Assembly: GCA_016235455.1 (NCBI GenBank)
Contig: JACRKZ010000031.1
Coordinates: forward strand, 1 to 64,000
Source of the DNA: Armatimonadota bacterium
GTDB lineage: Bacteria; Armatimonadota; UBA10988
Length of the DNA stretch: 64,000 nt
Reading direction: 5' to 3'
Part shown: one piece after another, positions 1-64,000 of the stretch
How positions within the stretch are numbered: the stretch's first letter is position 1
How the letters are laid out: each line of letters begins with the position of its first letter
Notes under the pieces: generated by a model
What the model was told of the DNA's origin: nothing
The model's database searches: none
Seen by the model: only the letters and a program-made list of their open reading frames with translations
Made by a program: the position numbers and the translations under genes

Positions 1-1524
1 GGCCAGGTAGTCCCATTTGAGGACAGTGGTGCCGTCGAGCAGCTCGCCCAACAGGTCGCCATCCCACCAGATGCCCATGTTGGTGCTGGCGGGCCGGGCC
101 TCGCTGATCTTGGCGCCCCGGCAGTCGTACAGCCCGCCCGGTCCACCGCCGGCCCAGCATTCGTAGCCCCGACGGCGCGGGTCGATGTCGGCGGTCATGC
201 CGCGGCCGGTGTCGCGCGTGGTGGGCAGGCCCCAGAGCAGCCGGCCCGTAGCCGGATCGCGCATCTCCCAGCCGGCCGGACAGGGCTTCTCCTCGTGGAT
301 GTCGAACAGCTCCAGACCCGGCCGGTCGGGGTCGAAGTCGCCCAGGTGGATGGCGTCGCCATGGCCCAGACCGGTGCTGTACAGCCCGCGGCCGTCGTCG
401 TCGATAGCGCAGGCGCCGTAGATGATCTCGTCGCGGCCATCGCCGTCCACATCGCCCACGGCCAGGTTGTGGTTGCCCTGGCCGGCGTACTTGGCGTTGC
501 CCGGATCGGCCGAGGAGAAGGCCCAGCGCCGCGCGAGCGCTGCGCCGCGCAAGTCCCAGGCTTCGAGCTTGGTCAGCGCATAGTAGCCGCGGCAGGCGAT
601 CAGGCTGGGATGCACGCCATCGAGGTAGGCCACGGCCATGAGGAAGCGGTCGACGCGGTTGCCGTAGCCGTCGCCCCAGTCGGTCACCTTGCCGCGGGCA
701 ATGTAGGGCACACGCGCGCGCTCGGCGCCGGTCTGGCCCTCAAAGACCGACAGGAACTCGGGACCTTCGAGGATGTAGCCGGTCTTGGGGTTCACATAGT
801 CGGTGCGGCCGTCGCCGTCGGTATCGCCGATGACGTCGCCGACGCCATCCTTCGTCCCCTCGGCGGTGCGCACGGCCACCTCGGCGCGGCCGTCGCCATC
901 CAGGTCGAAGACGATGAACGGTGTGTAGTGAGCGCCCTCGCGGATGTTGTGGCCGAGGTCCACCTGCCACAGGAACGTGCCGTCGAGCCGGTAGGCCTGG
1001 AGGATGCTGGTGCCTGGGCAGACGCCCGCCTGGGAGTTGTCGAAGCCGCGCTGCTCCTGCTTGACCACGATCTCCAGCACGCCGTCACCATCCAGGTCGC
1101 CGACGGCGGCGTCGCCGGGGGTGTGGTCGGGTGGGGTTTGGAGCGGAATGGGCAGGTAGCCCAGCGCTTTGCCGGCGGGCACACGCCAGTAGGCTCGCTT
1201 GCTCAGGGTCTCGCCCTCGGCGACGACGTAGTAGCCGTGCGCCGTGGTGCTGGGCGCGCCCTCATCGACGCACGACGTGGCGCTGTTGCCGTTGATGTGC
1301 GCCACGCAGCGCGCGGGGTAGGCGCTGCCGATCCGGCAGTCGCACCAGACGTCGAACGCCGTACCCGCCGACTCGCCCGGCAGCAGCCGCCAACTGACCA
1401 GCACGCGCTGCTCATCGAGCCGCTGGGCGAACACGCCGCGGCCGAGTCGCTCGGCGGGCTGACGAGTCGCGGCGCTCGCGACCGACGCCAGGCAGAGGAG
1501 CACCACAAACGTTGCACGCGACAA
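1..1524 (-). CDS. Rhamnogalacturonan lyase, PL11 (YesW/YesX-like), secreted; runs off the left edge
   Basis: Not in the ORF track because it is truncated. Manual minus-strand translation from TTG at 1524 (GGAG RBS) gives a signal peptide, then ERLGRG..VSWRLL, GDLDGDG, NIREGAHYTPFIVFDLDGDGRAEV, WGDGYGNRVDRF, GQGNHNL and GHGDAIH, which are PL11 hallmarks. Confidence 0.92.
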   Translation of the reverse strand, partial: MSRATFVVLLCLASVASAATRQPAERLGRGVFAQRLDEQRVLVSWRLLPGESAGTAFDVWCDCRIGSAYPARCVAHINGNSATSCVDEGAPSTTAHGYYVVAEGETLSKRAYWRVPAGKALGYLPIPLQTPPDHTPGDAAVGDLDGDGVLEIVVKQEQRGFDNSQAGVCPGTSILQAYRLDGTFLWQVDLGHNIREGAHYTPFIVFDLDGDGRAEVAVRTAEGTKDGVGDVIGDTDGDGRTDYVNPKTGYILEGPEFLSVFEGQTGAERARVPYIARGKVTDWGDGYGNRVDRFLMAVAYLDGVHPSLIACRGYYALTKLEAWDLRGAALARRWAFSSADPGNAKYAGQGNHNLAVGDVDGDGRDEIIYGACAIDDDGRGLYSTGLGHGDAIHLGDFDPDRPGLELFDIHEEKPCPAGWEMRDPATGRLLWGLPTTRDTGRGMTADIDPRRRGYECWAGGGPGGLYDCRGAKISEARPASTNMGIWWDGDLLGELLDGTTVLKWDYLA

Positions 1525-1684
1525 GGCAGAACTCCGTGCCTCCAGTGTAGCGCAAGCGTTAGGCCCGGTTCATTGCTCAATAGGGGTCCCTCGGTTATCC
1601 TTTGGGCCAGTCGCGAGGCTTCATACGGGCCCCAGATGGCCCGTGGCACGAGCCGTTGGTGCCGCCCGCGGCGTGGAGGATACG

Positions 1685-2842
1685 ATGGGAAGCCAGTTCC
1701 TTGACGCGCAAGAGGACATGCTGCTGCTGATTCCCGGCCCGACGCCTGTGCCGGGTCGAGTGCTGCGCGCCGGCTCGCGGCCGATGATGAACCACCGCTG
1801 TCCGGCCTTCCATGAGCTGCTCCAGTCGTGTACCTCGAGTCTCAAGGACTGTTTTGCCACCAGTAGCGAGCCGCTGACCCTGACTGCGTCGGGCACGGGC
1901 GGGCTGGAAGCGGCCATTGTCAACACGCTGTCGCCCGGCGACCGGGTGCTGGCCGTCGTCACCGGCGCCTTTGGCCAGCGTTTCGCCGAGATCGCCGAGA
2001 CCTACGGCGCTCTGGTCGACCGCATCGAGGTGACCTGGGGCCAGGCGGCCGACCCCGCCGTGGTCGAGGCCAAGTTGGCGGGTGGCGGCTACAAGGCGCT
2101 ACTCTGCACGCTCAACGAGACTTCCACCGGCGTCGTCAACCCCGTCCAGGCCATGGCCGCCGCAGCCAAGGCTGCGGGCGCGCTGGTGCTGGTCGATGCC
2201 ATTTCCGGTCTGCTGGCCACGCCCTGCGAGACCGACGCCTGGGGCCTCGACGTGGTCGTCGCCGGCTCGCAGAAGGCGTTCATGATCCCACCGGGCCTGA
2301 CCTTCGTGACCATGAGCGAAGCCGCCTGGGAAGCTTCGAAGACGGCCAAGATGCCGCGCTTCTACTTCGACCTGCCCATCGCCCGCAAGACGCTGGCCAA
2401 GGGTGAGAATCCCTGGACGCCGGCGGTCAGCCTGCTCTATGGCCTGCGCGAGTCGCTGGACATGATCGCCGAGGAAGGCCTGCCCAACGTCTTCGCGCGG
2501 CACCTGCGGCTGCGCAACGGCGTGCGCGCCGGCGCGGCAGTGCTCGGCTTCGAGGCGCTGGCGTCGGACGACGTGGCCTCGCCGGCGGTGACCTCGTTCC
2601 TGCCGCCGGGCGGCATCGAGGGCGACGCCTTCCGCAAGGTGCTGCGCGGGCACTATGGGCTGGAGCTGGCCGGTGGCCAGGGCCCGCTCAAGGGCAAGAT
2701 CGTGCGCTTTGGCCACCTCGGGTACGTGCATGAGGCGGAAGTGCTCAAGGGCATCAGCCTGATGGCCGCGGCGCTGGCCGAGCTGGGCCAGGCCGTGGAT
2801 CCCGCCGCCGCCGTGGCAGCCGCCAGAAAGGCGATGGCCTGA
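1685..2842 (+). CDS. Class V PLP aminotransferase (serine-pyruvate/alanine-glyoxylate family; probable SerC-type role)
   Basis: LLIPGPTPVP, NETSTGV, VDAIS and GSQKAFMIPPGL (PLP lysine); GGAGGA RBS before ATG 1685; stop overlaps the serA start (TGATG). Confidence 0.9.
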   Translation: MGSQFLDAQEDMLLLIPGPTPVPGRVLRAGSRPMMNHRCPAFHELLQSCTSSLKDCFATSSEPLTLTASGTGGLEAAIVNTLSPGDRVLAVVTGAFGQRFAEIAETYGALVDRIEVTWGQAADPAVVEAKLAGGGYKALLCTLNETSTGVVNPVQAMAAAAKAAGALVLVDAISGLLATPCETDAWGLDVVVAGSQKAFMIPPGLTFVTMSEAAWEASKTAKMPRFYFDLPIARKTLAKGENPWTPAVSLLYGLRESLDMIAEEGLPNVFARHLRLRNGVRAGAAVLGFEALASDDVASPAVTSFLPPGGIEGDAFRKVLRGHYGLELAGGQGPLKGKIVRFGHLGYVHEAEVLKGISLMAAALAELGQAVDPAAAVAAARKAMA

Positions 2843-4497
2843 TGAAAGTCCTGGTAACCGAGGCCATCGGTGAACGTGGCATCGAGATTCTGTCCCAAGC
2901 CGGTCAGGTCGACGTCAAGCTGGGCCTCAACGGCCCGGCCCTGGCCGAAGCCATCGCCGAGTACAGCGTGCTGGTGGTGCGTAGCGCCACCCAGGTCACC
3001 GCGGACATCATCGCCTGCGCCGACAATCTGAAGATCGTCGGCCGCTGCGGTGTGGGTGTGGACAACATCGATGTGGAAGCCGCCACCAAGCGCGGCATCC
3101 TGGTGGTCAACTCGCCGGCCGGCAACACCCTGGCCGCCGCCGAGCACACCATCTCGCTGATGTTCAGCCTGGCTCGCCACATCCCCGACGCCGTGGCGTC
3201 GATGCGCGCGGGCAAGTGGGACCGCAAGACCTATGTCGGCACCGAACTGCACGACAAGGTGTTGGGCGTGGTCGGCTTCGGCAAGATCGGCGTGGAAGTA
3301 GCGCGCCGTGCGCTGGGCCTGGACATGAAGGTCCTGGCGTTCGACCCGCAGATGAACACGCAGCGTGCGCAGGGCGTGGGAGTCGAGGTGGTCACCGACC
3401 TGGACGACCTGCTGCGGCAGGTCGACTACGTGACCTTCCACCTGCCGCTCAACAAGTTCACCAAGGGCCTGCTCTCGGGCGAGCGCATCGAGTTGATGAA
3501 GCCTTCGGCGTATGTCATCAACTGCGCGCGCGGCGGCATCGTCGACGAGGCGGCGCTGGCTGAGGCGTTGGGGCGCGGCCGGCTGGCCGGCGCGGCCATC
3601 GACGTCTGGGAGCATGAGCCGCCGTTCGACAAGAACCCGCGCTCGCCGCTGATGGATGCGCCGCGCGTCATCCCCACGCCGCACCTGGGCGCGAGTACCG
3701 CCGAGGCGCAGGAGAACGTGGCCACCGACGTGGCGCAGCAGGTGCAGACCGCCTTGCGCGGCGAGCCGGTGCATGGCGCGGTGAACCTGCCGCAGCTCGA
3801 GGCCGAAGAGCATCGCCGGCTGAAGCCCTACATGGCGCTGGCCGAGCAGTTGGGCCGGTTCCTGGCGCAGCTCTCCGAGGGCGACAAGATCATCGGCATC
3901 GAGATGACCTACCTGGGCCGGCTGCAGCACGAGCCGACGGCGCCGCTGTCGCGCGCGGTGTTGCGCGGCCTGCTCGACACCTTCATCGACGACCGCACCA
4001 TCAACTACGTCAATGTGCCGTCGGTGGTGGCCGAGCAGGGCATCCAGGTGGCCGAGGTGCGCTCGGCGGAAGTCACCACCTACCCGGCGGTGCTGCGTGT
4101 GGCGTTGACCACCAGCCAGTACAAGCACATCGCCGAAGGTGCCTGCTTCGGCGCCGACCCGCGGGTGGTCAGCCTCGACGGCTACAACTTCAACATCATG
4201 CCGTACGGCCACCTGCTGGTCTGGTGGAACCACGACCATCCGGGCGTCATCGGCAAGGTGGGCACGCTGTTGGGCGATCATCAGGTCAACATCGCCGGCA
4301 TGCAGCTCGGTCGCGACAACTGGGGCGGCAACGCCGTCAGCATCGTGTCCATCGATGGCGCGGTGAGCGACGAACTGCTGGCCGCGATCATGGCCATCCC
4401 GGGCATGGTCGATGTACGGCGCGTCGACTTCGGCAACGGCGACCACCTGGCCATGCCGGTGCCCATGGTGCCGGTCGGGCCGACCGCCGGCGAATGA
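2842..4497 (+). CDS. serA: D-3-phosphoglycerate dehydrogenase
   Basis: VRSATQV, GRCGVGVDNID, GFGKIG, INCARGGIVDE, TPHLGASTAEAQ and a C-terminal ACT domain (DHPGVIGKVGTLLGDHQVNIAGM). Confidence 0.96.
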   Translation: MKVLVTEAIGERGIEILSQAGQVDVKLGLNGPALAEAIAEYSVLVVRSATQVTADIIACADNLKIVGRCGVGVDNIDVEAATKRGILVVNSPAGNTLAAAEHTISLMFSLARHIPDAVASMRAGKWDRKTYVGTELHDKVLGVVGFGKIGVEVARRALGLDMKVLAFDPQMNTQRAQGVGVEVVTDLDDLLRQVDYVTFHLPLNKFTKGLLSGERIELMKPSAYVINCARGGIVDEAALAEALGRGRLAGAAIDVWEHEPPFDKNPRSPLMDAPRVIPTPHLGASTAEAQENVATDVAQQVQTALRGEPVHGAVNLPQLEAEEHRRLKPYMALAEQLGRFLAQLSEGDKIIGIEMTYLGRLQHEPTAPLSRAVLRGLLDTFIDDRTINYVNVPSVVAEQGIQVAEVRSAEVTTYPAVLRVALTTSQYKHIAEGACFGADPRVVSLDGYNFNIMPYGHLLVWWNHDHPGVIGKVGTLLGDHQVNIAGMQLGRDNWGGNAVSIVSIDGAVSDELLAAIMAIPGMVDVRRVDFGNGDHLAMPVPMVPVGPTAGE

Positions 4498-4513
4498 CCC
4501 AAAGGCGGGCCCC

Positions 4514-5269
4514 GTGCGCATTCTGGTGACCAACGACGATGGCATCGAAGCGCCGGGCCTGCGGGCCTTGGTGGCGGCGCTGCGCGACATCGGGCAAGTG
4601 ACCGTGGTCGCTCCCGATCGTGAGCGCAGCGCCGTCAGCCATGCCATCACCATGGCCGACCCACTGCGCGCGGTGCCCTGTGATGTCGATGGCCTGCCCG
4701 GCTGGGCGGTCAGCGGCATGCCGGCCGACTGCGTGCTGCTGGGTGTGCGCGAGCTGATGGACGAGCCGCCCGACCTGGTGGCCTCGGGCATCAACCGCGG
4801 CGCCAACCTGGGCGAAGACGTGTGGTATTCGGGCACGGTCTCGGCGGCCATGGAGGGCGCCATCCTCGGCGTGCCGTCGGTGGCCTTCAGCGTGGCCAAC
4901 ATGACCGGCGCGCCCGAGTTCGACTACCGCGCCGCGGCGGCCTGGGCGGCGCGCCTGGTGCCCTTGGCGGCGGCACACCTGCCGGCCGAGGTCATCCTCA
5001 ACGTCAACGTGCCCAACCTGCCGCCCGAGCAGGTCACCGCCTGCGAGCTGTGCCGCCAGGGCCGACGGCGCTATCAGACCACGTTCGACAAGCGGCTCGA
5101 CCCGCGGGGCGGCATCTACTACTGGCTGGGCGCCGAACTGCCGCTCGACCCACGCGATCCCGGCACCGACGTGACCGCGGTACGCGAGGGCAAGGTGGGC
5201 ATCGTGCCCGTCAGCCTCGACCTCACCTCCCAGCCGTCGCTGGACAGCTTCGCGAACTGGCTGGGCTGA
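4514..5269 (+). CDS. surE: 5'/3'-nucleotidase SurE
   Basis: RILVTNDDGIEAPG, SGINRGANLGEDVWYSGTVSAA; start moved to GTG 4514. Confidence 0.95.
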   Translation: MRILVTNDDGIEAPGLRALVAALRDIGQVTVVAPDRERSAVSHAITMADPLRAVPCDVDGLPGWAVSGMPADCVLLGVRELMDEPPDLVASGINRGANLGEDVWYSGTVSAAMEGAILGVPSVAFSVANMTGAPEFDYRAAAAWAARLVPLAAAHLPAEVILNVNVPNLPPEQVTACELCRQGRRRYQTTFDKRLDPRGGIYYWLGAELPLDPRDPGTDVTAVREGKVGIVPVSLDLTSQPSLDSFANWLG

Positions 5270-5272
5270 GCC

Positions 5273-7051
5273 TCACCGCAGCGTGACGTCCACGCAGTCG
5301 TCGGTCCACACCGGGCCCGAATGCCCGGCTGCCGGCGCTTGCAGCATGACCGCGCGCTCGTTGGCCTCGAACCGGTTGTCGGTGATGGTCACTCCAGCGC
5401 AGCCTCGGAGCCAGATGGCCGGTCCCCCTGAGCCGCGGAAGGTGTTGCCGGTGATGGCCACGTCGTGCGGCAGCGGTACCTCCAGCTGGCCGAAGGTCGC
5501 CAGCCAGCAGGCGATGGCCGCGCCGCCGGGCTGCGGATTGGCATCCACGAAGCTGTTGCCGGCAATGGTGATGTGGTGCGGCACGCCACCTTCCACATAC
5601 GGGAACACCGAGTTGAGCTCCACGGCGCTGCCGATGCGGGCGAAGCGGAAGTCGCGGATCTCGCCGGGCCCCGACTGGATCATCACCCGCTGGTAGCAGT
5701 CGGCGAAGTCGCAGCGGCGGAGCGACCAGCCGGCGCTCTCGTGGTCGGGCCATTCCACCAGCGCCTCGGCCCAGCCGGCCACCGGCTGGTCGACGGTGAT
5801 CGTGTCGCCATCAAGCGCCGTGATGACGGCCTGTCCCAGTCGTCGACCGGTGCGCTTGTGCCAGAACAGCAGGCGGTCGCCCGCCACGGCGCCCGGCGCC
5901 AGCGTGCGGCGGGTTTCGCTGTTGGGGCTGAGCGTCAGCTGCGGGCCATCGGTCGACTTCACCAGGTGTGTATAGCCATGGAAGTTGGCGATGTCGTCGG
6001 TGGTGTGGCGGACGACCATGCCGTCCCAGGTGGTCCCGGCGCGCGTGCCGTTGAGCAGGAACCCGTCACCGCCTTGCCACTGGTTGGTGCCCGGCGGCGG
6101 ACCGAAGTAGCAGTCTTTCCAGAGGTGGCCGCCGTCGCCATGGTCCTCGATGCCGGCGCCCTTGGTGACGTGCACGCGCACGCCGTCCATGGTCAGGTTG
6201 GCGCTATCGATGAGCGACAGCGCCACCGATACCGTGTACAGACACGACAGGCCATCGCCCACGCCGGGCAGCGCCTCGCCATAGACAGCTTGCCAGCGCG
6301 GGTCGGCGAGGGTGGTGAGCAGCGTCCTGTCGAGCATGGTCACCCAAGCGTGACCGGGCCGGTCGCTGGGCACGATGTCGCGATACTTGAGGTGCATACC
6401 GCCGGCCTGCAGCGCGTAGAGCGGCGCGCAGAACCGGCCATCCGACTTGAACGGCACGAGTCGCTGTTCCATGCCGCCCGAGAACTTCGTCGGCAGCGCG
6501 CAGCCCGCGGCCAGCCGAATCTCGATGCGGTTGGCCGCCGGATCGAGCCGGGTGATGCGGCCCTCGATGTTGCCGCGCGTGGCGCGCGCCAACGTGGCGC
6601 CGCGCAGCGTCACGTTGGCGCAATCGCGGAAGGCGAGGCAGAAGTGCGCGGTCGGCGCCTGCTCATCGCCCAGTTCGAACCAGAACGTAGCGCCGGTGGC
6701 ATCGATGACCAGCGGCCGCGCCGCATTACGCCGCAGGCCCGCGAACTCGAGCGGGTAGATGGGACCGTGCGGTCCCCAAGTCTCCTGGCCGAAGCGGTAG
6801 TCGCCGGGCGGAATGCGCACCGACGCGACGTCCGAGCGGTAGGCCGCGGCGACCAACGGGACGACGGTGGCGGCTGCCTGGCGCTGGGCGCGCTGCTGGT
6901 CGGCCGAGAAGACCGACCCGGCCGGGTCATCGAGGCTGTACGGTCCCGGCAGTGGCGGTCGGGCGGGCTGGGCCAGTAGTGCCTGCTGATGCGGGCTCAG
7001 GCCGGCCGCGGCGCCGGCCAGGCCGAGGAGTAGGGTGAAGGTGGCGATCAT
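5273..7051 (-). CDS. Secreted right-handed beta-helix glycoside hydrolase, GH110 (alpha-1,3-galactosidase)-like
   Basis: Signal peptide MIATFTLLLGLAGAAA after an AGGAG RBS; PbH1-type repeats (ITIAGNSF, AITGNTF, TITDNRF); DG..(H)TTDDIANFHG resembles the GH110 DD.INVHG motif. Confidence 0.55.
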   Translation of the reverse strand: MIATFTLLLGLAGAAAGLSPHQQALLAQPARPPLPGPYSLDDPAGSVFSADQQRAQRQAAATVVPLVAAAYRSDVASVRIPPGDYRFGQETWGPHGPIYPLEFAGLRRNAARPLVIDATGATFWFELGDEQAPTAHFCLAFRDCANVTLRGATLARATRGNIEGRITRLDPAANRIEIRLAAGCALPTKFSGGMEQRLVPFKSDGRFCAPLYALQAGGMHLKYRDIVPSDRPGHAWVTMLDRTLLTTLADPRWQAVYGEALPGVGDGLSCLYTVSVALSLIDSANLTMDGVRVHVTKGAGIEDHGDGGHLWKDCYFGPPPGTNQWQGGDGFLLNGTRAGTTWDGMVVRHTTDDIANFHGYTHLVKSTDGPQLTLSPNSETRRTLAPGAVAGDRLLFWHKRTGRRLGQAVITALDGDTITVDQPVAGWAEALVEWPDHESAGWSLRRCDFADCYQRVMIQSGPGEIRDFRFARIGSAVELNSVFPYVEGGVPHHITIAGNSFVDANPQPGGAAIACWLATFGQLEVPLPHDVAITGNTFRGSGGPAIWLRGCAGVTITDNRFEANERAVMLQAPAAGHSGPVWTDDCVDVTLR

Positions 7052-7068
7052 GGCTGGTCTCCTCGGCT

Positions 7069-7109
7069 CAAAGCAAAGGCCGGGGCCACCTGGGCGGTGG
7101 TCCCGGCCT
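7069..7109 (-). terminator. Intrinsic terminator downstream of 7152-7937
   Basis: Stem AGGCCGGGGCCACC (7077-7090) / GGTGGTCCCGGCCT (7096-7109), followed on the minus strand by TTGCTTTG. Confidence 0.65.
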
Positions 7110-7151
7110 GAGAGTTGGTCGAGGAACCCGAAAGTCCTCGGCGAGTTCCGA

Positions 7152-7937
7152 TCAGCCGCGGTTGCCGCGCGCTCCGCCACCAGCACCGGCGCCACCGGCG
7201 GGCCGCGCCATCGGCGGCATCTTGACCACGGCGTCCGCCACCTTGGCGTCGCCTTGAGCGCCTTCGGGCTCGGTCACGGCGACAGTGTTGTCCTTGGTGA
7301 TCTCGTCGCGCTTGATCGCGGCGGCGGTCAACACGACCGCCTTGTCGGGCAGCGTGACGACGACTTCCTTGTCAGCGGTCTTGATGGTCAGCGTGCCGCC
7401 GCCCACCGCGGTGATCTGGCCGCGCAGGAAGTTGGGGCGCGGGCGGTTGCCGCCGCCACCACCGGCCTGCTGCGGGACACCGATCTGGGCCTGGCCGGCC
7501 ACGCCGGGGGCGTTGGCCATCATGGCGCGCATCATGAGCTGCATGGCGGCGGCGCGCAACACACGGCCGGCGTCCGCCTGGTCGCCGACGGTCGTGTAGA
7601 CGGCGACACCGGTAGCGGTCGGCTTGTCGTTGTTGTCAGCGGCCACCACGGCCCACTGCTGCGTCTTGATATCCGCGGCCTGGCCGACCTTGATCTCGGC
7701 GTACAGGGTCTTGTCGTTGGTCGTGAACTTCACGGGCGCCGGGGGCTGCTGATTGCCACCGGGCCGGCCCATGCGGCGCGGTTGCACGGTCAGCGCGTCG
7801 GTGGCCACCTCGGTCACCGTGCCGCTGGTCGCCATGCGGCGCTGGCCCTGGCCGCCGCCGCCACCGCCCTGCGCGTAGGCGGCCAAGGGCAGGCTCATGA
7901 CGCCCGCCAACGCAAACAGCATAGATCGTCGCTTCAT
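7152..7937 (-). CDS. Secreted protein with two DUF5666-like small beta-barrel repeats
   Basis: Signal peptide ending AYA; repeats SGTVTEVATDALTV and RGQITAVGGGTLTIKTADKEVVVTL; Gly-rich linkers; paralog of 9383-10090. Confidence 0.65.
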   Translation of the reverse strand: MKRRSMLFALAGVMSLPLAAYAQGGGGGGQGQRRMATSGTVTEVATDALTVQPRRMGRPGGNQQPPAPVKFTTNDKTLYAEIKVGQAADIKTQQWAVVAADNNDKPTATGVAVYTTVGDQADAGRVLRAAAMQLMMRAMMANAPGVAGQAQIGVPQQAGGGGGNRPRPNFLRGQITAVGGGTLTIKTADKEVVVTLPDKAVVLTAAAIKRDEITKDNTVAVTEPEGAQGDAKVADAVVKMPPMARPAGGAGAGGGARGNRG

Positions 7938-7969
7938 GTACTGTCTCCCACCAGTTGTATGGCCGCATA

Positions 7970-7995
7970 GACGCTGGCCCCGTCGGCAGGGTTCA
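7970..7995 (-). promoter_or_regulatory. Putative ECF sigma promoter (TGAACC-N16-CGTC)
   Basis: Minus strand reads TGAACCctgccgacggggccagCGTC about 30 nt upstream of the start; the same motif precedes the paralog. Confidence 0.55.
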
Positions 7996-8102
7996 ATGGG
8001 GCGCGGGGCTGGTGTTTACAGCTGGGAAACAGGCTTGCGACTGGCGACTGCGGGGCGCGGATGGTACGGTAGGAGTCGGTTGGGTAAGGGAGTGCGGCTG
8101 CG

Positions 8103-9335
8103 ATGGGCATATGGGGGATTGGCCGGCCGGCGCCGCTGCTGGCGCGCGTGGCCTTTGTGGTCGAGGCGCCGACGGTCGACGCGCGTCTGCTCGCGGGCTT
8201 TGGCAACGACCGCAAGGTTCTGCCCAGTGCTCTCTACGATGCGCTGCTGCGAGTCGAGGAGCTGGCCACGACGTGCGCCACGCGCGCCACGGGTGAGCGC
8301 CGCGCCAAGCGGGCCTTGGCACGCGAGGTCGTGAAGCTGCAGTTGCACTCGCGCGACTTCACCCCGGAACACACACGGCAGCTCGACGCCGCGCAGGCCA
8401 GCTACGCGGTGATGGCGACCGGCGCGCCGGGCGACGCGCGTCTGCTGATCGCCGCGCGCGAGTTGGTCTGGCGAGTGGCCGAGCAAACAGGCGGGCTCGT
8501 CGTCGACGGTCCGGCGGCCACGGTCTGGCTGCCGCCGCCGGGCGGCTGGCTGGCCGGGCTCGAGCTGTCGGTCACCGAGGAGATCAACAGCCAGGTGACT
8601 TATCGGGCGGCGTCGCGCGCGGGCGTGTGGATGCGAAGCCTGGGCCTGTGCAAATACGGCCAGCCGGAGGTCCAGATCACGGTGCCCACCGACCGCTTGA
8701 TGGCCGTGGCGGGGATGCTGATCGAGTCCGTCGCCGCGAGGCTGGTGCGTGTGGGCGGCACGGTGGCGGTCGGTGACACGCTCTCGCTCCCTTACTGGGG
8801 CGAGGTGACGCTGACCGCGAGTCGCGACCGGCACTACGGCGGGCCGTGCTACGGGGTCATGGTCGCGGGCGACGACAGCCGCGGGCTGACCCGCACGGTC
8901 GAGCGGCTGGTCGCCGCCAACGCCGAACTCTACCACGCGCGAAGCGTCGCGCTTGACCCAGAGCTCCAGGCCGAGGCGATCCGCCAGGCCCAGGCGACGC
9001 TGGACGACATGATCGCTCGCTACCCCGACGCCGAGGCCGCCGAACTGCAGGGGGTGCGGCTGCGGCTCATGGCGGGATTCCCGTTGGAGGCGCCTTGCGA
9101 GTACCTGGAGGTGCGCGTGCTGGCCTGGGGCGACCCCGTGGTGGCCTTGGTGGATTGCCAGCCGATGCACGCGCCAGGGGTCATCTTCGGCCAAGTGGTC
9201 GGCCTGCCCCGCGCCTGCCTCATCGACTGGAAAGTCGGGTTGCCCGACGGCACCATCGAGGGCAACTTCGTCGGCGCGTTGCTGGAGCGCGCCGACGAAG
9301 TTGCCCCTGCCACGGGTCCGGAGACCGCCCGGTAG
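8103..9335 (+). CDS. Hypothetical protein with C-terminal DUF2314 (YegJ)-like domain
   Basis: WMRSLGLCKYGQPEV motif; C-terminal AIRQAQATL..EYLEV..IDWKV..GTIEGNF; GGAG RBS. Confidence 0.6.
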   Translation: MGIWGIGRPAPLLARVAFVVEAPTVDARLLAGFGNDRKVLPSALYDALLRVEELATTCATRATGERRAKRALAREVVKLQLHSRDFTPEHTRQLDAAQASYAVMATGAPGDARLLIAARELVWRVAEQTGGLVVDGPAATVWLPPPGGWLAGLELSVTEEINSQVTYRAASRAGVWMRSLGLCKYGQPEVQITVPTDRLMAVAGMLIESVAARLVRVGGTVAVGDTLSLPYWGEVTLTASRDRHYGGPCYGVMVAGDDSRGLTRTVERLVAANAELYHARSVALDPELQAEAIRQAQATLDDMIARYPDAEAAELQGVRLRLMAGFPLEAPCEYLEVRVLAWGDPVVALVDCQPMHAPGVIFGQVVGLPRACLIDWKVGLPDGTIEGNFVGALLERADEVAPATGPETAR

Positions 9336-9382
9336 GCGCCATGCCAGGCCCGGCGGCCGCGGCGCCCGTTGGGCCTGGTCGG

Positions 9383-10090
9383 TTACTTCTTGCCCTTGCC
9401 GCCGCCGGCGCGAGCCGCGCGCGCCGGCAGGCGCAGCACGACCGAGGCCAGGTGCTGCCGGCCCTTGCCGCCGACCGCCTGCGTCACTTCGACCGTGTCC
9501 TGCTTGGCCAGGTCGTCGTGCTTCAGCGACGAAGCCACGAGCACCGTCACCGGCTCGGCCAGCGCGATGGTGACGTCCTTCTCCGCGGTCTTGAGGGTCA
9601 GCGAGTCCGCCGTCACGGCGGTCACCTGCCCGACCAGCACGGTCGGCTTGGGCAGGTTCTTGGCGCCTTTGGCAGCCTTGCCGGCCAGGCGGGCGGTCAG
9701 CGGGCGCGACGCGGCGTCAAGGGCGAGCGTGGCCTCGTCTTCCTTGCCCGTCCACACCACCAGGCCCTGCGCCGTGGGCTTGTCAGGGTTGGCGTCGACC
9801 ACCACCGCGGCGAAGGTCTGCGCCTTTACGTCGGCCACCGCGCCCATCGCCAGGCTGGCGTAGAGCGTCTTGTCGTTGAGCGTGAACTCCGCCGCCTCGG
9901 GCGGCTGGCCCGCCGCGGCCTTGCCTTTGGCCGTGTGCATCACGGTCAGCGCTGTTGCCGAGATATCGGAGATGGTGCCCATCACCGGGGCCTTGGCCTT
10001 GGCCGGGCCCGCCTGCTTGTCGCCCTTGGCCGCTATGGCCGGCAGGCACAGCAGAGCCGTTGCGGCGACAGCCATCCACACCTTCTTCAT
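9383..10090 (-). CDS. Secreted DUF5666-like protein, paralog of 7152-7937
   Basis: AAGGAG RBS; signal peptide MKKVWMAVAATALLCLPAIA; shares FT.NDKTLYA, ADVK.Q..AVV, DKPTA.G and LT.KTA.K.V with the paralog. Confidence 0.7.
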   Translation of the reverse strand: MKKVWMAVAATALLCLPAIAAKGDKQAGPAKAKAPVMGTISDISATALTVMHTAKGKAAAGQPPEAAEFTLNDKTLYASLAMGAVADVKAQTFAAVVVDANPDKPTAQGLVVWTGKEDEATLALDAASRPLTARLAGKAAKGAKNLPKPTVLVGQVTAVTADSLTLKTAEKDVTIALAEPVTVLVASSLKHDDLAKQDTVEVTQAVGGKGRQHLASVVLRLPARAARAGGGKGKK

Positions 10091-10122
10091 CACAGTCTCC
10101 TTGTAGACCAACGCCACCCAAT

Positions 10123-10147
10123 GACGCCGGATCCGGGCGCCGGTTCA
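10123..10147 (-). promoter_or_regulatory. Putative ECF sigma promoter (TGAACC-N15-CGTC)
   Basis: Minus strand TGAACCggcgcccggatccggCGTC about 30 nt upstream of ATG 10090. Confidence 0.5.
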
Positions 10148-10226
10148 GTGGTCGCGTTACCAAACCCCTACCGGTCGGTAACCGGTCTGGGATCGCCGGG
10201 TCGCGGCGCGGCGCACGGCCTCGACC

Positions 10227-12980
10227 TTACTCGGCGAACCGTAGCGCCTCGATGTTGGCGATGCCCACGCCGCCGCTGAACGTCAGGTAGACCAGCCGCT
10301 GGCCCGTGGCGCCCTTGAGCGGCACGGACTGCTCAGCAAAGACGCGGAAGCCGCCGGTACTGGTGAACGTATGCCGCCCGACCTCGGGACCGGTGGGTGA
10401 GTCCAGGCGCACCGAGAGCCGGCCGCCCGCGAAGTTCGGGTCGATGCCCACGCGCAGGACCAGCGTCCGGAACCGCTCGGCACCCAGCTCGAACGGGCCA
10501 AAGCCCAGGTGGTCGCCGTTCTCGATGTGCCCCATGGGGCCGGCAGGATCGATCTCGACGCCGTGGTTCTCGCTGATCTGCGCCGCGCGCAGCCAGCCGT
10601 CGGGCGTGGCCCGCATGGGATCGCTGAGTACCAGCGGCGTGTAGCGCCCGCTGGCCACCGGTCCGAGCTGCCCATCGCGCACGGCGCGCGCTTTGACCGT
10701 GGTCGGCGCCGTGAGTCGCAGGGGGGCGGCGTAGGCCGGCGAGGCCGCGGTCGGCTCACTGCCGTCGACGGTGCAGACGATCCGCTGATCCGCCCAGCGC
10801 GGCCGGATGACCACGGCCTGGCCGGGCAGCAGGCCACCCTCGGCGGGGAACAGCGCCGGCTCGGCCAGCGGCAGCGTCAGACGGTAGGCATCGCGTTGCA
10901 GGCCGATGGTGTCGAAGGGGATCGGAGGGCAGGCGCCCAGCGGCTCGCGCGTCTCGAAGGTCAGCCGGTCGTCGTGCACGAACGCGGGCGGCGCGTCCAG
11001 CGTGGTGTTGTCCGCGGCGCGGTTGCGCGCCGTTTCGAAGCTGCCGGCCGAGCGCCACCGCGCGTTGCGCAGCACGTCGCTGCCGGTGACGATCTGATCG
11101 GTGGGTGCCCACAGGTCGAGCAGCCAGGGGTAGCGGGTGTCATACGGCGGCTTGGTCACGTCGATGTCGCCGCGCAGCCGCTTGATCTGGAGCGGGTCCT
11201 TGATGTAGTCGGCCCAGCCCGCCCGGTCCAGGCCGGCGGGGATATGCAGGCCGTTCTGCTCATACAGCAGGTTGCCCTCGATACGGTGCAGCCGGCCGCC
11301 ATTGATGGCGAACGGCATGGCGCGGTTGCGCCAGAAGACGTTGCCGCGCACGAGCGTGCCCGAGGCACCATCGTCGCAGTAGATCAGCGACGAGACGCCG
11401 AGCGGCGAGCCATTGGCCCAGAAGAAGTTGCTGGTGACCTCGTTGCCGGCCTCGCTGGGGTCGCGGCCCATGTAGAACACACCCATGTCGTCGGCCACCA
11501 GCAGCGTGTGGTGGATCTCGTTGCGCGTCACGCGGTGGTCGTTGCCGTGCAGGTAGAGCGCCAGGCCCGGCGCGTCGTGGATCAGGCAGCCGCTGACCTC
11601 GTTGCCCACACCGTCGAGGTTCACCGCGCCGCGATAGGTGCGTTCCAGGCGGTTGAAGTCATGGAGATGGCAGTTGCGCACGGCATTGCCCGCCGGCGTC
11701 AGGGTCACGCGGTCGCCGCCGCCCAGACTGATTGCGCCGGCGCCCAGGCCGTAAAGGTCGCAGGACAGCACCTGATGGTTGCGCCCGGCGCGGCGGTCGA
11801 GGGTGCTGTGGGCATAGATGTACTCGTGCCAACTGCCCAGCGCGCGGCTGATCGGCTGGCCATCGGGCATCTCGTGGCGGTAGATCTTGTCCGGCTCGAT
11901 GCCCTGGCCGATGCACACGCCGACGGTGCCGAAGTTGCGGATGGTGCAGCCGGCCAGGATGCAGCTCTCGCCGCGCTCGATGTACACGCCGAGGCCGCGG
12001 CCCAACTCGATGGTCAGGCCGGCCAGCGTGACATACGAGGCACCTTCCAGGCAGACCAGCGGCGCATCGAGCAGCGAGACCGAGTAGGTGCCGGCGCCCA
12101 CCGGCGGCCAGACGTAAAGCTTGCCGGCGGTGCGGTCGACGTAGTACTCGCCCGGCCGGTCGATTTCCTCGAGCAGGTTGAGCGCATACCAGTGCCGCCA
12201 CGGCGCTCCGGTGGCGATGCCATACATGGTGGCCTGGGCCATGGTCAGCGTCTTGGCCGCCGGGTCGATCTTGGCCAACTTGATGGTGTCGTCGGCATAG
12301 CCGTAGTTGAAGAGGCCCGACAGCCACACATCGTCGGCGGCCAGCCAGCGCTCGGGGCGGTCGCCGTCATAGCCGAAGGTGCCACCGCGCTCGGCGTAGT
12401 CGCCGTCGCGCGGCACGCTGCCCTTGTCCTTGACCGCGCCGATGAGCTGCGTGCCGTCATTCGGCCAGCGCGCAATCTCGAGCGCGCGGTCGTCGCAGAA
12501 CAGCTCCAGGCCGGGGTTGGTATAGGGCCGGCGGAAGCCGCGCGCGCTCATCCGCCCCAGATTGCCAATGCCCAGCGCGGCCAGGTCGAACATGCGCACC
12601 GTGGCCCGCGCGCTGGGGTCCAGCCGCTTCAAGACCGCGGCATCGGTCACCGACTGCCCCTGGCCGGGCAGGTCGCGGCCGCCGCGCAAGCGCACGCGGC
12701 CGGGATTGACCGCGCGCCAGAGCACTGGTGCGCCGTCGCGGCCGGAGTCGCGCGCGTCGAGCTCCAATGGCGCGGTCAGCTCCCAGGCGCCGTCGTGCAG
12801 CCAGACCGTCGAGCCCCCACGGTTCGGGGTGGCGCGGACCGCGTCGCGCGCGCGCGTGAGCGTGCGGAACGGGCGCGCCTGCGTGCCGGGGCTGGCATCG
12901 TCGCCGGTGGGGGCGACGTGGAAGTCGGCGGCGGCGAGCGCTCCGCAGAACAGCATCAGCAGCGACAAGACGCGTGTCAT
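10227..12980 (-). CDS. Secreted beta-helix glycoside hydrolase (GH141-like) with FN3-associated/chitobiase and CBM6-like domains
   Basis: FHVAPTGDDASPGTQARPFRTL, NLLEEIDRPGEYYVD, IYCDDGASG, TVDGSEPT..SPAY..P and a C-terminal RLDSPTGP.VG CBM6-like domain. Confidence 0.75.
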   Translation of the reverse strand: MTRVLSLLMLFCGALAAADFHVAPTGDDASPGTQARPFRTLTRARDAVRATPNRGGSTVWLHDGAWELTAPLELDARDSGRDGAPVLWRAVNPGRVRLRGGRDLPGQGQSVTDAAVLKRLDPSARATVRMFDLAALGIGNLGRMSARGFRRPYTNPGLELFCDDRALEIARWPNDGTQLIGAVKDKGSVPRDGDYAERGGTFGYDGDRPERWLAADDVWLSGLFNYGYADDTIKLAKIDPAAKTLTMAQATMYGIATGAPWRHWYALNLLEEIDRPGEYYVDRTAGKLYVWPPVGAGTYSVSLLDAPLVCLEGASYVTLAGLTIELGRGLGVYIERGESCILAGCTIRNFGTVGVCIGQGIEPDKIYRHEMPDGQPISRALGSWHEYIYAHSTLDRRAGRNHQVLSCDLYGLGAGAISLGGGDRVTLTPAGNAVRNCHLHDFNRLERTYRGAVNLDGVGNEVSGCLIHDAPGLALYLHGNDHRVTRNEIHHTLLVADDMGVFYMGRDPSEAGNEVTSNFFWANGSPLGVSSLIYCDDGASGTLVRGNVFWRNRAMPFAINGGRLHRIEGNLLYEQNGLHIPAGLDRAGWADYIKDPLQIKRLRGDIDVTKPPYDTRYPWLLDLWAPTDQIVTGSDVLRNARWRSAGSFETARNRAADNTTLDAPPAFVHDDRLTFETREPLGACPPIPFDTIGLQRDAYRLTLPLAEPALFPAEGGLLPGQAVVIRPRWADQRIVCTVDGSEPTAASPAYAAPLRLTAPTTVKARAVRDGQLGPVASGRYTPLVLSDPMRATPDGWLRAAQISENHGVEIDPAGPMGHIENGDHLGFGPFELGAERFRTLVLRVGIDPNFAGGRLSVRLDSPTGPEVGRHTFTSTGGFRVFAEQSVPLKGATGQRLVYLTFSGGVGIANIEALRFAE

Positions 12981-13078
12981 GGCCCAGACCTCTCAGCCGG
13001 AGAGTTGGCCCGCGGCAGAATGAAACCTGCCCCCCACGGCGAACGTCCCTACAGTGTCGCCGAGAGGACCACCACGCT

Positions 13079-14059
13079 ATGAGGAAGCTGTCGTACGCCA
13101 AAGCCCTGCGCGAAGCGCTGTGCATCGAGATGGACCGTGACGAGCGGGTCATCCTGCTGGGCGAGGATATCGCGGCCTATGGCGGGTCGTTCAAGGTGAC
13201 TGACGGGCTGCTGGCCCAATACGGCGCTGAGCGGGTGCGCGATACGCCGATCAGCGAGAACACCATCGTCGGGCTGGCCACGGGCGCCGCGCTCATGGGC
13301 TTGCGGCCGGTGGCTGAGATCATGTTCATGGATTTCATCGGCCTCGCGGTCGACCAGATCGTGAACCATGCCGCCAAGTTCCACTACATGTATGGCGGGC
13401 AGAAGGCCGTGCCCATCGTCGTGCGCACGCCCGCCGGCGGCGGGCGTGGCTATGGCCCGACACACAGCCAGAGCCTCGAAGCCTGGTTCATGCATTCGCC
13501 CGGCCTCAAGGTGGCCTGTCCGGCCACGCCGGCCGATGCCAAGGGCTTGCTGCTGAGCGCCATGCGCGACGACAACCCGGTGCTGTTTGTCGAGAACAAG
13601 CTGCTGTATGGCGTGCAGGACGAGGTGCCCGAGGGCGACTACACCGTGCCCTTTGGCCAGGCCCGCATCGCGCGCGAAGGCACCGACCTGACCATCGTCA
13701 CCTACAGCCGCATGGTCGGGGAGTCGGTGGTGGCGGCCGATGCGCTGGAGCAGCAGCACGGTATCAGTGCCGCGGTGATCGACCTGCGCACGCTGTGTCC
13801 GCTGGATATGGACACGGTCACCGAGTCCGTCTCCGCCACCGGCCGCTGCCTGATCGTGGCCGAAGACTACCAGACGGCCGGTGTCGCCGCGGAGATCGGC
13901 TTCCAGGTCATCGAGCGCGCGTTTGAGTACCTCGACGCACCGCTGCGCAGAGTCTGCGGGCTGGACGTGCCCATTCCCTGTGCGCGCGGGCTGGAGGAGA
14001 TTGTCTTGCCCACGCGAAGCCGCATCGCGACCGCGGCGTTCGAGTTGGCGACATTCTGA
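13079..14059 (+). CDS. 2-oxoacid/acetoin dehydrogenase E1 beta subunit (PdhB/AcoB family)
   Basis: LLGEDI, RVRDTPISE, AEIMFMDF, HSQSLEAW, IDLRTL.PLD. Confidence 0.93.
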   Translation: MRKLSYAKALREALCIEMDRDERVILLGEDIAAYGGSFKVTDGLLAQYGAERVRDTPISENTIVGLATGAALMGLRPVAEIMFMDFIGLAVDQIVNHAAKFHYMYGGQKAVPIVVRTPAGGGRGYGPTHSQSLEAWFMHSPGLKVACPATPADAKGLLLSAMRDDNPVLFVENKLLYGVQDEVPEGDYTVPFGQARIAREGTDLTIVTYSRMVGESVVAADALEQQHGISAAVIDLRTLCPLDMDTVTESVSATGRCLIVAEDYQTAGVAAEIGFQVIERAFEYLDAPLRRVCGLDVPIPCARGLEEIVLPTRSRIATAAFELATF

Positions 14060-14097
14060 GCCGACCGTCAAGCGTCCGCAGGCGTCAGGAGCCATCC

Positions 14098-15501
14098 ATG
14101 CCCGACCGACGCGCGTTCCTGGCGACTACGGCGATGCTGGCGGCGACGCGTCTGCGCGCTGCCAAGCCGCCCAACATCGTCTTCATCCTGACCGACGACC
14201 AGGGCTACGGCGACCTGTCGTGCCACGGCAACCCGATCCTGCGCACTCCGAACATCGACCGCATCCACCGCGATGCGGTGCGCCTCACGGAGTTCCACGT
14301 CAGCCCGACCTGCGCGCCGACGCGCTGCACGTTGATGACCGGGCGGCATGAGTTCCGCTCGGGCGTGACGCACACCATTCTGGAGCGCGAACGCATGGCC
14401 CTGTCGGCCGCCACGCTGCCCGAGATGCTGCGGCGCGCGGGCTACACCACCGGCATCTTCGGCAAGTGGCACCTGGGCGACGAGGATGCCTACCTGCCCG
14501 AACGGCGCGGCTTCGACGAGGTCTACATCCACGGCGGCGGCGGCATCGGCCAGAGCTATCCCGGCAGTTGCGGCGATGCGCCGGGCAACACCTACTTCTC
14601 GCCGACCCTGTGGCACAACGGCCGGTTCGAGAAGACCGACGGCTACTGCACTGACCTGTTCTTCGGCGCCGCTGAGCGCTGGGTGGGCCAGGTGCGCGGC
14701 AAGCAGCCGTTCTTTGCCTACATCACGCCCAACGTGCCACACGGCCCGTTGCAGGTGCGCGACGAGGACCTGGCGGTGTACCGCGGCAAGGTGCCGGACA
14801 ACACCGCCAAGTTCTTCGGCATGATCCACAATCTCGACCAGAACGTTGGCCGGCTGCTCGACGCGCTCACCCGCTGGGACCTGGACCGCGACACGCTGGT
14901 CGTCTTCATGACCGACAACGGCGGCACGGCCGGTCTGCAGGTGGGCAACGACGGCATGAGGACCGGCAAGGGCACCGCCTTCCGCGGCGGCACGCGCGTG
15001 CCGTCGTTCTGGCGCTGGACCGGTACGCTGACGCCCGGTGACCGGCCGCAACTCGCCGGCGCCATCGACGTGCTGCCGACGCTGGCCGAGCTGGTCGGCG
15101 CGCAACCGGCGCAGCCGGTCGATGGACGCAGCCTGCTGCCGCTGCTGCGCGATCCGGCGGCCGCGTGGCCCGACCGTCTGCTCTACACCCATGTCGGCCG
15201 ATGGGAGCGGGGTCAGGCGGCGGGCAGCAAATACCGCCAGTGCCGCGTGCGCGCGCCACGCTGGGAACTCGTCTCCAACAGCCGGACGACCGAGCCGGCC
15301 TGGCAGCTGTACGACATCTTCGCCGATCCGGGCGAGCGAACCGACCTGGCCACGCGGCAGCCCGCCGTGGTCGCCGAGCTGGCCGCCGCCTACGACCGCT
15401 GGTGGGAGAGCATCCTGCCGGGCCTGGTCAACGAGGAGGTCACCGGCCCGGCCGAGAATCCCTACCGCACCCGCTACGAGCAGCAGTTCGGCAAGGCATG
15501 A
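14098..15501 (+). CDS. Arylsulfatase (S1 family), Tat-exported
   Basis: DRRAFL twin-arginine signal; PNIVFILTDDQG, the CxPxR motif CAPTR, GKWHLG and TDNG. Confidence 0.93.
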   Translation: MPDRRAFLATTAMLAATRLRAAKPPNIVFILTDDQGYGDLSCHGNPILRTPNIDRIHRDAVRLTEFHVSPTCAPTRCTLMTGRHEFRSGVTHTILERERMALSAATLPEMLRRAGYTTGIFGKWHLGDEDAYLPERRGFDEVYIHGGGGIGQSYPGSCGDAPGNTYFSPTLWHNGRFEKTDGYCTDLFFGAAERWVGQVRGKQPFFAYITPNVPHGPLQVRDEDLAVYRGKVPDNTAKFFGMIHNLDQNVGRLLDALTRWDLDRDTLVVFMTDNGGTAGLQVGNDGMRTGKGTAFRGGTRVPSFWRWTGTLTPGDRPQLAGAIDVLPTLAELVGAQPAQPVDGRSLLPLLRDPAAAWPDRLLYTHVGRWERGQAAGSKYRQCRVRAPRWELVSNSRTTEPAWQLYDIFADPGERTDLATRQPAVVAELAAAYDRWWESILPGLVNEEVTGPAENPYRTRYEQQFGKA

Positions 15502-15511
15502 GGAGCGCGTC

Positions 15512-17239
15512 ATGATGCCCTTGGCTCTCCTACTGGCGCTGACCGCCGCGCAGGCGCCCTTCGCCACGCCCGAGGCGGTCTGGCGTGACTTCGATCCGCG
15601 GCGCGATCCGCTCGATGTCGAGATCAAGAAGGAGTGGACCGAAGGCGGCGCGCACTACCGCGAGTTCTACTTCACCGGCGAGACCATCGATGGCCAGGTC
15701 GTGCGCGTGTATGCTCAGTACGGTGCGCCCGAAGGCGGCAAGTCGCTGCCCGCGGTGCTGCACATCCATGGTGGCGGCCAGACGGTGAACCCGTCGTGGC
15801 TGGCCTTCTGGACCAGGCGCGGCTACGCGGCGATGACCTTCAACTGGGGCGGCCGCTGGGACAATCGCGCCGAGTTCACGCGCTGGGGCACCTTCAAGGA
15901 GGGCAACCACCTTGACGCGCGCACGGGTGTGGTGGTCCATCCCGACCAACGCGCCTCGTGCTGGTACCACTGGGCGGTGCTCTCGCGCCGCTGCCTGACC
16001 TACCTTGAGCAGCAACCCGAGGTCGATGCGCAGCGACTGGGCATCTTCGGCGTGTCCATGGGCGGCACGCTGGTCTGGCCGATCGCGGCCATGGACAAGC
16101 GCGTCAAGGCGGCCTGCGCCATCTACGGCAACGGCTGGGACACGCATCCACCCGACGTGACGGCGCCCGATCCGCGCGCCGACGATGCCGACACCCGCTT
16201 GTGGCGCGCCACCATGCAGGGCGAGTCGTATGCGCCGCTGATCCGCTGCCCGCTGCTGTTCCTCAGCGCCACCGACGACCAGCATGGCCGCATGGACCGC
16301 ACGGACGCCATCCTGAGCCGGCTCGGCGGGCCCGGCTGGCAGGCGGTCACGCCCAACCAGCGTCACCATGTCGCGCCCGACCAAGGCCGGTCACTGCCGA
16401 TGTTCATGGATGCCGCGCTGCGTGGCGGCCCAGCCCTGCCCAAGTCGCCCGAGACCGCGCTGGATCTGGCCGGCAACGGCGTGCCGCGGCTGCGTGTGAC
16501 GCCGGACAGGCTGGCCGACGTGGAGCGGGTCGACGTCTGGTATGCCCTGGGCCAGACTCAGCCCATGGCTCGTCACTGGCGCCTGGCGAAACCCGTGCGC
16601 GCGGGCGACATCTGGACCGCCGCGCTGCCGGTGATGGATACCGGGCAGCGGCTCTACGCCTTCGCCAACGTCGGCTATCGCGGCGGCCCGTGCCTGACCT
16701 CGGCGCAGCAGTCGGCCGTGCCGAGCCGGCTTGGCGCGGCGCGGGCCACGGACCAGGCCTCGTCGCTGGTCGACGACTTCGCCGATGGCCTCCACGCCTG
16801 GGTCCGGCCGGCTTCGTACACCGATCCCGACCGCGACACGACGTACCTGAAGCTGGGCCAGGGCCCCGATGGCCGGCCGGCGCTGGTGCACGAGAGCACC
16901 ACGGGCGGCCACATTCAGGTGGGCACGCACAAGATCGGCGATCCCGCCTGGCGCGGGCCAGTTGGCGCCGCGCTCAGCTTCGAGATCTTCTCCACCCAGG
17001 CCAACACCCTCACCGTGGCGCTGACCGAGAACGAGTTCGTGCCCGGCATGAAGGTCTACACAGCCGAGGTGGCGCTGCTGGCCTCGGCCGCGTGGCAGAC
17101 CGTGACGCTGCGCCCGGCCGAGCTGAAGACCGACAAGGGCGAGGTGCTGGCCGACTGGCAGCGGGTGACCAACCTGGAGCTGCGCAGCAGCACCTGGAAG
17201 GGCGGCGACTTCACGCTCGGGCCCGTGCGCTGGCGCTGA
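15512..17239 (+). CDS. Secreted alpha/beta hydrolase (acetylxylan-esterase/dienelactone-hydrolase-like) with C-terminal CBM-like domain
   Basis: Signal peptide MMPLALLLALTAAQA; PAVLHIHGGG; GVSMGG nucleophile elbow; C-terminal WQTVTL.P.EL jelly-roll-like region. Confidence 0.75.
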   Translation: MMPLALLLALTAAQAPFATPEAVWRDFDPRRDPLDVEIKKEWTEGGAHYREFYFTGETIDGQVVRVYAQYGAPEGGKSLPAVLHIHGGGQTVNPSWLAFWTRRGYAAMTFNWGGRWDNRAEFTRWGTFKEGNHLDARTGVVVHPDQRASCWYHWAVLSRRCLTYLEQQPEVDAQRLGIFGVSMGGTLVWPIAAMDKRVKAACAIYGNGWDTHPPDVTAPDPRADDADTRLWRATMQGESYAPLIRCPLLFLSATDDQHGRMDRTDAILSRLGGPGWQAVTPNQRHHVAPDQGRSLPMFMDAALRGGPALPKSPETALDLAGNGVPRLRVTPDRLADVERVDVWYALGQTQPMARHWRLAKPVRAGDIWTAALPVMDTGQRLYAFANVGYRGGPCLTSAQQSAVPSRLGAARATDQASSLVDDFADGLHAWVRPASYTDPDRDTTYLKLGQGPDGRPALVHESTTGGHIQVGTHKIGDPAWRGPVGAALSFEIFSTQANTLTVALTENEFVPGMKVYTAEVALLASAAWQTVTLRPAELKTDKGEVLADWQRVTNLELRSSTWKGGDFTLGPVRWR

Positions 17240-17242
17240 TCG

Positions 17243-19810
17243 TCAGGCGCCCGGCAAGGCCACGCGGAAGCCGATGAACACATACCCGGGGTAGCCTGGG
17301 CTGTTGAACTCGCGGTCGCGGGTGCGCTGGCTGTGGCCGTAGTAGCCCCATGACCCACCGCGCAGCACGCGGCTATGGCTCTCGCGGGTCTCGATCGGGT
17401 CGGTCTTGGCCGCCGCGGTGTAAGGCTGGTACCAGTCGCCGCACCACTCGGCCACGTTGCCCGCCAGGTCCAGCACGCCGTCGCGACTGGCGCCCGCGGG
17501 ATAGCGACCGACGATGGTCGTGCCTTCGGCGGGCTGGCTGCGGGGCACCGTGGGGATGGCCAAAGCCGCCGCCAGGGCGAAGTTGCCCTGCACGCCGGGC
17601 CGCGGTGGCTCCTTGCCCCAGGGGTACGGCCGGTTCTCGCCACGGCCGCTGGCCACGTACTCCCACTGCGCCTCGCTGGGCAGACGAAAGCCGTCCGCTC
17701 CGGGCTCGATGGCCCAGGTATCGGTGTTGTAGGCCGGCTTGAGGCCGTTGTGCGCCGACAGCCAGTTGCAGTAGCCCGCGGCATCGCGCCACGAGACGTA
17801 GATGACCGGCTCGGCGTCGCGCCAGGAGTAGCCGTCGCGCCACTTGCGGTGCTCGGGCTGGAAACGCTCGTACTCGGCGTTGGTCACCTCGTGACGGGCC
17901 AGGCGGAAGGGCGAGAGCCTGACCTGGGAGGCGGGCTGCTCGTCGGCCTCGCCCGACGCGCCGCCGAGCGTGAAGCTACCGCCGGGGATGCTGACCAGCT
18001 CAGGCATGGTGCTTGCGGCAGGCGGGTCGAAGGTCGGTGGCCGCGACCAGACCAGGTCCACATCGCCTAGCAGCACGTCGGCCGTGTCGTTCCAGCCGGG
18101 CGCCGCATCGGCCTTGGCCGCGCAGCTCACCGTCAGTCGCGTGGTGGTCTCGTATAGCGGCCACATCAGGCTCACCGTGCGCCATTGCGCGCCCGTCGGC
18201 GGCAGCCAGAGCGGGATGTGATAGCTCTCCTCCGGGTCGCTGCTGGCCACGCCGTCCGCCGACAGCGTGACGCGCGCGTCATCGACGCCGGCATGGCGGT
18301 AGCGGAAGCGCAGGTTGGCCATGCCCGTCTTGAGGCCGGGCGCGGCGAACACGATGGTGGCGCCGGCCGCGGTGGGCAGCCAGAGCCCATCGGCGCGGCG
18401 TTGGGCGCCGCCGGACAGCGTCGCATCGGCGGCCCGCAGGCTACGATCAGCGCCGGCGACAGCCATGCCGGCCCAGACTCGGCTCTGCAGATGGCCGCCC
18501 AGGTACAGGCTGTTGGTCTGGGTCTCATGGTCGATGATCGAGCGGCGACCCACCACATCGAGCAGTTCGGTCGCGCCGCGCCGCAACCGGAAACGCGGTA
18601 CGCCCGGCGCCATGGGCAGCGCCAGGTGCGACAAGCCCGCAGGCAGCGCGATGGTCTGGTCGCGGCCGGCCAGCGTGACGGTCAGGCTGGCCGGCGCGGT
18701 GAGGAAGGCGCTGGCATAGACCTGATCGCGCACATCGTCATGGATCTGCGTGAACGGCCATTTGCCCAGTGTGATGATGCGCCAGTCCTTGGTCGCCGGG
18801 TCCCAGGCCTTGGTCTGCCAGCGGCCCCGGTCGCGATAGGCGAAGAACAGCTTGTCCTGGGTGATGGCCGGCGGCGCGCCGCGCTTGTAGGCGCTGGCGT
18901 ACCAGGCGGTGGCGTCCAGGTAGGCGCCGTCGCGGTTGTAGAGCGCTTTGTCCCAGTCGCGCTTCCACTTGTAGGGCATCAGGTTGGTGTCTTCGTTGTA
19001 GTCGTTCCAGGTGACGATCTCCACCCAGTCGGGCTGGTCGTCGATGATGCCCTGCCATAGCGCGCCGTAGCCGCGCAGACCTTCCATGTCGCGCACGTTG
19101 GCGCTGTTGTAGTGCGGCGCCAGGCCGGCCATGTACAGCTTGCCTTCCAGCCAGGTGGCGCGCCGCAGGTTGGCGTTGCTGGCCAGAATGCCGGGCACGG
19201 AATCGTCGCAGGCGAACCGCCACAGCCCGTCGGCGTGCGGCTGGCGGCAGAGCCGGATGGCCGCGTCCAGGCTGACCGCCATCTCGAACTTGCCCTGGCT
19301 CGAGAAGGGGATGAAGCACAGCCGGAGACCGTCGGCCTTCAGCTTGGTCAGCACCTTGTCATACGCTTCGCCGCCGATGCCATAGGGCGCCAGGCAGAAC
19401 GTGCTGCCGCCGTAGGCGGTGCTGTGCCGCGCCGCGTTTGGATGCTCGTAGTAGCGGCGCACCATGTGCTCGACCTGCACCTCCACGGGCTGCACCGAGT
19501 ATTCGGGCGTGAGCAGCAGTTGAAAGCCGGTGCCGAGCTGCCTGGCCGCCTCGAACATGGTGTCCATGCTGGCCACGTAGTTGGTCGGCTGGTGCGGCGG
19601 CGCGCCCTCCAGCCAGGCGCCGAAGTCCATGGCGAAGCCATCGAGCCCGGCGGCCTGGGCCAGGCGGATCTCGCGCTTGCAGAACTCGAGATCGTTCGTG
19701 AAGCAGGTCATGTAGTGGGCGAAGACGCGGTGCGGCGGGCCGGCGGCGGACGCAGCCGAGACCGCCACCGCCAGGCACCACAGCACGGCGAGACGGCCTC
19801 GGCTGAGCAT
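17243..19810 (-). CDS. GH71 (alpha-1,3-glucanase)-like domain fused to CBM-like and FGE-sulfatase domains
   Basis: RVFAHYM, AQAAGLDGFAMD and VEIVTWNDYNE (GH71); C-terminal HEVTNAEY, RLPSEAQWEY, DLAGNVAEW, RVLRGGSW, IGFRV (FGE/SUMF1 fold). Confidence 0.8.
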   Translation of the reverse strand: MLSRGRLAVLWCLAVAVSAASAAGPPHRVFAHYMTCFTNDLEFCKREIRLAQAAGLDGFAMDFGAWLEGAPPHQPTNYVASMDTMFEAARQLGTGFQLLLTPEYSVQPVEVQVEHMVRRYYEHPNAARHSTAYGGSTFCLAPYGIGGEAYDKVLTKLKADGLRLCFIPFSSQGKFEMAVSLDAAIRLCRQPHADGLWRFACDDSVPGILASNANLRRATWLEGKLYMAGLAPHYNSANVRDMEGLRGYGALWQGIIDDQPDWVEIVTWNDYNEDTNLMPYKWKRDWDKALYNRDGAYLDATAWYASAYKRGAPPAITQDKLFFAYRDRGRWQTKAWDPATKDWRIITLGKWPFTQIHDDVRDQVYASAFLTAPASLTVTLAGRDQTIALPAGLSHLALPMAPGVPRFRLRRGATELLDVVGRRSIIDHETQTNSLYLGGHLQSRVWAGMAVAGADRSLRAADATLSGGAQRRADGLWLPTAAGATIVFAAPGLKTGMANLRFRYRHAGVDDARVTLSADGVASSDPEESYHIPLWLPPTGAQWRTVSLMWPLYETTTRLTVSCAAKADAAPGWNDTADVLLGDVDLVWSRPPTFDPPAASTMPELVSIPGGSFTLGGASGEADEQPASQVRLSPFRLARHEVTNAEYERFQPEHRKWRDGYSWRDAEPVIYVSWRDAAGYCNWLSAHNGLKPAYNTDTWAIEPGADGFRLPSEAQWEYVASGRGENRPYPWGKEPPRPGVQGNFALAAALAIPTVPRSQPAEGTTIVGRYPAGASRDGVLDLAGNVAEWCGDWYQPYTAAAKTDPIETRESHSRVLRGGSWGYYGHSQRTRDREFNSPGYPGYVFIGFRVALPGA

Positions 19811-19815
19811 CGCTG

Positions 19816-20820
19816 CTACTCCCAGTCGATCACGCCGCCGACCAGCCCCGGGACGCCGCCGTGGTTGATCTGCTCGTAGAACGCGGGCGAGTCCACGGCC
19901 TTGACGCGGTGCGTGACGACCTCGGTCCACGGCAAGGCGCCGCTGGCCATCATCTTGAGCACGGCGCGCCGACACGGCGCCTGGCCGTCATCGCACGGGT
20001 AGTACCAGGTCAGCCGCCGACCGTGCGCGGGCAGGAACGAGTAGGTGATGGGCGCCGCGCCGTAGTTGCCCTGCAACACGAACCCGCCCAGCGTGCGCGC
20101 CAGCGGGATGGTGACGTCGAGGCACGCGGGGATGCCGGTGCACTCGAAGACCGTGTCGGCGCCGGCCGGCACGATAGCCCTGACGGCCTCCTCCAGGTCG
20201 ATGCCCTTGGCGTTGATCAGGTGGTCGGCGCCGAACCGGGCGGCCAGCGCCAGCGCCTCGTCGGCGATGTCCACGGCGATGACCTTGGCCCCACGCAGCA
20301 CGCTGAACGCCACCACGCCCAGGCCGATCTGGCCGCAGCCGTAGACCAGCACCGTGGAACCCATGCGCGGGTTGGCCATGTCGACCCCGGCCAGGCCCAC
20401 CGCGGGCATCACATACAACGAGGCCGCGTCGAGATCGCAGCCGGCGGGCAGATGGGCCAGGCCATGCGTCTCACCCGGATGGATGACCGCGTGCGCGCAG
20501 TGCGTGCCGGCTACCGCCGAAACCGGCGTGCCGTCGGCCAGCGCGATGTGCTTGCCGTCGCGGTAGTAGACCAGGTCGCCCACCGCGAAGCCCTCGACGT
20601 TCTCGCCGGCCTGCTCCACCACGCCGACCGCCTGGTAGCCAGTGCACAGCGGGTAGGGGCCCCAGTCGAGCTTGCGGCGGATCAGCGCGAACTCCGTGCC
20701 GATGCTTACGCCGCTGCGCAGTGTGCGCACCAGCAGCCGGTCAGGCCCGGCCTCGGGCAGTACCACCTCGGCCAGGCTGAACGCCTGGTTCTCATCACAG
20801 ATCAGCGCCTTGGACGTCAT
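19816..20820 (-). CDS. Medium-chain (Zn-ADH-like) dehydrogenase
   Basis: SGVSIGTE, GYQAVGVV, GCGQIG Rossmann motif, DTVFECTG; start MTSKALI after an AGAGG RBS. Confidence 0.85.
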   Translation of the reverse strand: MTSKALICDENQAFSLAEVVLPEAGPDRLLVRTLRSGVSIGTEFALIRRKLDWGPYPLCTGYQAVGVVEQAGENVEGFAVGDLVYYRDGKHIALADGTPVSAVAGTHCAHAVIHPGETHGLAHLPAGCDLDAASLYVMPAVGLAGVDMANPRMGSTVLVYGCGQIGLGVVAFSVLRGAKVIAVDIADEALALAARFGADHLINAKGIDLEEAVRAIVPAGADTVFECTGIPACLDVTIPLARTLGGFVLQGNYGAAPITYSFLPAHGRRLTWYYPCDDGQAPCRRAVLKMMASGALPWTEVVTHRVKAVDSPAFYEQINHGGVPGLVGGVIDWE

Positions 20821-20929
20821 CCTCTTGGCTCCCGGCCTGTGGGTTGTCCCAGCCCCGCCCAACTCCTCCCAGGCGTCGATCACCAGGGGTTACAGCCCGC
20901 GGTCCCCATGCTGCCGGTCGCCTTGCTAC

Positions 20930-20966
20930 TTGCAACGTTGTCGCACTGCCATCGCGGCTCTAGACT
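20930..20966 (+). promoter_or_regulatory. Sigma70-like promoter (TTGTCG-N17-TAGACT) with overlapping imperfect palindrome
   Basis: -35 at 20938-20943, -10 at 20961-20966; dyad TGCAACGTTGTCGCA over the -35. Confidence 0.5.
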
Positions 20967-20989
20967 GCCTCCTGAGGACGGAGCGCGCT

Positions 20990-23083
20990 ATGTCGTCAGC
21001 CGCGGAGCAGAGCCCCACGCAGACCTGCGAATGGCAGGTCGCGGGTCTCGACTGCCCCAACTGCGTGGCCATGCTGGAGAAGGCCTGCCGGGCCGTGCCG
21101 GGCGTGGTGCAGGTGCAGGCCCATCTGACCTCGGGTCGGCTGACAGCCACGGTGGGCCAGCAGTTCGACCCGACGGCCCTGGAAGCGGCCGCGCGGCGGG
21201 CCGGGCATCCGCTGAGCGCGGTTTCGCAGGCGCCACCGCCGGTGCGCGCCGACCGCCTGCTGGTGGTGTCCAGTATTGCTCTGGTGGTTGGCTTCGCGCT
21301 GCAGCTCGCCGGCCAACCGGCCACGCCGGCCTATGCCGTGGCGGCGCTGCTGGGCACGACGCGGCTGGTGCCGCTGGCGCTGGCCGCGCTACGCATGCGC
21401 ACGATCACCATCGATGCGCTGATGGTGTTGGCGCTGTTCGGCGCCATGGGCCTGGGTGACTGGTTCGACGCGGCGCTGCTGGCGGTGCTCTTCGCCGTGG
21501 CCGAGGCGGTGGAGGCGGCCAGCCTGAGCCGTACCGGGCACGCGGTGCAGTCGTTGTTGGCCCTGGCGCCGCGCATGGCCCGCGTGGAATGCGGCGACCG
21601 GGCGCTCGAAACGCCGGTGGAGGCGGTGCAACCCGGCCAGATCGTGCGCGTGCGGCCCGGCGATGCCATTCCGCTCGACGGCCTGGTGCTCGACGGCGCG
21701 GCGGGCGTCGACGAATCGGCGATGACCGGCGAGAGCGTGCCCGTGGCCAAGTCGCCCGGCGACCGCGTCTATGCCGGCACGATGGCGCTCGACGGCGCGC
21801 TGCGCGTGCAGGTGACGCAGGTGGCTGGCGACTCCACGCTGGCGCGCATTGTAGCGCTGGTGGAGCAGGCGCAGGACACCGCCTCGCCGACCCAGCGGGT
21901 GGTCGACCGCTTCGCCGCGTGGTACACGCCGCTGATCATCGCACTCGTCGCGGCGGTGTGGATTCTGGGGCCGATCTTTGGCCTGGCCTTCCGCGATGCC
22001 TTCCTGCGCGGCACGGTGCTGCTGGTCATCGGCTGTCCGTGTGCCATCGTCATTGCCACCCCGGTGGCCATCTACAGCGGCCTGACCGCCGCGGCGCGGC
22101 GCGGCATCCTGGTCCGCGGTGGTGAGGTGCTGGAGCGCGCCGCGGGGCTCAAAGTGGTCGCCCTCGACAAGACCGGCACGCTGACCATGGGCCAGCCGCG
22201 GCTGGAGCGCATGGTCTGCCTGGACGGCCTGGCCGAGGACCGTGCGCTGGCCATTGCCGCCGCCCTGGAGGCGGACTCCTCCCACCCGCTGGCAGCGGCT
22301 ATCAGCCGCGCGGCCCACGAGCGCGGCCTGGCCGTGTCGCCCGCCGGCGAGCATCAGGCGGTGCCTGGCCGCGGCGTGATGGGCTCGGTTGATGGCGAGC
22401 GGTTCATCCTCGGTGGTCGCTCGCTGCTGGCCGAACTGGGCGTCGACCCCGCTCTGGCGCTGCCTGTGTGCGATGCCTTCGAGCACGATGGGCTGACGCC
22501 GGTCATCCTGGCCGACGGTCAACCGCTGGCGGTGTTGGGCCTGGCCGACCGGCTGCGCCCGGAGGCGGCCGAGATGGTGGCCGCGCTGACCGCATCGGGC
22601 CTGGCACGACCGGTCATGCTCACCGGTGACCGCCGGCGCCCGGCCGAGGCCGTGGCGCGGCTGGTCGGTATCGAGGACGTGCGCGCCGAACTGCTGCCGG
22701 CCGACAAGCAGGCCGAACTGGCACGGCTGCGGCGGATCGGCCCGACGGCCATGGTCGGCGACGGCATCAACGACGCGCCCGCCCTGGCCTCGGCCGACGT
22801 GGGCGTGGCGCTCGGCGCGGTGAGCAGTGCCATCGCCCAGGAGACGGCCGACGTGTCATTGTTGGGCGCCGACCTGCGCGGCGTGGCGCGGCTGGTGGCG
22901 CTGGCCCGGCGTGTGCGGCGCACCATCGGCTGGAACATCGCCATCGCCATCGGCATTCGGCTGGTCCTCGTGCCGCTGGCGGTGATGGGTTGGGCCGATT
23001 TGTGGCTGGCCATCCTCGGCGATGTGGGCGGCTCGCTGGCCGTCACCGCCAACAGCCTGAGAATCCTGCGCGCCGACATCTGA
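20990..23083 (+). CDS. Heavy-metal translocating P1B ATPase (ZntA/CadA type)
   Basis: N-terminal HMA GLDCPNC; TGES.P; CPC in a TM helix; DKTGTLT; SSHPLA; MVGDGINDAPALA. Confidence 0.93.
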   Translation: MSSAAEQSPTQTCEWQVAGLDCPNCVAMLEKACRAVPGVVQVQAHLTSGRLTATVGQQFDPTALEAAARRAGHPLSAVSQAPPPVRADRLLVVSSIALVVGFALQLAGQPATPAYAVAALLGTTRLVPLALAALRMRTITIDALMVLALFGAMGLGDWFDAALLAVLFAVAEAVEAASLSRTGHAVQSLLALAPRMARVECGDRALETPVEAVQPGQIVRVRPGDAIPLDGLVLDGAAGVDESAMTGESVPVAKSPGDRVYAGTMALDGALRVQVTQVAGDSTLARIVALVEQAQDTASPTQRVVDRFAAWYTPLIIALVAAVWILGPIFGLAFRDAFLRGTVLLVIGCPCAIVIATPVAIYSGLTAAARRGILVRGGEVLERAAGLKVVALDKTGTLTMGQPRLERMVCLDGLAEDRALAIAAALEADSSHPLAAAISRAAHERGLAVSPAGEHQAVPGRGVMGSVDGERFILGGRSLLAELGVDPALALPVCDAFEHDGLTPVILADGQPLAVLGLADRLRPEAAEMVAALTASGLARPVMLTGDRRRPAEAVARLVGIEDVRAELLPADKQAELARLRRIGPTAMVGDGINDAPALASADVGVALGAVSSAIAQETADVSLLGADLRGVARLVALARRVRRTIGWNIAIAIGIRLVLVPLAVMGWADLWLAILGDVGGSLAVTANSLRILRADI

Positions 23084-23171
23084 AAACCTGGGAACCGCAG
23101 TATGCCCAGCGGACACCCTTGCCGCTACCGAGGCCGAGAAGCAAGGGCGCCTCGCGAGGAGACAAGGGAAC

Positions 23172-23612
23172 ATGAAGCGGTTTTTGTTGATGGCGGGCGT
23201 GGTGGTTGCGACTCTGGCGTGGATGACGGCGACGAGCCCCGCGGGTGCGGCCGATGCCGCCACCTGCAAGTGCAGTCCCTGTAAGTGCAGCCCCTGCAAG
23301 TGCGCCGAGACGCCCGGCAAGTGTGCCTGCGACCCCTGCAAGTGCACTGACTGCAAGTGCGCCGACAAGCCGGCCGCTGCCGGCACCGCCGCCGCGCCTG
23401 CCGCCGGCTGTGCCATGGGCGCCTGCCCGATGGGCGCCGCGGCCGCCGCCCCCAAGGCCATGGCCTGCTGCAGCACCGGCAAGCCCACCGCCTGCTGCAA
23501 CGGCAACTGCGCCGAGTGCTGCAAGGGCAAGTGCAGTGAGTGCTGCAACGGCGGCGCCTGCCGCGGCTGCGACAAGAAGCACGACGCGGTACGCACCAAC
23601 ACCATCAAGTAG
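23172..23612 (+). CDS. Secreted cysteine-rich metallothionein-like protein
   Basis: AAGGGA RBS; signal peptide; 26 Cys in 146 aa arranged as six CxC units and a CC-rich second cluster; directly after the P1B ATPase. Confidence 0.75.
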   Translation: MKRFLLMAGVVVATLAWMTATSPAGAADAATCKCSPCKCSPCKCAETPGKCACDPCKCTDCKCADKPAAAGTAAAPAAGCAMGACPMGAAAAAPKAMACCSTGKPTACCNGNCAECCKGKCSECCNGGACRGCDKKHDAVRTNTIK

Positions 23613-23638
23613 CGCGAGCGCGAAGATAAACGAACACG

Positions 23639-23670
23639 CGAGGGCCGGCCCCGAACGGGACCGGCCCTCG
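23639..23670. terminator. Hairpin between convergent genes (possible bidirectional terminator)
   Basis: CGAGGGCCGG...CCGGCCCTCG, a 10-bp perfect arm pair. Confidence 0.55.
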
Positions 23671-23688
23671 TGCTGTCTGGGACGGTGC

Positions 23689-24918
23689 TTAGCCGCCGGT
23701 GAGCTTTTTCCAGAACGACGCGCGCGGCTTGAGCGCGGCGATCTGGGCATCCTTGCGCCACAGCGGGTCGTTGGCGTGGCGCTCGCCCCAGGCCAACCAG
23801 ATCTTGGGCGGGAGGCAATCGCGCAGGGCCATGAGCGCGCCACAGATGGTGCCGGACTCGCCCGCGCCCATGAGCTGCGACGGTGTGCCGCTGCCCAGCA
23901 GCGCGTGGGCCATGGCGTTGCGGCTGGCCAGATGGGGCAGGACCGAGTTGATGCGGTCGGCGTGGCCGCTCAGCGAGTTGGTCACGGCGTCCGCGGCCTG
24001 GGTCCAGAGGATGTCGAGCATCTCGGCATCGCCGTGGCCCAGTGGCATCTCGATGCCGCGGCGCGCGGTGGTCAGCAGCATCTGGTAGCGGTTGAGCAGC
24101 GGCCAGTTGCCGGCGGCCAGGCAGCTCAGCACGAAGCCGCCATAGGCGGTCTCGGCCACGCGCGGCTGCGTCTCCATCGGCGGGCGCGAGGGATCGGGCT
24201 CCAGCTCGAACACCACGTAGTCGCCCAGCTTCTTGGGTGCCTGGGCATGGCTGGGCACGGCCATCAGCCGGTACCGGTCGCGCAGCGCGTCGGCCTGGAC
24301 AAAGTGCGTGTCGAAGGTCATCGCGGGCCGGTCGTCGGCGGCCACCATGTAGTACAGCGCGCGCATGATGCTGCGCTGCTGCTTAGCGCCGGCGATGAGT
24401 AGGATGGGCTTCTTGGTGCCCTCCACCACGGACAGCACGAGGTCGTTGAGGAGCTGCTCCGGCAGTGCCTTCAGCGCCTCGAACGGCGCGGCCGTCGGCG
24501 TGACCTTGAGCTGCTGTGGCGGGAGCGCCTTGGGATCGCTGAGCTGCGCGCCATGCGGCAACGGGATCTCGTCCAGCAACAGGAACGCGTCGCTGTTGAC
24601 CAGGTCGAGCGCGTCGGCGTCGAAGATCAGATGCCGCGTGAGGTGGCTGGCATGGCCGTCCGGGCTGACGCCGATGACGCCGGTGCGACCCACGGCAAAG
24701 CGCCCCGAGGCGAGCTTGACGAACGTCTCTCGCAGCGGCGGCGTCACGCCCGCCTGGAGCGCCGGGTGGTAGCAGATCAGCTGCTCGAGCTCGCGATACT
24801 CCAGCGATGTGGCCACGTCCTTGCCGCAGGCGAAGGTCTGGTAGCCAGGACCGCGACCGGACTCGATGCCGCGAGGCACATTGGCATACAGATGCTGATC
24901 GACCGTGATTGTCGCCAT
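23689..24918 (-). CDS. Hypothetical protein, GAP1-N2/GAP1-M-like
   Basis: N-terminal QHLYANVPRG..GPGYQT...DGHASHLTRHLI and central RPAMTFDTHF resemble GTPase-associated protein 1 domains; amphipathic C-terminus SFWKKLTGG. Confidence 0.5.
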   Translation of the reverse strand: MATITVDQHLYANVPRGIESGRGPGYQTFACGKDVATSLEYRELEQLICYHPALQAGVTPPLRETFVKLASGRFAVGRTGVIGVSPDGHASHLTRHLIFDADALDLVNSDAFLLLDEIPLPHGAQLSDPKALPPQQLKVTPTAAPFEALKALPEQLLNDLVLSVVEGTKKPILLIAGAKQQRSIMRALYYMVAADDRPAMTFDTHFVQADALRDRYRLMAVPSHAQAPKKLGDYVVFELEPDPSRPPMETQPRVAETAYGGFVLSCLAAGNWPLLNRYQMLLTTARRGIEMPLGHGDAEMLDILWTQAADAVTNSLSGHADRINSVLPHLASRNAMAHALLGSGTPSQLMGAGESGTICGALMALRDCLPPKIWLAWGERHANDPLWRKDAQIAALKPRASFWKKLTGG

Positions 24919-25046
24919 AAACTCTGGACCCCTTTCGCACAGCTTACACCATCATACATCGTGCTCCCAACGCCTGGGCCAGGCAGGGAGTTCGCGCCGC
25001 GGGGCGTATGGTCTGTCGACGCGCGGCGGCGCGGCGGGAGTCGGCT

Positions 25047-26033
25047 GTGTGGAATGTAGTGTGCATCGGCCTCAAAGGCCACCAGGGAGTCTGCCTGAGC
25101 GAGATTGCCAAGCGGCCGGACGCGCGGCTGGTGGCCGTCTACGACGATGATCCGGCGGCGTTGCGCGGCGCGAGTCGGTTGCCCGGCGCGAGCGCCGAGA
25201 CGCTGATCACCCCCAATCTGGACGAGGTGTTGGCCCGGCGCGACGTGAACGTGGCCATCCTGGCCGAGGACAATGCCTCGCGCGGGCACAATCTGATCGA
25301 GTGCGCGCGACGCGGGTGGCACCTTTGCGCGGAGAAGCCGCTGACGCTGGATCTGGCCGAACTGGCCCGCGTGCGCCAGGCGATCACCGAGGCCAAGGTC
25401 AGCCTGACCATGCTGCTGACCATGCGTTTCGAGGCGCCCTACCGGGCCATGCGGCAGGCCATCGCCGACGGTGCCGTGGGTCAGCCGCTCAACCTCTCTG
25501 GCCAGAAGAGCTACAAGCGCGGCGACCGTCCCGCCTGGCAGCAGAACCCCAAGACCTTCGGCGCCACCATCCCGTACATCGGCATCCACCCCATCGACCT
25601 GCTGCATTTCACCACCGGCTGCCGCTTCAGGCGCGTGGCGGCGTTGGCGCACAACGCCGGGCTGCCTGGCTCAGGCCGCATCGACGAGAGCTGCGCCGTG
25701 CTCCTCGAGACGACCGACGGTGCCGTGGCCAGCGTGCGGCTCGACTACCTGCGGCCCGACAAGGCGCCCAGCCACGGCGACGATCGCATCCGCGTGGCCG
25801 GCTCCACTGGCGTGATCGAGGTGCTCGACGGCAAGGTCAACCTGATTACCGCCAAGCAGGCGCCCACGGTGCTGCCGACCACGCCACCACCGAATCTGTT
25901 CGGCCAGTTTCTGGACTCCCTGGCTGGCGGCCCGGCCCATGACATCAGCACCGACGAGTGCTTCATGCTGACCGAGGTGGTGCTACGCGCCCAGGAAGCC
26001 GCCGTGCGCGGCACCTGGGTCGATATACCGTAG
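25047..26033 (+). CDS. Gfo/Idh/MocA family oxidoreductase
   Basis: HLCAEKPL and GIHPIDL motifs; GTG start after GGGAG. Confidence 0.88.
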   Translation: MWNVVCIGLKGHQGVCLSEIAKRPDARLVAVYDDDPAALRGASRLPGASAETLITPNLDEVLARRDVNVAILAEDNASRGHNLIECARRGWHLCAEKPLTLDLAELARVRQAITEAKVSLTMLLTMRFEAPYRAMRQAIADGAVGQPLNLSGQKSYKRGDRPAWQQNPKTFGATIPYIGIHPIDLLHFTTGCRFRRVAALAHNAGLPGSGRIDESCAVLLETTDGAVASVRLDYLRPDKAPSHGDDRIRVAGSTGVIEVLDGKVNLITAKQAPTVLPTTPPPNLFGQFLDSLAGGPAHDISTDECFMLTEVVLRAQEAAVRGTWVDIP

Positions 26034-26068
26034 TGCGAGATGATGTCATTGAACGATCACAAGCCTGG

Positions 26069-26097
26069 TTGACCGGCCTCAGAGCGGGTGCTACCCT
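26069..26097 (+). promoter_or_regulatory. Sigma70-like promoter (TTGACC-N17-TACCCT, extended -10 TG)
   Basis: Consensus-like boxes with a 17-nt spacer about 30 nt upstream of 26125. Confidence 0.5.
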
Positions 26098-26124
26098 CGG
26101 CGCTTGGCACTGGGATGTAGAGTC

Positions 26125-28107
26125 GTGAGACGACCGAGTCTGGTGGCTGGCCTGCTCATGGCCGGTCTGGGGTCCTTGGCGGCCGAAGAGATCGTACGGC
26201 CGCCGGTGGCGGCGGTGGTGGTGGCGCAGCCGCCCAAGGTGGACGGCGTCCTCGACGATCCCTGCTGGAAGCAGGCGGCGCATGTCGACGGCTTCGTCTT
26301 CCCCACGGAGAACCGCCCCGCCACGGAGCCGACCGAGGGCTGGGTGTGCCTCGATGACAGCTTCCTCTACGCGGCGATCTACGCGCATGACAGCAAGCCG
26401 GACACCATCCTGCAGGCCATCACGCAGCGGCAGGTCGACCTGGGCCGGGACGACTATGTGTCGTTCTACGTGGACCCCGTGGCCAACGGCGTGGAGAAGT
26501 ATGCCTTCTCGGTGAACCCGCGCGGCACCATGTCGGACGCCATCCCCCAGATCGGCAGCGACAACTACGCCTGGAAGGGCGTCTGGAAGGCGGCCGCCAA
26601 GCGGGTCAAGGACGGCTACTGCGTCGAGATCGCCATCCCGCTCAAGATGCTGCGCTACCGCAACGGCCAGACCAGGTTCGGCGTGGGCTTCATGCGCAAC
26701 CTCGAGCGCGAGGAGGAGCAGAGCTTCTGGCCGCCCATGCGCGACCGCTACGAGAGCCACAAGCTGGGTATCCTCGAGCCGCTGGCCCTCAAGCCGCGCC
26801 ACAACGTGCCGCTGTTCATGCCGTATGTGGTCGGCCGGCTGAGCGAAAAGGAGCACGCCACGGTGCAGGCCGGCCTCGATGTCCGGCATCTGTTCGGTAC
26901 CGGCGTCATGGGCCTGGCCACGCTCAATCCCGATTTCCGCAACATCGAGGATGTGGTCGACACCATCGCCTTCTCCTACACGCCGCGCCAGCTCGGCGAG
27001 ACGCGACCGTTCTTCGGCGAGGGCTCAGGCTTCTTCCCCGGCTCGGGCACGTGGTACAGCCGACAGGTGCCCAACATCATTGGTGGCCTGAAGACCTATG
27101 GCCGCATGGGCCGGCACGATGTGGGCCTGCTGGGCACGTGGAGCGACCACGGCCGGCTCGATGCCGTGGGGAACTACGTCTTCCGGCTCAACGACGACGC
27201 CAGCCTCTCGGCCGGCATGGTCTGGCGCGACGCACCGGGCGATCCGACCAACGTGGCGCTGAGCGGCGGCTTCCACTGGTTTGAACCCATGGGCACCGCG
27301 GGCCTGTCGGCCGATGCCAGTGTGCGCCAGAGCTTCACCAACGGGCCCGGCGGCGACGGCAACACCTACTACGGCTCGCTGAGCTACAGCGGCAACGGCC
27401 ACGTCGGCGGGTGGGTCAACTACAACCAGGTCAATCCGTCGTTCAAGGCGCTCGACGGATACGTGCCGGACGCCGACCTGCGCGGCTGGTCGACCGGCAT
27501 CCAGGGCGGCGTGCGCTCGCAGGGCCACCTGATCCAGGAGCACAGCTGGAGCGCCAGCGTCTCCGAGTACCTGCGTTCCGACGGCACGATGTTGAGCAAC
27601 GGCGCCAACGCGAGCCTGTACGCGCGCTACCGGTTCGGCATGAATACCACGCTCAGCGCCTATGTGGGCCAGCGGCCGCCGCACCATGACTGGAGCGGCA
27701 CCGCGTCGGTGCGCTGGGGGCTGGAGTCGGCCTACGACGAAGGCGGCCTGTCGGTGACCTTCGGCCGGCGTGGCTCGGGCGACTACTTCTACGCCCGGCT
27801 GGACCAGGGCTGGCAGCCCATGGACCGGCTGCTGTTCAGCCTGGCCAGCGAGTACACCTACCGCTACTTCGGGCTCGGCGGCGACGCAACGGTGAGCCGC
27901 ACGCAGAACCTGCTCACGGCGTCGTACCGCCTCGATGACTTCTCGGCCGTGTCGGCCCGGTTGGTGGAGCGCGCGGGCGACATCAACCTGTTCGTGGCCT
28001 ACCGCATGTCGCCGCTTTCGGGCGATAATCTGTCGTTGCTCTACGGCGACCCCAATGCGCGCACGACGAAGACCCAGGTCCAGACGAAGCTGACCTGGCC
28101 GTTCTAG
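26125..28107 (+). CDS. CBM9-like sugar-binding domain plus DUF5916-like outer-membrane beta-barrel
   Basis: PKVDGVLDDPCW, VEIAIP..LRY, ATLNPDF.NIE, ETRPFF.EG; alternating beta strands; terminal Phe (KLTWPF). Start uncertain (26104, 26125 or 26158). Confidence 0.75.
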   Translation: MRRPSLVAGLLMAGLGSLAAEEIVRPPVAAVVVAQPPKVDGVLDDPCWKQAAHVDGFVFPTENRPATEPTEGWVCLDDSFLYAAIYAHDSKPDTILQAITQRQVDLGRDDYVSFYVDPVANGVEKYAFSVNPRGTMSDAIPQIGSDNYAWKGVWKAAAKRVKDGYCVEIAIPLKMLRYRNGQTRFGVGFMRNLEREEEQSFWPPMRDRYESHKLGILEPLALKPRHNVPLFMPYVVGRLSEKEHATVQAGLDVRHLFGTGVMGLATLNPDFRNIEDVVDTIAFSYTPRQLGETRPFFGEGSGFFPGSGTWYSRQVPNIIGGLKTYGRMGRHDVGLLGTWSDHGRLDAVGNYVFRLNDDASLSAGMVWRDAPGDPTNVALSGGFHWFEPMGTAGLSADASVRQSFTNGPGGDGNTYYGSLSYSGNGHVGGWVNYNQVNPSFKALDGYVPDADLRGWSTGIQGGVRSQGHLIQEHSWSASVSEYLRSDGTMLSNGANASLYARYRFGMNTTLSAYVGQRPPHHDWSGTASVRWGLESAYDEGGLSVTFGRRGSGDYFYARLDQGWQPMDRLLFSLASEYTYRYFGLGGDATVSRTQNLLTASYRLDDFSAVSARLVERAGDINLFVAYRMSPLSGDNLSLLYGDPNARTTKTQVQTKLTWPF

Positions 28108-28119
28108 GAGGCATCATCG

Positions 28120-28758
28120 ATGGGCGATTTCCTGTGGCAGAGCGGGCAGACCGTGGTCATGACCGGTGACAGCATCACCGATTGCGGGCGGTTCGGCGAC
28201 CCGGCGGGACTGGGCAGCGGCTACGTGCGCCAGACCGTGGGTCTGGTTCGCGCCCGCTATCCCGAGCGCGAACTCAACATCATCAACACGGGCATCAGCG
28301 GCCACTGCACGGACGATCTGCAGGCGCGCTGGCAGGCCGATGTGCTCGATCACCGGCCTGACTGGGTGACGATCATGATCGGCATCAACGATCTGCACCG
28401 CACCAAGGACAACGTCAAGCATCTGCCGGCCGACGAGTTCGAGACGCGCTACCGCGATCTGCTCACGCAGACCGCCGCGGCCGGCGCGCGGCTCGTGCTG
28501 ATCGACCCCTTCTTCATGTGCCTGGGCGACTGCCCGGACGCCTACTGCGCCGACGTGCTGGGCCGGCTGCCCGGCTACCTGGCCGCCGTCGACAAGCTGG
28601 CCGCCGAGTTCGGCGCGCTGCACGTGCGCACCCAACAGGCCTGGGAACGCGTGCTGCGCGTCTACCCGGCCAAGGCCTGGTGCGACGAGCCTGTGCATCC
28701 CAACAGCGACGGCCACTACGTGATGGCCAACGCGTTGCTGGAGGTGCTGGGCTTCTGA
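28120..28758 (+). CDS. SGNH/GDSL family hydrolase
   Basis: GDSITD, NTGISG, IGIND and the EPVHP catalytic block. Confidence 0.92.
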   Translation: MGDFLWQSGQTVVMTGDSITDCGRFGDPAGLGSGYVRQTVGLVRARYPERELNIINTGISGHCTDDLQARWQADVLDHRPDWVTIMIGINDLHRTKDNVKHLPADEFETRYRDLLTQTAAAGARLVLIDPFFMCLGDCPDAYCADVLGRLPGYLAAVDKLAAEFGALHVRTQQAWERVLRVYPAKAWCDEPVHPNSDGHYVMANALLEVLGF

Positions 28759-28831
28759 GGCGTCGGCGTCCCGCCAGTGCGCGACCGGCCCGGTGATCAC
28801 AGCAGAGCCGCGGAGCGTTCGCTCGACACCG

Positions 28832-28858
28832 CGGGGCACGGCCCCGGGCCGTGCCCCG
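28832..28858. repeat. Perfect GC-rich palindrome, REP-like
   Basis: CGGGGCACGGCCC-C-GGGCCGTGCCCCG (13-bp arms), intergenic. Confidence 0.55.
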
Positions 28859-28907
28859 TCTTGTCGCCGACCTCCATTCGGGCTACCCTTGAGCCGCGGA
28901 GTCGAGC

Positions 28908-30281
28908 GTGGCCCAGGATCTAATGCAGGAGGAGTGGTCGGAGCCCAAGCTGCGCGGCAAGCTGGAGCCGGCGCTGCGCGAGTTCGGCCGGCCGGCCACC
29001 CTGGGCGACATCGTCGCGGCCACCGGTCTGCCCGCCGAGCGCACCGAGCCCGTGCTGCGCGCGCTGCTGGACCAGTACAACGGGCAGCTTGCCGTTGATG
29101 AGCATGGCGAGTTGGTCTACGGCTTCCCGCGCGGGCTGGACCGGCGCCGCACCCTGTCCGAAATGGCCGCGCAGGCGCTGGCCGCGCTCTGGCTGTGGTT
29201 CAAGCTGGCCTACAAGGTGGGCATCAGCGTCATGCTGGTGGCCTACTTCACCATCTTCCTGACCATCGCGCTGATCCTGCTGGTGGCGGCCATCGCCGGC
29301 GTGTTCAAGGACGCCGACCTGGACGGCTGCGGCGACGGCTGCGACCTGGGCGGCTGCGGCGAGGGCTGCGCCAACGCGCTGTTCTGGATGCCCGTCCCCA
29401 TACCCGTCGATGTGCCGCCGCAGACGCAGCGCAAGGGCCGCCGCAAGGCGAAACCGCGCGACGCCAACTGGCTGCCCTTCTGGCAGCGAGTCTATGAGTT
29501 CGTGTTCGGACCCGACCAGCCCCAGCCCGACAACCTGGCCATCGAGCGCGAGTTGCTCGACTTCCTGCGCGACCATCGTGGCCGCGTCACGGCGGCCGAG
29601 CTGGCGGCGCTGCGTGGCATCAGCCTGGACGACGCCGACAAGCTGGCGCTGCATCTGATGGTCGAGCATGGCGGTGACGTGGCGGTCAGCGACGACGGCT
29701 CGCTGGTCTACCTGTTCGACCATCTCATGGTGTCCGCCACGGAGTCGGCCGAAGAGGCCGACGCTCCGCGGCGTTGGAGCTGGTGGTGGGAACGCGCCGA
29801 GCCCCAGCCGACGTTGAACCGTAACAGCGCGGGCGCCAACTGGGGTATTGGCTTCCTGAACGCCTTCAACCTGACCGCGTCGGCGCTGTTGGCGCGGGCG
29901 CTGTGGGATCTGGGCCTGGGCTGGTTCCTCGGGCTGGGCCTGGCGCCGCTGGGATTCTCGGCGCTGCTGTTCCTGATCCCGCTGGCCCGCTGGTTCAAGC
30001 TACCGGCACAGAAGCAGGCGGTGGATCGTCGTAACCGGCAGCGCGCCTGGGCGGAGAAGGTGTTCGGCGGCACGACGCTGCTGCCCGACGAGTCGGACCC
30101 GGAGCTGGACGCGTTCGCACGGTGGTGGCAGGCTGAACCCGAAGTGGACGACGACGGCCGGGTGCGCTACCGTTTTGGCAGAATAGCTCAAGAGCTGACC
30201 GATGTGGCGGCGGCGCGAGAGGCGGTCGATCCGACCCAGTTCCGGCTGGGCGCCATCGACTACGACTCGGACAAGGACTGA
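28908..30281 (+). CDS. Membrane protein similar to the At5g03900/cyanobacterial uncharacterised family
   Basis: Repeated HTH-like unit (TLGDIVAATGL...G.LAVDEHGELVYGF; GDVAVSDDGSLVYLF; PEVDDDGRVRYRF) with TM segments. Confidence 0.6.
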   Translation: MAQDLMQEEWSEPKLRGKLEPALREFGRPATLGDIVAATGLPAERTEPVLRALLDQYNGQLAVDEHGELVYGFPRGLDRRRTLSEMAAQALAALWLWFKLAYKVGISVMLVAYFTIFLTIALILLVAAIAGVFKDADLDGCGDGCDLGGCGEGCANALFWMPVPIPVDVPPQTQRKGRRKAKPRDANWLPFWQRVYEFVFGPDQPQPDNLAIERELLDFLRDHRGRVTAAELAALRGISLDDADKLALHLMVEHGGDVAVSDDGSLVYLFDHLMVSATESAEEADAPRRWSWWWERAEPQPTLNRNSAGANWGIGFLNAFNLTASALLARALWDLGLGWFLGLGLAPLGFSALLFLIPLARWFKLPAQKQAVDRRNRQRAWAEKVFGGTTLLPDESDPELDAFARWWQAEPEVDDDGRVRYRFGRIAQELTDVAAAREAVDPTQFRLGAIDYDSDKD

Positions 30282-30284
30282 ACG

Positions 30285-31031
30285 GTGCAAACAACGGGGC
30301 AACGCGCGAAGACGGTGGCACGCCTGCTCTGGCGGGCGCTGGCCATGGCCGCAACGCTGGTCGCGGGCATCGCCTGGGCCGCATTCTATGCGCTCACACG
30401 CGTGCTCGCCGCGAGTAAGCGCGTGGGCTTCTGCGCCACGCTGGTGGGCCCGGGCTCGCTGGTGGCGCTGTACCTCGTTCAGCGTGGGCATCCGGCGGCG
30501 ATGACGCTGCTCCTGGCCTTTGGCCTCACCGCCGCGCTCTGGTATGTTTCGCGGGACGCGTGGGTGGAATACTCAGAGAAGCTGACCTTCCTGGCGCGCG
30601 CCGAGATGCACGGCCGCCGCCTGCACGATGGGCCGGACTGGCCCAGTGTGCTGCGCGGCCATGCCGCTGATCGCGTGGGCCGCGGCTACCTGGTGGTCGC
30701 GCTGCTGCTCGCGGCGCTGGCGGTCTACGGCTGGTGGGCGGCCGCGCCGGTGTTGCGTGAGTTGATGAGTACCGTGGTGCTGGCCCTGGCGGGCGTGAAC
30801 TTTGTCATCCAGGCGGTCGTGGTGTGGCGGGTGGAGCGGGCCGAAAAGGTGGCGTTCTACCACCGCGGCTGGCCCATCGGTGAGGCTCGCTGCTGCGAGG
30901 ACTGGCTGGCGGCCCGCTGGCCGGGCGCCAAGCGGATCTGGGCTACTCGTGCATTGTTGACAGAGATGCTGGCGCCGGTGGCGCATTCGGCCGAGGCCAT
31001 TCTGGTACCCCGCGGGGGCTGCCAGGGCTGA
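30285..31031 (+). CDS. Hypothetical membrane protein
   Basis: About 5 hydrophobic segments; starts 3 nt after the upstream stop. Confidence 0.6.
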   Translation: MQTTGQRAKTVARLLWRALAMAATLVAGIAWAAFYALTRVLAASKRVGFCATLVGPGSLVALYLVQRGHPAAMTLLLAFGLTAALWYVSRDAWVEYSEKLTFLARAEMHGRRLHDGPDWPSVLRGHAADRVGRGYLVVALLLAALAVYGWWAAAPVLRELMSTVVLALAGVNFVIQAVVVWRVERAEKVAFYHRGWPIGEARCCEDWLAARWPGAKRIWATRALLTEMLAPVAHSAEAILVPRGGCQG

Positions 31032-31075
31032 TCGACCCCGACCGAGCCGCGCGGCGCCGAGCAGGGGAGAGCGCT

Positions 31076-32638
31076 GTGGCAAGCGAGATCTGGCTGCATC
31101 TGTTGGCGTGGGAGCTGCGTTACGCCGTGCGGCGCAGTGCCCTGTGGGTGATGGTGGCCAGCGCGGCGCTGGCGCCCCCGCTCTTCGGCTGGGCCATGGC
31201 GCGGGCTTATGACCAGCCGCTGCCCATCCTCTATGCCCCAGCCTGTGGCGCGCAGGCGCTGCTGCTGGCGCTGCTGGTGGCCTCTTGGACCGCCTTCAGC
31301 GTCAAACGGCAGGTCGGCGCCGAGTTGAGCGACGACTGGCTGATGGTCATCACCTGGCGGCAGTCGCTGCTGGTGCGCTACGTGGCGGCGGCGCTGCTGG
31401 GCCTGCTGATGGCCGTGGCCAGCGTCGGCACCATGCTGCTGGTGGCGCGCCTCGACCCCAACGCGCCGGCCGGCCTGCACCCGGCGCAGTGGAGCGCCTT
31501 TGGCGCCGTGCTCCAGGGCCTGGCCTCGGCCGCCGTGGTGGTCGGTGCCGCGGACTTCCTGCTGGCCTCGGAGGCCACGGTACTGTCGGTGCAGTTGGCC
31601 TTCACCGCCTTCTGGTCGTTCGTGCCGGTCATGGGCTACTTCTGGCCGGCCTGGATGCTGACCGATCCCTTCCAGGCGTCGCCGGGCTGCTCGGCGGCGG
31701 TCTTCGGCCTCGTGGCGACGTTCGCCTGCTGCTGGGCGCTGGCCCTGGGCTGGCGGCGCAGCGAGGACTTCTGGGCGCTGCTCAAAGCCGAACACCGCAA
31801 GGGACAGGACGTGAGCATCGGCGAGATCCGCAGCGAGATCGCCGGCAGCCAGAGCGGCAACAGCGCCAGCGGTCGCCAGGCCTTGGCCGAGGCCCGCACC
31901 AGTTGGCGGCTGTTCGACCTCGAACCGATCTTCGTGCACGACCTGGCCCGCTTCCCTGCGCTCTCCCTGCCGCGCAGCAGCGAAGCCTGGCAGCGCGCCG
32001 TGCGCTTTGCCGGCTGGATGACGGGCGTGCTGCTGATCTATGCGGCCGGCTTCCGCTGGATCTCCGGCAGCAACGTCGAAGTCGGGGTGTGGCGCATCTT
32101 CTGCTGGTGGGCCGGCGCGCTGGTCGTCATGCTGCGGGCCCTGGCCAGCGGTGTGCAGATCGTGGCCGAGGAGCGCGAACAGTGCACCTTGCCCGCGCTG
32201 GCCATCACGCCGGTGGGGCTGGCACACGCGCTGAGCGCCAAGGTGCTGGTGGTGCTGGTCCAGGCCGCGCCGTGGCTGGTCCTGCTGCGTCTGGCCGCGG
32301 CCGGGCACCGCGAACTGCCCATCGCGCTGGTGGCGGTGCTGACCGCCTCGGCCGCCATGGTCGGGCCGCTGGCCGCGGCGTGGTTCAGCGGCCGGCTGGT
32401 GGCTGTCATGGTCGGCGGGCTGGGCGCGGCGGTGCTGGGTCTGAGCCTGATGCGCTTCATCTATCGGCCGGTGGCGAGCGCCTACAGCGCCCTGGAGTTC
32501 GCTCTTCCGCTACCGCATGGCGAGTGGCTGCCGACGCTCCTGGTGGTCGGCGCGCTGGCGGCCGCGTGGCACAGGCTGCGCGTCGCGGCGAGCGCCGGTC
32601 TGTATCGCGCGGCGGGCGAGCTGGGGCAGGGGACGTAG
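31076..32638 (+). CDS. Polytopic membrane protein, ABC-2-type permease-like (copy 1)
   Basis: WELRYAVRR N-terminus; ABC-2 motif AEEREQCTLPALAITPV....LSAK; many TM helices. Confidence 0.7.
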   Translation: MASEIWLHLLAWELRYAVRRSALWVMVASAALAPPLFGWAMARAYDQPLPILYAPACGAQALLLALLVASWTAFSVKRQVGAELSDDWLMVITWRQSLLVRYVAAALLGLLMAVASVGTMLLVARLDPNAPAGLHPAQWSAFGAVLQGLASAAVVVGAADFLLASEATVLSVQLAFTAFWSFVPVMGYFWPAWMLTDPFQASPGCSAAVFGLVATFACCWALALGWRRSEDFWALLKAEHRKGQDVSIGEIRSEIAGSQSGNSASGRQALAEARTSWRLFDLEPIFVHDLARFPALSLPRSSEAWQRAVRFAGWMTGVLLIYAAGFRWISGSNVEVGVWRIFCWWAGALVVMLRALASGVQIVAEEREQCTLPALAITPVGLAHALSAKVLVVLVQAAPWLVLLRLAAAGHRELPIALVAVLTASAAMVGPLAAAWFSGRLVAVMVGGLGAAVLGLSLMRFIYRPVASAYSALEFALPLPHGEWLPTLLVVGALAAAWHRLRVAASAGLYRAAGELGQGT

Positions 32639-32644
32639 CGCACG

Positions 32645-34204
32645 ATGGCGAGCCCGGTGTGGCGATACCTACTGGCCTGGGAGCTGCGTTACGCGGTGCG
32701 GCGCAGCGCGTTCTGGCTGATGCTGCTCGGCGCGGCGCTGCTGCCGGTAGCCTTCGGCTGGGCCATGGCGCGCGCCTACGGCCAGCCCGGTTTCATGCTC
32801 TACGCCCCGGCCTGCGGCGCGCAGATGGTGCTGCTGTCGGTGCTGGTCGCCGCGTGGACCGCGCTCAGCGCCAAGCGCCAGGTCAGCTCGGAGCTGAGCG
32901 ACGACTGGCTGCTGGTCATCACCTGGCGGCAGTCGCTGCTGGCGCGCTATGCCGCCGCGGCGCTCATGGGCCTGGCCATGGCCCTTGCCAGCACGGTCGC
33001 CATGCGGCTGGCCATCGCCTGGTGCGGCGGCACGGGAGCCATGCTGGCGGTTGCCGCGCAGCGCCACGTGTTCGGCGCGGTGCTGCAGGGCCTGGCTTCG
33101 GCGGCGGTGGTGGTGGGCGCGGCCGACTTCCTGCTGGCCTCGCAGGCCACGGTGCTGTCGGTGCAGTTGGCGGTCACGCTGTTCTGGTCGTTCGTTCCGT
33201 TCCTGGGCTTCTTCTGGCCGGCCTGGGTGCTGACCGACCCCGCCAACCTGGGCACTCCGGACGGCGCGCTGCTGTTCGCGCAGGTGGCCAAGGGGCTGTG
33301 CCTGGTGCTGTTCGGCTTTGGCTGGCTGCGTAGCGAGGACTTCTGGCTGCTGCTTGCCGAGCGCCGCCGCGACGGCTACGATGCGAGCATCGGCGAGATC
33401 CGCAGCGAGATCGCGGGCAGCCAGACGGCCAACAGCGCCGGTAGCCGCCTCGCCCTGGCCGCGTCGCGCGCGCGCTGGCGCCAGCTACGATTGCCGCCCT
33501 GGCTGGTGGCCGATCTGGCGCGCTATCCGGTCATCGCGCTGCCACGCGGCAGCGCCGGCTGGGGCCGGCTGATCAAGTTCGCGTTGCTGCTGGGCACGGT
33601 TTTGCTGGCCTATGTCGGCGCCACCTCGGCTGCCGGCCGAGAGGTCGATCTGGACTGGATCTTCTGGCAGACGTTCGGCTGGTGGGCCGCGCTGGTGATC
33701 GTGCTGCTGCGGGCGCTGGCCAGCGGGGTGCAGATTGTGGCGCAGGAGCGCGAGCAGGGCACGCTGGCCGATCTGGCGACCACCCCCGTAGGGTTGGCGT
33801 ACATGCTCAACGGCAAGGTGCTGGTGGTCGTGTGGCAGGCCGTGCCGTGGCTCGTACTGCTGGTCGCCTGGGCGTGGGACGGCCACACGCTGCCCTTCTC
33901 GAGCCTCGTGCCGCTGATCGTCGCCGCCGCGTTGTTGGCGCCGTGCGCCGCCGCCCTCTTCGGCAGCCGCTTGCTGGCGGTTCTCGCGGCTGGGGGTGGG
34001 GCGTTCCTGCTCATTGCCGTCCTGTGGGCGCAAGCAGCGCGTTTCGCCTGCAACTGGCCCGGCATGTTCCACAAGCACCTGAACCAATGTGGTGAACTCA
34101 TCGCGATGGAGCTGGTCATCCTCGTGCTGCCGTTGGTCTGGTTCGCCGCGCGCGACATAGCGCTCGTCTGGCTCCGCCGCTCGGCCGGCAGCCAGACGGC
34201 CTAG
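32645..34204 (+). CDS. Polytopic membrane protein, ABC-2-type permease-like (copy 2, tandem paralog)
   Basis: Collinear with 31076-32638 (ELSDDWL.VITWRQSLL, SIGEIRSEIAGSQ, LRALASGVQIVA.ERE). Confidence 0.7.
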   Translation: MASPVWRYLLAWELRYAVRRSAFWLMLLGAALLPVAFGWAMARAYGQPGFMLYAPACGAQMVLLSVLVAAWTALSAKRQVSSELSDDWLLVITWRQSLLARYAAAALMGLAMALASTVAMRLAIAWCGGTGAMLAVAAQRHVFGAVLQGLASAAVVVGAADFLLASQATVLSVQLAVTLFWSFVPFLGFFWPAWVLTDPANLGTPDGALLFAQVAKGLCLVLFGFGWLRSEDFWLLLAERRRDGYDASIGEIRSEIAGSQTANSAGSRLALAASRARWRQLRLPPWLVADLARYPVIALPRGSAGWGRLIKFALLLGTVLLAYVGATSAAGREVDLDWIFWQTFGWWAALVIVLLRALASGVQIVAQEREQGTLADLATTPVGLAYMLNGKVLVVVWQAVPWLVLLVAWAWDGHTLPFSSLVPLIVAAALLAPCAAALFGSRLLAVLAAGGGAFLLIAVLWAQAARFACNWPGMFHKHLNQCGELIAMELVILVLPLVWFAARDIALVWLRRSAGSQTA

Positions 34205-34356
34205 GGCCAGACAGGACCAGCCCCGCGCCAGAACGGCCCCAAACTGGCTACGCCACGCCCCAGCGTGGCACGACATGCGGCTCCGCGCGGCCGTGGAGGT
34301 CGGCCTACGGCCGATGCCACGCGGGAGCGGTGTGGTCTGGAACTGCTACAGGCCGC

Positions 34357-35628
34357 TCAGCGCACCAGCCGCTCATCCCCCTCAACCGCCGCCGCCGCCT
34401 CGGGCAACTCATCGAACTCCAGCCGCACCACCAGCACCGTGCCCGCCAACTCGTTGGCCGGCAGCCGCCGCAGGCGCAGGCAGGGCTGCTGCGTCGCGTG
34501 CTCGCTGGGTAGGACGGTCACCTCGCACTCCACCTCGTCGCCCGAGTTGAGCAGCGTGGCGCGGGTCGGCATGACGGCCAGCGGCTTGAGCTTGACCGAG
34601 TCGGTGACCAGTTCGCGGTGGCAGATGACGTACAACGTGGTACCGCGCCGGGTCAGCAGCACGTCGCGGTTGGTGGTCAGGTGCGAGGCGGGCTCAACGT
34701 CGATCAGCGCCTCGCGGGTCTTGTGGTACCAGGCGCCGAGCCGCCGCAGCATGCCCACCTGATGCGGGTCGATGCTGCCGTCGGCGCGCGGGCCGAGGTT
34801 GAGCAGGTAGTTGGCGCCGCGCGCTAAGTACTTGGCCAGACTGCGCTGCAGGTGGCGGTCGGTGTAGTAGTCTTCGCCGAGACGAAAGCCCCAGCTCTCG
34901 ATGCCCACCGACTGGCAGGCCTCGGTCGGCCGACTGAGCGTCATCTGGCCGTCCAGCCCGCCATCCCAGTCGCGTTCGGGCGTGCCGAAGTCGCCCTCGT
35001 CGTAGCCGCGGTTGTTGATCACCGCGCCGGGCTGCAACTCGCGGATGCGCGCGTTGATGCTCGGGTCGACGTGCTCCTCGACGTTCATGTCCCACCAGAA
35101 CCCGCCCAGCGGGCCGTAGTTGGTGCACAACTCCTCAACCTGAGCGCGCAGGAAGTCCAGATACCGCGCGTGGTCGGGCTGATCCCCGGGCAGCGGGCCG
35201 GGCAGCTCGTGGTGGCGGCCCTGGTTGGGGTAGTTGGGGTGGTGCCAGTCGACGCACGAGTAGTAGAGGCACAGCGGGAAGCGTCGGCGGCGGCAGGCCT
35301 CGGCCACCAGATAGACCAGGTCCCGGCCGTCGGGCGTGTGGGTCACGCAGAAGTCGGTCTGCTTCGTGGCCCACAGGCAGAAGCCGTCGTGATGCTTGGT
35401 GGTCAGGCACAGGTAGCCCATCCCGGCCTCTTCGGCCAGATCGAGCCACAGATCGGGGTCGAAGCGGTGCGGCACCCAGTCGCCGGCCAGCTTCTCATAC
35501 TCGCTCCGATCCACGCGGCCGCGCCACTGCAGTTGCTCATGCCAGGCCGGCAGGGCATAGAGTCCCCAATGAATGAACAAGCCGAAGCGCTTCTCAAAGA
35601 ACCAGTCGCGCGCATCGCCAAAGCGCAT
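34357..35628 (-). CDS. Alpha-L-fucosidase, GH29
   Basis: WF...RFGLFIHWG.Y, TTKHHDGFCLW, WWD nucleophile, INNR, YLLNLGP; no signal peptide. Confidence 0.92.
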   Translation of the reverse strand: MRFGDARDWFFEKRFGLFIHWGLYALPAWHEQLQWRGRVDRSEYEKLAGDWVPHRFDPDLWLDLAEEAGMGYLCLTTKHHDGFCLWATKQTDFCVTHTPDGRDLVYLVAEACRRRRFPLCLYYSCVDWHHPNYPNQGRHHELPGPLPGDQPDHARYLDFLRAQVEELCTNYGPLGGFWWDMNVEEHVDPSINARIRELQPGAVINNRGYDEGDFGTPERDWDGGLDGQMTLSRPTEACQSVGIESWGFRLGEDYYTDRHLQRSLAKYLARGANYLLNLGPRADGSIDPHQVGMLRRLGAWYHKTREALIDVEPASHLTTNRDVLLTRRGTTLYVICHRELVTDSVKLKPLAVMPTRATLLNSGDEVECEVTVLPSEHATQQPCLRLRRLPANELAGTVLVVRLEFDELPEAAAAVEGDERLVR

Positions 35629-35654
35629 GGCAGCCACCTCTCATGCCGCGGGGC

Positions 35655-36437
35655 TCAGCGCTTGCCGCGGTCGTCCTCGTCCACCACCCGCAGGCCCGAG
35701 CGCTCGAAGATGTCGGCCACGCGCTTCTCACGCGACTGCCGCTCGGCCTCGGCGCGCCGGTTGGGCTTGGGCGGCTTGGGCGGCTTGGGCTTGCCGCCGG
35801 TCTTCTGGAAGATCCGGTGCAGGTGGTGGCCAAAGTAGAAGTAGGCCGCCGGCAGGCCGACGCCACCAGCCACGGCGAACAAGCCGAGCACGGGGCCGAA
35901 CCCGTACCACAGCGACAGAATCTCCAGCACCAGCAGCACCCAGCCGTAAGCCGGCACGATGAGCAGCATGATCGGCGTGCGCAGGTTGCGCAGCGACCAG
36001 ATGGTCAACACGGCGCTCAGCGCGATGCCCGCGCCGGCGATGGGCACGGCGGCGCCCAGCGCGCTCGCGCCCAGCGAGATCAGCACGGCCGTCACGGCGC
36101 AGACGGTCAGCACGAAGACGGCGTGGATGGTGGTGCCCCACCAGCGCTCGACATCGGAGCCCGCCCACCACAGCACGAAGCCCATCATCAGCATGAAGAA
36201 GGGCTGCATGCCGACATTCACCAGCGGGTAGGTGAGTAGCGCCCACGGCCGCTGGGCCAGCGCCTCGCTGTGCACCGCCAGGCTGCTGGCCAGCGCGGCC
36301 ACTGGCGGCGCCAGGAAGGCGAAGAACCACAGCGCCACGGAGGCCACGATGAACCAGAAGGTGAACGGCGCGCTGCGCGGCGCGAACCTGGGTCCGAAGC
36401 TGATGGTCGAGGTTTGATAGGCCATGGTTGTGCTCAC
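35655..36437 (-). CDS. Rhomboid-like (DUF1751/Der1-type) membrane protein, probably non-catalytic
   Basis: PWALLTYPLV, LWWAGSDVERWWG and about 6 TM helices; no GxSG serine or TM6 His visible. Confidence 0.65.
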   Translation of the reverse strand: MSTTMAYQTSTISFGPRFAPRSAPFTFWFIVASVALWFFAFLAPPVAALASSLAVHSEALAQRPWALLTYPLVNVGMQPFFMLMMGFVLWWAGSDVERWWGTTIHAVFVLTVCAVTAVLISLGASALGAAVPIAGAGIALSAVLTIWSLRNLRTPIMLLIVPAYGWVLLVLEILSLWYGFGPVLGLFAVAGGVGLPAAYFYFGHHLHRIFQKTGGKPKPPKPPKPNRRAEAERQSREKRVADIFERSGLRVVDEDDRGKR

Positions 36438-36578
36438 CAGCGCCCGCGCGCGCGGCGGGTTCCCTTGAGGCTATTGTACGACGAGTCGGGCCACGCGTGA
36501 CACGACCGCGATAAGCCACCGTAACGCGCGGATGTTGTATAAGGAGTGCGGGGGGCAACGCTCCCGGCAGGTGGCACC

Positions 36579-37616
36579 ATGGACGACACGAAAGCCAGGC
36601 GCAAGCGACGCACCGTGTGGGTGGCGCTCGGCACCACTTTCCTGCTCATCACGCTCGGCGTGGGGCTGATCCGGCTGCTGGCCGGCGCGCTGGGCGGCGA
36701 CGAGACGAACTCGCGCGGCTTCGCTGGCGTCAGCGGCGACCGCATCGCCGTGATCAACGTCAACGGCGTCATCCGCGCCGGGGGCGAGAGCAGCCTGCTG
36801 GGCGGTGTCTCGCCGGGCGCCAGCGCGCTGCTCAAGCAGATCCGCTCTGCCGAGCGCAACCGCGATGTCAAGGCCGTCATCCTGCACATCAACTCGCCCG
36901 GCGGCGCCGCGGCCTCGTCGCAAGAGGTCTACGAGGCGGTCATGGCCGCGCGCCGCAAGAAGAAGTTCGTTGCCTCCATGGCCGATGTGGCCGCGTCCGG
37001 CGGCTACTACATCGCCAGCGCGTGTGACAGGATCGTGGCCAACCGCGCCTCGATGACCGGCAGCATCGGCGTCATCATTGCCAGCTACAACGTCTCGGGC
37101 CTCATGAAGCGCTACGACGTGACGGACACCACCATCACCAGCGGGCCCTTCAAGGCCACCGGCGCGCCCACGCGACCCTTCTCCGACGCCGATCGCACGC
37201 TGCTCCAGGGCCTGGTGAACGACACCTACGAGCAGTTCGTGGCCGACGTGGCCAAGGGTCGCGGCTGCGACGTGGCCAAGATCCGCAAGGTTGCCGACGG
37301 GCGCGTCATGACCGGTCGGCAGGCCAAGGCGGCCGGGCTGGTCGACGAGCTCGGCGGCTTCCAGCGCGCGGTGGAAGTGGCCCGCGATCTGGCCCGCCTG
37401 CCCCGGGGCCGGCAGCCCAACCTCTACTACATGGGCCGCACCTCCTTGGTCGACCAGCTGCTCGATAGCGAGACGCTCCTGCCCGGCCGCGGCGCCGCGC
37501 TGGAGCAGGTTCTGGCGCCGACACCCCTGTGGCTGCTGGCACCCGCGGCCCTGGCGCCCGCGGCTCTGGAGCCGACAGCGGCCACCCCGCCGGCGGCAAC
37601 GCCGCAGGCCCGCTGA
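36579..37616 (+). CDS. sppA: Signal peptide peptidase SppA (S49), 36K type
   Basis: INSPGG, AASGGYYIASACD, TGSIGVI, DGRVMTG.QA...GLVDELG. Confidence 0.92.
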   Translation: MDDTKARRKRRTVWVALGTTFLLITLGVGLIRLLAGALGGDETNSRGFAGVSGDRIAVINVNGVIRAGGESSLLGGVSPGASALLKQIRSAERNRDVKAVILHINSPGGAAASSQEVYEAVMAARRKKKFVASMADVAASGGYYIASACDRIVANRASMTGSIGVIIASYNVSGLMKRYDVTDTTITSGPFKATGAPTRPFSDADRTLLQGLVNDTYEQFVADVAKGRGCDVAKIRKVADGRVMTGRQAKAAGLVDELGGFQRAVEVARDLARLPRGRQPNLYYMGRTSLVDQLLDSETLLPGRGAALEQVLAPTPLWLLAPAALAPAALEPTAATPPAATPQAR

Positions 37617-39748
37617 TGGCTGGGCGCTGGTTGCTGGTCGATCCCGAGAGCATTCTGCGCTGGGCCTGGCATGCGCTGTCGCCGCGGCGCGCCCGCGATG
37701 GCCAGTCAACCCACGCGGTCCACGGTCTGGCCGCCACACTGTTGCGCGCGCTGGACCAGGAGCGCCCGGCGCGCATCGTCGCTGCCTGGGAGTCGGCGCC
37801 ACCCACCTGGCGCCACGAGCAGTTTCCCGCCTACCAGGCCGAGCGCGAGCCCGACGACGTCGATCTGATCGGTCAACGCGCGCTGGGCGAGGCCTTCGTC
37901 GCGGCGTTGGGCTGGCCCAGCGTACGCGTCGACGGCCATGCCGCGCGGGACGTGCTGGCCACGCTGGCCGCGCAGGCCGGCGACGACGAGGTGCTGCTGC
38001 TCAGCGCCGACCGTGACCTGTGCCAACTGGTCTCGCCCAGCGTGACACTGCTCGCGCCGCGGCCGGGCGATCTGGAGCGCTTCGACGAGCCCGCCGTGGC
38101 CGCGCGCTACGGCGTGCCGCCCGTGCTGTGGGCCGAGCTGCGCGCGCTCGACGGCGACCACGGCAACAGCCTGCCCGGCGTGCCGGGCATCGGCGAAAAG
38201 ACCGCCGCCGGCTGGTTGCTGCGTCACCGCGGGCTGGAGGGCGTGCTGGCCGCCGATCTGGGGGGCAAGCGGGGCGCCGAAACCAAGGCCCGGGCCGACC
38301 AGGTGCGCGCGGTGCTGGCGGTGGTGCGGCTGCGCACCGACTCGCCGGTGGCGGTGCCGGCCGGCGGCTGGCCACGTCCCACTCCGCAGGCCGAGCGACT
38401 GAGCGCGCTGCTGACCGAGTGGGACTTCCACGACCTGCTGCGGCGCCTGACCCCGCGCCTGTTGGCGCCGCCGGGCGAGATTGCCTACCGCCGCGCCGCC
38501 GACGAGGCGACCGTGGCCCTGGTGGTGGACGCGCTGGCCGCCGGCCGAGTGGCTGGTCTGGCGGCGGGTGAGAAGGGCCTGGCGGTGAGTCCGGCGCGGG
38601 CCGATGCCTGGTACGTGCCGGCCGACCTGGCGGCGCCCGTGGTGTCGGCCTTGGCCGAGGGCCGGGCGCGGCTGGTCGCCCATGATCTGACGCGCCTGCC
38701 GGCCTGGCTGGCCCGCGCGCTGCCGGCGGCGGTGGGCGACAGCCACCTGGCCCTGTGGCTGCTGGACCCCGAGCGACCGCCTATGGGCGTGGTCGAGGCC
38801 GGCCGACGCTGGCTGGGTCTGGTGGCCGAGTCGCCCGACGATCTGCCGCGCGAGCCGGCCGCGCTGTGCCTGGAGGCCGACTGGACGCGGCGCCTGGAGC
38901 CCACGCTGCGCGCCGAGCTCGAGGACCGTCACATGGGCCGCCTCTACCGCACCAGCGAGTTGGCCACCGTGCAGGCCGTCGCGGCGCTGGCCGCCCGCGG
39001 CGCGCACACGGCGGCGGGGCGCGAGCCGCTGGCCCTGCGCCGGGCGGCGGGCAGCTCCGGCCGCTGGGAGGTGGCGCGGCCGGCCCGCGAGCACCTGGCC
39101 GCCGAACTGCTGCCCGACGAGGGCGGCGTGCTGCTGAGCGCCGTCTACCGCGACCCGGCCATTTGGCTGGTGGCCGGGCTCAGCGGCGACCGCGAACTGG
39201 CCACGGCCCTGGCGGCGGCGCCCAGCGCGGCGGTGGCCGTGGCGGCGGCGCTGTGGGGCCGGGCGCCCGACAGCGTGACCCCCGAGCAGCGTCAGCGCGC
39301 GGCGGCCCTCAACGGCGCCGCGGCGCGCGGTGGCGACCTGGCCTGGTTGCGCCGCCGGCTGGGAGTCGACGAGGCCGAGGCCCGCGCGCTGGGCCGGGCC
39401 TGGGAGGCCCGGTTCCCGGTCAGCGCGCGCTGGCGAGCCGACATTGCTGCCTCGGCCCGGCGCGAAGGCTGGTTGACGACGCTCGCCGGCCGGCGCTTGC
39501 GGGCCGGCTCGACTGAGCGCGTGGCGCTGGCCCGCCAGGTCGCCGAGGCAGCCCTGGGCGATCTGCTCAACCGCGCTCTGCAGGCCTGTCGCGGCCACGC
39601 CGTGCTGCCCCTGCGCCATGGCTGGCTGGTCGGCGTGGCGGCGGGCGAGGCGGCCGCCGCGGCGGCCGAGATCGAGCGCGCCTGGCCGACGCTGGCGGGG
39701 CTCGATGTGAGCCAGCCGGTGACGGTTTCGGCGCCGGATTCACCCTGA
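37616..39748 (+). CDS. Degenerate DNA polymerase I-like protein (5' nuclease-like, eroded exo and polymerase domains)
   Basis: 5' nuclease/H3TH motifs (SADRDLCQLV, LPGVPGIGEKTA); remnant Pol A motifs (LLSAVY..LSGD, GWLTTLAGRR) lacking catalytic residues; ATG overlaps the sppA stop. Confidence 0.75.
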   Translation: MAGRWLLVDPESILRWAWHALSPRRARDGQSTHAVHGLAATLLRALDQERPARIVAAWESAPPTWRHEQFPAYQAEREPDDVDLIGQRALGEAFVAALGWPSVRVDGHAARDVLATLAAQAGDDEVLLLSADRDLCQLVSPSVTLLAPRPGDLERFDEPAVAARYGVPPVLWAELRALDGDHGNSLPGVPGIGEKTAAGWLLRHRGLEGVLAADLGGKRGAETKARADQVRAVLAVVRLRTDSPVAVPAGGWPRPTPQAERLSALLTEWDFHDLLRRLTPRLLAPPGEIAYRRAADEATVALVVDALAAGRVAGLAAGEKGLAVSPARADAWYVPADLAAPVVSALAEGRARLVAHDLTRLPAWLARALPAAVGDSHLALWLLDPERPPMGVVEAGRRWLGLVAESPDDLPREPAALCLEADWTRRLEPTLRAELEDRHMGRLYRTSELATVQAVAALAARGAHTAAGREPLALRRAAGSSGRWEVARPAREHLAAELLPDEGGVLLSAVYRDPAIWLVAGLSGDRELATALAAAPSAAVAVAAALWGRAPDSVTPEQRQRAAALNGAAARGGDLAWLRRRLGVDEAEARALGRAWEARFPVSARWRADIAASARREGWLTTLAGRRLRAGSTERVALARQVAEAALGDLLNRALQACRGHAVLPLRHGWLVGVAAGEAAAAAAEIERAWPTLAGLDVSQPVTVSAPDSP

Positions 39749-39793
39749 GCGACCGACGCCCGGCGGCGAGTCGCCATGGGCTTGCAGAGATTG

Positions 39794-39822
39794 TTGTCAT
39801 TGCGGCGCGCCTCTGCTATACT
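39794..39822 (+). promoter_or_regulatory. Strong sigma70 promoter of rpsA (TTGTCA-N17-TATACT, extended TG)
   Basis: -35 at 39794-39799, -10 at 39817-39822. Confidence 0.8.
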
Positions 39823-39851
39823 CGGCGCCACGCGGATGGGCCACCAGTGGA

Positions 39852-39948
39852 CTACCAGAACATGCTCGTACGGCGGAAACCCGCCACCCTCGCCTGACAC
39901 CACGCCTCTCAGGGGTTGCTGTCGCTATGAGGGTCACGAGTCTGGTAG
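39852..39948 (+). ncRNA. Candidate structured 5' leader of rpsA
   Basis: Nested pairings CTACCAGA/TCTGGTAG, CTCGT/ACGAG, ACCCTC/GAGGGT, plus the hairpin GGCGG-AAAC-CCGCC. Confidence 0.5.
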
Positions 39949-39991
39949 AAAGCGGAATCAAGCTGCCGCAACATCGGACAGGTGAGCAGGC

Positions 39992-41635
39992 ATGAGCGAA
40001 GAGCGTGACGATCGCGTCGAGACCGCGCAGAACGGCGATGCGTCGATGGAAGAGGCCATGGAATCCATGCCCAGCATGGATGAGCTGATGGCGAGCTACG
40101 AGGGTCCCGAACTCTCGACCGAGCTGCGTGAAGGTGATCTGGTGACGGGTACCGTCGTCCAGATCAACGACAACGGCGTGATGGTCGACGTGGGTACCAA
40201 GTCGGAAGGCTTGATCCCCAAGGGTGAGTTGGAGGCGATCCGCGACCACATCAAGCTCGGCGACCAGATCAAGGTCGTCGTAGTGCGCATGGACTCCGAA
40301 GACGTGGTGCTGAGCAAGCGCCAGGCGGATGTCGAAGCGGCGTGGGAACACATCGTCGACAAGCAGGACAGCGCCGAGATCCTCGAAGCCAAGGTGATTG
40401 ACGCGGTCAAGGGCGGTCTGCTGGTGGACCTGGGCCTCTACGGCCAAGGGTTCGTGCCCGCCTCGCATGTCAGCATCCGGCGACCTCGCAACCTCAACAA
40501 GTACATCGGCCAGACCCTGCAATTGCAGGTCATCGAGGTTGAGCGCAAGCGCCGCCGCGTGGTGCTCTCGCACCGCTTGGTGATGGAGCGCGAGCGCGAA
40601 GCCGAGCGCGATGTGACTCTGGGCAAGCTGCGCGAGGGCCAGGTCCGGCGCGGCGTGGTGCGTCGCATCACCGATTTTGGCGCCTTTGTCGACATCGGCG
40701 GCGTCGACGGCCTGCTGCACGTCAGCGAGCTGTCGTGGAAGCGTGTTGGCAGCCCGCAGGAAGAGCTGCGCGTCGGCGATCCGCTCGAGGTCATGGTCCT
40801 CAAGCTGAACGTGGACGAGGGGCGCATCTCCCTGGGCCGCCGCCAGTTGCTGGCCGACCCGTGGCGCGAGATTCCCAAGCTGTACCGCGAAGGCCAGACG
40901 GTCCGCGGTTCGGTCATCAAGTTCGTCTCCGGCGGCACCCGAGCCGTCGTCAAGCTGCCCGTCGGCCTCGAGGTCGTCGTGGAGCTGCCCGACGAGCTGC
41001 GGCCGGTGGCCGCCCCGAGCGTCGAAGAGGCGCCCGTGGCCGAGGCCGTCGAGGTCGTGGTGGAGCCGGCGGCAGCCCCTGAGGCTGTCGAAGGCGCCGA
41101 GGCCGTGGCGACGGAAGTCGTCGAACCGGTCGAGGGCGCCGAGGTCGAGGCTGCCGCGGTTGAGGCCGTGGTGGAAGTCGTGGCCGAAGCCGAAGTGGCT
41201 GTCGAAGTCGAGGCCGAACCCGAAGCCAAGGGCTTGGCCGTGGGCAGCGAAGTCGAGTTGCGCATCGAGCGCATCAGCCTCGGCGAGCGCGACCTGCAGG
41301 CCTCCGTGGCTGGTACGCGCGCCATTGGCGAGCGCGGCCCCGGCCGGCTCTCCGAAGGCGAGCGCGGGGCGGCCCGCGGTCCTCTGGCCCGCGGTCGCTA
41401 CAGCGACCGCCGCGAAGAGGAAGGCGACGCCAGCAACGAGCAGCGAGCGCCGCGTGAGCGCCGTGACCGCCGCCGCGAACGCGATGGCGACCGCGACCGC
41501 GAATCGATGCCGCTTGAGCACAGCACCACGGCGCCGGCGCGGCGTACGCTGGGCGACCTCATGGGCGACAAGCTGCGGTCGCTGTTCGACAGTGGCGAGG
41601 AATCGTCGGAAAAGGCGAGCGGCGAGGAGGAGTAA
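39992..41635 (+). CDS. rpsA: 30S ribosomal protein S1
   Basis: S1 repeats (VDVGTKSEGLIP, GFVPASH, DFGAFVDIGGVDGLLHVSELSW) and a C-terminal TLGDL motif. Confidence 0.92.
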   Translation: MSEERDDRVETAQNGDASMEEAMESMPSMDELMASYEGPELSTELREGDLVTGTVVQINDNGVMVDVGTKSEGLIPKGELEAIRDHIKLGDQIKVVVVRMDSEDVVLSKRQADVEAAWEHIVDKQDSAEILEAKVIDAVKGGLLVDLGLYGQGFVPASHVSIRRPRNLNKYIGQTLQLQVIEVERKRRRVVLSHRLVMEREREAERDVTLGKLREGQVRRGVVRRITDFGAFVDIGGVDGLLHVSELSWKRVGSPQEELRVGDPLEVMVLKLNVDEGRISLGRRQLLADPWREIPKLYREGQTVRGSVIKFVSGGTRAVVKLPVGLEVVVELPDELRPVAAPSVEEAPVAEAVEVVVEPAAAPEAVEGAEAVATEVVEPVEGAEVEAAAVEAVVEVVAEAEVAVEVEAEPEAKGLAVGSEVELRIERISLGERDLQASVAGTRAIGERGPGRLSEGERGAARGPLARGRYSDRREEEGDASNEQRAPRERRDRRRERDGDRDRESMPLEHSTTAPARRTLGDLMGDKLRSLFDSGEESSEKASGEEE

Positions 41636-42022
41636 GACTGCAGCCGCCGAACCCCATACTCCAGCGGGAGTTCGGGGACGGATGGCAATTACCGCAGTCC
41701 CGACCCTTTCTCGTTCGTCGTGTGTCTAACGGTCGGCGGGTGTGCCGGCCTCGGCGCCGGAGTCCGGATTTCCGGACACCGGCGTCGACCCGTTGAGGGG
41801 CTCGGTGTGAGCTCCTGAGGGAAATTGGCGTTTACGGGGCTCGTGAGTCGGGAATATGCACAATCAGTATAGGTACTCCTCGTTGAGCGCCTGGGGCCTC
41901 TCCGTGGCCCGCGACCGGTCTGCTCCCCCCTGGGCCGTCGCTGCCGCGGGTGTGCATTGTCTTGAGACCAAGACGACCCGACTCGAACACGCCCACAGCC
42001 GGACGGACAAGGGAGATCGGCC

Positions 42023-45000
42023 ATGCGTGTGAGGCGATCGAGCCTGGGTTGGAGCGTTCTGCTCCTGGTGTCGCTGGTGACGGCCGTCGCCGCGAAGACG
42101 TCGCATGAGTTCGTGGGGGCCCAGGGCCCGGCGTTCATGCGGGCGCAACTGCGCCAGGCCGGCTCTCGGCAGGTGGCGCCCACGGCCGACCACAACATCA
42201 CCCAGAGTGCCTCGGACAACATCGATCCCGTGTGGTCGCCCGACGGTACCCGTGTGGCCTTCGCCTCCAACCGCGCCGGCAGTTACGATATCTACATCGC
42301 TCGCTCGGACGGCTCGAATCCCGACACCGGCGCGCTGCTGACCCCCAAGCTGATCTCTGGCGTGGCCGGGGACGAGCGCTATCCCGCCTGGAACCCTGGT
42401 GGCCTGGACTTGGCCTACGTGCGCGGCAATGCCATCTACGTGCGCAACCTGCGCACCATGGCCGAGATCCAGCTGATCGACCAGCTCACCAACATCCAAG
42501 GCCTGACCTACAGCCCGGATGGTTCGCGCCTGGTCTTCTCCGCCCGCCTGGCCGGTGACTCCGATCTCAACCTGTACTGGGTGACCACTGACCCGCAATC
42601 CACCGACCCGGCCACCGGCAAGCCCCAGATGGTGCAGATCACCAATGCGGCGGGCAACGAAGTTCAGCCGAGCTGGTTCCCGAACTCCGACGCCGCGGAC
42701 GGGCGCCAAGTCATCTTCTCGTCGAACGCCAACGGCGACTACGACTTGTACCGCGTGACGCCGCCGACGGTCGGTGGTGCGCCGGTCGCCCTCACCGCGG
42801 CCAACCGCGTGCTGGGCAATGGCGGTGACGGTGACCAGTCGTATCCCTCTTGGGTGCGACCGGGCGGCTCTCGCGACGCCAGCTACGACCAGCCCTACTA
42901 CCTGCTGTATGCGGACAACGGCAACGGCAACTACGATCTGCGGGTCGTCGACGCCGACCTCGTGCCCGCGTCGGCGGTCGTGTACCAGGGCGCCGGCGAC
43001 CAGATTCAGCCGGTCGCATGCCCCATCCAGGACACAACCCACAATGCCTGCGTCTATTCGGGCAAGAAGACCGGCATCACCACGAACCAGCTGTTCGTGA
43101 TCGACATCTTCGACAACTCAGCGCCAATTCTGGGCGACGGCATCACCACCTCGCTGCCGTCGGTGAGCCCGCAACGCGGCTTCCCCGGCTCGACGGTCAC
43201 CATCACGGCCAAGGTCTACGACAAGGGCAGTGGCGTGGCTCCGGCGCCGATCGACTATGACGGCGACACCATCCCGGACTCTGGCGTGTGGGCCATCGTG
43301 CGCGTCGCTGACCGCCCGGTCTTCGCCAGGTGGACGACGGGCAGCACGGAAGTCCAGCCCAACCACATCAGCAACACCGTCTGGGCGCACGTTTCGAACA
43401 ACCAGATCGAGACCGACCAGGAGATTGTGGACATCCCGACCACCAGGCTGTCGGGGAACCTGACCACGGTACAGCCCAACGACCCCACCGAACTCGGGGC
43501 GGCCATCACTGGCCCGGGTGTCGCCTACCGTTTCACCACGCTGGATGCCATGTCCTTTGTGAACCGCGTCGGCCTGCCGTTGCGGGACGACGGTACGCAA
43601 GGCGACGCGGTGGCTGGGGATGGCATCTACACCGGCACCTGGCTGACCCCGGCGGAATCCCACGACTACTATGTGGACGTCGTGCCGGTCGATACCCGGG
43701 GCAACGCACCGGTGGACCCCGATCTGGGCATGGACGGTCTCGGCCGCACGAACCCGCTCGAAACCACATACCGCTACCCCGATGGTATTGCGACCTGCAT
43801 GGGGCCGTGGGCCATCGGCTATGACCACGTGGCGGGTTTCACCACTCGGCAACTGGACATCACGCGCAAGATTCTGCTCGTCAGCGACTACGGCTGCGGC
43901 CAGAAGTTCCAGGCCGCGGACTTCGCCACGACCGCCTCCGCGGCGCTGAGCCGCTACTGGCCGGTCGCGCTGCCAACAGAACACTATTGGTTCACCGATG
44001 ATGACGTGGCCGGCGCTGAGTCGATGACCGCCGCGCCGGTGATCACCTTCGGCAGCGGGGTCTCGGGCGTGCAGCGCACCATCGGCCCGAACCCCACGGT
44101 TTCAGCCGGCACACAAGTGCCAGACGGCCCCTGGTCGTGCGGCCCCTTCGCCCAGCTCAACGGCGGCGGCCAGCCCTTCGGCGGGCCGCAGGACGTTGAC
44201 CAGGTCGCCATCTGGCGGGTGCTCTGCCGCGGCCCGCTGGACGCTGGCACGCTCAACGCCTATACGCCAGCTCCGCTGGCCGCCGTTGAGGGCAGTCCCG
44301 TCCCGGCTCAGAACGGCGACCATATGGTCGTCTTCTCCAGCCCCTACACCGGCGATGTCTACGCGCAGCCAGGGACGCTCCTCGACGCCTCGACGCAAGC
44401 GCTGCTGCGTTCCTTCGTGGCCGCCGGCGGGCGCTTGGTCGTCAGCGGCATGGACATCGCCTGGGCGCTGACCAAGAACGGCACGCAGGCGAGTCCGTTC
44501 CTGCAGGATGTGCTCAAGGCGACGTTCATCTCGGATGCCACCCCGGGCGCGGTCAACTCACCGATCAGCGGCTATGACTCGGGCCGCACCCGCATGACAC
44601 CCCCGGATGCGCAGGGCGGCGTCGAGCCGCAGCTCTTCCAGTTCGGCGGCAGTCCGGTCGCTGCATCCATGACCGGGCGTCCGATGAACGCGGACGGGGG
44701 CGTCCCCGGCAACCTGGCCCTGCTGCGGATCAACGGCGGCGGCGACACACAGGGCGGCTGGCCTTTCTCGGGCGACGGCTGCCCGAACGCGTTCTTCATT
44801 GACAATGTCAGCCCCACTGGTGGCGGCCTGTCCACCTTTGACTACGCCGGCGGAGACGGCTCGGCCGCGGTCCGTTACATCGACCCGACAACCGGCTCGC
44901 GCGTGGTCTACTTCGCCTTCGGCCTGGAGTCGCTGCGGGCGGACTTCATCCTCCACGACCACAACCCCGCCCCCTACGTCGTCCATGGCATGGAGCATCG

Positions 45001-47452
45001 GGTCCGCCTGATGACCAACCTGAGCGACTACCTGCGCACGGGTGGCCTGCGCGGCAAGGTGGTCGACACGGACTCCTTGACCCCCATGGCCGGCATCACG
45101 GTCATCGCGCGCCGCGGCACGGGCACCAACGGCACCATCATGGGCCGGACCACCACGCTGTCCGACGGCACGTACCTCCTGGAAGGCCTGACGGTCGGCG
45201 ACTACGCGCTGTTCGTCCAGTCGGCGGAGTACACCGCCGACCACCGTCCGGTGCAGCGCGTCTACGGCGGCCAGGTCAGCCAGAACTCCGACCTGACCAT
45301 GCGCCTGCTGCGCTTTGAAACCTCCGCGCTGTACGGCACGGTGACCGGCCCGACCGGCACACCGGTGTCCGGCGCCACGGTCATTGCGTCGCTGGCCACG
45401 GCCGGCGCCAACCCGATGCAGGTGAGCACCACCACCGACACGGTCGGACAATACTCGTTGTCCGTGCCCAGCGGCACCTACACGCTGACCGCCAGCGCGG
45501 CGGGCTTCGCCTCGGCCACGCGCACCGACATCATCGTCGTGGCCGGCGCCGACCAGAAGCAGGACCTGCAACTCACGGCTTCACCGGGCGTGCTCACGGG
45601 CACGATCACCGGTAACGGCGCCGGTGTGGGCGGCGCCACCGTGGTGGCGACCAGCGGGGGCGTGACGGTCGGCAGCACCACCACCGCGGCGGATGGCACC
45701 TACACCATGTCCATCGCCGCCGGCACCTATGATCTGGTGGTCACGGCGCCCGGCTATCAGCAGGGCCGTAAGGCGGCCGTTGTGGTCACCAGCAGCGCCA
45801 CGACCACGGCCAATCTGGCCCTGACGGCGGTGGCGCCCGGCAGCATTGCCGGCCTGATCACCGTCCAGGGCTCCAACCAGGCGGTGGGCGGTGTCACGGT
45901 GTCCCTGCTGGCGGGCGGCGCGACGGTGCGCAGCACCACATCGGCTAGCACCACGACCACGCAGGGCGGCGTTACCTACAACTGGAAGATCGACGACGTG
46001 CCGGCCGGTCTATACGACGTGCGGGTGCAGGCGCCGGGCTACAACGCCCAGACCACCACGTCGGTGACGGTGACCAGCAACCAGTTGACGTCGGGCATCG
46101 ACTTCACGCTGCAGCCGCTGCACGTGTTCATCTCGTCGCTGTCCATGGCCTCGACGCCGTTCGACTACAGCACCTCGGCGCCCGACGCGCAGACGCTGAT
46201 CGACGACGACAACAATGCGGCCACCCCGCTCAAGATGGCGGCCTACAACACCGCCACGGCGGCCTACGCGTACTATCCGAACGCACCGGGCAGGACCTTC
46301 ACGCTGGGTCGCGGCTACTTCCTGAAGCTGGCCAACAACGCGGCACTGACCCGCGAAGGCGTCCGCGCGGCGACCACGGGCAGCGGCTACGATGTGCCTC
46401 TGCTCAACGGCTGGAACCTGATCGGCGCCGTCTACGAGTTCCCGGTTGATCTGTTCTCCTGCCAGGTGATCCTGGAGGTGAACGGTGCCGGCTCGACGGT
46501 CTACTCCTTCCAGGAGGCCGTGGCTCGCGGTCTGGTCGGTGGATCCATGTACACGCTGAACTTCGGTGTGTACCAGCAGGTCTACCGCTTCGACCCGTAT
46601 ACGGGCTACTGGCTGCGCGGCTACGTGCCGTCGGCGGCCACGACGCTCAAGCTGCGCGTCCCGCCGACGCCGCTGGGTGGTTCGTCCAACCGCGGCCGGA
46701 GCGCCGCGACGCCCACCGACTGGAAGGCGAGCATCGTCGCCAAGACCACGGACGGCGTGGCCTCACAGGCCACCTTCGGCGTGGGCGGCAACTCGGCTAC
46801 GGTGTACGACGGCGCGGACCGAGCCCAACCGCCGGCGCCGCCCGTGGCTGCTCAGTGGCTGGAGCTGGGCTTCCCGCACGCGGACTGGGGTCGCTACTCG
46901 GGGTCGTACCAGAGCGACATCCGTAGCGCGAGCCGCAGCCTGCGCTGGGAACTGGAGCTCAAGGGCGCCAAGCCGGGCCAGATGGTCAGCCTGAGCTGGC
47001 CGGAGCTGGGCGCCAACATACCGGGCAACCTGAGGGTCATCCTGGAGGACCTGCAGACGGGTGTGCGGCGCTCGCTGCGCCACACCAGCGGCTACACGGT
47101 CCGCGCCGACGGTAGTGCGCGGCGGCTGGCCATCATCGTCGAGCCGGCGGACAACCGCCCGGCGGTGACATCGCTGGCCTACACGGCGAGCCGCGCCGTG
47201 GGCGGCCAGGTGCACTTTACGCTCACCGCGGACCTGACTACCAACGTGGTGGTGCGTGGTCTGAACGGTGCGCTGGTCAAGACGCTGCTGCGCGATGAGG
47301 TGCTGACCGCCGGGCCCCAAGTGGTGGTCTGGGACGGCACCGACGACAGCGGCCGCGTGGCCCCCGACGGCACGTATCGACTCGAAGTGGTCGCCGTGGG
47401 CGACACGGGTGAGCAGGTACGGGCCACGACAACGGTTCGACAGCAGCGCTGA
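42023..47452 (+). CDS. Large secreted protein: PD40/TolB-like propeller, choice-of-anchor-X-like, carboxypeptidase-regulatory-like repeats, shared C-terminal module with FlgD-like Ig domain
   Basis: Signal peptide; PVWSPDGTRVAFASNR; LRDDGTQGDAVAGDGIYTG; four G.V......GA.V...T...G.Y...V..GTY repeats; terminal WDGTDDSGRVAPDGTY. Confidence 0.85.
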   Translation: MRVRRSSLGWSVLLLVSLVTAVAAKTSHEFVGAQGPAFMRAQLRQAGSRQVAPTADHNITQSASDNIDPVWSPDGTRVAFASNRAGSYDIYIARSDGSNPDTGALLTPKLISGVAGDERYPAWNPGGLDLAYVRGNAIYVRNLRTMAEIQLIDQLTNIQGLTYSPDGSRLVFSARLAGDSDLNLYWVTTDPQSTDPATGKPQMVQITNAAGNEVQPSWFPNSDAADGRQVIFSSNANGDYDLYRVTPPTVGGAPVALTAANRVLGNGGDGDQSYPSWVRPGGSRDASYDQPYYLLYADNGNGNYDLRVVDADLVPASAVVYQGAGDQIQPVACPIQDTTHNACVYSGKKTGITTNQLFVIDIFDNSAPILGDGITTSLPSVSPQRGFPGSTVTITAKVYDKGSGVAPAPIDYDGDTIPDSGVWAIVRVADRPVFARWTTGSTEVQPNHISNTVWAHVSNNQIETDQEIVDIPTTRLSGNLTTVQPNDPTELGAAITGPGVAYRFTTLDAMSFVNRVGLPLRDDGTQGDAVAGDGIYTGTWLTPAESHDYYVDVVPVDTRGNAPVDPDLGMDGLGRTNPLETTYRYPDGIATCMGPWAIGYDHVAGFTTRQLDITRKILLVSDYGCGQKFQAADFATTASAALSRYWPVALPTEHYWFTDDDVAGAESMTAAPVITFGSGVSGVQRTIGPNPTVSAGTQVPDGPWSCGPFAQLNGGGQPFGGPQDVDQVAIWRVLCRGPLDAGTLNAYTPAPLAAVEGSPVPAQNGDHMVVFSSPYTGDVYAQPGTLLDASTQALLRSFVAAGGRLVVSGMDIAWALTKNGTQASPFLQDVLKATFISDATPGAVNSPISGYDSGRTRMTPPDAQGGVEPQLFQFGGSPVAASMTGRPMNADGGVPGNLALLRINGGGDTQGGWPFSGDGCPNAFFIDNVSPTGGGLSTFDYAGGDGSAAVRYIDPTTGSRVVYFAFGLESLRADFILHDHNPAPYVVHGMEHRVRLMTNLSDYLRTGGLRGKVVDTDSLTPMAGITVIARRGTGTNGTIMGRTTTLSDGTYLLEGLTVGDYALFVQSAEYTADHRPVQRVYGGQVSQNSDLTMRLLRFETSALYGTVTGPTGTPVSGATVIASLATAGANPMQVSTTTDTVGQYSLSVPSGTYTLTASAAGFASATRTDIIVVAGADQKQDLQLTASPGVLTGTITGNGAGVGGATVVATSGGVTVGSTTTAADGTYTMSIAAGTYDLVVTAPGYQQGRKAAVVVTSSATTTANLALTAVAPGSIAGLITVQGSNQAVGGVTVSLLAGGATVRSTTSASTTTTQGGVTYNWKIDDVPAGLYDVRVQAPGYNAQTTTSVTVTSNQLTSGIDFTLQPLHVFISSLSMASTPFDYSTSAPDAQTLIDDDNNAATPLKMAAYNTATAAYAYYPNAPGRTFTLGRGYFLKLANNAALTREGVRAATTGSGYDVPLLNGWNLIGAVYEFPVDLFSCQVILEVNGAGSTVYSFQEAVARGLVGGSMYTLNFGVYQQVYRFDPYTGYWLRGYVPSAATTLKLRVPPTPLGGSSNRGRSAATPTDWKASIVAKTTDGVASQATFGVGGNSATVYDGADRAQPPAPPVAAQWLELGFPHADWGRYSGSYQSDIRSASRSLRWELELKGAKPGQMVSLSWPELGANIPGNLRVILEDLQTGVRRSLRHTSGYTVRADGSARRLAIIVEPADNRPAVTSLAYTASRAVGGQVHFTLTADLTTNVVVRGLNGALVKTLLRDEVLTAGPQVVVWDGTDDSGRVAPDGTYRLEVVAVGDTGEQVRATTTVRQQR

Positions 47453-47542
47453 CGCGCTGCCTGAAGGAAGCGAGCCGGGCCTGCCGAAATGGCTGGCGCG
47501 GGTCGCGGCGGAAGACTGAGCGAAGCTGCGAGGGAGTCTGAC

Positions 47543-49603
47543 ATGAGACTGGTCAAGCGATTGCGGCGGCATCCGCTGACTCGCCCACTGGCGTGGGCGG
47601 TGCAGCTTGCGCTGCTGGCAAGCACCGGCGTGCTGGCGCCGCCGGCGGCGGCACAGGATATCGAGGCGAAGCGCGCGGTAGTGCTGGACTTCGGCAACCT
47701 GGCCACGGCCTCGCCGTTGGCTGGCGACGAGGCGGCCGCAGCCTTGAGCTTGGCTCTGGTGCAGCGTCGCTACGAAGTCACGCCGCGCAGTGAGGTGCAA
47801 ACGCGCCTCAAGGCGATTGGCGTGCGCGCGCCGTTCGAGCCTGACGAGATCAAGCTCATCAAGAACGACCTCGACATTCGCGACCTGTACTCCGGCAGCG
47901 TGATCAGCGTGGACGAGAAGATCGGCGCCAAGTCCTCGGTCGAAGTGCTGCTGCGCGTCGAAGTCTACGACGGCGACACCGGCGACATGGTCAACGGTGG
48001 CTACGGCAAGGGCTTCGAGGTGCTGAACAGCGCCAACATCGCCGACCGTGAAGCTGGTTTGGCCAGCGCCATCGAGCGCGCCGTCGCGCAGGCCTTGACC
48101 CGCATCGATGCCCGCACCCTGATCCACGCCGCGGTCATGTCCTACGCCCCGCCGAACCGCGTGCTGATCAACAAGGGTCGCAAGCAAGGCGTGCTGGAAG
48201 GCATGGAGTTCAACGTCTTCCGCACCAAGGCCGATCCCGAAAACCCGAACCGCTCCCTCACGGTGAAGGTCGGCCGCGTCCGGGTGCATGAGGCGTCGAA
48301 CGACGATGCCACGGCCTCGGTCATCGAGATGACCCAGGGCATCAATACGCACGACGAGTTGCGCGAGGTCTTCCGCCTGCCGTCCATCTCCGCCAGTCAG
48401 GCGCAGTCAGGCAACCTGCCTGACCTGGGTCGGGCTCCGGCGCGCGGTGGCGCGGGCAACGGTGCGTGGCTAGCGCCCGTGGCTGGCGTCGTGGCCGGCA
48501 TCGGCCTGCTCGGCCTGCTAGTCGTGTTGGCCGGCACTTCGACCAGTGACTCGCCGTCGGCGCAGGCCACCGGGGCTTACCTCCGCCAGGCCGCGCCGGG
48601 CCAGAACCCGTCCGTGGAGGTGGCCTGGGGCGATCGCAACTACGCGCCGCCCAAGCGCTTCATTGGCGGCTACCTGCTGTACCGTGGCATCTCGCAGTCG
48701 TTCGCGGCGCTGACCGGCGACGCGGTGGGAGCGGTGCCTGGCGCCAACCAGCGCAAGTGGGCGGACGACCCGACCTGGGTGGACGTGACCACCACGATTC
48801 CGCTGCGCTACGAGCGCATCACCGCCACAGACGTGGAAGTGGTTGAGACGACGCTGGATGTGCGCATCGTGCACCAATCGCCGCAGCCGGGCAAGACCTA
48901 CTACTACAAGGTCCGGCGCCTCGGTCCGCCGATGGCGGCGACGGCACCGACCGTGTTCGCGCGCACCGCGACGGGTGGCAACCTGTCGTCACGGCTGAAC
49001 AGCCGCTCGGCGCAGATGCGCCAGGCCTCCGCCGGTCGCGTGCTGCGCAGTGGTGGCAACGTGCACATCTCGCGCGTTGGCCTGCCCATGATCACCCATC
49101 GCCAGGTGACCAGCATCGATCCGGGCGCGAACTACGACGCGACGCTCGACCCCACCGTCGACAATGACATCGTCATCGACACCGACATGGGTCTGTCCGA
49201 CGCGACGGTGGCCATGGGCCCGGTGACCTACATGGTGCCGCCGGACCTGTTGGCGCCGTCGAACAACAACATGGCCCAGCGCGTGGACGACATCGGCTTC
49301 TCGTGGCAGGGCGTTCTGGGCGCCACGCAGTACGTCGTGCAGATCGCCACGGATGCCGACTTCTCGGCCTTGGCGTTCTCCAGCGCGGCGATCGCGACGA
49401 CCTCCACCGGGCAGTTGTCGTTCCGCTACGACAGCACGGCGGCGGGCTACCGCGCGCTGGCGGCGAACACACAGTACTTCTGGCGAGTAGGCGCGAAGTC
49501 CACCTTCGGCGGTCAGCGGGCGCCCGAGCCCAACGGCTTCGTCTTCAGCCAGGTCTATACGTTCCAGACCGCGGACCAGCCGCCCAGCAACCCGCGCCGC
49601 TGA
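47543..49603 (+). CDS. Secreted CsgG/FlgT-like protein with internal hydrophobic helix and FN3-like domains
   Basis: Signal peptide to AAA-Q; AVVLDFGN alpha/beta domain; VLINKGRKQGV..GMEF.VFR..VGRVRV (FlgT-C-like); helix WLAPVAGVVAGIGLLGLLVVLA; PGKTYYYKV and ANTQYFWRVGA. Confidence 0.7.
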   Translation: MRLVKRLRRHPLTRPLAWAVQLALLASTGVLAPPAAAQDIEAKRAVVLDFGNLATASPLAGDEAAAALSLALVQRRYEVTPRSEVQTRLKAIGVRAPFEPDEIKLIKNDLDIRDLYSGSVISVDEKIGAKSSVEVLLRVEVYDGDTGDMVNGGYGKGFEVLNSANIADREAGLASAIERAVAQALTRIDARTLIHAAVMSYAPPNRVLINKGRKQGVLEGMEFNVFRTKADPENPNRSLTVKVGRVRVHEASNDDATASVIEMTQGINTHDELREVFRLPSISASQAQSGNLPDLGRAPARGGAGNGAWLAPVAGVVAGIGLLGLLVVLAGTSTSDSPSAQATGAYLRQAAPGQNPSVEVAWGDRNYAPPKRFIGGYLLYRGISQSFAALTGDAVGAVPGANQRKWADDPTWVDVTTTIPLRYERITATDVEVVETTLDVRIVHQSPQPGKTYYYKVRRLGPPMAATAPTVFARTATGGNLSSRLNSRSAQMRQASAGRVLRSGGNVHISRVGLPMITHRQVTSIDPGANYDATLDPTVDNDIVIDTDMGLSDATVAMGPVTYMVPPDLLAPSNNNMAQRVDDIGFSWQGVLGATQYVVQIATDADFSALAFSSAAIATTSTGQLSFRYDSTAAGYRALAANTQYFWRVGAKSTFGGQRAPEPNGFVFSQVYTFQTADQPPSNPRR

Positions 49604-49635
49604 GGACTGTCTAGGGCTTGGAGAGGAGCGCAGGC

Positions 49636-52600
49636 ATGCGGAAGGCACTGTTCTGGCTGATGGCGGCGACCGTAATGGTCGTCGCCCGGCCAGGGGCCGC
49701 CCAAACGACGGCCGATTGGACCGTGCTGGTCTACCTGAACGGTGACTCCACTGTCCGCTACGAGGACGCATCGATCCGCGTGTTCAACGCGCTGGAGCAG
49801 ATCGGCTCGACGCAGGCGGTGAACGTCGTCGTGCAGTGGGACCGCGGCCCTGGCGACGATGTGCTGACCGCGGCGAACCCCGCCGACGCCACGCAGGCCT
49901 GGGCCACCACGCGCCGGTACTTGGTGGTGGCGGACCCGGCCCAGACCGGCCTGACGCCGGACACGCTGACCGCCGCCGCGACGCGTATCGCCTCACCGGC
50001 CCTGGTCGACCTGGGCGAAGTGGACATGGGCCAGCAGGCGAGCCTGGTGGACTTCTACACCTGGACTGCCGCGCGCTTCCCCGCGCGTCACTATGCGCTG
50101 ATCCTGAGCGGTCCCGGCACCGGCTGGCAGCCGCGCAGCCAGCACCGTGGCATGCTGTTCGACACGACGACCGTGTCGACCGGCCCCACCGACCCGTCGG
50201 CCTTCCTGACCAATGCCGAGTTGACCGGCGCGCTGACCGCGATCAAGTCCCAGCGCAGCGGCCTGAACCTGGACGCCTTGCTGTGTGACACTGGCGGCAG
50301 CGCGACGGTCGAAGTCGCCACTCAGGCTACTGGGCTGGTGGACAGCTACCTGGGCGAGTTCCTCGATCGCAATGGCAACGGCGGCCTGAACTACGACACG
50401 CTGGTGTCCTCCCTGAACACGGCGCTGCCGTTGACGGCGGCCACGGTGCAAACCTGGCTCGGCAGTGTAGCCACGACCTACCTGGGCTCCTATGGCACCG
50501 GCACGGCGCGGCTGGGTGGCGCCCAAAGCGTGACTGCGGGCGTGTACCGCATGGGCAACCTGCCCAGCTTGGTAACCGCCTGCGATGACCTGGCCAAGGC
50601 GCTGGATGCCGACCTGCTGACCACGGCACCGGGATTGTTCCGGGTGCTCAGTACGGTCCAGCGTGGTCGCCCTGCTGACTTCAGCGGAGACTACATTGAC
50701 CTCAAGCACTTCGCTGAGCTGTGCCAGACTGAGTTCGCGGCCACCCAGACCATCGTTGACGCCGCGACGGCGCTGATCTCCGCGGTCACCGCGGTCCAGG
50801 CGGGCGACGTGACCGCCGCTTCCGCCGCCACCGACATCGATGTGTCGAATTTCAACGGTGTGGCCGTGTACTTCCCGGGAGAGCTGGCGGCCTACGACAG
50901 CAACTACCCGACGGGCTGCGACTTCGGGCAGACAGAATGGCCGACCCTGATCCAGGGGCTCTACACGCTCTACTCGGATCGCAACCCGCCGGTGATCACC
51001 CTGATCACCCCGACCAACGGCACCACCATCCTTGAGAATCCGCCGACGATTCAGGTGTCCATCGTGGACCCCGACGCCATCGGCGGTGTCAACGCGGACT
51101 CGGTCTCGTTGACCTTCGACGGGGTCGTCGTGCCCAAGGCCAACTACAGCTTCAGCAGCGAGACGGGCGTTCTGACCTACACGCCGGCCAACGCGCTCGG
51201 CGCCACCAGCCACACGTTCATCGTGGGGGCCAGTGACCTGAGCGGTAATGCCGCGACGCCCACGACAGGCAACTTCCGCATCTCCGTGGCGACCTTGTCG
51301 ACGGGGATCCAGACGTTCTCGTTGCCTCGCCTGCTGACCGCCGCTCAGAACGATCCGGGCCTGGTCTTCGGCGCCAGCAACTTCGCCATGGCACGCTGGG
51401 TGCCTGGGCTCAGCGGGTCGGACAAGTACCGGCTGTACCCCGATAGCTATGCTTCGTTCCTGCCGCCCGACTGCAGCACCAGCGTGTCGAACCCCGTCGT
51501 CACGCGGGCGCCGGCGGGGCTGGGCTACTGGGTCAGGGTGAAGCAGTCCAGGCCGTTGCAGACGTTGCCCGGCACGCCGGTCACGCTCTCGGAGTACGGG
51601 ATTCGGCTGCTCACCGACGGCAGTTCGCCGAACTGGAACATGGTGGCCAACCCCTATGACACGCCGGCCATCTCCTTGGCCAGCGCTTTCATCCAGTTGG
51701 TCGACGGACGGCGCCTGACGTTCCGTCAGGCTATCGACCAGCGGTACACACCGGGTGTGCTGTTCAGCTACGTGCCCAATGAGAGCAACGCCAACGCTCC
51801 GGGGCGCTACGACTTCAGTGACGCGGGCGCCGGCCAACTGATCCGGCTTCAGGCGCACTGGCTCAAGGTCAACACGGCCTGCTCCTTGGTGGTGCAATCC
51901 GGTCTTTCGTCCCGCGCGGCCGTACCGAGCGCTTCGGCCCGGGCCCTGCCGCGCGACGGTTGGAGCCTGGCGCTGTGGGCCACGGCTGACAGCAAGGCCA
52001 ACGCCTATTCGGACGGCCGAGCCTATGAAGCCAAGGACCGTCTGGTGCTGGGCCAGTCCAGCGATGCGCAGAATGGCTACGACCATGCCTTGGACGTGGC
52101 CGGGCCGCCGGCCATGCCGGGCGGTGTCGCGCTGCGTGCCGTCCACGGCGACTGGGGCCTGGAGAGCGGGCGCTACGTGCGGGACTACCGCGCCGCCGGC
52201 ATGAGTACGGAGTGGGACGTCGAGGTCGCGGCGCCGGCCGGCGAAGTGAGCCTGACGTGGCCCGACCTGCGGGCGGTGCCGGGCGACATCGACCTCGTGC
52301 TGACCGACCTGACCAACGGTCAGTCGCGAGCGCTGCGCACAACCGCCAGCTACGGCTTCACGCACAGCGGTGGCCCGCGGGCGTTCCGCGTGACGGCGCA
52401 ACGGCGCAACGGCGCCGGCCTGTTGGTGACCAACGTCACCACGCAGTCCGGTCGCGGCGGCGACTCCGTGGATATCGGCTACACGCTCTCTCGGGCGGCG
52501 AGTGTGCACGTCCAGGTGACGAGCCTGAGTGGCCGTTCGCTGCGCTCGCTCGGCCCGGTTGACTCCGCCACGGGTCGCGGTCGCTTGGCCTGGGACGGGT

Positions 52601-52713
52601 GCGATGCCAACGGTCGACCGGTGCCCAACGGCATCTACGTGTTGCAGGTGGTCGCGACGGGCGCGGACGGGTCCTTGGCTCGAGAGCTTCGCACGGTTCG
52701 CGTGATGCGGTAG
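49636..52713 (+). CDS. Secreted clostripain (C11)-like pseudoprotease with shared C-terminal module and FlgD-like Ig domain
   Basis: WTVLVYLNGD, VNVVVQWDR, GEVDMG, FPARHYALIL; His/Cys positions read SGPG and DTG; terminal WDGCDANGRPVPNGIY. Confidence 0.8.
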   Translation: MRKALFWLMAATVMVVARPGAAQTTADWTVLVYLNGDSTVRYEDASIRVFNALEQIGSTQAVNVVVQWDRGPGDDVLTAANPADATQAWATTRRYLVVADPAQTGLTPDTLTAAATRIASPALVDLGEVDMGQQASLVDFYTWTAARFPARHYALILSGPGTGWQPRSQHRGMLFDTTTVSTGPTDPSAFLTNAELTGALTAIKSQRSGLNLDALLCDTGGSATVEVATQATGLVDSYLGEFLDRNGNGGLNYDTLVSSLNTALPLTAATVQTWLGSVATTYLGSYGTGTARLGGAQSVTAGVYRMGNLPSLVTACDDLAKALDADLLTTAPGLFRVLSTVQRGRPADFSGDYIDLKHFAELCQTEFAATQTIVDAATALISAVTAVQAGDVTAASAATDIDVSNFNGVAVYFPGELAAYDSNYPTGCDFGQTEWPTLIQGLYTLYSDRNPPVITLITPTNGTTILENPPTIQVSIVDPDAIGGVNADSVSLTFDGVVVPKANYSFSSETGVLTYTPANALGATSHTFIVGASDLSGNAATPTTGNFRISVATLSTGIQTFSLPRLLTAAQNDPGLVFGASNFAMARWVPGLSGSDKYRLYPDSYASFLPPDCSTSVSNPVVTRAPAGLGYWVRVKQSRPLQTLPGTPVTLSEYGIRLLTDGSSPNWNMVANPYDTPAISLASAFIQLVDGRRLTFRQAIDQRYTPGVLFSYVPNESNANAPGRYDFSDAGAGQLIRLQAHWLKVNTACSLVVQSGLSSRAAVPSASARALPRDGWSLALWATADSKANAYSDGRAYEAKDRLVLGQSSDAQNGYDHALDVAGPPAMPGGVALRAVHGDWGLESGRYVRDYRAAGMSTEWDVEVAAPAGEVSLTWPDLRAVPGDIDLVLTDLTNGQSRALRTTASYGFTHSGGPRAFRVTAQRRNGAGLLVTNVTTQSGRGGDSVDIGYTLSRAASVHVQVTSLSGRSLRSLGPVDSATGRGRLAWDGCDANGRPVPNGIYVLQVVATGADGSLARELRTVRVMR

Positions 52714-52714
52714 G

Positions 52715-55612
52715 ATGGTAAGCATGAAACGGCCCAAGCACACAATCCTGGCCCTGTTCGCCTGCCTGGCTGTGGCTGGCTCGGTCTCGGCGCAGACCTA
52801 CCAGACCATCAGCGGGACAGCGACGAACTCGCAGCCCGGGACGTTGTTCTCCACCGTGCGCAACAACTACCTCCAGGTGGACGTGCGCGTGCCGGGCATC
52901 GTGCCCGTGGTCAATCCCGGAGGCACGACGGGTCCCACGCTCGTTGGCTACAGCAACTACCGTGGTGGCCGGGCCTGGATCAGCACCGTGCAAGGCGATC
53001 CGTTCACCGCCAACGACAACGGTGTGCGCATCGCCGGGCCGACCGCCTACTCGACATGGTGCGGGGTGCAGTTGCAGGATCTGCCCACGCCGGCCGATGA
53101 CACGCCGGCGATTGAGTACCATGAGTGCGAGACCAGCTACGAGCCGGTGAACAATCCGAACCAGGACATCTTCTCGCAGTACCCGACGGCGAGCAACGAT
53201 GAGGTCCGGTTTGCCTGGCAGATCCGCAAGGACCTGCCCTCGCTGACAACCATCCACGCCAACCCAAACGTGGCCACCAACGGTGGTCTGGCGGGCGTGA
53301 ACTCCGCTGTGCAGTGCCTCGTGTCGCAGTCCTATCGGCTGGTCGGCGACAAGGTTCGCGTCGAGATGCTGGTCCAGAACGTCAGCAATGCCAGCGTGCG
53401 CATCGGCGGGCACATCTACATCAACCCGACCTTTGGCAGCGGCGTGCGCAACGGTGATCGGTTCCACTTCCAAGGCGTCAAGCAGACCATCGACCACGAA
53501 ATTACATTCCCCTCGACCAATGCCGCGGACGACCCGTCGTTGCGTCGCATCCCCACCTTCTACCGTACCTTCGACGATGAAGCCGCCCCGTCGGTCATTC
53601 TGGGTGGCCTGTTCGACGGCGCCGACATCCGGACGACGGCGTTGAGCGCCGGCCCGCCCACGAGCGCCATGCTGGTCGACCAGAACCTGATCACAGGCAA
53701 CTGGTTCGCCTACACGCCGGCGTCGGGCAGCCTGATCGGCGCCAACTTTGGCATCATGCTGCGCTGGGCTCCGACCTTGGTCGCCCCCAACTCGGGACGT
53801 CGGTTCATCACCTACTACGGCCTGGGCGGCACGGATGCCGACTACGACCAGCCGTACATCTTGTCCGCCGAGGCGCCGTTCAGCCTGTCGCTGGCCAATG
53901 GCGACGACCCCAACACCACCTTGGTGGAGACCAGCGACAATGTGTACCGGGCGCCGAACCCGTTCACCGTTCGCGCCTCCGTCTTCAACACCTCGGATCG
54001 GGCCATCAGCAATGTGGCCGTGGCGCTGTCGCTGCCGGCCGGCATGAGCCTGGCCAGCGCCGGAGACACGCTCAGCAAGTCCATTGGGCTCGTTCCCGCG
54101 AGGTCCGAGCAGGTGGTGAGTTGGCAGGTCAAGACGACATCGACCCTCGAGCCGGGCGTGCGGACAGTGTCCGTGTCGTCTTCCGGCACCAGCCTGACAT
54201 CGAAGATCGTGGACCGCGAGATCGGCATTCCGGCGCTGCCGCAACTGCTCTTCCCGAACGTCGCCAGGCGACTGGACATGATCTCGGTGCCCTACGATTT
54301 TGCCAACCGCGACATCCAGCACGTGCTCAACTCGTTGGGCACGGTCGGAGTGACCGGCGGCGGCAACGCGGCGGTAGCTCGCTACAATGCCGCGGCGCGC
54401 TCGTACGGGTACTTCCCGGATCCCTATATCACCAGTGTGGTCCCGGGCGAAGGCTTCTGGCTCTTCAATGGCGCTCTGACAGACCTGCGGCTGCCCACCG
54501 ACAAGGCCCAGTTGCCGCTGGCGCAGTCGGTGTCGGTGGCGCTGAGTACCGGCTGGAACCAGATCGGCTGCCCATTCACGGTGCCGGCACGGCTGTATGA
54601 CTGCGAAGTGGTGGGCAGCGACGGCATCGTCCGCAGCTTCCTCGATGCGGTCGGCGCGGGCCAGGTCAAGCCTGTCGTCTACGAGTACCAGCCCAACGAC
54701 CTGAACCCCACGGCCCAGGGCAGTTATCTGTTCGCCGGCGATGACGCCACCATGCTCAACCCGTGGCGCGGGTACTGGCTGCGTTCGCTGACGGACGTGA
54801 ACCTGGTCTTCAACGCCAACTCCCTGGTCGGACCGTTCCGCTCCAGCGGTCGCAGCCCATTGGCGCTGCGCGGCGGTTGGGAGTGCGCGCTGTCCGCTGA
54901 CTCGCCCAACACGGGCAAGCGCCCGGTGCGCCTGGGCTGCGATAGCACCTCGCTGGATGGCTACGACAGCCGCGACGTTGAGGCGCCGCCCACGCTGCGC
55001 TCCGAGGGCGACCTGCGCCTCTCGGTGCTGCGTGAGGACTGGGGTCGCGACGCCGGCCGCTACATGCGTGATATCCAGTCGGGCACTCGAGCGCAGACGC
55101 GATGGCGCCTGCTGGCCGAGTGTGACCGGGCCAACGAGGACGTGACGCTGCGGTGGAACCTGCGGACGGTGCCGGCCGATGTGCAGCTCACTTTGGTCGA
55201 CCTGGAGACGGGGGCCCAGCGGCACTTGCGCACGACCTCGGCCTTCAGCTACAACACAGGTGCGACGCCGCGGCCGCGGCTGTTCGAGGTGATTGCCACC
55301 AAGGGCGGCGGCCAGGGGCTCAGCATCCCATTCATGCAGGTGGCTGGCACGCGCGGTCGCGCGGTGACCGTGGCTTTCGGCCTGACCTCGGCCGCGACGG
55401 TCGACGTTGTGATCGAAAGCCCGACCGGGCGACGGGTGAAGCTGGTTGCTGCATCAATGGCTGCCACGGAAGGTCAAAACAGTGTATCCTGGGACGGCCT
55501 TGACGAAGGGGGCCGCCCGGTGCCTGCTGGGATGTACCGTTGCCGGGTGCTGGTTTCGACGCCGGATGGCCAACGGGCCATCGCTGAGCGTCTGGTGCGG
55601 ATTGGCCGGTAA
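52715..55612 (+). CDS. Secreted protein with shared C-terminal module and FlgD-like Ig domain
   Basis: Signal peptide; Ig-like middle region; GWNQIG.P, GYWLR, WGRDAGRY.RDI; terminal WDGLDEGGRPVPAGMY. Confidence 0.8.
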   Translation: MVSMKRPKHTILALFACLAVAGSVSAQTYQTISGTATNSQPGTLFSTVRNNYLQVDVRVPGIVPVVNPGGTTGPTLVGYSNYRGGRAWISTVQGDPFTANDNGVRIAGPTAYSTWCGVQLQDLPTPADDTPAIEYHECETSYEPVNNPNQDIFSQYPTASNDEVRFAWQIRKDLPSLTTIHANPNVATNGGLAGVNSAVQCLVSQSYRLVGDKVRVEMLVQNVSNASVRIGGHIYINPTFGSGVRNGDRFHFQGVKQTIDHEITFPSTNAADDPSLRRIPTFYRTFDDEAAPSVILGGLFDGADIRTTALSAGPPTSAMLVDQNLITGNWFAYTPASGSLIGANFGIMLRWAPTLVAPNSGRRFITYYGLGGTDADYDQPYILSAEAPFSLSLANGDDPNTTLVETSDNVYRAPNPFTVRASVFNTSDRAISNVAVALSLPAGMSLASAGDTLSKSIGLVPARSEQVVSWQVKTTSTLEPGVRTVSVSSSGTSLTSKIVDREIGIPALPQLLFPNVARRLDMISVPYDFANRDIQHVLNSLGTVGVTGGGNAAVARYNAAARSYGYFPDPYITSVVPGEGFWLFNGALTDLRLPTDKAQLPLAQSVSVALSTGWNQIGCPFTVPARLYDCEVVGSDGIVRSFLDAVGAGQVKPVVYEYQPNDLNPTAQGSYLFAGDDATMLNPWRGYWLRSLTDVNLVFNANSLVGPFRSSGRSPLALRGGWECALSADSPNTGKRPVRLGCDSTSLDGYDSRDVEAPPTLRSEGDLRLSVLREDWGRDAGRYMRDIQSGTRAQTRWRLLAECDRANEDVTLRWNLRTVPADVQLTLVDLETGAQRHLRTTSAFSYNTGATPRPRLFEVIATKGGGQGLSIPFMQVAGTRGRAVTVAFGLTSAATVDVVIESPTGRRVKLVAASMAATEGQNSVSWDGLDEGGRPVPAGMYRCRVLVSTPDGQRAIAERLVRIGR

Positions 55613-55639
55613 TCAAGGATGAAGCGGAAGGACGGTCGC

Positions 55640-58600
55640 ATGATGAAGCGCTTTCTCGAGTCGCCCCTGGCGCGGCGCATCGCCTGGATGACCCTGACGG
55701 CACTGGCGGTCGGGTTGATAGGTCCGGCCGCACAGCGCGCCGACGCGCAAGAGGCGGTTCGCGGCGCCTACTTCGTGCCGTTCACGGCGGCCGAAGGCGT
55801 GGATGCTGAGACCCCCGTGCGCATTGGCAACGGCACCGCCGAACTGCTGCAGCGCATGAGCGGAGACCCGCGAGCGAAGCAGCCTTTGGCTGTGCTGCCG
55901 GTGGTTCCGGCGCTGGATGGCCATGCGTCTCTGAGCCCCAGCAACCCGATCGTCAAGCGCGCTCTGAGTGAGTCGGCGATCACCCAGGAGGAAGTCGACA
56001 GTCCTCCGACCGCCGCCGAGCCGGCAGCCGCTCTGTGCCGCAAACTCGGCCTCGGCTATGTCATTACCGGCAACATCGACCGCTACAAGGAAGGCCCCGG
56101 CGCGGACGGCAAGAGCCAGGTCGCCGAGCTGTCCTACACGGTCAAGCTGACCGAGGTGCTGCCCGAGGGTGCCGTGGCGCAGCCCCGGACCGTGCCGATC
56201 AGCGGCGTCAGCAAGTACACGGCGACCACCGACAAAGACAAGATCATCCTCCGGGCCATCCTGACCGACCGTGTCTCCCGCGAGATCGTCTCTCAGCTCA
56301 TTGAGTTGCCGGAACTGGCGCCTGAGCCCCAGACCGAGGTGCAGGTCAAGCCCAAGCCGGCCAAGGGCAGCAACGCCTGGGCCTATGCGGGCGTCGTGGT
56401 GGCGGGCATCGCCTCCATCTTCCTGATCTCCACCATCGGCGGCGGCAAGACCAAGGCACCGGCCAACCTGGCGGTGACGGGCGTGGCCGCGGTATCCGAA
56501 CAGGACGCGGTACGCATCACCTGGCTCCAGGCGCCGGCGGCGATCGGTTACAACGTGTATCGTCGACAGGTAGGCAGCCAGCCGTTGGTGTCGAGGGCCC
56601 TCCGCGGGCGCACCACGGCTGACGGCTTCACCGTGTTGCCCAATCCGCAGACCAACAGTGTGCCGACCGTGGTTGGCGGCAACCGGACCTCCTTCATCGA
56701 CACCACGGCCGTCAGCGGCGTGGTGTATGAGTACGCCGTGGCGGGCATGAACGCCAGCAACGTGCTTGGTGCTCGCTCCAGCTCCACGACGGCGGCCCGC
56801 ACGGGCGCCAACATCGGCGCCGCGCCGCAGTTGACGGCCTCGGCCGGCAACGGCTTCGTCTCCCTGAACTGGAGCGCCAGCAGCGCCTTTGTGACCGGCT
56901 ACTTCGTGTACCGGCGCCAGGGCGGCGTGCCCGACACCGTGACCGCGGCCGACCGCGTAGCCACGGTGACCGGCCGCACGACGTTCGACGACACGCCGTT
57001 GACCAACGGGGTGGAGTACACCTACGTGGTGCAGCCGTACACGCAGATCGGTACCGGCCAGAAGTTGATCGGCACGGACAGCAACCGCGTGACGATCGCG
57101 CCGATGGCTGGCGCGCCGCCGCAGGCCCCGCGCGGGGTGGCGGCCGTGGCCAGCAACCTCGGTGTGGTGACGGTCTCGTGGCAGTTCAACGCCGAGCCGG
57201 TGGCCTCCTATGAGGTGCTCCGACTGCGTGAAGCCACGACCCGGCAGCGCACGGTGACCGGCAGTTCCTCGTGGCTGCGTGGTCTACCCGTGGACTTGGC
57301 GGCGCGCGCGCAGACCGTACGCGTCGACCCGCGTCGGTCGCGCCAGATCGACCTCACTGGCTACAGTGTGGTGGGCAGTGTGCCCAGCACGCAGAACAGC
57401 TTCGTTGAAGGGCCTCTGCCCGACGGGCTCTACACCTACGCAGTACGCGCGGTGAGCAGCACCGGCGTGCGCGGCCCGGTGGGCGTGAGCACGGCGCTGA
57501 CGGTCTCGTCGCCGCCGGCGGCTCCGGCCGGAGTGACCGCTACTGGTCAGTCCGGGGCGGTGCTGGTAGCCTGGCAGAGCGCTGCCGGCAACGTGAGCGC
57601 CTATCGCGTCTACCGTAGTCTGACGGCCATCACCGCGTCGATGACCGGCCCCGCCACGGCGCCGGGCATCTCCCGCGTGACCGAAGTCAATCCGAGCGTC
57701 ACGTCGTTCAGCGACACCGGCGTCACCAACAATACCGTGTACTACTACGCGGTGACGGCGGTGGGCCAGGGCGGCACGGAGAGCCTGTTCGGCAAGGGCA
57801 CGGCGACCACGACCGGTGCGGTGGGCGTGCCCCACGCGGCGCCGGCCACGATGACGCTGGCCACCGACCGGCCGCTCATCTCGGCCAACGGCATGCACAC
57901 GGCGGCCATCACGGCCACCGTGCAGGACCTGAGCAGTATCGCGGTGCCGGGTGTCGAGGTCATCGTCACGGCGGACCGTGGCAGCTTCAAGGCGCCCCTG
58001 CCGGCCAACGCCAGCTACGTCGACGCCACGAAGCGTCAGGTTCGCTCGCTGACGGACGCCACGGGCAAGGTTGTGCTGAACTTCATGTCGGAAGTCATCA
58101 CGACTGCCGCGACGCAGGTGGTGGCCAATATCCAGGCCCGCGCCGCGGAGCTTCCGGTAGCGCAGCAACTGCAGTCGACCAGCGTGGCGATGCAGTCGTC
58201 CGCGCCGAGTGTGCTGCTCATGAGCCCCGCGCTGGTGTCGCTGACGGCCGACCAAGCTTCCACCCAGACGGTGGCGGCACGGGTCCTGGACAGCCTGAAC
58301 CAGCCGGTGCCTGACGGCACGTTCTCGGTGGACTTCAGCCTCAGCGCCGACAACGGCGAGTTGCGTCAGTCGGGCGACGTGCAGACCTATCCGTTCCAGC
58401 GCTACCCGACCACCATCACGGTGCCGGTGACCACCGGTCGAGCGACCATGGTGTACCGCGCCGGCCCGGCCAGCGGCACGTTGCAGATCAACGCGGCGGT
58501 GGCGGGTCTGCCCGCCGTAGCCTCGTCGGCGACGGTCCGGCTGTCGGCTGGTGAAGCGACGCAGGTGTCGTTCAGCCAGACCGGCACGACGCTGAACCAG

Positions 58601-58858
58601 TTGAACGTGCCGGTCAGCGGCTCGCAGGCCATCACGGTTGACGTGCGCGACGCGCAAGGCAACCGGGTGGGCGCGGGTGTGGCCGTGCAGTTGGCTGTGG
58701 AGCCGACGGGTGTGGTCACGATCCCGGCCTCCGGCGTGACCGACGCCAATGGCCAGGTTGCCCTGAACATCACCGGCGGCGCAGTCGTCGGCGATGCGAT
58801 CATCACGGCAACCGCCGGCACGTCGGCGGAAGGCCAGTTGGCAGTCCATGTGCGCTAG
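55640..58858 (+). CDS. Secreted protein: CsgG-like N-domain, internal hydrophobic helix, about 4 FN3 and about 3 invasin-type Big_1 domains
   Basis: LCRKLGLGYVITGNI; helix AWAYAGVVVAGIASIFLISTI; FN3 motifs (GYNVYRR, F.DT.V.N.T.YYYAVTAV); Big_1 motifs (ISANG...AITATVQD, VRDAQGN.V, TDANGQV). Alternative start 55619. Confidence 0.75.
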   Translation: MMKRFLESPLARRIAWMTLTALAVGLIGPAAQRADAQEAVRGAYFVPFTAAEGVDAETPVRIGNGTAELLQRMSGDPRAKQPLAVLPVVPALDGHASLSPSNPIVKRALSESAITQEEVDSPPTAAEPAAALCRKLGLGYVITGNIDRYKEGPGADGKSQVAELSYTVKLTEVLPEGAVAQPRTVPISGVSKYTATTDKDKIILRAILTDRVSREIVSQLIELPELAPEPQTEVQVKPKPAKGSNAWAYAGVVVAGIASIFLISTIGGGKTKAPANLAVTGVAAVSEQDAVRITWLQAPAAIGYNVYRRQVGSQPLVSRALRGRTTADGFTVLPNPQTNSVPTVVGGNRTSFIDTTAVSGVVYEYAVAGMNASNVLGARSSSTTAARTGANIGAAPQLTASAGNGFVSLNWSASSAFVTGYFVYRRQGGVPDTVTAADRVATVTGRTTFDDTPLTNGVEYTYVVQPYTQIGTGQKLIGTDSNRVTIAPMAGAPPQAPRGVAAVASNLGVVTVSWQFNAEPVASYEVLRLREATTRQRTVTGSSSWLRGLPVDLAARAQTVRVDPRRSRQIDLTGYSVVGSVPSTQNSFVEGPLPDGLYTYAVRAVSSTGVRGPVGVSTALTVSSPPAAPAGVTATGQSGAVLVAWQSAAGNVSAYRVYRSLTAITASMTGPATAPGISRVTEVNPSVTSFSDTGVTNNTVYYYAVTAVGQGGTESLFGKGTATTTGAVGVPHAAPATMTLATDRPLISANGMHTAAITATVQDLSSIAVPGVEVIVTADRGSFKAPLPANASYVDATKRQVRSLTDATGKVVLNFMSEVITTAATQVVANIQARAAELPVAQQLQSTSVAMQSSAPSVLLMSPALVSLTADQASTQTVAARVLDSLNQPVPDGTFSVDFSLSADNGELRQSGDVQTYPFQRYPTTITVPVTTGRATMVYRAGPASGTLQINAAVAGLPAVASSATVRLSAGEATQVSFSQTGTTLNQLNVPVSGSQAITVDVRDAQGNRVGAGVAVQLAVEPTGVVTIPASGVTDANGQVALNITGGAVVGDAIITATAGTSAEGQLAVHVR

Positions 58859-59058
58859 CCGCGGTGGCTAGCGACCAGAGCGCCGGGCCTCGGTTCACCG
58901 AGTCCCGGCGTTCGTGGTTTGTGTCGCCGAGTCGAGGGCGCACACCCTCTGGCGCGGAGCGCGGCGGGAAGGTACAATTCGGTGGGCGGCCAAGGTCGCT
59001 CATGCTGCCTGGCCCACCTGATGATGGTGCCGCTGGGCAGGGGTGGAGAGGCGGCTTG

Positions 59059-61056
59059 GTGCGACGCTGGCGCGTCACATATCTGGTAACGTGGCTAGCC
59101 CTGCTGGCGTGTGGCGCGGCAACGGGCGCCACCATTGACCTTATGGCCAGCCCCAGCCGTGTCCCCGCGGATGGCGTGAGTACCATCACGCTTTCGGCCA
59201 CTGTGCGTGAAGGCACCAGCCTGGTGGAGGCGCCGGTGGCCGTGCTGTTCAACACCACGGCCGGCGAGTTGTCGCCTCTGGGCGGGGCCCGCGGCAACGG
59301 CCAGCAATTGCGCGTGATGACCCAGGGCGGTCGCGCGCAGGCGACCCTGCGGGCGACCACTTACGAGACCTCCGCGCTCGTCACAGCGGCGCTGATCGAC
59401 CAGGCCAACGCGACCACGGCTCAGCGCACTGTGACATTCGGGTCGAGCGGCACCAAGCAGGTCTTCTACGACAACATCATCAAGGTGACGGGCGCCTATC
59501 TGGCCTACTACCCGGAAGGCTCGATGATGGTCATGGAGGTGCTTGGCGATGCCGCGGTCTCGTACCAAGGCGTCGAGATCCGGGCCTCGCGGCTGCACTT
59601 GGATGTGCGCGAAGACATCCTGGTCGCGCGCGACTTCCAGGGCCGGGTGAGCATCGGGCATGGTGCGCCGCCGTACAAGAGCGATCGCAAGAACGAAGCC
59701 GCACCTTACTTCGGCGACGCGCTGGTGCTCGACATGCGCACTTTCACCGGCGCCATCTTCAGCACGCAGAGCGGGCAGACCACGCACTTTACGGGACGCG
59801 AACTGAGGAAGACGCCGGCGGTGGAGTTGCCGACGGACGCCTTCGACCTGTACGACGTGAGCGGCGCGAAGTTGCAGATCAGGGCGCGGCGGGCGGTCGT
59901 CTACCCCAATGAGAAGATCCGCTTCGACCAGCCCAAGTTCTACATGGGCGACAAGAAGATTCTGTCCCTGCCGTACTACTTCGAGCCGTTGGGCTATTCG
60001 GCCATGGGCGGCGGCGGCTTTGCGCAGTTCGTCAACTACAGCTCGCAGGACGGCCTGCTGGTCAACTTCCCCTACTACTTCGACATGGGCGATCGCTCGA
60101 CGAACGAAGTGACGCTGTCGCGGGGCGAACGGTCGGGCGTGTTCGCGCGGCAGAATGGTTGGCAGGTGTACTACCGCCACCACGCCGACTTGCCGCAGAA
60201 CAAGGGCGACTGGGACTTCACGATCGACCAGATCGGGACGCAGTTTGGCGTGACCTATCAGCGCAACCAGCGGTTTGGCAGCAATTCATACAGCTCTTTC
60301 TCGCTGACCTGGCCAGAGCACCGCAACCTTTACTCGAATGCGAACCTCTATACCACCATAGGACCGGGTACGCTGAGCGCGACGGGCAATCTGGACAACC
60401 TGCTCGGCCCCGGCGGCGGAATCAGTAACAACCTGAATGTGGTGTGGCAGAGCTTCCCGATGCGCGTCAAAGCCATCGACTCGCGTTTCTCGGTGGCCCT
60501 GGGCACCGGGTTCAGCCATTCGCTGAGCCAGCAGGACCTATGGCGCCAAAGCGTGTCGCTGAGCTGGGACCACGATGCCTGGAACTTCGGGCCCAAGGCG
60601 TCGCTGGTGCCGTATGCGGGTCTGCGCTACCAGAACACCATCAATGGAGGCCAGGAGACCGCATTTACGTTCAACACGACGTACCGGCAGGACCTGGCCG
60701 AGGGCATGACGCTGGGGCTGGGTTACACGTTCGACAAGGCGTGGAACTCGCAGTACAAGGTGCCCGACCGGCATGTGTTCTCGCTGGACTGGCAGATGAC
60801 CAAGACCAAGCTGCGCGGTTACGCGTATGCCAACTACAACCTGGTGGACCAGGCACTATCGGCCTCGGTGTTGTTCGACTACACGCTGTCGCGCAACTGG
60901 GGCCTGCAGGCGCAGACCATCTACCAGAGCAGCTCGCTGGGCTCGTTCAGCGAGACGGAGCTGTGGGCGTACCGCATGTTGGGCGGTCGCGAACTGCGCT
61001 TGCGTTATAATCTGGAACGCGGTAGGATCTTCTTCGAGATCGACAACCAATTCTGA
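59059..61056 (+). CDS. LptD-like outer-membrane protein with N-terminal Big_1 Ig domain
   Basis: GGAGAGG RBS with GTG; PSRVPADGVSTITLSATV (Big_1); beta-jellyroll motifs (YQGVEIRASRL, IRARRAVVYPNEKIRF...ILSLPYY); amphipathic strands; terminal Phe. Confidence 0.65.
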   Translation: MRRWRVTYLVTWLALLACGAATGATIDLMASPSRVPADGVSTITLSATVREGTSLVEAPVAVLFNTTAGELSPLGGARGNGQQLRVMTQGGRAQATLRATTYETSALVTAALIDQANATTAQRTVTFGSSGTKQVFYDNIIKVTGAYLAYYPEGSMMVMEVLGDAAVSYQGVEIRASRLHLDVREDILVARDFQGRVSIGHGAPPYKSDRKNEAAPYFGDALVLDMRTFTGAIFSTQSGQTTHFTGRELRKTPAVELPTDAFDLYDVSGAKLQIRARRAVVYPNEKIRFDQPKFYMGDKKILSLPYYFEPLGYSAMGGGGFAQFVNYSSQDGLLVNFPYYFDMGDRSTNEVTLSRGERSGVFARQNGWQVYYRHHADLPQNKGDWDFTIDQIGTQFGVTYQRNQRFGSNSYSSFSLTWPEHRNLYSNANLYTTIGPGTLSATGNLDNLLGPGGGISNNLNVVWQSFPMRVKAIDSRFSVALGTGFSHSLSQQDLWRQSVSLSWDHDAWNFGPKASLVPYAGLRYQNTINGGQETAFTFNTTYRQDLAEGMTLGLGYTFDKAWNSQYKVPDRHVFSLDWQMTKTKLRGYAYANYNLVDQALSASVLFDYTLSRNWGLQAQTIYQSSSLGSFSETELWAYRMLGGRELRLRYNLERGRIFFEIDNQF

Positions 61057-61069
61057 TGGGAGGGCTGTC

Positions 61070-61915
61070 ATGTCCAACCTGCGGCTGAAGCCGTGGCTCG
61101 TAGTATGTGGGTTGCTCGTCATGCCTTGGCGAGCGCAGGCGCAGGATACCTCCGGCGCTGGTTTCTTCCCGTTCCGGGGCAGTGCCCGGACGGCTGGTCT
61201 GGCGGGCGCCTTCACGGCTGTCGCGGACGACGTGGCTGGCCTGCAGTGGAACCCGGCCGGCATGACCCAGGTGGCCACGCGCCAGGCGGGTGTCAACTTC
61301 AAGGTCAACGGCGACGGTGGCGACTACCTCAACGTGTCGTACATCGAGCCGGTTCGCCAGGGCAAGTTCGGCGGCGGCTTCACCTACATCAACGCCACGG
61401 ACGGCGCTGGTCGGCGTGACAACGTCTTCCAGTTCACCTATGGCCAGGCGTTCACCAACGAGCTGTCGTTCGGCGCCAATCTGCGCTATCAGACGGCCGA
61501 CGCTGGCGCGACGACCGACCAGAACTTCTCGTTCGACTTCGGCCTGCTCTTCCGCCCCAAGCGCTACAAGCAGTGGGCTGTGGGCCTGACCGCGTTGGAC
61601 ATCAATGAGCCCAGCTTCACGGGCATCGGCCTGCAGAAGCGCATCTTCAACCTGGGCTTGGCTTACCACCCGGACGAGTACACCACGCTGGCCCTGGACT
61701 GGTACGACATCGGCTCGCTGGCCCATCGTGGCCAGGCGCGCTTCGGTGCCGAGCGCCAGGTGACCCGCAACATCGCGGTGCGCGCCGGTGTGGCGCAGGA
61801 CACCTTCGGCGTGGGTCTCTCGCTCATGTACAAGTACTTCACGTTCGACTACGGCTTCCAGCGCCTGTCTGGCGCGCCGGACATGAACATGATCAGCGTG
61901 ACCGCCAACTTCTGA
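61070..61915 (+). CDS. PorV/UPF0164-like (FadL-fold) outer-membrane beta-barrel
   Basis: Signal peptide, then SARTAGLAGAFTAVADDVAGLQWNPAGM (the A.R..GMG.AF.AVADD..A..WNPAG signature); FSFDFGLLF; terminal ISVTANF. Confidence 0.8.
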   Translation: MSNLRLKPWLVVCGLLVMPWRAQAQDTSGAGFFPFRGSARTAGLAGAFTAVADDVAGLQWNPAGMTQVATRQAGVNFKVNGDGGDYLNVSYIEPVRQGKFGGGFTYINATDGAGRRDNVFQFTYGQAFTNELSFGANLRYQTADAGATTDQNFSFDFGLLFRPKRYKQWAVGLTALDINEPSFTGIGLQKRIFNLGLAYHPDEYTTLALDWYDIGSLAHRGQARFGAERQVTRNIAVRAGVAQDTFGVGLSLMYKYFTFDYGFQRLSGAPDMNMISVTANF

Positions 61916-61938
61916 TCCTCAGATCAGGCGCGTGACGC

Positions 61939-61980
61939 GACCGGCGCGGTGCCCTTGGGCGCCGCGCCGGTCCTGCATTT
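61939..61980 (+). terminator. Terminator-like hairpin closing the 42-62 kb locus
   Basis: GACCGGCGCGGTGCCC-TT-GGGCGCCGCGCCGGTC (16-bp stem with one G-U pair) between convergent genes. Confidence 0.65.
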
Positions 61981-62051
61981 GGGTGGCTGGCACGCCCCAG
62001 TGAACGAAGCAGCGCGAGTCGCCGGTCGGTCAGACACCTCGGCTCTGAACA

Positions 62052-63758
62052 TCAGGCCAGGGGCAGTTCGCGACGCCGGCCGAGCAGCGGCGCCAGCGCC
62101 AGCACCGCGGCGGTGACGACGACCAGGATGACGCCATAGGCGGCGCCGCGGGCGAAGTAGCTACCGCGGAACTGGTTGGCGATCTCGATGGAGACGGGCC
62201 GGTTGGCTGGCGTGTAGAGCACGATGGAGGCGACGAACTCGCCCATGGCAGCGATGAAGGCCAACAGGCCGCCGACGATGGCGCCGGGCGCGACCAATGG
62301 CAGCACGACCGTGCCGAACACGCGGCCCGGCCGGGCGCCGAGGGTGCCGGCGGCCTCCTCGATGCTGGGATCGACCTGTGCGAAGGACGAACCCACGGCC
62401 CGCACCGTGAGCGGAATGCTCCGTACGAAGTAGGCCAAGGGCAGGATGGTGTAGGTGCTGAGCAGCAGGAACCGGCCGGCCCAGGGCTGGTTGACGCTGA
62501 ACCACTCCGCCAACGCCAGCGCGGTTACGGTGCCGGGAATGGCGTAGGGCAGCACGGCCAGTGCTTCGGCCAGGCCACGTCCCCGGAAGCGCACTCGCGC
62601 GAAGCACCACGCGGCGACGAGCGCGAACAGCACATTGGCCACTGTGGCCTGGGTGGCCATGGCCAGGCTGTTGATCAGTGGGATCTGGCCATCGGGCTGG
62701 GCCGCGATGAAGCGGAACGCGTCGAGTGTGTAGCGCGGCGGCAGGATCTGAGTGGTCCAGGCGGCGTCGTCGGCGAAGCTGAGCAGCAGCAGCATGGCGT
62801 GAGGCAGAAGCAGCACCACCACGGCCACGGCGCCCAGCAGGCCCAGCACCAGCCGCGTGCCACCCGACCGCACCATGCGACGTCGGCCAGCGCCGCCCTT
62901 GCCTCCGCCGTAGTAGTTGCCGCGACTCTCGACCCAGCGCAGCAGGAGCAAGAACAACACGCACACAGCCGCCAGCACCACGGTCTCGGCGCGCATGAGG
63001 GTCAGCGAGCTGCGTTGGCGCGAAGCCAGCAACTGAGTTGTCAGCACGCGCACGCCGCCCAGCACATACGGTGCGGTGAAGCTGGCCATGGACTGCATGA
63101 AGCAGAGCAACGAGGCGCCGAGTAGCGAAGGCGTGAGTAGTGGCAGCGTGACCGTCCAGAAGACGCGTGAACGGCCGGCGCCGAGCGTGCCAGCCGCCTC
63201 CAGCCGTGACTCATCCAACCGCTGCAAGCCGGCGGCGACGAACGTGTAGAAGTAGGCGTAGAAGCTGTAGGCATGGACCGCGAGCACGGCGCCCATGCCG
63301 CGGAAAGTCCACGGTGCGTGGCTGAGCCCCAGCGCCGACTGCACGAGCCGGGTGACGATGCCGCTGGGCGCATAGAGGAAGTAGAAAGCCATGGTGCCGA
63401 CGAGCGGTGGCAGCAGGATGGGCACGACGGCCAGGCCGGCGATGACTCGTCGCCCCGGGAAGTCGTAGCGGGTGACGAGGAAGGCCAGCGGCACGCCGAT
63501 GCCGGCCGACAGCAGGACCGACAGCACGGAGATGAGCAGCGAGTTGCCCAGCGCCTCGAACTCGATGTTGCTCAGCCCGTGGCCGGGTCCGACGAACAGC
63601 TCGTGCCACCCGGCGAGGGTGAAGACTGGACGCGGGCCGGAATCGTCGATGAGGCTGCCCACCGCGAGGCGCAGGTTGGGACCGGCCACCAGCCAGAGCA
63701 GGATGGCGGTGACCAGGACAGGCAGCAGTTGGCGGCTGGTGGGTCGCAGTCTGGGCAT
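62052..63758 (-). CDS. Fe3+/thiamine-type ABC transporter permease (FbpB-like, two EAA loops)
   Basis: LDESRLEAAGTLGA and VDPSIEEAAGTLGA; DFPGRR; start MPRLRPT at 63758. Confidence 0.9.
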   Translation of the reverse strand: MPRLRPTSRQLLPVLVTAILLWLVAGPNLRLAVGSLIDDSGPRPVFTLAGWHELFVGPGHGLSNIEFEALGNSLLISVLSVLLSAGIGVPLAFLVTRYDFPGRRVIAGLAVVPILLPPLVGTMAFYFLYAPSGIVTRLVQSALGLSHAPWTFRGMGAVLAVHAYSFYAYFYTFVAAGLQRLDESRLEAAGTLGAGRSRVFWTVTLPLLTPSLLGASLLCFMQSMASFTAPYVLGGVRVLTTQLLASRQRSSLTLMRAETVVLAAVCVLFLLLLRWVESRGNYYGGGKGGAGRRRMVRSGGTRLVLGLLGAVAVVVLLLPHAMLLLLSFADDAAWTTQILPPRYTLDAFRFIAAQPDGQIPLINSLAMATQATVANVLFALVAAWCFARVRFRGRGLAEALAVLPYAIPGTVTALALAEWFSVNQPWAGRFLLLSTYTILPLAYFVRSIPLTVRAVGSSFAQVDPSIEEAAGTLGARPGRVFGTVVLPLVAPGAIVGGLLAFIAAMGEFVASIVLYTPANRPVSIEIANQFRGSYFARGAAYGVILVVVTAAVLALAPLLGRRRELPLA

Positions 63759-63785
63759 GGCGCTATGATAATGCCGGTGAGTGTC

Positions 63786-64000
63786 ATGGGCTACGATCCG
63801 CGCGAGCATCATCGGCGGAGTGTGCGGCTGGCGGGGTATGACTATGCCGCCGCCGCGGCCCACTTCGTCACCGTGTGCACGACCGACCGCGCGCCGGTGT
63901 CGGGCGACGTGGTCGATGGCGTCGTGCGGTTGTCCGAACAGGGCGAGGTGGCGTGGGGCGTGTGGTGCAAGATACCTGAGCACTTCCCGCACGCCGACAT
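63786..64000 (+). mobile_element. REP-associated tyrosine transposase (RAYT, Y1_Tnp), 5' part, truncated by the window edge
   Basis: Manual translation MGYDPREHHRRSVRLAGYDYAAAAAHFVTVCTTDRAPVSGDVVDGVVRLSEQGEVAWGVWCKIPEHFPHAD matches the RRSIRL.GYDY....YFVTICT...W..IP.HFP N-terminus of this RAYT clade. Confidence 0.85.

Follow-up and report, generated by a model that had tools for sequence, protein, structure and literature searches.

The window analysed here, the whole stretch of 64,000 nucleotides of bacterial DNA, carries a 146-codon open reading frame at positions 23172–23612 of the plus strand, directly downstream of a P-type ATPase gene. Its predicted product combines a putative export signal with two dense blocks of cysteine. 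This raises the question of whether bacteria may export a metallothionein-like protein that receives the ions expelled by a metal pump, as an earlier note on this DNA had proposed, or whether the cysteines of this protein serve another purpose. We approached this question through the reading frame itself, the neighbouring genes, homologous and look-alike proteins, and the redox and modification genes of the source genome, which is 93% complete with 0.84% contamination.

The cysteine-rich gene and its product

The frame at 23172–23612 is intact. Its GC contents at the first, second and third codon positions (GC1, GC2 and GC3) are 0.503, 0.694 and 0.905, respectively; GC3 of the adjoining ATPase gene is 0.894, and the window as a whole has a GC content of 69%. 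A GAGGAG ribosome site (23156–23161) is found 10 nt 5' of the ATG. Because of the high GC3 and this ribosome-binding site, we conclude that 23172–23612 is a genuine coding gene. Public runs belonging to two studies, one of groundwater (2020) and one of freshwater (2025), yielded contigs that contain the stretch, and a 504-nt contig from the second study spans 23127–23630 with 0 differences. No RNA runs were found among the public runs holding the locus, and an Rfam search of the window returned nothing.

The first 26 residues (23172–23249) read as a signal peptide, as the earlier note had it, and are predicted to be of the Sec (SPase I) type. K2 and R3 are accompanied by a hydrophobic stretch of 17 residues, and A-G-A precedes the predicted cut after residue 26; this n/h/c layout is kept in the homologue P0002, described below. 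Neither a twin-arginine nor a lipobox Cys could be read in the N-terminus. Signal cleavage would leave a mature protein of 120 residues, with a mass of 11.7 kDa and a pI of 8.45. Its first domain (domain 1, residues 32–63; 23265–23360) holds 12 Cys in six CxC units, CKC in five cases and CAC in one. An Ala/Pro-rich linker (residues 64–98; 23361–23465) with two Cys and three Met (C80, C85, M82, M87 and M97) connects this domain to domain 2 (residues 99–133; 23466–23570), which has another 12 Cys, including four CC pairs. The remainder (23571–23612) consists of a 13-residue C-terminal tail, ending in R-T-N-T-I-K, and the stop codon. Counting residues reproduces the two-domain architecture that had been described for this protein and gives a total of 26 Cys.

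Both Cys blocks are built from short repeats. Tandem Repeats Finder locates a 15-bp repeat within domain 1 (23263–23303; 2.7 copies, 88% matches), in agreement with the earlier description, and a 24-bp repeat within domain 2 (23468–23552; 3.5 copies, 77% matches); the latter is present as claimed, but begins at 23468, 25 bases ahead of the position of 23493 given for it. The mature protein is 21.7% Cys and contains neither Phe, Trp nor Tyr, and a single His. In a crudely predicted gene set from this genome, Cys makes up 1.0–1.45% of residues, and the next Cys-richest open reading frame reaches 9.2%. The Cys content of the mature protein is far above chance. AlphaFold2, run on a two-sequence alignment, yielded no confident fold (mean pLDDT 45.5, pTM 0.22), a prediction that would speak neither for nor against metal-dependent folding.

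The upstream ATPase and the layout of the locus

The gene upstream (20990–23083, plus strand; 697 aa) had been taken for a Zn/Cd-type ATPase, and profile searches uphold this assignment. It scores 490.5 bits against TIGR01512 (Cd family), above the cut-off of 313.5, and 384 bits against TIGR01511 (Cu subfamily), under the cut-off of 397; E1-E2_ATPase and Hydrolase matches were obtained with Pfam. P1B-2 ATPases are recognized by CPC in TM6, N-x7-K in TM7 and D-x-G in TM8. The translation displays an N-terminal HMA-like GLDCPNC, CPC, N-x7-R and, near the C-terminus, D-V-G (D-x-G). By profile and motifs, the upstream gene belongs to the P1B-2 (Zn/Cd/Pb-type) P-type ATPases. In TM7 (window 22990–23010), Arg replaces the usual Lys in this ATPase and in three same-family orthologues (L027–L029), and the Lys of N-x7-K is retained in six more distant ATPase relatives.

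A spacer of 88 nt (23084–23171), which holds the GAGGAG site, separates the ATPase gene from the cysteine-rich gene on the same strand. This spacer shows no terminator-like site, and no sigma-70-like promoters were found in 20500–25200. Downstream, a GC-rich hairpin (23639–23670) with 15-nt arms, 93% complementary, lies between convergent genes and is likely their shared terminator; the 60-nt stretch around it has a predicted energy of −36.7 kcal/mol. The convergent neighbour (23689–24918, minus strand) has weak matches to PF20013 (24.2 bits) and PF20014 (14.2 bits), and its weak similarity to GTPase-associated protein 1 (GAP1) is confined to the N-terminal and middle domains. Elsewhere in the part of the window that was examined (1643–41632) lie sulfatase, glycoside hydrolase, esterase and housekeeping genes; neither a metal regulator nor a further metal gene was seen in this range, and none is adjacent. 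This layout suggests that the ATPase gene and the cysteine-rich gene form a two-gene unit and would be co-transcribed.

Close homologues and distribution

A word-indexed search of about 5.8 billion proteins returned two matches, one of them a weak CxC match and the other P0002, a protein of 134 residues whose gene sits on a 1079-base contig and which is the sole true homologue. P0002 was also the only match in an exhaustive phmmer search of 1.84 billion representatives. The two proteins are 70% identical overall; in the mature part, 25 of 25 aligned Cys are identical versus 51 of 81 non-Cys positions. All 12 Cys of domain 1 and all 12 of domain 2 are identical, and the R-T-N-T-I-K tail is conserved. 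The linker of P0002 is 14 residues shorter and lacks C80, and a C-P-M-G motif in the linker is common to both proteins. A profile search (alignment A3) gave 7 matches and added P0005, a 107-residue call on a 1014-base contig, in which the C-terminus of a GMC oxidoreductase follows domain 1 and the first part of the linker; P0005 would be either a fragment, an assembly chimera or a rearranged locus. The ESM Atlas contributed unnamed clusters only, with scores of 0.83–0.84 that lie under the level counting as more than a lead.

We found no paralogue of the cysteine-rich protein in its own genome, and no credible homologue in 40 related genomes; 5 additional genomes, identified through loci, likewise lacked a credible match, the one at 1.2e-5 having a stop. 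Eleven ATPase loci were inspected in relatives, including three same-family orthologues with 53–59% identity, and none of the 11 has a Cys-rich open reading frame within 1.5 kb downstream of the ATPase; the cysteine-rich gene would therefore be a lineage-specific addition. The coupling to the ATPase that the earlier note proposed is mirrored in the 88-nt, same-strand, terminator-free arrangement at this locus, but not in the loci of relatives, and the link to the ATPase rests on a single case.

Comparison with metallothioneins and other metal binders

The cysteine-rich protein matched no Pfam or NCBIfam family at E ≤ 1 and no PDB chain at E ≤ 10. Metallothioneins are defined operationally as small, Cys-rich proteins without aromatic residues that carry CxC and CC motifs and form metal–thiolate clusters. 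Measured against their usual features, the mature protein has 26 Cys in 120 residues, inside the range of about 15–30% Cys in CxC, CC or CxxC, and its lack of aromatic residues and lone His agree with the rule of no aromatics and few or no His. At 11.7 kDa, it is larger than the classical metallothioneins of 6–7 kDa; its length lies inside the range of 99–181 residues that PMC4862169 gives for ciliate metallothioneins. By composition, the protein fits the operational metallothionein criteria, and by sequence it falls into no curated family.

The clusters of animal metallothioneins are M3Cys9 and M4Cys11. With the animal proteins (vertebrate beta and alpha domains) and the ciliate family-7 metallothioneins, the cysteine-rich protein shares a high Cys content, an absence of aromatics, Lys residues beside Cys, the placing of a CxC-rich part ahead of a CC-rich one, and repeat-built modules. 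Unlike both groups, it is bacterial and has a predicted Sec signal peptide, and no homology to them is detectable. It differs from the animal proteins further in having 12+12 Cys instead of 9+11, and a 35-residue Ala-rich linker that contains Cys and Met. In ciliate metallothioneins, CKC is described as dominant in the Cu forms and CC/CCC motifs in the Cd forms (PMC4862169).

Among bacterial proteins, SmtA/BmtA (PF02069) and MymT are likewise small, Cys-rich metal binders tied to metal resistance, according to PMC7558416. In contrast to what is predicted for the cysteine-rich protein, they are cytosolic and single-domain, and SmtA has a zinc-finger-like fold with His ligands. PF02069 gave 0 matches in the source genome, the control being positive in Synechococcus elongatus. 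The earlier note had stated that characterized bacterial metallothioneins are cytoplasmic; this agrees with PMC7558416, where SmtA and MymT are counted among cytosolic copper binders, but the title of PMC11237414 reports Pseudomonas PmtA on the cell surface. With the exception of PmtA, the literature on extracellular metallothioneins that we found was mammalian throughout. In the literature searched, which lay outside subscription journals, no bacterial metallothionein was described as natively exported, the nearest report being that on bufferins (PMC11626156), and within that literature an exported metallothionein-like protein encoded behind an efflux pump is undescribed for bacterial metallothioneins.

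A different kind of exported, Cys-lined, multi-ion thiolate store is Csp1, which is exported through Tat as a pre-folded four-helix bundle (PMC7558416). The cysteine-rich protein, in contrast, has K-R rather than a twin-arginine, no predicted bundle at a mean pLDDT of 45.5, and no family match. SilE/PcoE and CusF are periplasmic metal sponges or chaperones. Together with ZraP, they resemble the role considered here in being periplasmic and in binding metal delivered by efflux systems. Their ligands, however, are Met, His or carboxylate groups instead of cysteine arrays, and they have no sequence relation to the cysteine-rich protein.

Periplasmic redox setting

Profiles for DsbB, VKOR and DSBA gave 0 matches each in the source genome; in 14 reference genomes serving as controls, DsbB was positive in 6, VKOR in 3 and DSBA in 8. 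Two DsbD_TM genes, encoding CcdA/DsbD-type reductant transporters, are present. About 2.6 kb from one of the CcdA genes lies a single marginal, partial match to Thioredoxin_4 (23.7 bits versus a cut-off of 23.2). This match and the 93% completeness leave room for a possible unrecognized oxidase, and air oxidation is likewise possible. Predicted exported Cys-containing proteins (a crude set, n = 767) have no bias toward even Cys counts (384 even versus 383 odd) and cytosolic proteins gave 980 even versus 1035 odd in the same count, a weak indication obtained with a home-made gene caller and signal-peptide rule and no positive-control genome. The missing DsbA, DsbB and VKOR, along with the two CcdA/DsbD-type genes, suggest a lineage without enzymatic periplasmic disulfide formation. 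The genome also encodes a CzcA/CusA-family RND pump (1209 bits), and because of its presence a periplasm and an outer-membrane exit route are implied.

This setting bears on the possibility that the protein is exported and disulfide-bonded and binds no metal, serving a structural, adhesive or protective role with cystines as in granulin-like or insect antifreeze-like repeats. A granulin module has 12 Cys. Domain 2 matches this count, with its four CC pairs, and a repetitive, Cys-rich protein with predicted export and an even Cys total of 26 would suit such a role. However, the CxC and CC spacing, the loops of 2–7 residues and the lack of any aromatic or large hydrophobic residue are those expected of a thiolate cluster rather than of a disulfide core, and the homologue P0002 has an odd number of Cys (25). 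No Pfam family, granulin included, matched the protein, and AlphaFold2 gave it no confident fold. Considering also that DsbA, DsbB and VKOR went undetected in the genome, we regard a disulfide-bonded, metal-free protein as improbable.

Distant signal-peptide and CxC proteins

More distant proteins were collected by pattern scans for a signal peptide and CKCxxCKC arrays, confirmed by tblastn. The best pairwise values were 33% identity with an E of 6e-13 over residues 1–108 and 39% with an E of 5e-9, and the similarity of these proteins to the cysteine-rich protein is partly compositional. In an Acidobacteriota family (L014, L015, L016, L022, L126, L133 and P0004), the resemblance extends to the signal-peptide core and to a C-[PG]-M-x-A-N motif that follows the CxC block; the C-P-M-G motif in the linker of the cysteine-rich protein resembles the C-G-M-T of this family. 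Genomic contexts were read from Pfam scans of 64 and 79 neighbour open reading frames (143 in total).

The Acidobacteriota CxC gene is divergent from genes for a histidine kinase and a sigma-54 response regulator. Upstream of it lies a TGGCA[TC]-N5-[GA]TGC (GG-N10-GC) element, about 95 nt 5' of the ATG in L014; an exact-pattern scan matched this sigma-54-like element in three loci (L014:2981–2995, L022:7900–7914 and L015:1164–1178, aligned in A2), and its conservation is not independent, since the Acidobacteriota loci are close kin. Near these genes we found YHS proteins (L014, L016 and L022), CusB/HlyD-type proteins (L022 and L133) and a ZIP transporter (L133). The layout resembles, by analogy, that of zraP and zraSR; ZraP is described as having a sigma-54 promoter and as divergent from zraSR (PMC4987338). 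Elsewhere, a signal peptide and CxC block appear fused to YHS (L132:6983–7765, 75.4 bits in two matched stretches; L137:7001–7636, 65.7 bits in one matched stretch), in a Tepidiaquacella MAG and an Ignavibacteriaceae MAG. According to PMC4626032, copper ATPases contain YHS and TRASH modules, for which metal binding is proposed. From their domains and neighbours, the YHS fusions and the ZraSR-like contexts suggest a connection with metals.

In the L024/L138 family, L024 is located near AhpC/TSA, DsbD_TM and thioredoxin genes, with ArsP and an ACR3-like SBF gene 5–7 kb off. The Pfam neighbour scans revealed no metal gene near L023, L025, L135, L139, L140 or L123/L134, and L139 has no signal peptide. 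In all, a clear metal link is seen in 3 of about 10 families with readable context, the window included, and a weak link in one more. The search of homologues and neighbourhoods that had been put forward as a check on a metal function gave a divided answer: some distant CxC families are linked to metals, but several have no metal gene nearby.

The context of L024, with its thioredoxins, AhpC/TSA, DsbD_TM, ArsP and ACR3-like SBF gene, would suit a periplasmic thiol buffer or scavenger of reactive oxygen, electrophiles, arsenite or mercury, for which the adjacency of the ATPase would be incidental. Oxidant scavenging by metallothioneins is known from the literature, and the ATPase link is unconserved in relatives (0 of 11). 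At the locus itself, however, the 88-nt same-strand gap and the shared terminator suggest co-expression with a metal pump, and among the distant proteins the YHS fusions and ZraSR-like contexts indicate metals. We therefore consider a scavenger of this kind unlikely.

Two further observations concern the CxC proteins as such. About 6 of 10 families with a signal peptide and CxC array end in a C-terminal Lys (the cysteine-rich protein, P0002, P0003, the L014 family, L024/L138, L025 and L135). Braun's lipoprotein is tethered through its C-terminal Lys. The shared residue might be due to chance in Lys-rich proteins, or might be a tethering signal like that of Braun's lipoprotein. Metagenome contigs from Prevotellaceae and related rumen or gut sources (L013, L017–L021, L122, L124, L125, L127–L131 and L136) encode a multi-pass membrane protein of about 300 residues with C-terminal CKCxDCKC arrays. 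It looks like the cytochrome b subunit of succinate dehydrogenase/fumarate reductase, in which case a respiratory membrane subunit would carry a metallothionein-like tail.

Enzymatic modification of cysteines

The protein might also be a RiPP precursor like those of bufferins or oxazolins, exported through Sec and with its Cys turned enzymatically into copper-binding heterocycles. Bufferin precursors, among them a BUF_6/12Cys group, are reported to have Sec signal peptides and conserved Cys, to accumulate in the periplasm, where they complex excess metal, and to protect against copper (PMC11626156). The cysteine-rich protein shares the Sec signal peptide features, the conserved Cys and the predicted periplasmic site. 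It differs in that bufferins, as described in PMC11626156, need MNIO and DUF2063 proteins from genes next to that of the precursor and use thiooxazoles to bind metal, and are small folded proteins with 4, 6 or 12 Cys, as opposed to the 26 in CxC/CC arrays here. The neighbours of the cysteine-rich gene are the ATPase and the GAP1-like gene instead of these partners. MNIO (PF05114) and DUF2063 gave 0 matches each in the 93%-complete genome, with a positive Caulobacter control, and no such modifying enzyme was found among the neighbours in the window or the 143 neighbour open reading frames of the distant relatives; nor did any NCBIfam precursor family match. The lack of MNIO and DUF2063 argues against a bufferin-type modified peptide, which we disfavour as very improbable.

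That the frame is a spurious or non-functional product of tandem repeats in GC-rich DNA is hardly credible: its sequence is indeed repeat-built, with one close homologue and one fragment only and no RNA run holding the locus, but the GC3 of 0.905, the ribosome-binding site, the conservation of the whole architecture and of 25 of 25 aligned Cys at 70% identity, and the identical sequence in a second study all speak against it.

Discussion

We hold it to be somewhat probable that the cysteine-rich protein is exported and, with its thiolates unmodified, serves together with the ATPase as a metal sink or acceptor. The earlier proposal, in which an exported protein of metallothionein type binds metal and is coupled to the ATPase, is partly supported. 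All computable points fit it: the make-up of the protein and its Sec signal, the operon-like arrangement of the genes, the lack of Dsb and RiPP-modifying genes, and the metal-linked look-alikes.

An exported metal sink of this kind could work as follows. The ATPase gene and the cysteine-rich gene would be expressed as one transcription unit, as their layout suggests. The unfolded apoprotein would pass the inner membrane via Sec and lose its 26-residue signal peptide; export in the apo form would fit the role of a sink, because metal would be acquired only where the pump delivers it. Judging from the gene content, we propose that the 26 Cys are kept reduced, because DsbA, DsbB and VKOR went undetected and CcdA/DsbD-type reductant transporters are present. 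Each 12-Cys domain would then fold around soft metal ions as a metal–thiolate cluster, with perhaps 3–4 divalent ions per domain by analogy to M3Cys9 and M4Cys11, and the Cys/Met motif of the linker may serve as an entry or hand-over site. In this manner, the protein would buffer metal expelled to the periplasm, limiting its re-entry and the damage it causes. More speculatively, it may hand metal over to the outer-membrane-spanning HME-RND pump, the gene of which lies at another place in the genome. As to the identity of the metal, the type of the pump argues for Zn, Cd or Pb. By analogy to the ciliate proteins described in PMC4862169, Cu(I) might also be accommodated by the CKC motif and by the linker with its Cys and Met.

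A wider reading is plausible, if short of probable, on the sequences compared here: bacteria without a periplasmic disulfide-forming system may export true, unmodified metallothioneins. The window gene would then belong to an undescribed class of CxC-array proteins, exported through Sec and scattered over Acidobacteriota, Ignavibacteriota, Planctomycetota, Armatimonadota and the source lineage, which would form extracytoplasmic metal–thiolate clusters and act as periplasmic acceptors for efflux systems, the P1B-2 ATPase here and ZraSR-like modules and YHS fusions elsewhere.

The known periplasmic metal buffers use Met or His ligands, a Cys-lined, pre-folded bundle (Csp1) or enzymatically modified Cys (bufferins). 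If the metal-sink reading is true, thiolate-cluster chemistry would be usable in the bacterial periplasm, tied to the absence of Dsb oxidation. The protein would also represent a missing periplasmic partner for Zn/Cd/Pb P-type pumps, as CusF is for copper. Finally, a small, repeat-built protein with a predicted high metal capacity would lend itself to capturing metal at the surface or in the periplasm of bioremediation strains.

Follow-up and report, generated by a model that had tools for sequence, protein, structure and literature searches.

The seven genes g1 to g7 at positions 42023-61915 form, with a probability that we put at roughly 0.55, a phylum-wide outer-membrane cluster of Armatimonadota that is built around a divergent LptD, g6, and joined to secreted proteins with a long C-terminal tail. 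The locus does not constitute a compact type IX secretion system (T9SS). It was found in the window, the whole 64,000-nucleotide stretch of DNA that was analyzed, and the genome is a Fimbriimonadaceae-like Armatimonadota MAG that is 93% complete. All seven genes are open reading frames on the forward strand with high third-position GC. The intergenic gaps from g1 to g7 measure, in order, 36, 14, 1, 6, 200 and 13 nt. Between g7 and a convergent ABC-permease gene, a GC-rich hairpin is located on the same strand at approximately 61937-61972. Folding of this hairpin yielded -46.2 kcal/mol with a z-score of -4.4, and none of 200 shuffled sequences was as stable. A consensus terminator scan did not reveal a T-tract terminator at the hairpin. 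Open reading frames, gaps and folding agree with the first-pass annotation, which had described co-directional, closely packed genes closed by a strong hairpin.

The central gene, g6, lies in an open frame that begins at 58864 and ends at 61056, with a likely GTG start at 59059 (59059-61056, forward strand). Its product starts with a signal peptide and a Big_1 Ig domain; a predicted beta-jellyroll and a probable large barrel with some 26 strands follow. In the AF2 model (pLDDT 81) the Ig domain, the jellyroll and ~26 long strands were observed; DSSP analysis of this model located a jellyroll-sized sheet region at residues 141-252 and about 25-27 long strands at residues 272-663. A broad profile of the g6 family, A4, was compared with solved structures and matched the LptD chains 7omm_A (1.5e-6, query 150-401) and 8h1r_A (1.4e-4), which demonstrates remote homology to solved LptD. 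The same profile also matched the LptA chain 8onu_A (5.8e-5). The match between A4 and LptD amounts to 30 bits and extends from the jellyroll into the beginning of the barrel. Pfam LptD (PF04453) matched neither g6 as a single sequence nor any protein of its genome, and among 40 scanned members of the g6 family there was no Pfam LptD match either, with a weak LptD_N match in one and a weak OstA_2 match in one. A single-sequence PDB search with g6 returned nothing useful. By its predicted model g6 has the architecture of LptD, to which it is also remotely homologous.

The distribution of g6 fits a housekeeping gene. Nearly all Armatimonadota genomes have it, essentially as a single copy: the g6 profile A2 matched 195 of 201 phylum genomes, mostly over the full length and in frames of 620-760 aa, and the genome studied here holds one copy. 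LpxC and three LptF/G genes are also present in this genome, and together these data correspond to one LptD per LPS-making genome. Compared with the LptD/LptE translocon (7omm_A, 8h1r_A), g6 is predicted to combine a jellyroll with a ~26-strand barrel as well, and its genome likewise has LPS synthesis and Lpt inner-membrane genes. In contrast to LptD, g6 bears an additional Big_1 Ig domain at its N-terminus and lacks a Pfam LptD match. A second difference is the partner. LptE (PF04390) had no match in the genome, and the conserved candidate partner upstream of g6 instead combines a signal peptide with an LpoB/PelC-like domain; in this clade the protein also has a hydrophobic helix and fn3/Big_1 arrays. 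We conclude that g6 is probably the divergent LptD of Armatimonadota itself, an LptD orthologue, and that it is best read as the housekeeping LptD of the phylum and not as a dedicated protein channel. The earlier idea of an LptD-like barrel supplying an export channel therefore holds for the likeness to LptD (A4 and the AF2 model) and probably fails for the dedicated channel, given the presence of g6 in 195/201 genomes. That a barrel of the LptD type can serve to display proteins at the surface has a precedent in Borrelia burgdorferi, where a preprint reports that the LptD homologue BB0838 helps to flip surface lipoproteins (bioRxiv 10.1101/2022.12.21.521298). The two cases differ, since Borrelia has no LPS and its cargo are lipoproteins, whereas the genome studied here has an LPS pathway and the tailed proteins have no lipobox in the N-termini that were read.

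The genes most often linked to g6 are g2 and g5. Their products are paralogues that begin with a signal peptide and an LpoB/PelC-like N-domain, after which comes a hydrophobic helix. In g2 (47489-49603, forward strand; 704 aa) the helix spans residues 331-349 and is followed by a C-terminal fn3-like region. In g5 (55619-58858, forward strand; 1079 aa) it spans residues 255-273, and fn3 repeats and Big_1/Invasin_D3 domains follow. The two N-domains were connected by iterative search. At the sequence level, the assignment to an LpoB/PelC-like type is marginal. Atlas scores of 0.81-0.88, below 0.9, point g2 and g5 to LpoB/CsgG clusters. A profile of the g5 N-domain, g5N, weakly matched 5t11_A and 5t10_A at about 0.004 and the PelC chain 9h80_C at 0.027. 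We take 5T10 and 5T11 to be PelC; the structure table labels both 'Uncharacterized protein'. A weak LpoB match was also seen in the related locus L039. The CsgG domain model matched neither g2 nor g5, FlgT_C reached 23 bits in g2 (cut-off 27) and did not match g5, and single-sequence PDB searches with both proteins gave nothing useful; neither protein can be counted as a CsgG/FlgT member. Both had been annotated as CsgG/FlgT-like proteins with FN3/Ig arrays. The fn3-like, Big_1 and Invasin_D3 parts of this description were recovered, and the CsgG/FlgT part is reduced to a weak lead.

PelC, a lipoprotein that forms rings in Pel polysaccharide export, shares an alpha/beta domain with LpoB and CsgG, and the weak g5N, Atlas and L039 matches relate g2 and g5 to these proteins. 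Unlike them, g2 and g5 lack a lipobox; their signal peptide looks cleavable, and a hydrophobic helix comes later in the chain. On the classical view, such a transmembrane helix after a signal peptide would leave the fn3/Ig arrays in the cytoplasm, which misfits a surface role. In distant families, the g5 gene is found as a short form of 250-365 aa directly upstream of g6.

The remaining large genes of the cluster, g1, g3 and g4, encode proteins with N-termini that were judged by eye to be signal-peptide-like. Their common C-terminal stretch covers about 360-440 residues at 28-35% identity, and FlgD_ig was detected over the Pfam cut-off in all three, 14-18 residues before the C-terminus. This confirms the earlier observation of three signal-peptide proteins with one C-terminal module ending in a FlgD-Ig domain. 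With bounds taken from the alignment, the tail consists of ~400 residues in three parts (A, B and FlgD-Ig). A genome-wide count of the tail, which the first-pass annotation had called for, revealed exactly 12 full tails, all on large secreted proteins and including a subtilase and Ig arrays. In the phylum, tails were found in 94 of 101 genomes with 1-18 per genome, and carriers include S8 subtilase, C11-like and PD40 proteins as well as Big_1 / Ig arrays. In several genomes the three cluster-encoded tail proteins make up almost the entire tail family. The last residue is Arg in 34 of 40 aligned tails. This conservation suggests that the free C-terminus is recognized and that the tail is not a mere stalk. 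The ~400-residue, usually Arg-ended tail defines a family of Sec-exported Armatimonadota proteins, of which g1, g3 and g4 are members.

In front of the tail, the three proteins differ. The secreted protein g1 (42023-47452, forward strand; 1809 aa) contains TolB-like PD40 repeats and four CarboxypepD_reg domains before its ~400-aa tail, in which FlgD_ig covers residues 1728-1792. Its N-terminal part is orthologous in the distant loci L041, L042, L048 and L049. The N-terminal region of g4 (52715-55612, forward strand; 965 aa) follows a signal peptide and has no family assignment; it is orthologous in L039, L049 and L052. In g3 (49618-52713, forward strand; 1031 aa) a signal peptide, a clostripain (C11)-like domain and a Big domain precede the tail. 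The Peptidase_C11 model matched g3 with 32.6 bits (cut-off 25.8), and a single-sequence PDB search with the N-domain gave nothing useful. We then consider the motifs HG and DAC, presumably the catalytic motifs of the clostripain (C11) family. Neither the His nor the Cys is present in g3 or in its counterparts at L015 and L017, so that g3 matches the family model without qualifying as a C11 peptidase. P0251 retains HG and DAC fully, and L049 retains HG and a Cys (ETC). At L039, L041, L042 and L048 the position of g3 is occupied by an S8 subtilase with a tail. For this clade, the missing motif His and Cys led us to reject the idea that g3 is an active sortase like PorU.

Synteny of the cluster was analyzed in relatives. 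The order g1-g7 is intact in two genomes of the same family, G004 and G005, which argues against a chance arrangement and answers the synteny check that the first-pass annotation had called for. Among 27 other g6 loci, g2-like genes were found nearby in 15, g5-like genes in 13, tail genes in 12 and g7 in 7, the tail counts referring to the stretch fetched beside g6. The linkage between tail and LptD is frequent and not universal, because 15 of these 27 loci have no tail gene in that stretch, and it may reflect inheritance of gene order with no functional connection. The corresponding reading would be an ordinary one: lptD stands beside secreted, S-layer-like envelope genes by inherited order, the tail is an Ig-type stalk without a sorting function, and g7 is a FadL-like small-molecule porin. 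Besides the 15 loci, it can draw on the nine of the 12 tailed genes that lie outside the cluster, of which eight are not close to any observed Lpt gene, and on a partial match of g1 to an anammox S-layer model, which is far below the cut-off. We nevertheless hold this reading to be doubtful. Gene order has been retained over many families at 20-30% identity. Moreover, an independent second neighborhood of a tail gene and an Lpt gene exists on contig C44, where the order is a tail gene, a 395-aa gene and a gene for an LptC+LptA-like protein; this order was kept in 4 of 4 same-family genomes examined. The terminal Arg described above likewise speaks against a plain stalk.

The last gene, g7 (61070-61915, forward strand), encodes a 281-aa outer-membrane barrel of the PorV/PorQ family (FadL-like). 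As a single sequence it stayed below the curated cut-offs: the family model NF033709 of NCBIfam gave 54.5 bits (cut-off 90), the PorQ model 45.7 (cut-off 220) and the PorV model 15.9 (cut-off 250). The g7 family profile A1, which contains distant members bearing the PorV Pfam domain and is thereby biased towards a PorV match, found the PorV chain 6h3i_F at 2.7e-23. The next outer-membrane chains were 3dwo_X (3.4e-4) and 9hjm_F (3e-4), and TodX was matched at 0.08. Hence g7 is nearer to PorV than to FadL/TodX, in line with its first description as PorV-like and not a plain FadL transporter. Weak matches of g7 to Toluene_X and TraF_2 are the kind of result that the small-molecule porin of the ordinary reading would give. 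No other PorV-family match was found in the genome, and a search with g7 for related loci in the genome contigs found none.

The first-pass annotation had proposed a compact export or attachment system analogous to the T9SS. There, g7 would recognize FlgD-Ig sorting tails and the LptD-like barrel or LpoB/CsgG-like rings would form the channel. In a fuller version that can be drawn from the present data, g1, a propeller with a tail, would correspond to PorZ and g3, a clan CD peptidase-like protein with a tail, to PorU, and cargo would be linked to LPS. Several observations fit. The only PorV-family protein of the genome is encoded here, 13 nt downstream of g6, and it adjoins g6 in 7 other loci. 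Twelve secreted proteins carry the tail. Like T9SS cargo, the tailed proteins are Sec-exported, have an Ig-like end and include proteases and a propeller protein, and g7 shares its barrel family with PorV and PorQ of the Bacteroidota attachment complex (PorV, PorQ, PorU, PorZ). In two papers, cargo is described as being linked to anionic LPS by attachment complexes of PorU/V/Q/Z (PMC8545088, PMC12365241), a chemistry that the proximity of LptD would suit.

We consider this proposal unlikely all the same. In a set of 20 evenly spread loci (different families, long contigs), g7 adjoins g6 in none, and tails occur in most of the phylum genomes. On a quick tree of g6, whose deep branches are weak, the rows bearing g7 did not form one clade, and at least two changes are forced. 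An obligatory partnership of g7 with the tails was rejected on these frequencies (7/27 and 0/20 loci for g7, 94/101 genomes for tails). The barrel is also short, 281 aa against 402 aa in the matched PorV chain, and T9SS substrates bind the extracellular loops of their carrier, according to PMC10994853. Added to this, g7 scores below the NCBIfam family cut-off and g3 lacks the motif His and Cys. The tail itself, with three parts and ~400 residues, differs from an 80-residue sorting domain, and the type-A tail model TIGR04183 was not matched, a weak negative.

Searches for T9SS components in the genome covered SprA, GldM, GldK, TIGR04183 and Peptidase_C25. None of the five was found over cut-off in this 93%-complete genome. 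The SprA model (TIGR04189) gave a 24.7-bit partial match on contig C41 only, GldM and TIGR04183 gave no match, and Peptidase_C25 (PorU-type) reached 21.7 bits on C75, below its cut-off; these four negatives are weak, as the same searches matched 0 of 14 control genomes. GldK returned only sub-cut-off matches of the sulfatase-modifying type to its C-terminal half. A complete canonical T9SS elsewhere in the genome, which had been named as an alternative, was thus not found, four of the five negatives being weak. In contrast to the T9SS, SprA, GldM and a PorU-type Peptidase_C25 were not detected over cut-off here, the tail is ~400 aa long and fails TIGR04183, and the short g7 has a patchy distribution in Armatimonadota. 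Among the matches listed in the literature, none dealt with this locus, with PorV in Armatimonadota or with a T9SS of the phylum. The T9SS-analogous proposal is partly supported, by the tail-bearing secreted proteins, the PorV-family g7 and a genome in which no T9SS core was found.

The cluster built around a divergent LptD might work as follows. In our preferred reading, g6 would insert LPS into the outer membrane. The N-domain of g5, and possibly that of g2, would act as the LptD partner, as a periplasmic ring or as a plug, and so stand in for LptE, which had no match here. The tail may function in surface retention or sorting and dock the proteins that bear it at the site of LPS insertion or close to it; these would be g1 with its propeller, a protease or pseudo-protease, g4 and nine further proteins in this genome. 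Finally, g7 would be a lineage-restricted accessory of PorV/PorQ type and might keep FlgD-Ig tails on the cell surface. Among the genes identified, none accounts for the crossing of the outer membrane by the large tailed proteins. A bolder form of this scheme is a phylum-specific surface display coupled to the LPS translocon. Here, LptD would use a PelC/LpoB-like ring or plug for LptE, the FlgD-Ig/Arg tail would target enzymes and adhesins that are retained or linked to LPS, and a trimmed PorV/PorQ-type barrel would assist in some lineages. We regard this form as improbable and put it forward tentatively. If true, it would be an attachment system akin in logic to the T9SS, without translocon and motor, in an organism that we take to lie outside the FCB group.

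If g6 is LptD, a whole diderm phylum that has been little studied would gain its missing LptD, together with a lead to a partner other than LptE. The Arg-terminated, three-part tail defines a large uncharacterized family that marks the likely surface proteome of Armatimonadota, with 12 proteins in this genome, proteases among them. PorV/PorQ-type barrels co-occur with Ig-tailed proteins where no T9SS core was found, which bears on the origin of the T9SS attachment module. The recurring neighborhood of tail genes and Lpt genes connects LPS export with the display of proteins in a way that can be tested.

The cluster consists of seven genes (g1 to g7), all on the + strand from 42023 to 61915, with intergenic gaps of 36, 14, 1, 6, 200 and 13 nt. 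A hairpin was found 3' of g7 (-46.2 kcal/mol, z -4.4). A consensus terminator scan made no terminator call at this hairpin, because a T-tract is absent. From the gene layout, the hairpin and the domain scans, the observation of the first-pass annotation was therefore confirmed: gaps and folding energy bear out seven co-directional, closely spaced genes closed by a hairpin. Both the existence of the locus and its conservation stood up, and a literature search found no paper on it. In the source genome (6.5 Mb, 93% complete, ~69% GC), the window corresponds to contig C168. Immediately 5' of the cluster, the gene for ribosomal protein S1 (39992-41635) finds its closest relative in a MAG of the Fimbriimonadaceae; for g4, g6 and g7, relatives that bear a name come from Armatimonadetes/Armatimonadota. 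A few kb upstream of the cluster lie genes for a rhomboid-family protease (35655-36470, - strand) and an S49 (SppA-like) signal-peptide peptidase (36543-37616, + strand). A 637-aa ORF without a Pfam match (37706-39619, - strand) sits in the GC maximum of the window, 76% in the 2-kb bin 38001-40000. Farther upstream, a + strand gene (26053-28107) encodes a CBM9_1 protein with a partial, sub-cut-off DUF5916 match (20.4 bits versus 22.6).

The gene g6 had been annotated as an LptD-like barrel. Its own domains comprise only a weak Big_1 match. With a profile of 20 g6 relatives, matches came from 195 of 201 phylum genomes and mostly spanned the full length. A wider 40-row profile, drawn from a representative search with the g6 family alignment, reached two solved LptD chains (1.5e-6 and 1.4e-4) and LptA (5.8e-5). 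In that representative search, five proteins of 857-1016 aa (P0126, P0134, P0149, P0153 and P0186) matched profile positions ~272-488 only; these may be longer LptD-type relatives bridging to canonical LptD. The AF2 model (pLDDT 81, pTM 0.57) shows ~25-27 long strands along with an Ig domain and a sheet region of jellyroll size. LpxC and three LptF/G genes are present in the source genome, and Pfam LptD and LptE found no match there. The LpxC match (C52:42612-43342) is in two pieces, overlapping and in different frames, over ~730 nt, which may reflect a frameshift or assembly error in this essential LPS gene. On this evidence, g6 is most likely the LptD of the phylum, carrying an extra Ig domain.

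The genes g2 and g5 are built alike, with a signal-peptide-like N-terminus followed by an N-domain and, after it, a helix of strong hydrophobicity, and an iterative search among the fetched loci linked their N-domains as paralogues. Of 27 other g6-holding loci, it found 15 with g2-like genes and 13 with g5-like genes; the g5-like gene of distant families is a short form (250-365 aa) lying directly upstream of g6. Domain scans gave fn3, Big_1 and Invasin_D3 in g5, and only a sub-threshold FlgT_C in g2 (23 bits versus 27). Atlas leads pointed to LpoB/CsgG, and the g5 N-domain profile weakly matched 5t11_A and 5t10_A (~0.004) and the PelC chain 9h80_C (0.027). The label CsgG/FlgT-like was hence the weakest element of the annotation. 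Because of these LpoB/CsgG/PelC-type leads and the missing LptE, the N-domain is a candidate LptD partner.

The three proteins g1, g3 and g4 do share a long C-terminal module ending in FlgD_ig. Besides it, g1 has PD40 repeats and four CarboxypepD_reg domains, and g3 has Peptidase_C11 (over cut-off) and Big; g4 shows FlgD_ig alone. The HG and DAC motifs, which we take to be catalytic, are without their His and Cys in g3 and its close orthologues. Both motifs are complete in P0251, an Armatimonadota clostripain relative, and the locus L049 retains HG, with the Cys present as ETC. Genome-wide, 17 FlgD_ig copies were found, 12 of which end 14-18 residues short of the C-terminus of large ORFs. All twelve ORFs have ~360-400 residues in common, beyond the Ig domain alone, and searching every six-frame ORF with a tail profile returned exactly this set of 12 full tails. 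In one of them (C35, L057:3-1897) the gene switches reading frame shortly before the tail, owing either to a frameshift or to misassembly. Four paralogues of ~1080-1300 aa (on C50, C135, C147 and C91) carry FlgD_ig internally and have their own conserved C-terminus, unlike the tail in kind. A 40-row alignment divides the tail into three: part A is marked by the motifs GYW and GWNxIGxPF, part B is again rich in beta structure and finishes close to a PP motif and a 'VTLxWP' block, and the FlgD-Ig domain comes last. Arg is the very last residue in 34 of the 40 tails. Parts A and B resembled only unnamed clusters. Among the carriers are an S8 subtilase, the PD40 giant g1 and proteins with Big_1 arrays. 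At E<=1e-20, 94 of 101 phylum genomes were tail-positive, with 1-18 copies each; several (for example G027 and G040) have just three or four tails, three of them adjoining g6.

Two genomes, G004 and G005, hold all seven genes in the same order at 44-61% identity. The gene order that recurs in the phylum runs from a tailed giant through a g2-like gene, a tailed protease, a tailed g4-like gene and a short g5-like gene to g6. The protease slot is occupied by S8 in four loci (L039, L041, L042, L048) and is C11-like in the window and L049. Within the fetched stretch, 15 of 27 other g6 loci had no tail gene. A further locus of the source genome joins tail and Lpt genes (C44, L058:943-9533, - strand), encoding, in this order, a 1049-aa tailed protein, a 395-aa CarboxypepD_reg protein and proteins of 513 and 345 aa. 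The 513-aa protein has LptC and LptD_N (LptA-like) domains, and the order was kept in 4/4 same-family genomes examined (G001, G002, G004, G005).

The last gene, g7, is the sole PorV-family match in the source genome. At 54.5 bits it falls under the NCBIfam PorV/PorQ cut-off of 90, and its product has 281 aa versus 402 aa in the PorV chain 6h3i_F. Its family profile matched 6h3i_F at 2.7e-23; the outer-membrane chains ranking next, 3dwo_X and 9hjm_F, came in at ~3e-4. Adjacency of g7 to g6 is seen in the family of the window and in three others (f3, f10, f17), and in 0 of 20 loci picked from different families on long contigs. On a quick, unfinished g6 tree with weak deep branches, the eight g7-bearing rows did not form one clade, and at least two changes were forced. 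The PorV/PorQ-type barrel is best described as an addition in some lineages. The proposal was a T9SS-analogous export system with a PorV-like shuttle, FlgD-Ig sorting tails and a channel that g6 or CsgG-like rings could supply. The tail did not match TIGR04183, the type-A T9SS tail model, though the model's control also matched nowhere, and none of the genes identified in this analysis accounts for the route of the tailed proteins across the outer membrane. We consider the T9SS analogy an unlikely, minority reading. In summary, the locus is best described as an LptD-centred Armatimonadota envelope cluster with a new tail family.

Follow-up and report, generated by a model that had tools for sequence, protein, structure and literature searches.

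The window analysed here is a stretch of 64,000 nucleotides from an Armatimonadota bacterium (UBA10988; assembly GCA_016235455.1, contig JACRKZ010000031.1, positions 1 to 64,000, forward strand), in which many polysaccharide-degrading genes are present. Three genes on the + strand code for proteins with signal-peptide-like N-termini, as read by eye from the translations, and with a common module at the C-terminus. Between the signal peptide and the module, P0001 (42023-47452, 1809 aa) carries PD40/TolB-like propeller repeats, a choice-of-anchor X domain and four CarboxypepD_reg repeats, P0002 (49618-52713, 1031 aa, likely start ATG 49636) a clostripain (C11)-like domain and a Big domain, and P0003 (52715-55612, 965 aa) a head of unknown family that includes an NPCBM_assoc-like domain.

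The neighbouring genes lie in the same orientation. P4 (47489..49603, 704 aa) has a signal-peptide-like N-terminus, an FlgT_C-like domain, a TM-like segment at ~aa 325-350 and an FN3-like C-terminus. The layout of P5 (55619..58858, 1079 aa) is the same, with a signal-like N-terminus, a TM-like segment at ~aa 253-275, FN3 repeats and Big_1/Invasin_D3. P6 (58864..61056; listed with 730 aa, 626 aa in the gene call of the window) consists of a Big_1 domain, a beta-jellyroll and a large LptD-like beta-barrel ending in NQF, and in P7 (61070..61915, 281 aa) a signal peptide precedes a small barrel of the outer-membrane type, which is related to PorV/PorQ/FadL and ends in ANF. The gaps between the six cluster genes measure 2-37 nt, and no terminator-like site was found on the + strand in 41500-61400.

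The common C-terminal block

Pairwise BLASTP limited the similarity among the three proteins to their last 440-475 residues, with 114/392 identical positions between P0001 and P0002 (E 5e-26), 137/468 between P0001 and P0003 (E 1e-32) and 119/370 between P0002 and P0003 (E 3e-41). Their heads are unrelated, since the next-best HSPs reached E-values of only 2.5, 0.28 and 0.86. The original prediction of one ~440-aa C-terminal module on three unrelated secreted proteins is thus borne out, and the ordered motifs that it listed are found as conserved columns of the three-way alignment A1, namely S.P, Y..YP, G.GYW, WN.I and GYWLR/AHWLK, followed by YD..D...PP, DWG..G.Y..D.R, V.L.W, L.L.DL..G..R.LR.T and WDG.D..GR..P.G.Y. 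A profile of the block matched exactly three copies among the 536 six-frame ORFs of the window. The three ORFs end where the original prediction placed them, and the exact borders of the copies are corrected to 46130-47449, 51286-52710 and 54263-55609.

The block consists of three unrelated all-beta domains of the beta-sandwich type, D1 (~185 aa), D2 (~150 aa) and D3 (~95 aa), instead of one long tag. The AF2 model of the P0003 tail (pLDDT 88, pTM 0.73) is all beta and falls into three blocks, and the paralogs were compared domain by domain after the block had been cut where this AlphaFold model places the domain borders. Each domain was significant alone between paralogs, the E-values of the three pairs being 1e-3, 1e-10 and 3e-9 for D1, 9e-21, 9e-17 and 4e-21 for D2, and 4e-12, 3e-13 and 1e-16 for D3, and the similarity is therefore not confined to the last ~100 aa. 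In a shuffle control, the best of 30 per pair reached at most 22.7 bits, just marginally below the 23.9 bits of D1 in the P0001/P0002 pair. An origin of D1, D2 and D3 as diverged repeats of one domain was rejected (hhalign probability <=1.7%).

In P0001, D1 (46130..46672, aa 1370-1550) contains the motifs G.GYW, GWN.IG.P and GYWL and has no Pfam or NCBIfam match, D2 (46709..47158, aa 1563-1712) contains GYD..D...PP, DWG..G.Y..D.R and L.L.DL.TG..R.LR, and D3 (47165..47449, aa 1715-1809) is a FlgD_ig domain with a terminal Arg (PF13860, 33.4-39.1 bits against a cut-off of 27). The alignment and the paralog comparison place D1 of P0002 at 51286..51906 (aa 557-763) and D2 at 51946..52416 (aa 777-933), ahead of D3 at 52426..52710 (aa 937-1031; PF13860, 42.4-46.4 bits). 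The same analyses, together with the AF2 model, place D1 of P0003 at 54263..54823 (aa 517-703) and D2 at 54863..55315 (aa 717-867), and D3 follows at 55325..55609 (aa 871-965; PF13860, 34.1-39.0 bits). All of these lie on the + strand. The earlier description of the tail as a CTD several times longer than usual does not hold, because D3 alone has a relative among known sorting or retention domains; the tail is made of two new domains and then one CTD-sized domain.

Profile searches with D1-D2 matched 6957, 3457 and 499 cluster representatives at E<=1e-3, 1e-10 and 1e-30, respectively. The block was C-terminal (<=10 aa after the profile end) in 157/170 proteins, and the 157 heads fell into 13 clusters, which makes at least 13 head families, in line with the suggestion that variable heads are grafted on a portable C-terminal cassette. 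The order D1-D2-D3 is kept in 93 of the 122 ORFs with any module domain, and the module tree agrees with the head families. The cassette is ancient, widespread and nearly always C-terminal, and it has diverged together with its heads. Among the domains seen in the heads are peptidases of the C11-like, S8 and C13 types, alkaline phosphatase, VWA, Kelch, FG-GAP/ASPIC, Laminin_G and cadherin-like domains and BNR and PD40 propellers. Of the three module-protein types, that of P0003 has the widest conservation. In Nitrospirae, D1 and D2 are encoded on separate, adjoining proteins. D3 is dispensable in the syntenic cluster L037 of Abditibacteriota, because two proteins of that cluster end after D1, without D2 or D3.

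The head of P0002 matches PF03415 (C11) with 32.6 bits against a cut-off of 25.8. However, at the sites which we take to correspond to the H-G and D-A-C motifs of the C11 His/Cys dyad, it reads LSGPGTGW and CDTGGS. DHG.GW is kept in some of its relatives and the Cys in none, and the C11-like head is apparently inactive. A PDB sequence search with this head returned no solved C11 structure.

Domains D1 and D2

D1 and D2 are two distinct and so far uncatalogued domain families. Neither had a sequence match in Pfam, NCBIfam or PDB, even at E<=1-10, and thus neither matches an already-described family. Foldseek with the whole-module model retrieved from PDB just generic tandem Ig/FN3 arrays with TM<=0.2, including GH2 accessory domains, adhesin repeats and C5a peptidase; the top match was the fibril form of the peptidase Vpr (8jmw_A, E 3.1e-6, TM 0.2). 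One full-length look-alike was found in BFVD, annotated as 'putative hemin binding protein [uncultured marine phage]' (E 4.4e-14, TMq 0.49), the remaining BFVD matches being generic, and searches of the ESM Atlas with D1-D2 gave unnamed clusters only. Many of the conserved positions are aromatics and Gly/Pro, among them Y48, Y65, W98, Y155, Y171 and W172 in D1 and W6, W60, W81 and W98 in D2. No description of the module was found in the literature on Armatimonadetes/Armatimonadota, the FlgD Ig-like domain/PF13860 or type IX secretion.

Domain D3 and its relation to known sorting domains

By its profile matches, D3 belongs to the Ig-like domains of the FlgD_ig / T9SS-CTD superfamily and ends exactly at the protein C-terminus. 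The D3 of all three proteins passed the gathering cut-off of PF13860 (33-46 bits against 27), and FlgD_ig was found in 28 of the 30 members of alignment A3. In PDB, D3 matched FlgD (7eh9_A, E 3.2e-10) and the C-terminal domain of PorU (6za2_A, residues 1082-1151, E 9.5e-4). It reaches the stop codon in P0001, P0002 and P0003, and Arg is the final residue in 122/151 tails. D3 passes Pfam as the FlgD hook-cap domain and matches solved FlgD structures, but the module proteins lack the FlgD N-terminal region, carry large heads of unrelated kinds behind Sec signal peptides, and have no flagellar genes nearby. The match to FlgD reflects a shared fold family, not hook assembly.

The T9SS CTD is described in the excerpted text of PMC8545088 as an Ig-like outer-membrane translocation signal. 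Like the type A CTD (PF18962/TIGR04183), D3 is a ~90-aa Ig-like beta-sandwich that forms the very C-terminal end of Sec-exported proteins whose heads vary. The window D3s nevertheless remain below both curated cut-offs: with TIGR04183 (cut-off 23) only that of P0002 gave a match (14.3 bits, E 0.031), and with PF18962 (cut-off 27 bits) none of the three matched, even at E<=10. CHU_C (PF13585, the T9SS type B CTD) did not match the window D3s at E<=10 either, its weak sub-threshold matches being confined to Bacteroidota and Marinimicrobia relatives. The conserved unit also differs from a type A CTD in its size of ~440 aa and its two extra domains.

The slot of D3 is occupied by a genuine T9SS sorting domain in other lineages. 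In Bacteroidota-like proteins, Por_Secre_tail follows D1-D2 with scores above the cut-off (42.8 bits in P0149, 42 bits in P0168 and 31.6 bits in the Cyclobacteriaceae locus L063). The D3 profile could be aligned by hhalign with seven Por_Secre_tail-hitting C-termini, three above and four below the Pfam cut-off, over 62 columns (probability 96.9%, E 2e-10). Weak NCBIfam matches to the CTD end of PorU (3/3 D3s, E 0.0035-0.067) and PorZ (2/3 D3s) were also seen, in both cases far below the cut-off.

Neighbouring genes and type IX secretion

In Armatimonadota, the module genes are part of a conserved cluster that also codes for an FN3 protein with a membrane anchor and for an LptD-like outer-membrane barrel; P4 is a conserved partner in this cluster, and the window cluster additionally contains the PorV/PorQ-like barrel gene. 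PDB sequence searches with P0004 and P0006 gave nothing. The AF2 model of P6 is moderate (pLDDT 72.8). In Foldseek it aligned with LptD over 700-760 columns comprising the jellyroll and the barrel (E 1.8e-13 to 8e-10, TM ~0.3); LptD made up the top 15 entries, and the FimD/PapC ushers came next at about 1e-6. LptD combines an N-terminal beta-jellyroll with a barrel of ~26 strands, and P6 differs from it by an extra N-terminal Big_1 domain. No match to the Pfam LptD barrel model was obtained for P6 or its relatives, and LptD_N was found in 2/25 of the relatives at E>=0.004. By tblastn, a P6-like gene lies downstream of the last module gene and on the same strand in 28/74 loci (+/-10 kb each). 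By phmmer it is absent from 12 of the 32 Armatimonadota-labelled loci with enough downstream DNA, in 3 of which tblastn recovers a match. The link with the module could represent inherited gene order next to rpsA and not function.

P7 matched the PorV/PorQ family NF033709 significantly (52.2 bits, E 6.7e-14) without reaching the cut-off of 90 bits; its orthologs in L001 and L010 scored 46.4 bits (E 3.8e-12) and 58.6 bits (E 7.6e-16). Among the loci compared, P7 is present only in these two and in the window. PF19572/PF03349 are found in distant relatives, some of which bear the name PorV/PorQ family. A complex prediction of P7 (A7) with the P0003 module (A3) gave a score of 0.00 and a mark of 0.32, which has no bearing either way.

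No T9SS core gene (SprA/Sov, PorK/L/M/N, PorU, PorT) was detected among the 30 ORFs scanned in the 64-kb window. A GldK/PorK match at 17243-19975 is not taken as a pointer to T9SS, as it belongs to a GH71 + FGE-sulfatase protein and comes from the generic FGE-sulfatase domain. Armatimonadota is a Terrabacteria phylum that is not known for T9SS. In the literature found, T9SS is not reported for Armatimonadota, and the paper naming both concerns Bacteroidota xylanases. In the excerpted description of the Fimbriimonas genome, the secretion systems listed are T2SS, T4SS and Tat only (PMC4072686).

The cluster can be compared with the PorU-PorZ-PorV-PorQ attachment complex of Porphyromonas gingivalis, in which, according to the excerpted text of PMC8545088, the PorV/PorQ barrels hold the CTD-bearing PorU and PorZ. 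Here also, several proteins of the CTD type, each with a head of its own, are encoded next to a PorV/PorQ-like barrel, and one head has beta-propellers, as PorZ does, and another a peptidase-like fold, as in PorU. However, the matches of the window proteins are restricted to the CTD part and far below cut-off, the C11-like head of P0002 lacks the His/Cys motifs assumed above, and an S8 subtilase takes its position in other lineages. No result obtained here implies sortase chemistry.

Possible function of the cassette

The most likely task of the cassette is to keep variable heads at the surface of the cell. We see about an even chance that it is a surface-display and anchoring unit in which D3 would be the tag and D1-D2 a pedestal or adaptor. 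After Sec export, D3 would act like a type IX C-terminal domain and be recognised by outer-membrane barrel proteins, so that the protein would pass to the cell surface or be retained there. The functional head would be joined to this tag through D1-D2 as a fairly rigid pedestal or adaptor. The propeller protein P0001, the apparently inactive C11-like P0002 and P0003, of unknown fold, would in this way be presented next to one another on the outer membrane. The idea of a sorting or anchoring cassette put forward in the original prediction is retained for D3, which matches FlgD_ig and aligns with Por_Secre_tail-type domains in the same slot, but not for the whole block.

The three domains may instead be beta-sandwich spacers that passively project the heads from the membrane or wall, with no part in sorting or docking. 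This would fit the generic Ig/FN3 arrays retrieved by Foldseek, the abundance of FN3 and Big_1 domains in P4 and P5 and the failure of the window D3s to reach the T9SS cut-offs. We consider it unlikely, as spacer repeats normally vary in number and order, whereas the order of D1-D2-D3 is largely fixed, the block is nearly always terminal, Arg is the prevalent last residue and a true sorting domain can take the third slot.

A carbohydrate- or LPS-binding role, with D1 and/or D2 acting like a CBM to tether the heads to a surface glycan or to aim them at a polymeric substrate, appears improbable. The conserved aromatics and Gly/Pro of both domains, the frequency of hydrolases among the heads, the polysaccharide-degrading genes of the window and the binding of A-LPS by the CTD protein PorZ, mentioned in the excerpted text of PMC8545088, are consistent with it, but no similarity to CBM or lectin families was found in Pfam or PDB, the aromatics may be core residues and some of the heads are non-enzymes.

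The predicted polymerisation, S-layer-like or filament-docking unit, by which the module would co-assemble the three proteins into a lattice or filament, is the least probable: the three paralogous modules are putatively co-transcribed, the fibril form of Vpr is the top structural match, yet with its TM of 0.2, and the separate D1 and D2 proteins of Nitrospirae suggest that D1 is able to bind D2, but no analysis gave a sign of self-association, many genomes have a single module protein per cluster, and the only S-layer match, to the glycoprotein model Kustd1514 (NF052345; 68.7 bits against a cut-off of 1400), falls on the CarboxypepD_reg repeats of the P0001 head (aa 1189-1352), outside the module.

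Beyond surface display by a D3 tag, it is conceivable, though a long shot, that Armatimonadota encodes a compact analogue of the T9SS attachment complex, composed of the proteins with a CTD-like D3, a PorV/PorQ-like barrel and a divergent LptD-like LPS translocon. D1-D2 would then be the adaptor that docks them and couples LPS export to surface-protein tethering, and would predate the split between FlgD_ig-type and Por_Secre_tail-type tags. Its members with a CTD-like D3 would be one protein with a propeller, one with a peptidase fold and the universal protein of the P3 type.

Type IX secretion already offers examples of Ig-like C-terminal tags by which variable cargo reaches the cell surface. 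What is new here is that conserved domains absent from Pfam and NCBIfam, D1 and D2, occur in thousands of protein clusters, that they precede either a FlgD_ig-type or a true T9SS-type tag depending on the lineage, and that their genes in Armatimonadota belong to a conserved cluster in which an LptD-like barrel is encoded as well. If the proposed role holds, the cassette would offer a handle on outer-membrane decoration in poorly studied diderm phyla, two new domain families for annotation pipelines and a hint at the origin of T9SS-type tags. If the module is only a stalk, the domain definition would still be useful and the biology ordinary.

Two minor observations concern the surroundings of the module. 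A search of the ESM Atlas with the P0003 head gave a 'cellulosome anchor protein' cluster, which we regard as a lead only. In 12 loci, the P6-like gene is followed by an ORF of ~600 aa with no NCBIfam match and no relative in the window.

The C-terminal block shared by three proteins of one gene cluster

Seven tightly spaced genes on the plus strand, separated by gaps of 2-37 nt, occupy 42.0-61.9 kb of the window (G+C content about 69%), downstream of an rpsA-like gene (39992-41635). They encode, in this order, P0001 (42023-47452, 1809 aa), P4 (47489-49603, 704 aa), P0002 (49618-52713, 1031 aa), P0003 (52715-55612, 965 aa), P5 (55619-58858, 1079 aa), P6 (58864-61056, 730 aa) and P7 (61070-61915, 281 aa), and no terminator-like site was found on the plus strand between 41500 and 61400. 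Signal peptides and TM segments were assigned by eye from the translations, and the N-termini of P0001, P0002 and P0003 all appear signal-peptide-like. P0003 has its close relatives in Fimbriimonadaceae and Armatimonadetes MAGs, which identifies the organism as a member of the Armatimonadota.

Pairwise comparison showed that P0001, P0002 and P0003 are homologous over their C-terminal 440-475 residues only, with 29% identity over 392 columns for P0001/P0002 (E 5e-26), 29% over 468 columns for P0001/P0003 (E 1e-32) and 32% over 370 columns for P0002/P0003 (E 3e-41); all remaining HSPs among these pairs had E >= 0.28. A profile of the block, run against the 536 six-frame ORFs of the window, detected these three copies and no others. 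The motifs listed in the original prediction of a ~440-aa shared C-terminal module coincide with the columns that are conserved when the three tails are aligned, and the similarity extends beyond the last 100 residues, as each of the three domains of the module (D1, D2 and D3) is significant separately between the window paralogs. The E values of the three pairs were 1e-3, 1e-10 and 3e-9 for D1 alone, 9e-21, 9e-17 and 4e-21 for D2, and 4e-12, 3e-13 and 1e-16 for D3. In the shuffle control for these comparisons (30 shuffles per pair) the best score was at most 22.7 bits, which the weakest D1 pair (E 1e-3, 23.9 bits) exceeds marginally.

Domain anatomy of the module

An AlphaFold2 model of the P0003 tail, computed from a 30-sequence alignment, is all beta and falls into three blocks (pLDDT 88, pTM 0.73), D1 (aa 517-703), D2 (aa 717-867) and D3 (aa 871-965), which are mutually unrelated by profile-profile comparison (hhalign probabilities of 0.2, 0.2 and 1.7%). 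For D1 and D2, no match was obtained in Pfam (2025 copy) or NCBIfam 20.0 with 30 members scanned at E <= 1, nor among PDB sequences at E <= 10, which speaks against an already-described domain, and no description of the D1-D2-D3 module was found in the literature searched. Foldseek comparison of the whole-module model with the PDB returned generic tandem Ig/FN3 matches only (TM <= 0.2). The model also resembles a BFVD entry, A0A8D9C8P8 (587 aa, 'putative hemin binding protein' of an uncultured marine phage; E 4.4e-14, TMq 0.49), which may be a bacterial protein misplaced in a viral bin.

A split form of the module was observed in Nitrospirae/Thermodesulfovibrionia, where D1 closes one protein of a gene pair: 7649-10252/10256-11059 and 14532-16871/16875-17495 in locus L066, 4892-6541/6538-7194 in L070 and 21-3050/3047-3796 in L056. 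In L066 and L070, whose sequences were read, the product of the following gene has a separate signal peptide and then D2. This is the fused D1-D2 in split form, and it suggests that the two domains interact with each other.

Distribution, position and phylogeny

A profile restricted to D1-D2 was searched against 1.84 billion cluster representatives and matched 6957, 3457 and 499 of them at E <= 1e-3, 1e-10 and 1e-30, respectively. Among 170 proteins matching the full profile, the end of D3 is reached in 160, and 157 stop within 10 residues beyond it. Of 151 aligned module tails, 122 end in Arg and 5 in Lys, and such a conserved, basic free C-terminus is in keeping with recognition of the chain end. 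Scanning of 185,579 species genomes with P0002-family patterns yielded 74 related loci, 41 of them with Armatimonadota lineage labels; the other labels are WS1, Abditibacteriota, Marinimicrobia, Bacteroidota, WOR-3, Nitrospirae, Desulfobacterales, Chloroflexota and plain 'bacterium'. These loci contain 122 ORFs with at least one module domain, arranged as D1-D2-D3 (93), D1 alone (8), D1-D2 (7), D2 alone (5), D3 alone (4) or otherwise (5).

The heads, i.e. everything N-terminal of the module, are diverse. That of P0001 combines PD40/TolB-like propeller repeats, a choice-of-anchor X domain and four CarboxypepD_reg repeats, that of P0002 a clostripain (C11)-like domain and a Big domain, and that of P0003 has an NPCBM_assoc-like domain and otherwise no family. 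Other sampled heads carry S8 and C13 peptidase, alkaline phosphatase, VWA, Kelch, FG-GAP/ASPIC, Laminin_G, cadherin-like and BNR domains. Clustering of the heads that are 80 aa or longer, from 157 proteins, gave 13 groups (57, 51, 29, 9, 2, 2 and seven singletons), led in size by the P0003, P0001 and P0002 types. In a FastTree phylogeny of 151 module tails, 42 of 48 P1-type (P0001-like) heads lie within a split of 47 tips, 21 of 24 P2-type within one of 23 and 48 of 53 P3-type within one of 53. This sorting of modules by head family indicates that the three window copies are ancient paralogs and argues against recent shuffling.

C11 and gingipain-type peptidases are related at the clan level, and gingipains carry an IgSF domain ahead of their CTD. 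C11 peptidases have their catalytic His in an H-G motif and their catalytic Cys in a D-A-C motif. In the C11-like head of P0002 (49618-51270, plus strand), LSGPGTGW and CDTGGS stand at the expected His and Cys sites; DHG.GW is kept in some relatives, the Cys in none. The head is probably a pseudo-peptidase.

Relationship of D3 to type IX sorting domains

D3 of all three window proteins scores 33-46 bits on FlgD_ig (PF13860), whose cut-off is 27; beyond this Pfam membership it has nothing further in common with flagellar FlgD. In T9SS-bearing lineages, a type IX sorting domain takes the slot after D1-D2. Por_Secre_tail scores over the cut-off in P0149 (VWA head, 42.8 bits), P0168 (Kelch+VWA head, 42 bits) and the Cyclobacteriaceae locus L063 (31.6 bits), and below it in P0150 and in WOR-3 and Marinimicrobia proteins; several of those below it also have weak CHU_C matches. 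The D3 profile aligned with seven Por_Secre_tail-matching C-termini over 62 columns (hhalign probability 96.9%, E 2e-10), and a 30-sequence profile matched solved FlgD structures (E 3.2e-10) and the PorU C-terminal domain (E 9.5e-4) in the PDB. On the window D3 domains, however, TIGR04183 matched P0002 only, with 14.3 bits against a cut-off of 23, and PF18962 and CHU_C gave no match. Because D3 aligns with Por_Secre_tail C-termini yet fails the curated T9SS models, we place it, on profile evidence, in the superfamily and position of the T9SS CTD but outside the family as tested by the family's own model.

Conservation of the cluster and its barrel genes

The complete seven-gene cluster is also present in L001 and L010, and the contigs L002 and L006, which are truncated, carry it too. 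Many other loci have a form with five genes (P1 type, P4, second module protein, P3 type, P6), the head of the second module protein being of the S8 type where the locus is from WS1. In ten loci the cluster is minimal, with rpsA, a P4-like gene (matched by tblastn in 4 of the 10), a single module protein and a P6-like gene. A P6-like gene lies downstream of the last module gene on the same strand in 28 of the 74 loci (tblastn); phmmer detected it in 20 of the 32 Armatimonadota-labelled loci whose downstream DNA is 2.5 kb or longer, and outside these labels in 4 of 19 (WS1, Abditibacteriota and two unlabelled loci). In the Abditibacteriota MAG L037, a syntenic cluster (rpsA, P4-like, two proteins, P6-like) was observed, in which the two proteins (4730-7114 and 7118-9367) stop directly after D1, without D2 or D3.

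The AF2 model of P6 (pLDDT 72.8) has LptD as its best 15 PDB entries, covering jellyroll and barrel over 700-760 columns (E to 1.8e-13, TM ~0.3), followed by FimD/PapC ushers at about 1e-6. In Pfam, an N-terminal Big_1 domain, by which P6 differs from LptD, was found in all 25 relatives scanned and LptD_N in two of them; P6 and its relatives matched nothing else there, and no LptD model matched P6. From its modelled fold, P6 may be a divergent LPS translocon of Armatimonadota, which encode core LPS genes according to an excerpt of PMC5007114.

P7 is an outer-membrane barrel ending in ...ANF; its listed ORF start at 60827 overlaps P6, and 61070 is the likely start. It matches the PorV/PorQ family with E 6.7e-14 (52.2 bits, cut-off 90) and PorQ with E 1.5e-11. 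A similar pattern is shown by the orthologs from L001 and L010, and distant relatives have PorV or FadL Pfam domains, some being named PorV/PorQ family. P7-like genes were detected in three clusters only (the window, L001 and L010).

P4 and P5 are built alike, in a peculiar way: a signal-peptide-like N-terminus is followed by a domain of ~200-270 aa (FlgT_C-like in P4), a TM-like segment of strong hydrophobicity, and then FN3 and Big_1 domains. If the predicted signal peptide is cleaved, the FN3 and Big_1 domains would lie in the cytoplasm, an arrangement that would be unusual.

Putative function of the cassette

The module is a terminal three-domain cassette of fixed order, with an end domain of the CTD superfamily and many different heads, and in one phylum it is linked to outer-membrane barrel genes. 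Its closest likeness in working is T9SS cargo with a CTD, from which it differs in failing the CTD family model. The Ig-like T9SS CTD is held by PorV/PorQ-type barrels, according to an excerpt of PMC8545088. By analogy, module proteins would first be exported by Sec, D3 would act as the tag by which they pass to the outer membrane or are kept there, and D1-D2 would be a pedestal or adaptor joining tag and head. We consider the chances of this cell-surface role evenly balanced. Against it, the D3 domains of the window score below the T9SS cut-offs; P7 is rare and stays under its family threshold; the linkage to P6 is possibly inherited gene order; and the Abditibacteriota cluster proteins stop after D1. 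Moreover, a T9SS core is not known for the phylum and none was seen in the window; the systems listed in an excerpt of the Fimbriimonas genome description (PMC4072686) are LPS genes, T2SS, T4SS and Tat, T9SS being absent from that list.

That the module is instead a passive stalk appears unlikely, and binding of glycans or LPS by it less likely again. Slightly more doubtful still is a reading in which an LptD-like translocon is coupled to a counterpart of the T9SS attachment complex, as the C11-like head of P0002 appears to lack the His and Cys motifs and an S8 head takes its position in other lineages. The original prediction had named sorting, anchoring or polymerisation; a polymerisation or S-layer unit, backed by none of the results, is the least probable reading.

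Other genes of the window

The upstream half of the window (1-35637) is rich in polysaccharide-degradation genes, namely an RGL11 rhamnogalacturonan lyase (1-1524, minus strand), a beta-helix protein (5273-7195, minus strand), a second one with CBM6 (10227-12980, minus strand), a sulfatase (14098-15501), a CBM9-like protein (26104-28107) and an alpha-L-fucosidase (34357-35637, minus strand). A 910-aa protein (17243-19975, minus strand) fuses GH71 to an FGE-sulfatase domain; its match to the T9SS component GldK/PorK (E 4e-26; 92 bits, cut-off 350) stems from the FGE-sulfatase part, and this identity was rejected. A PolA-like ORF of 739 aa (37529-39748, plus strand), with a 5'-3' exonuclease domain and a partial DNA_pol_A domain, sits in the G+C peak of the window (76% at 38-40 kb).
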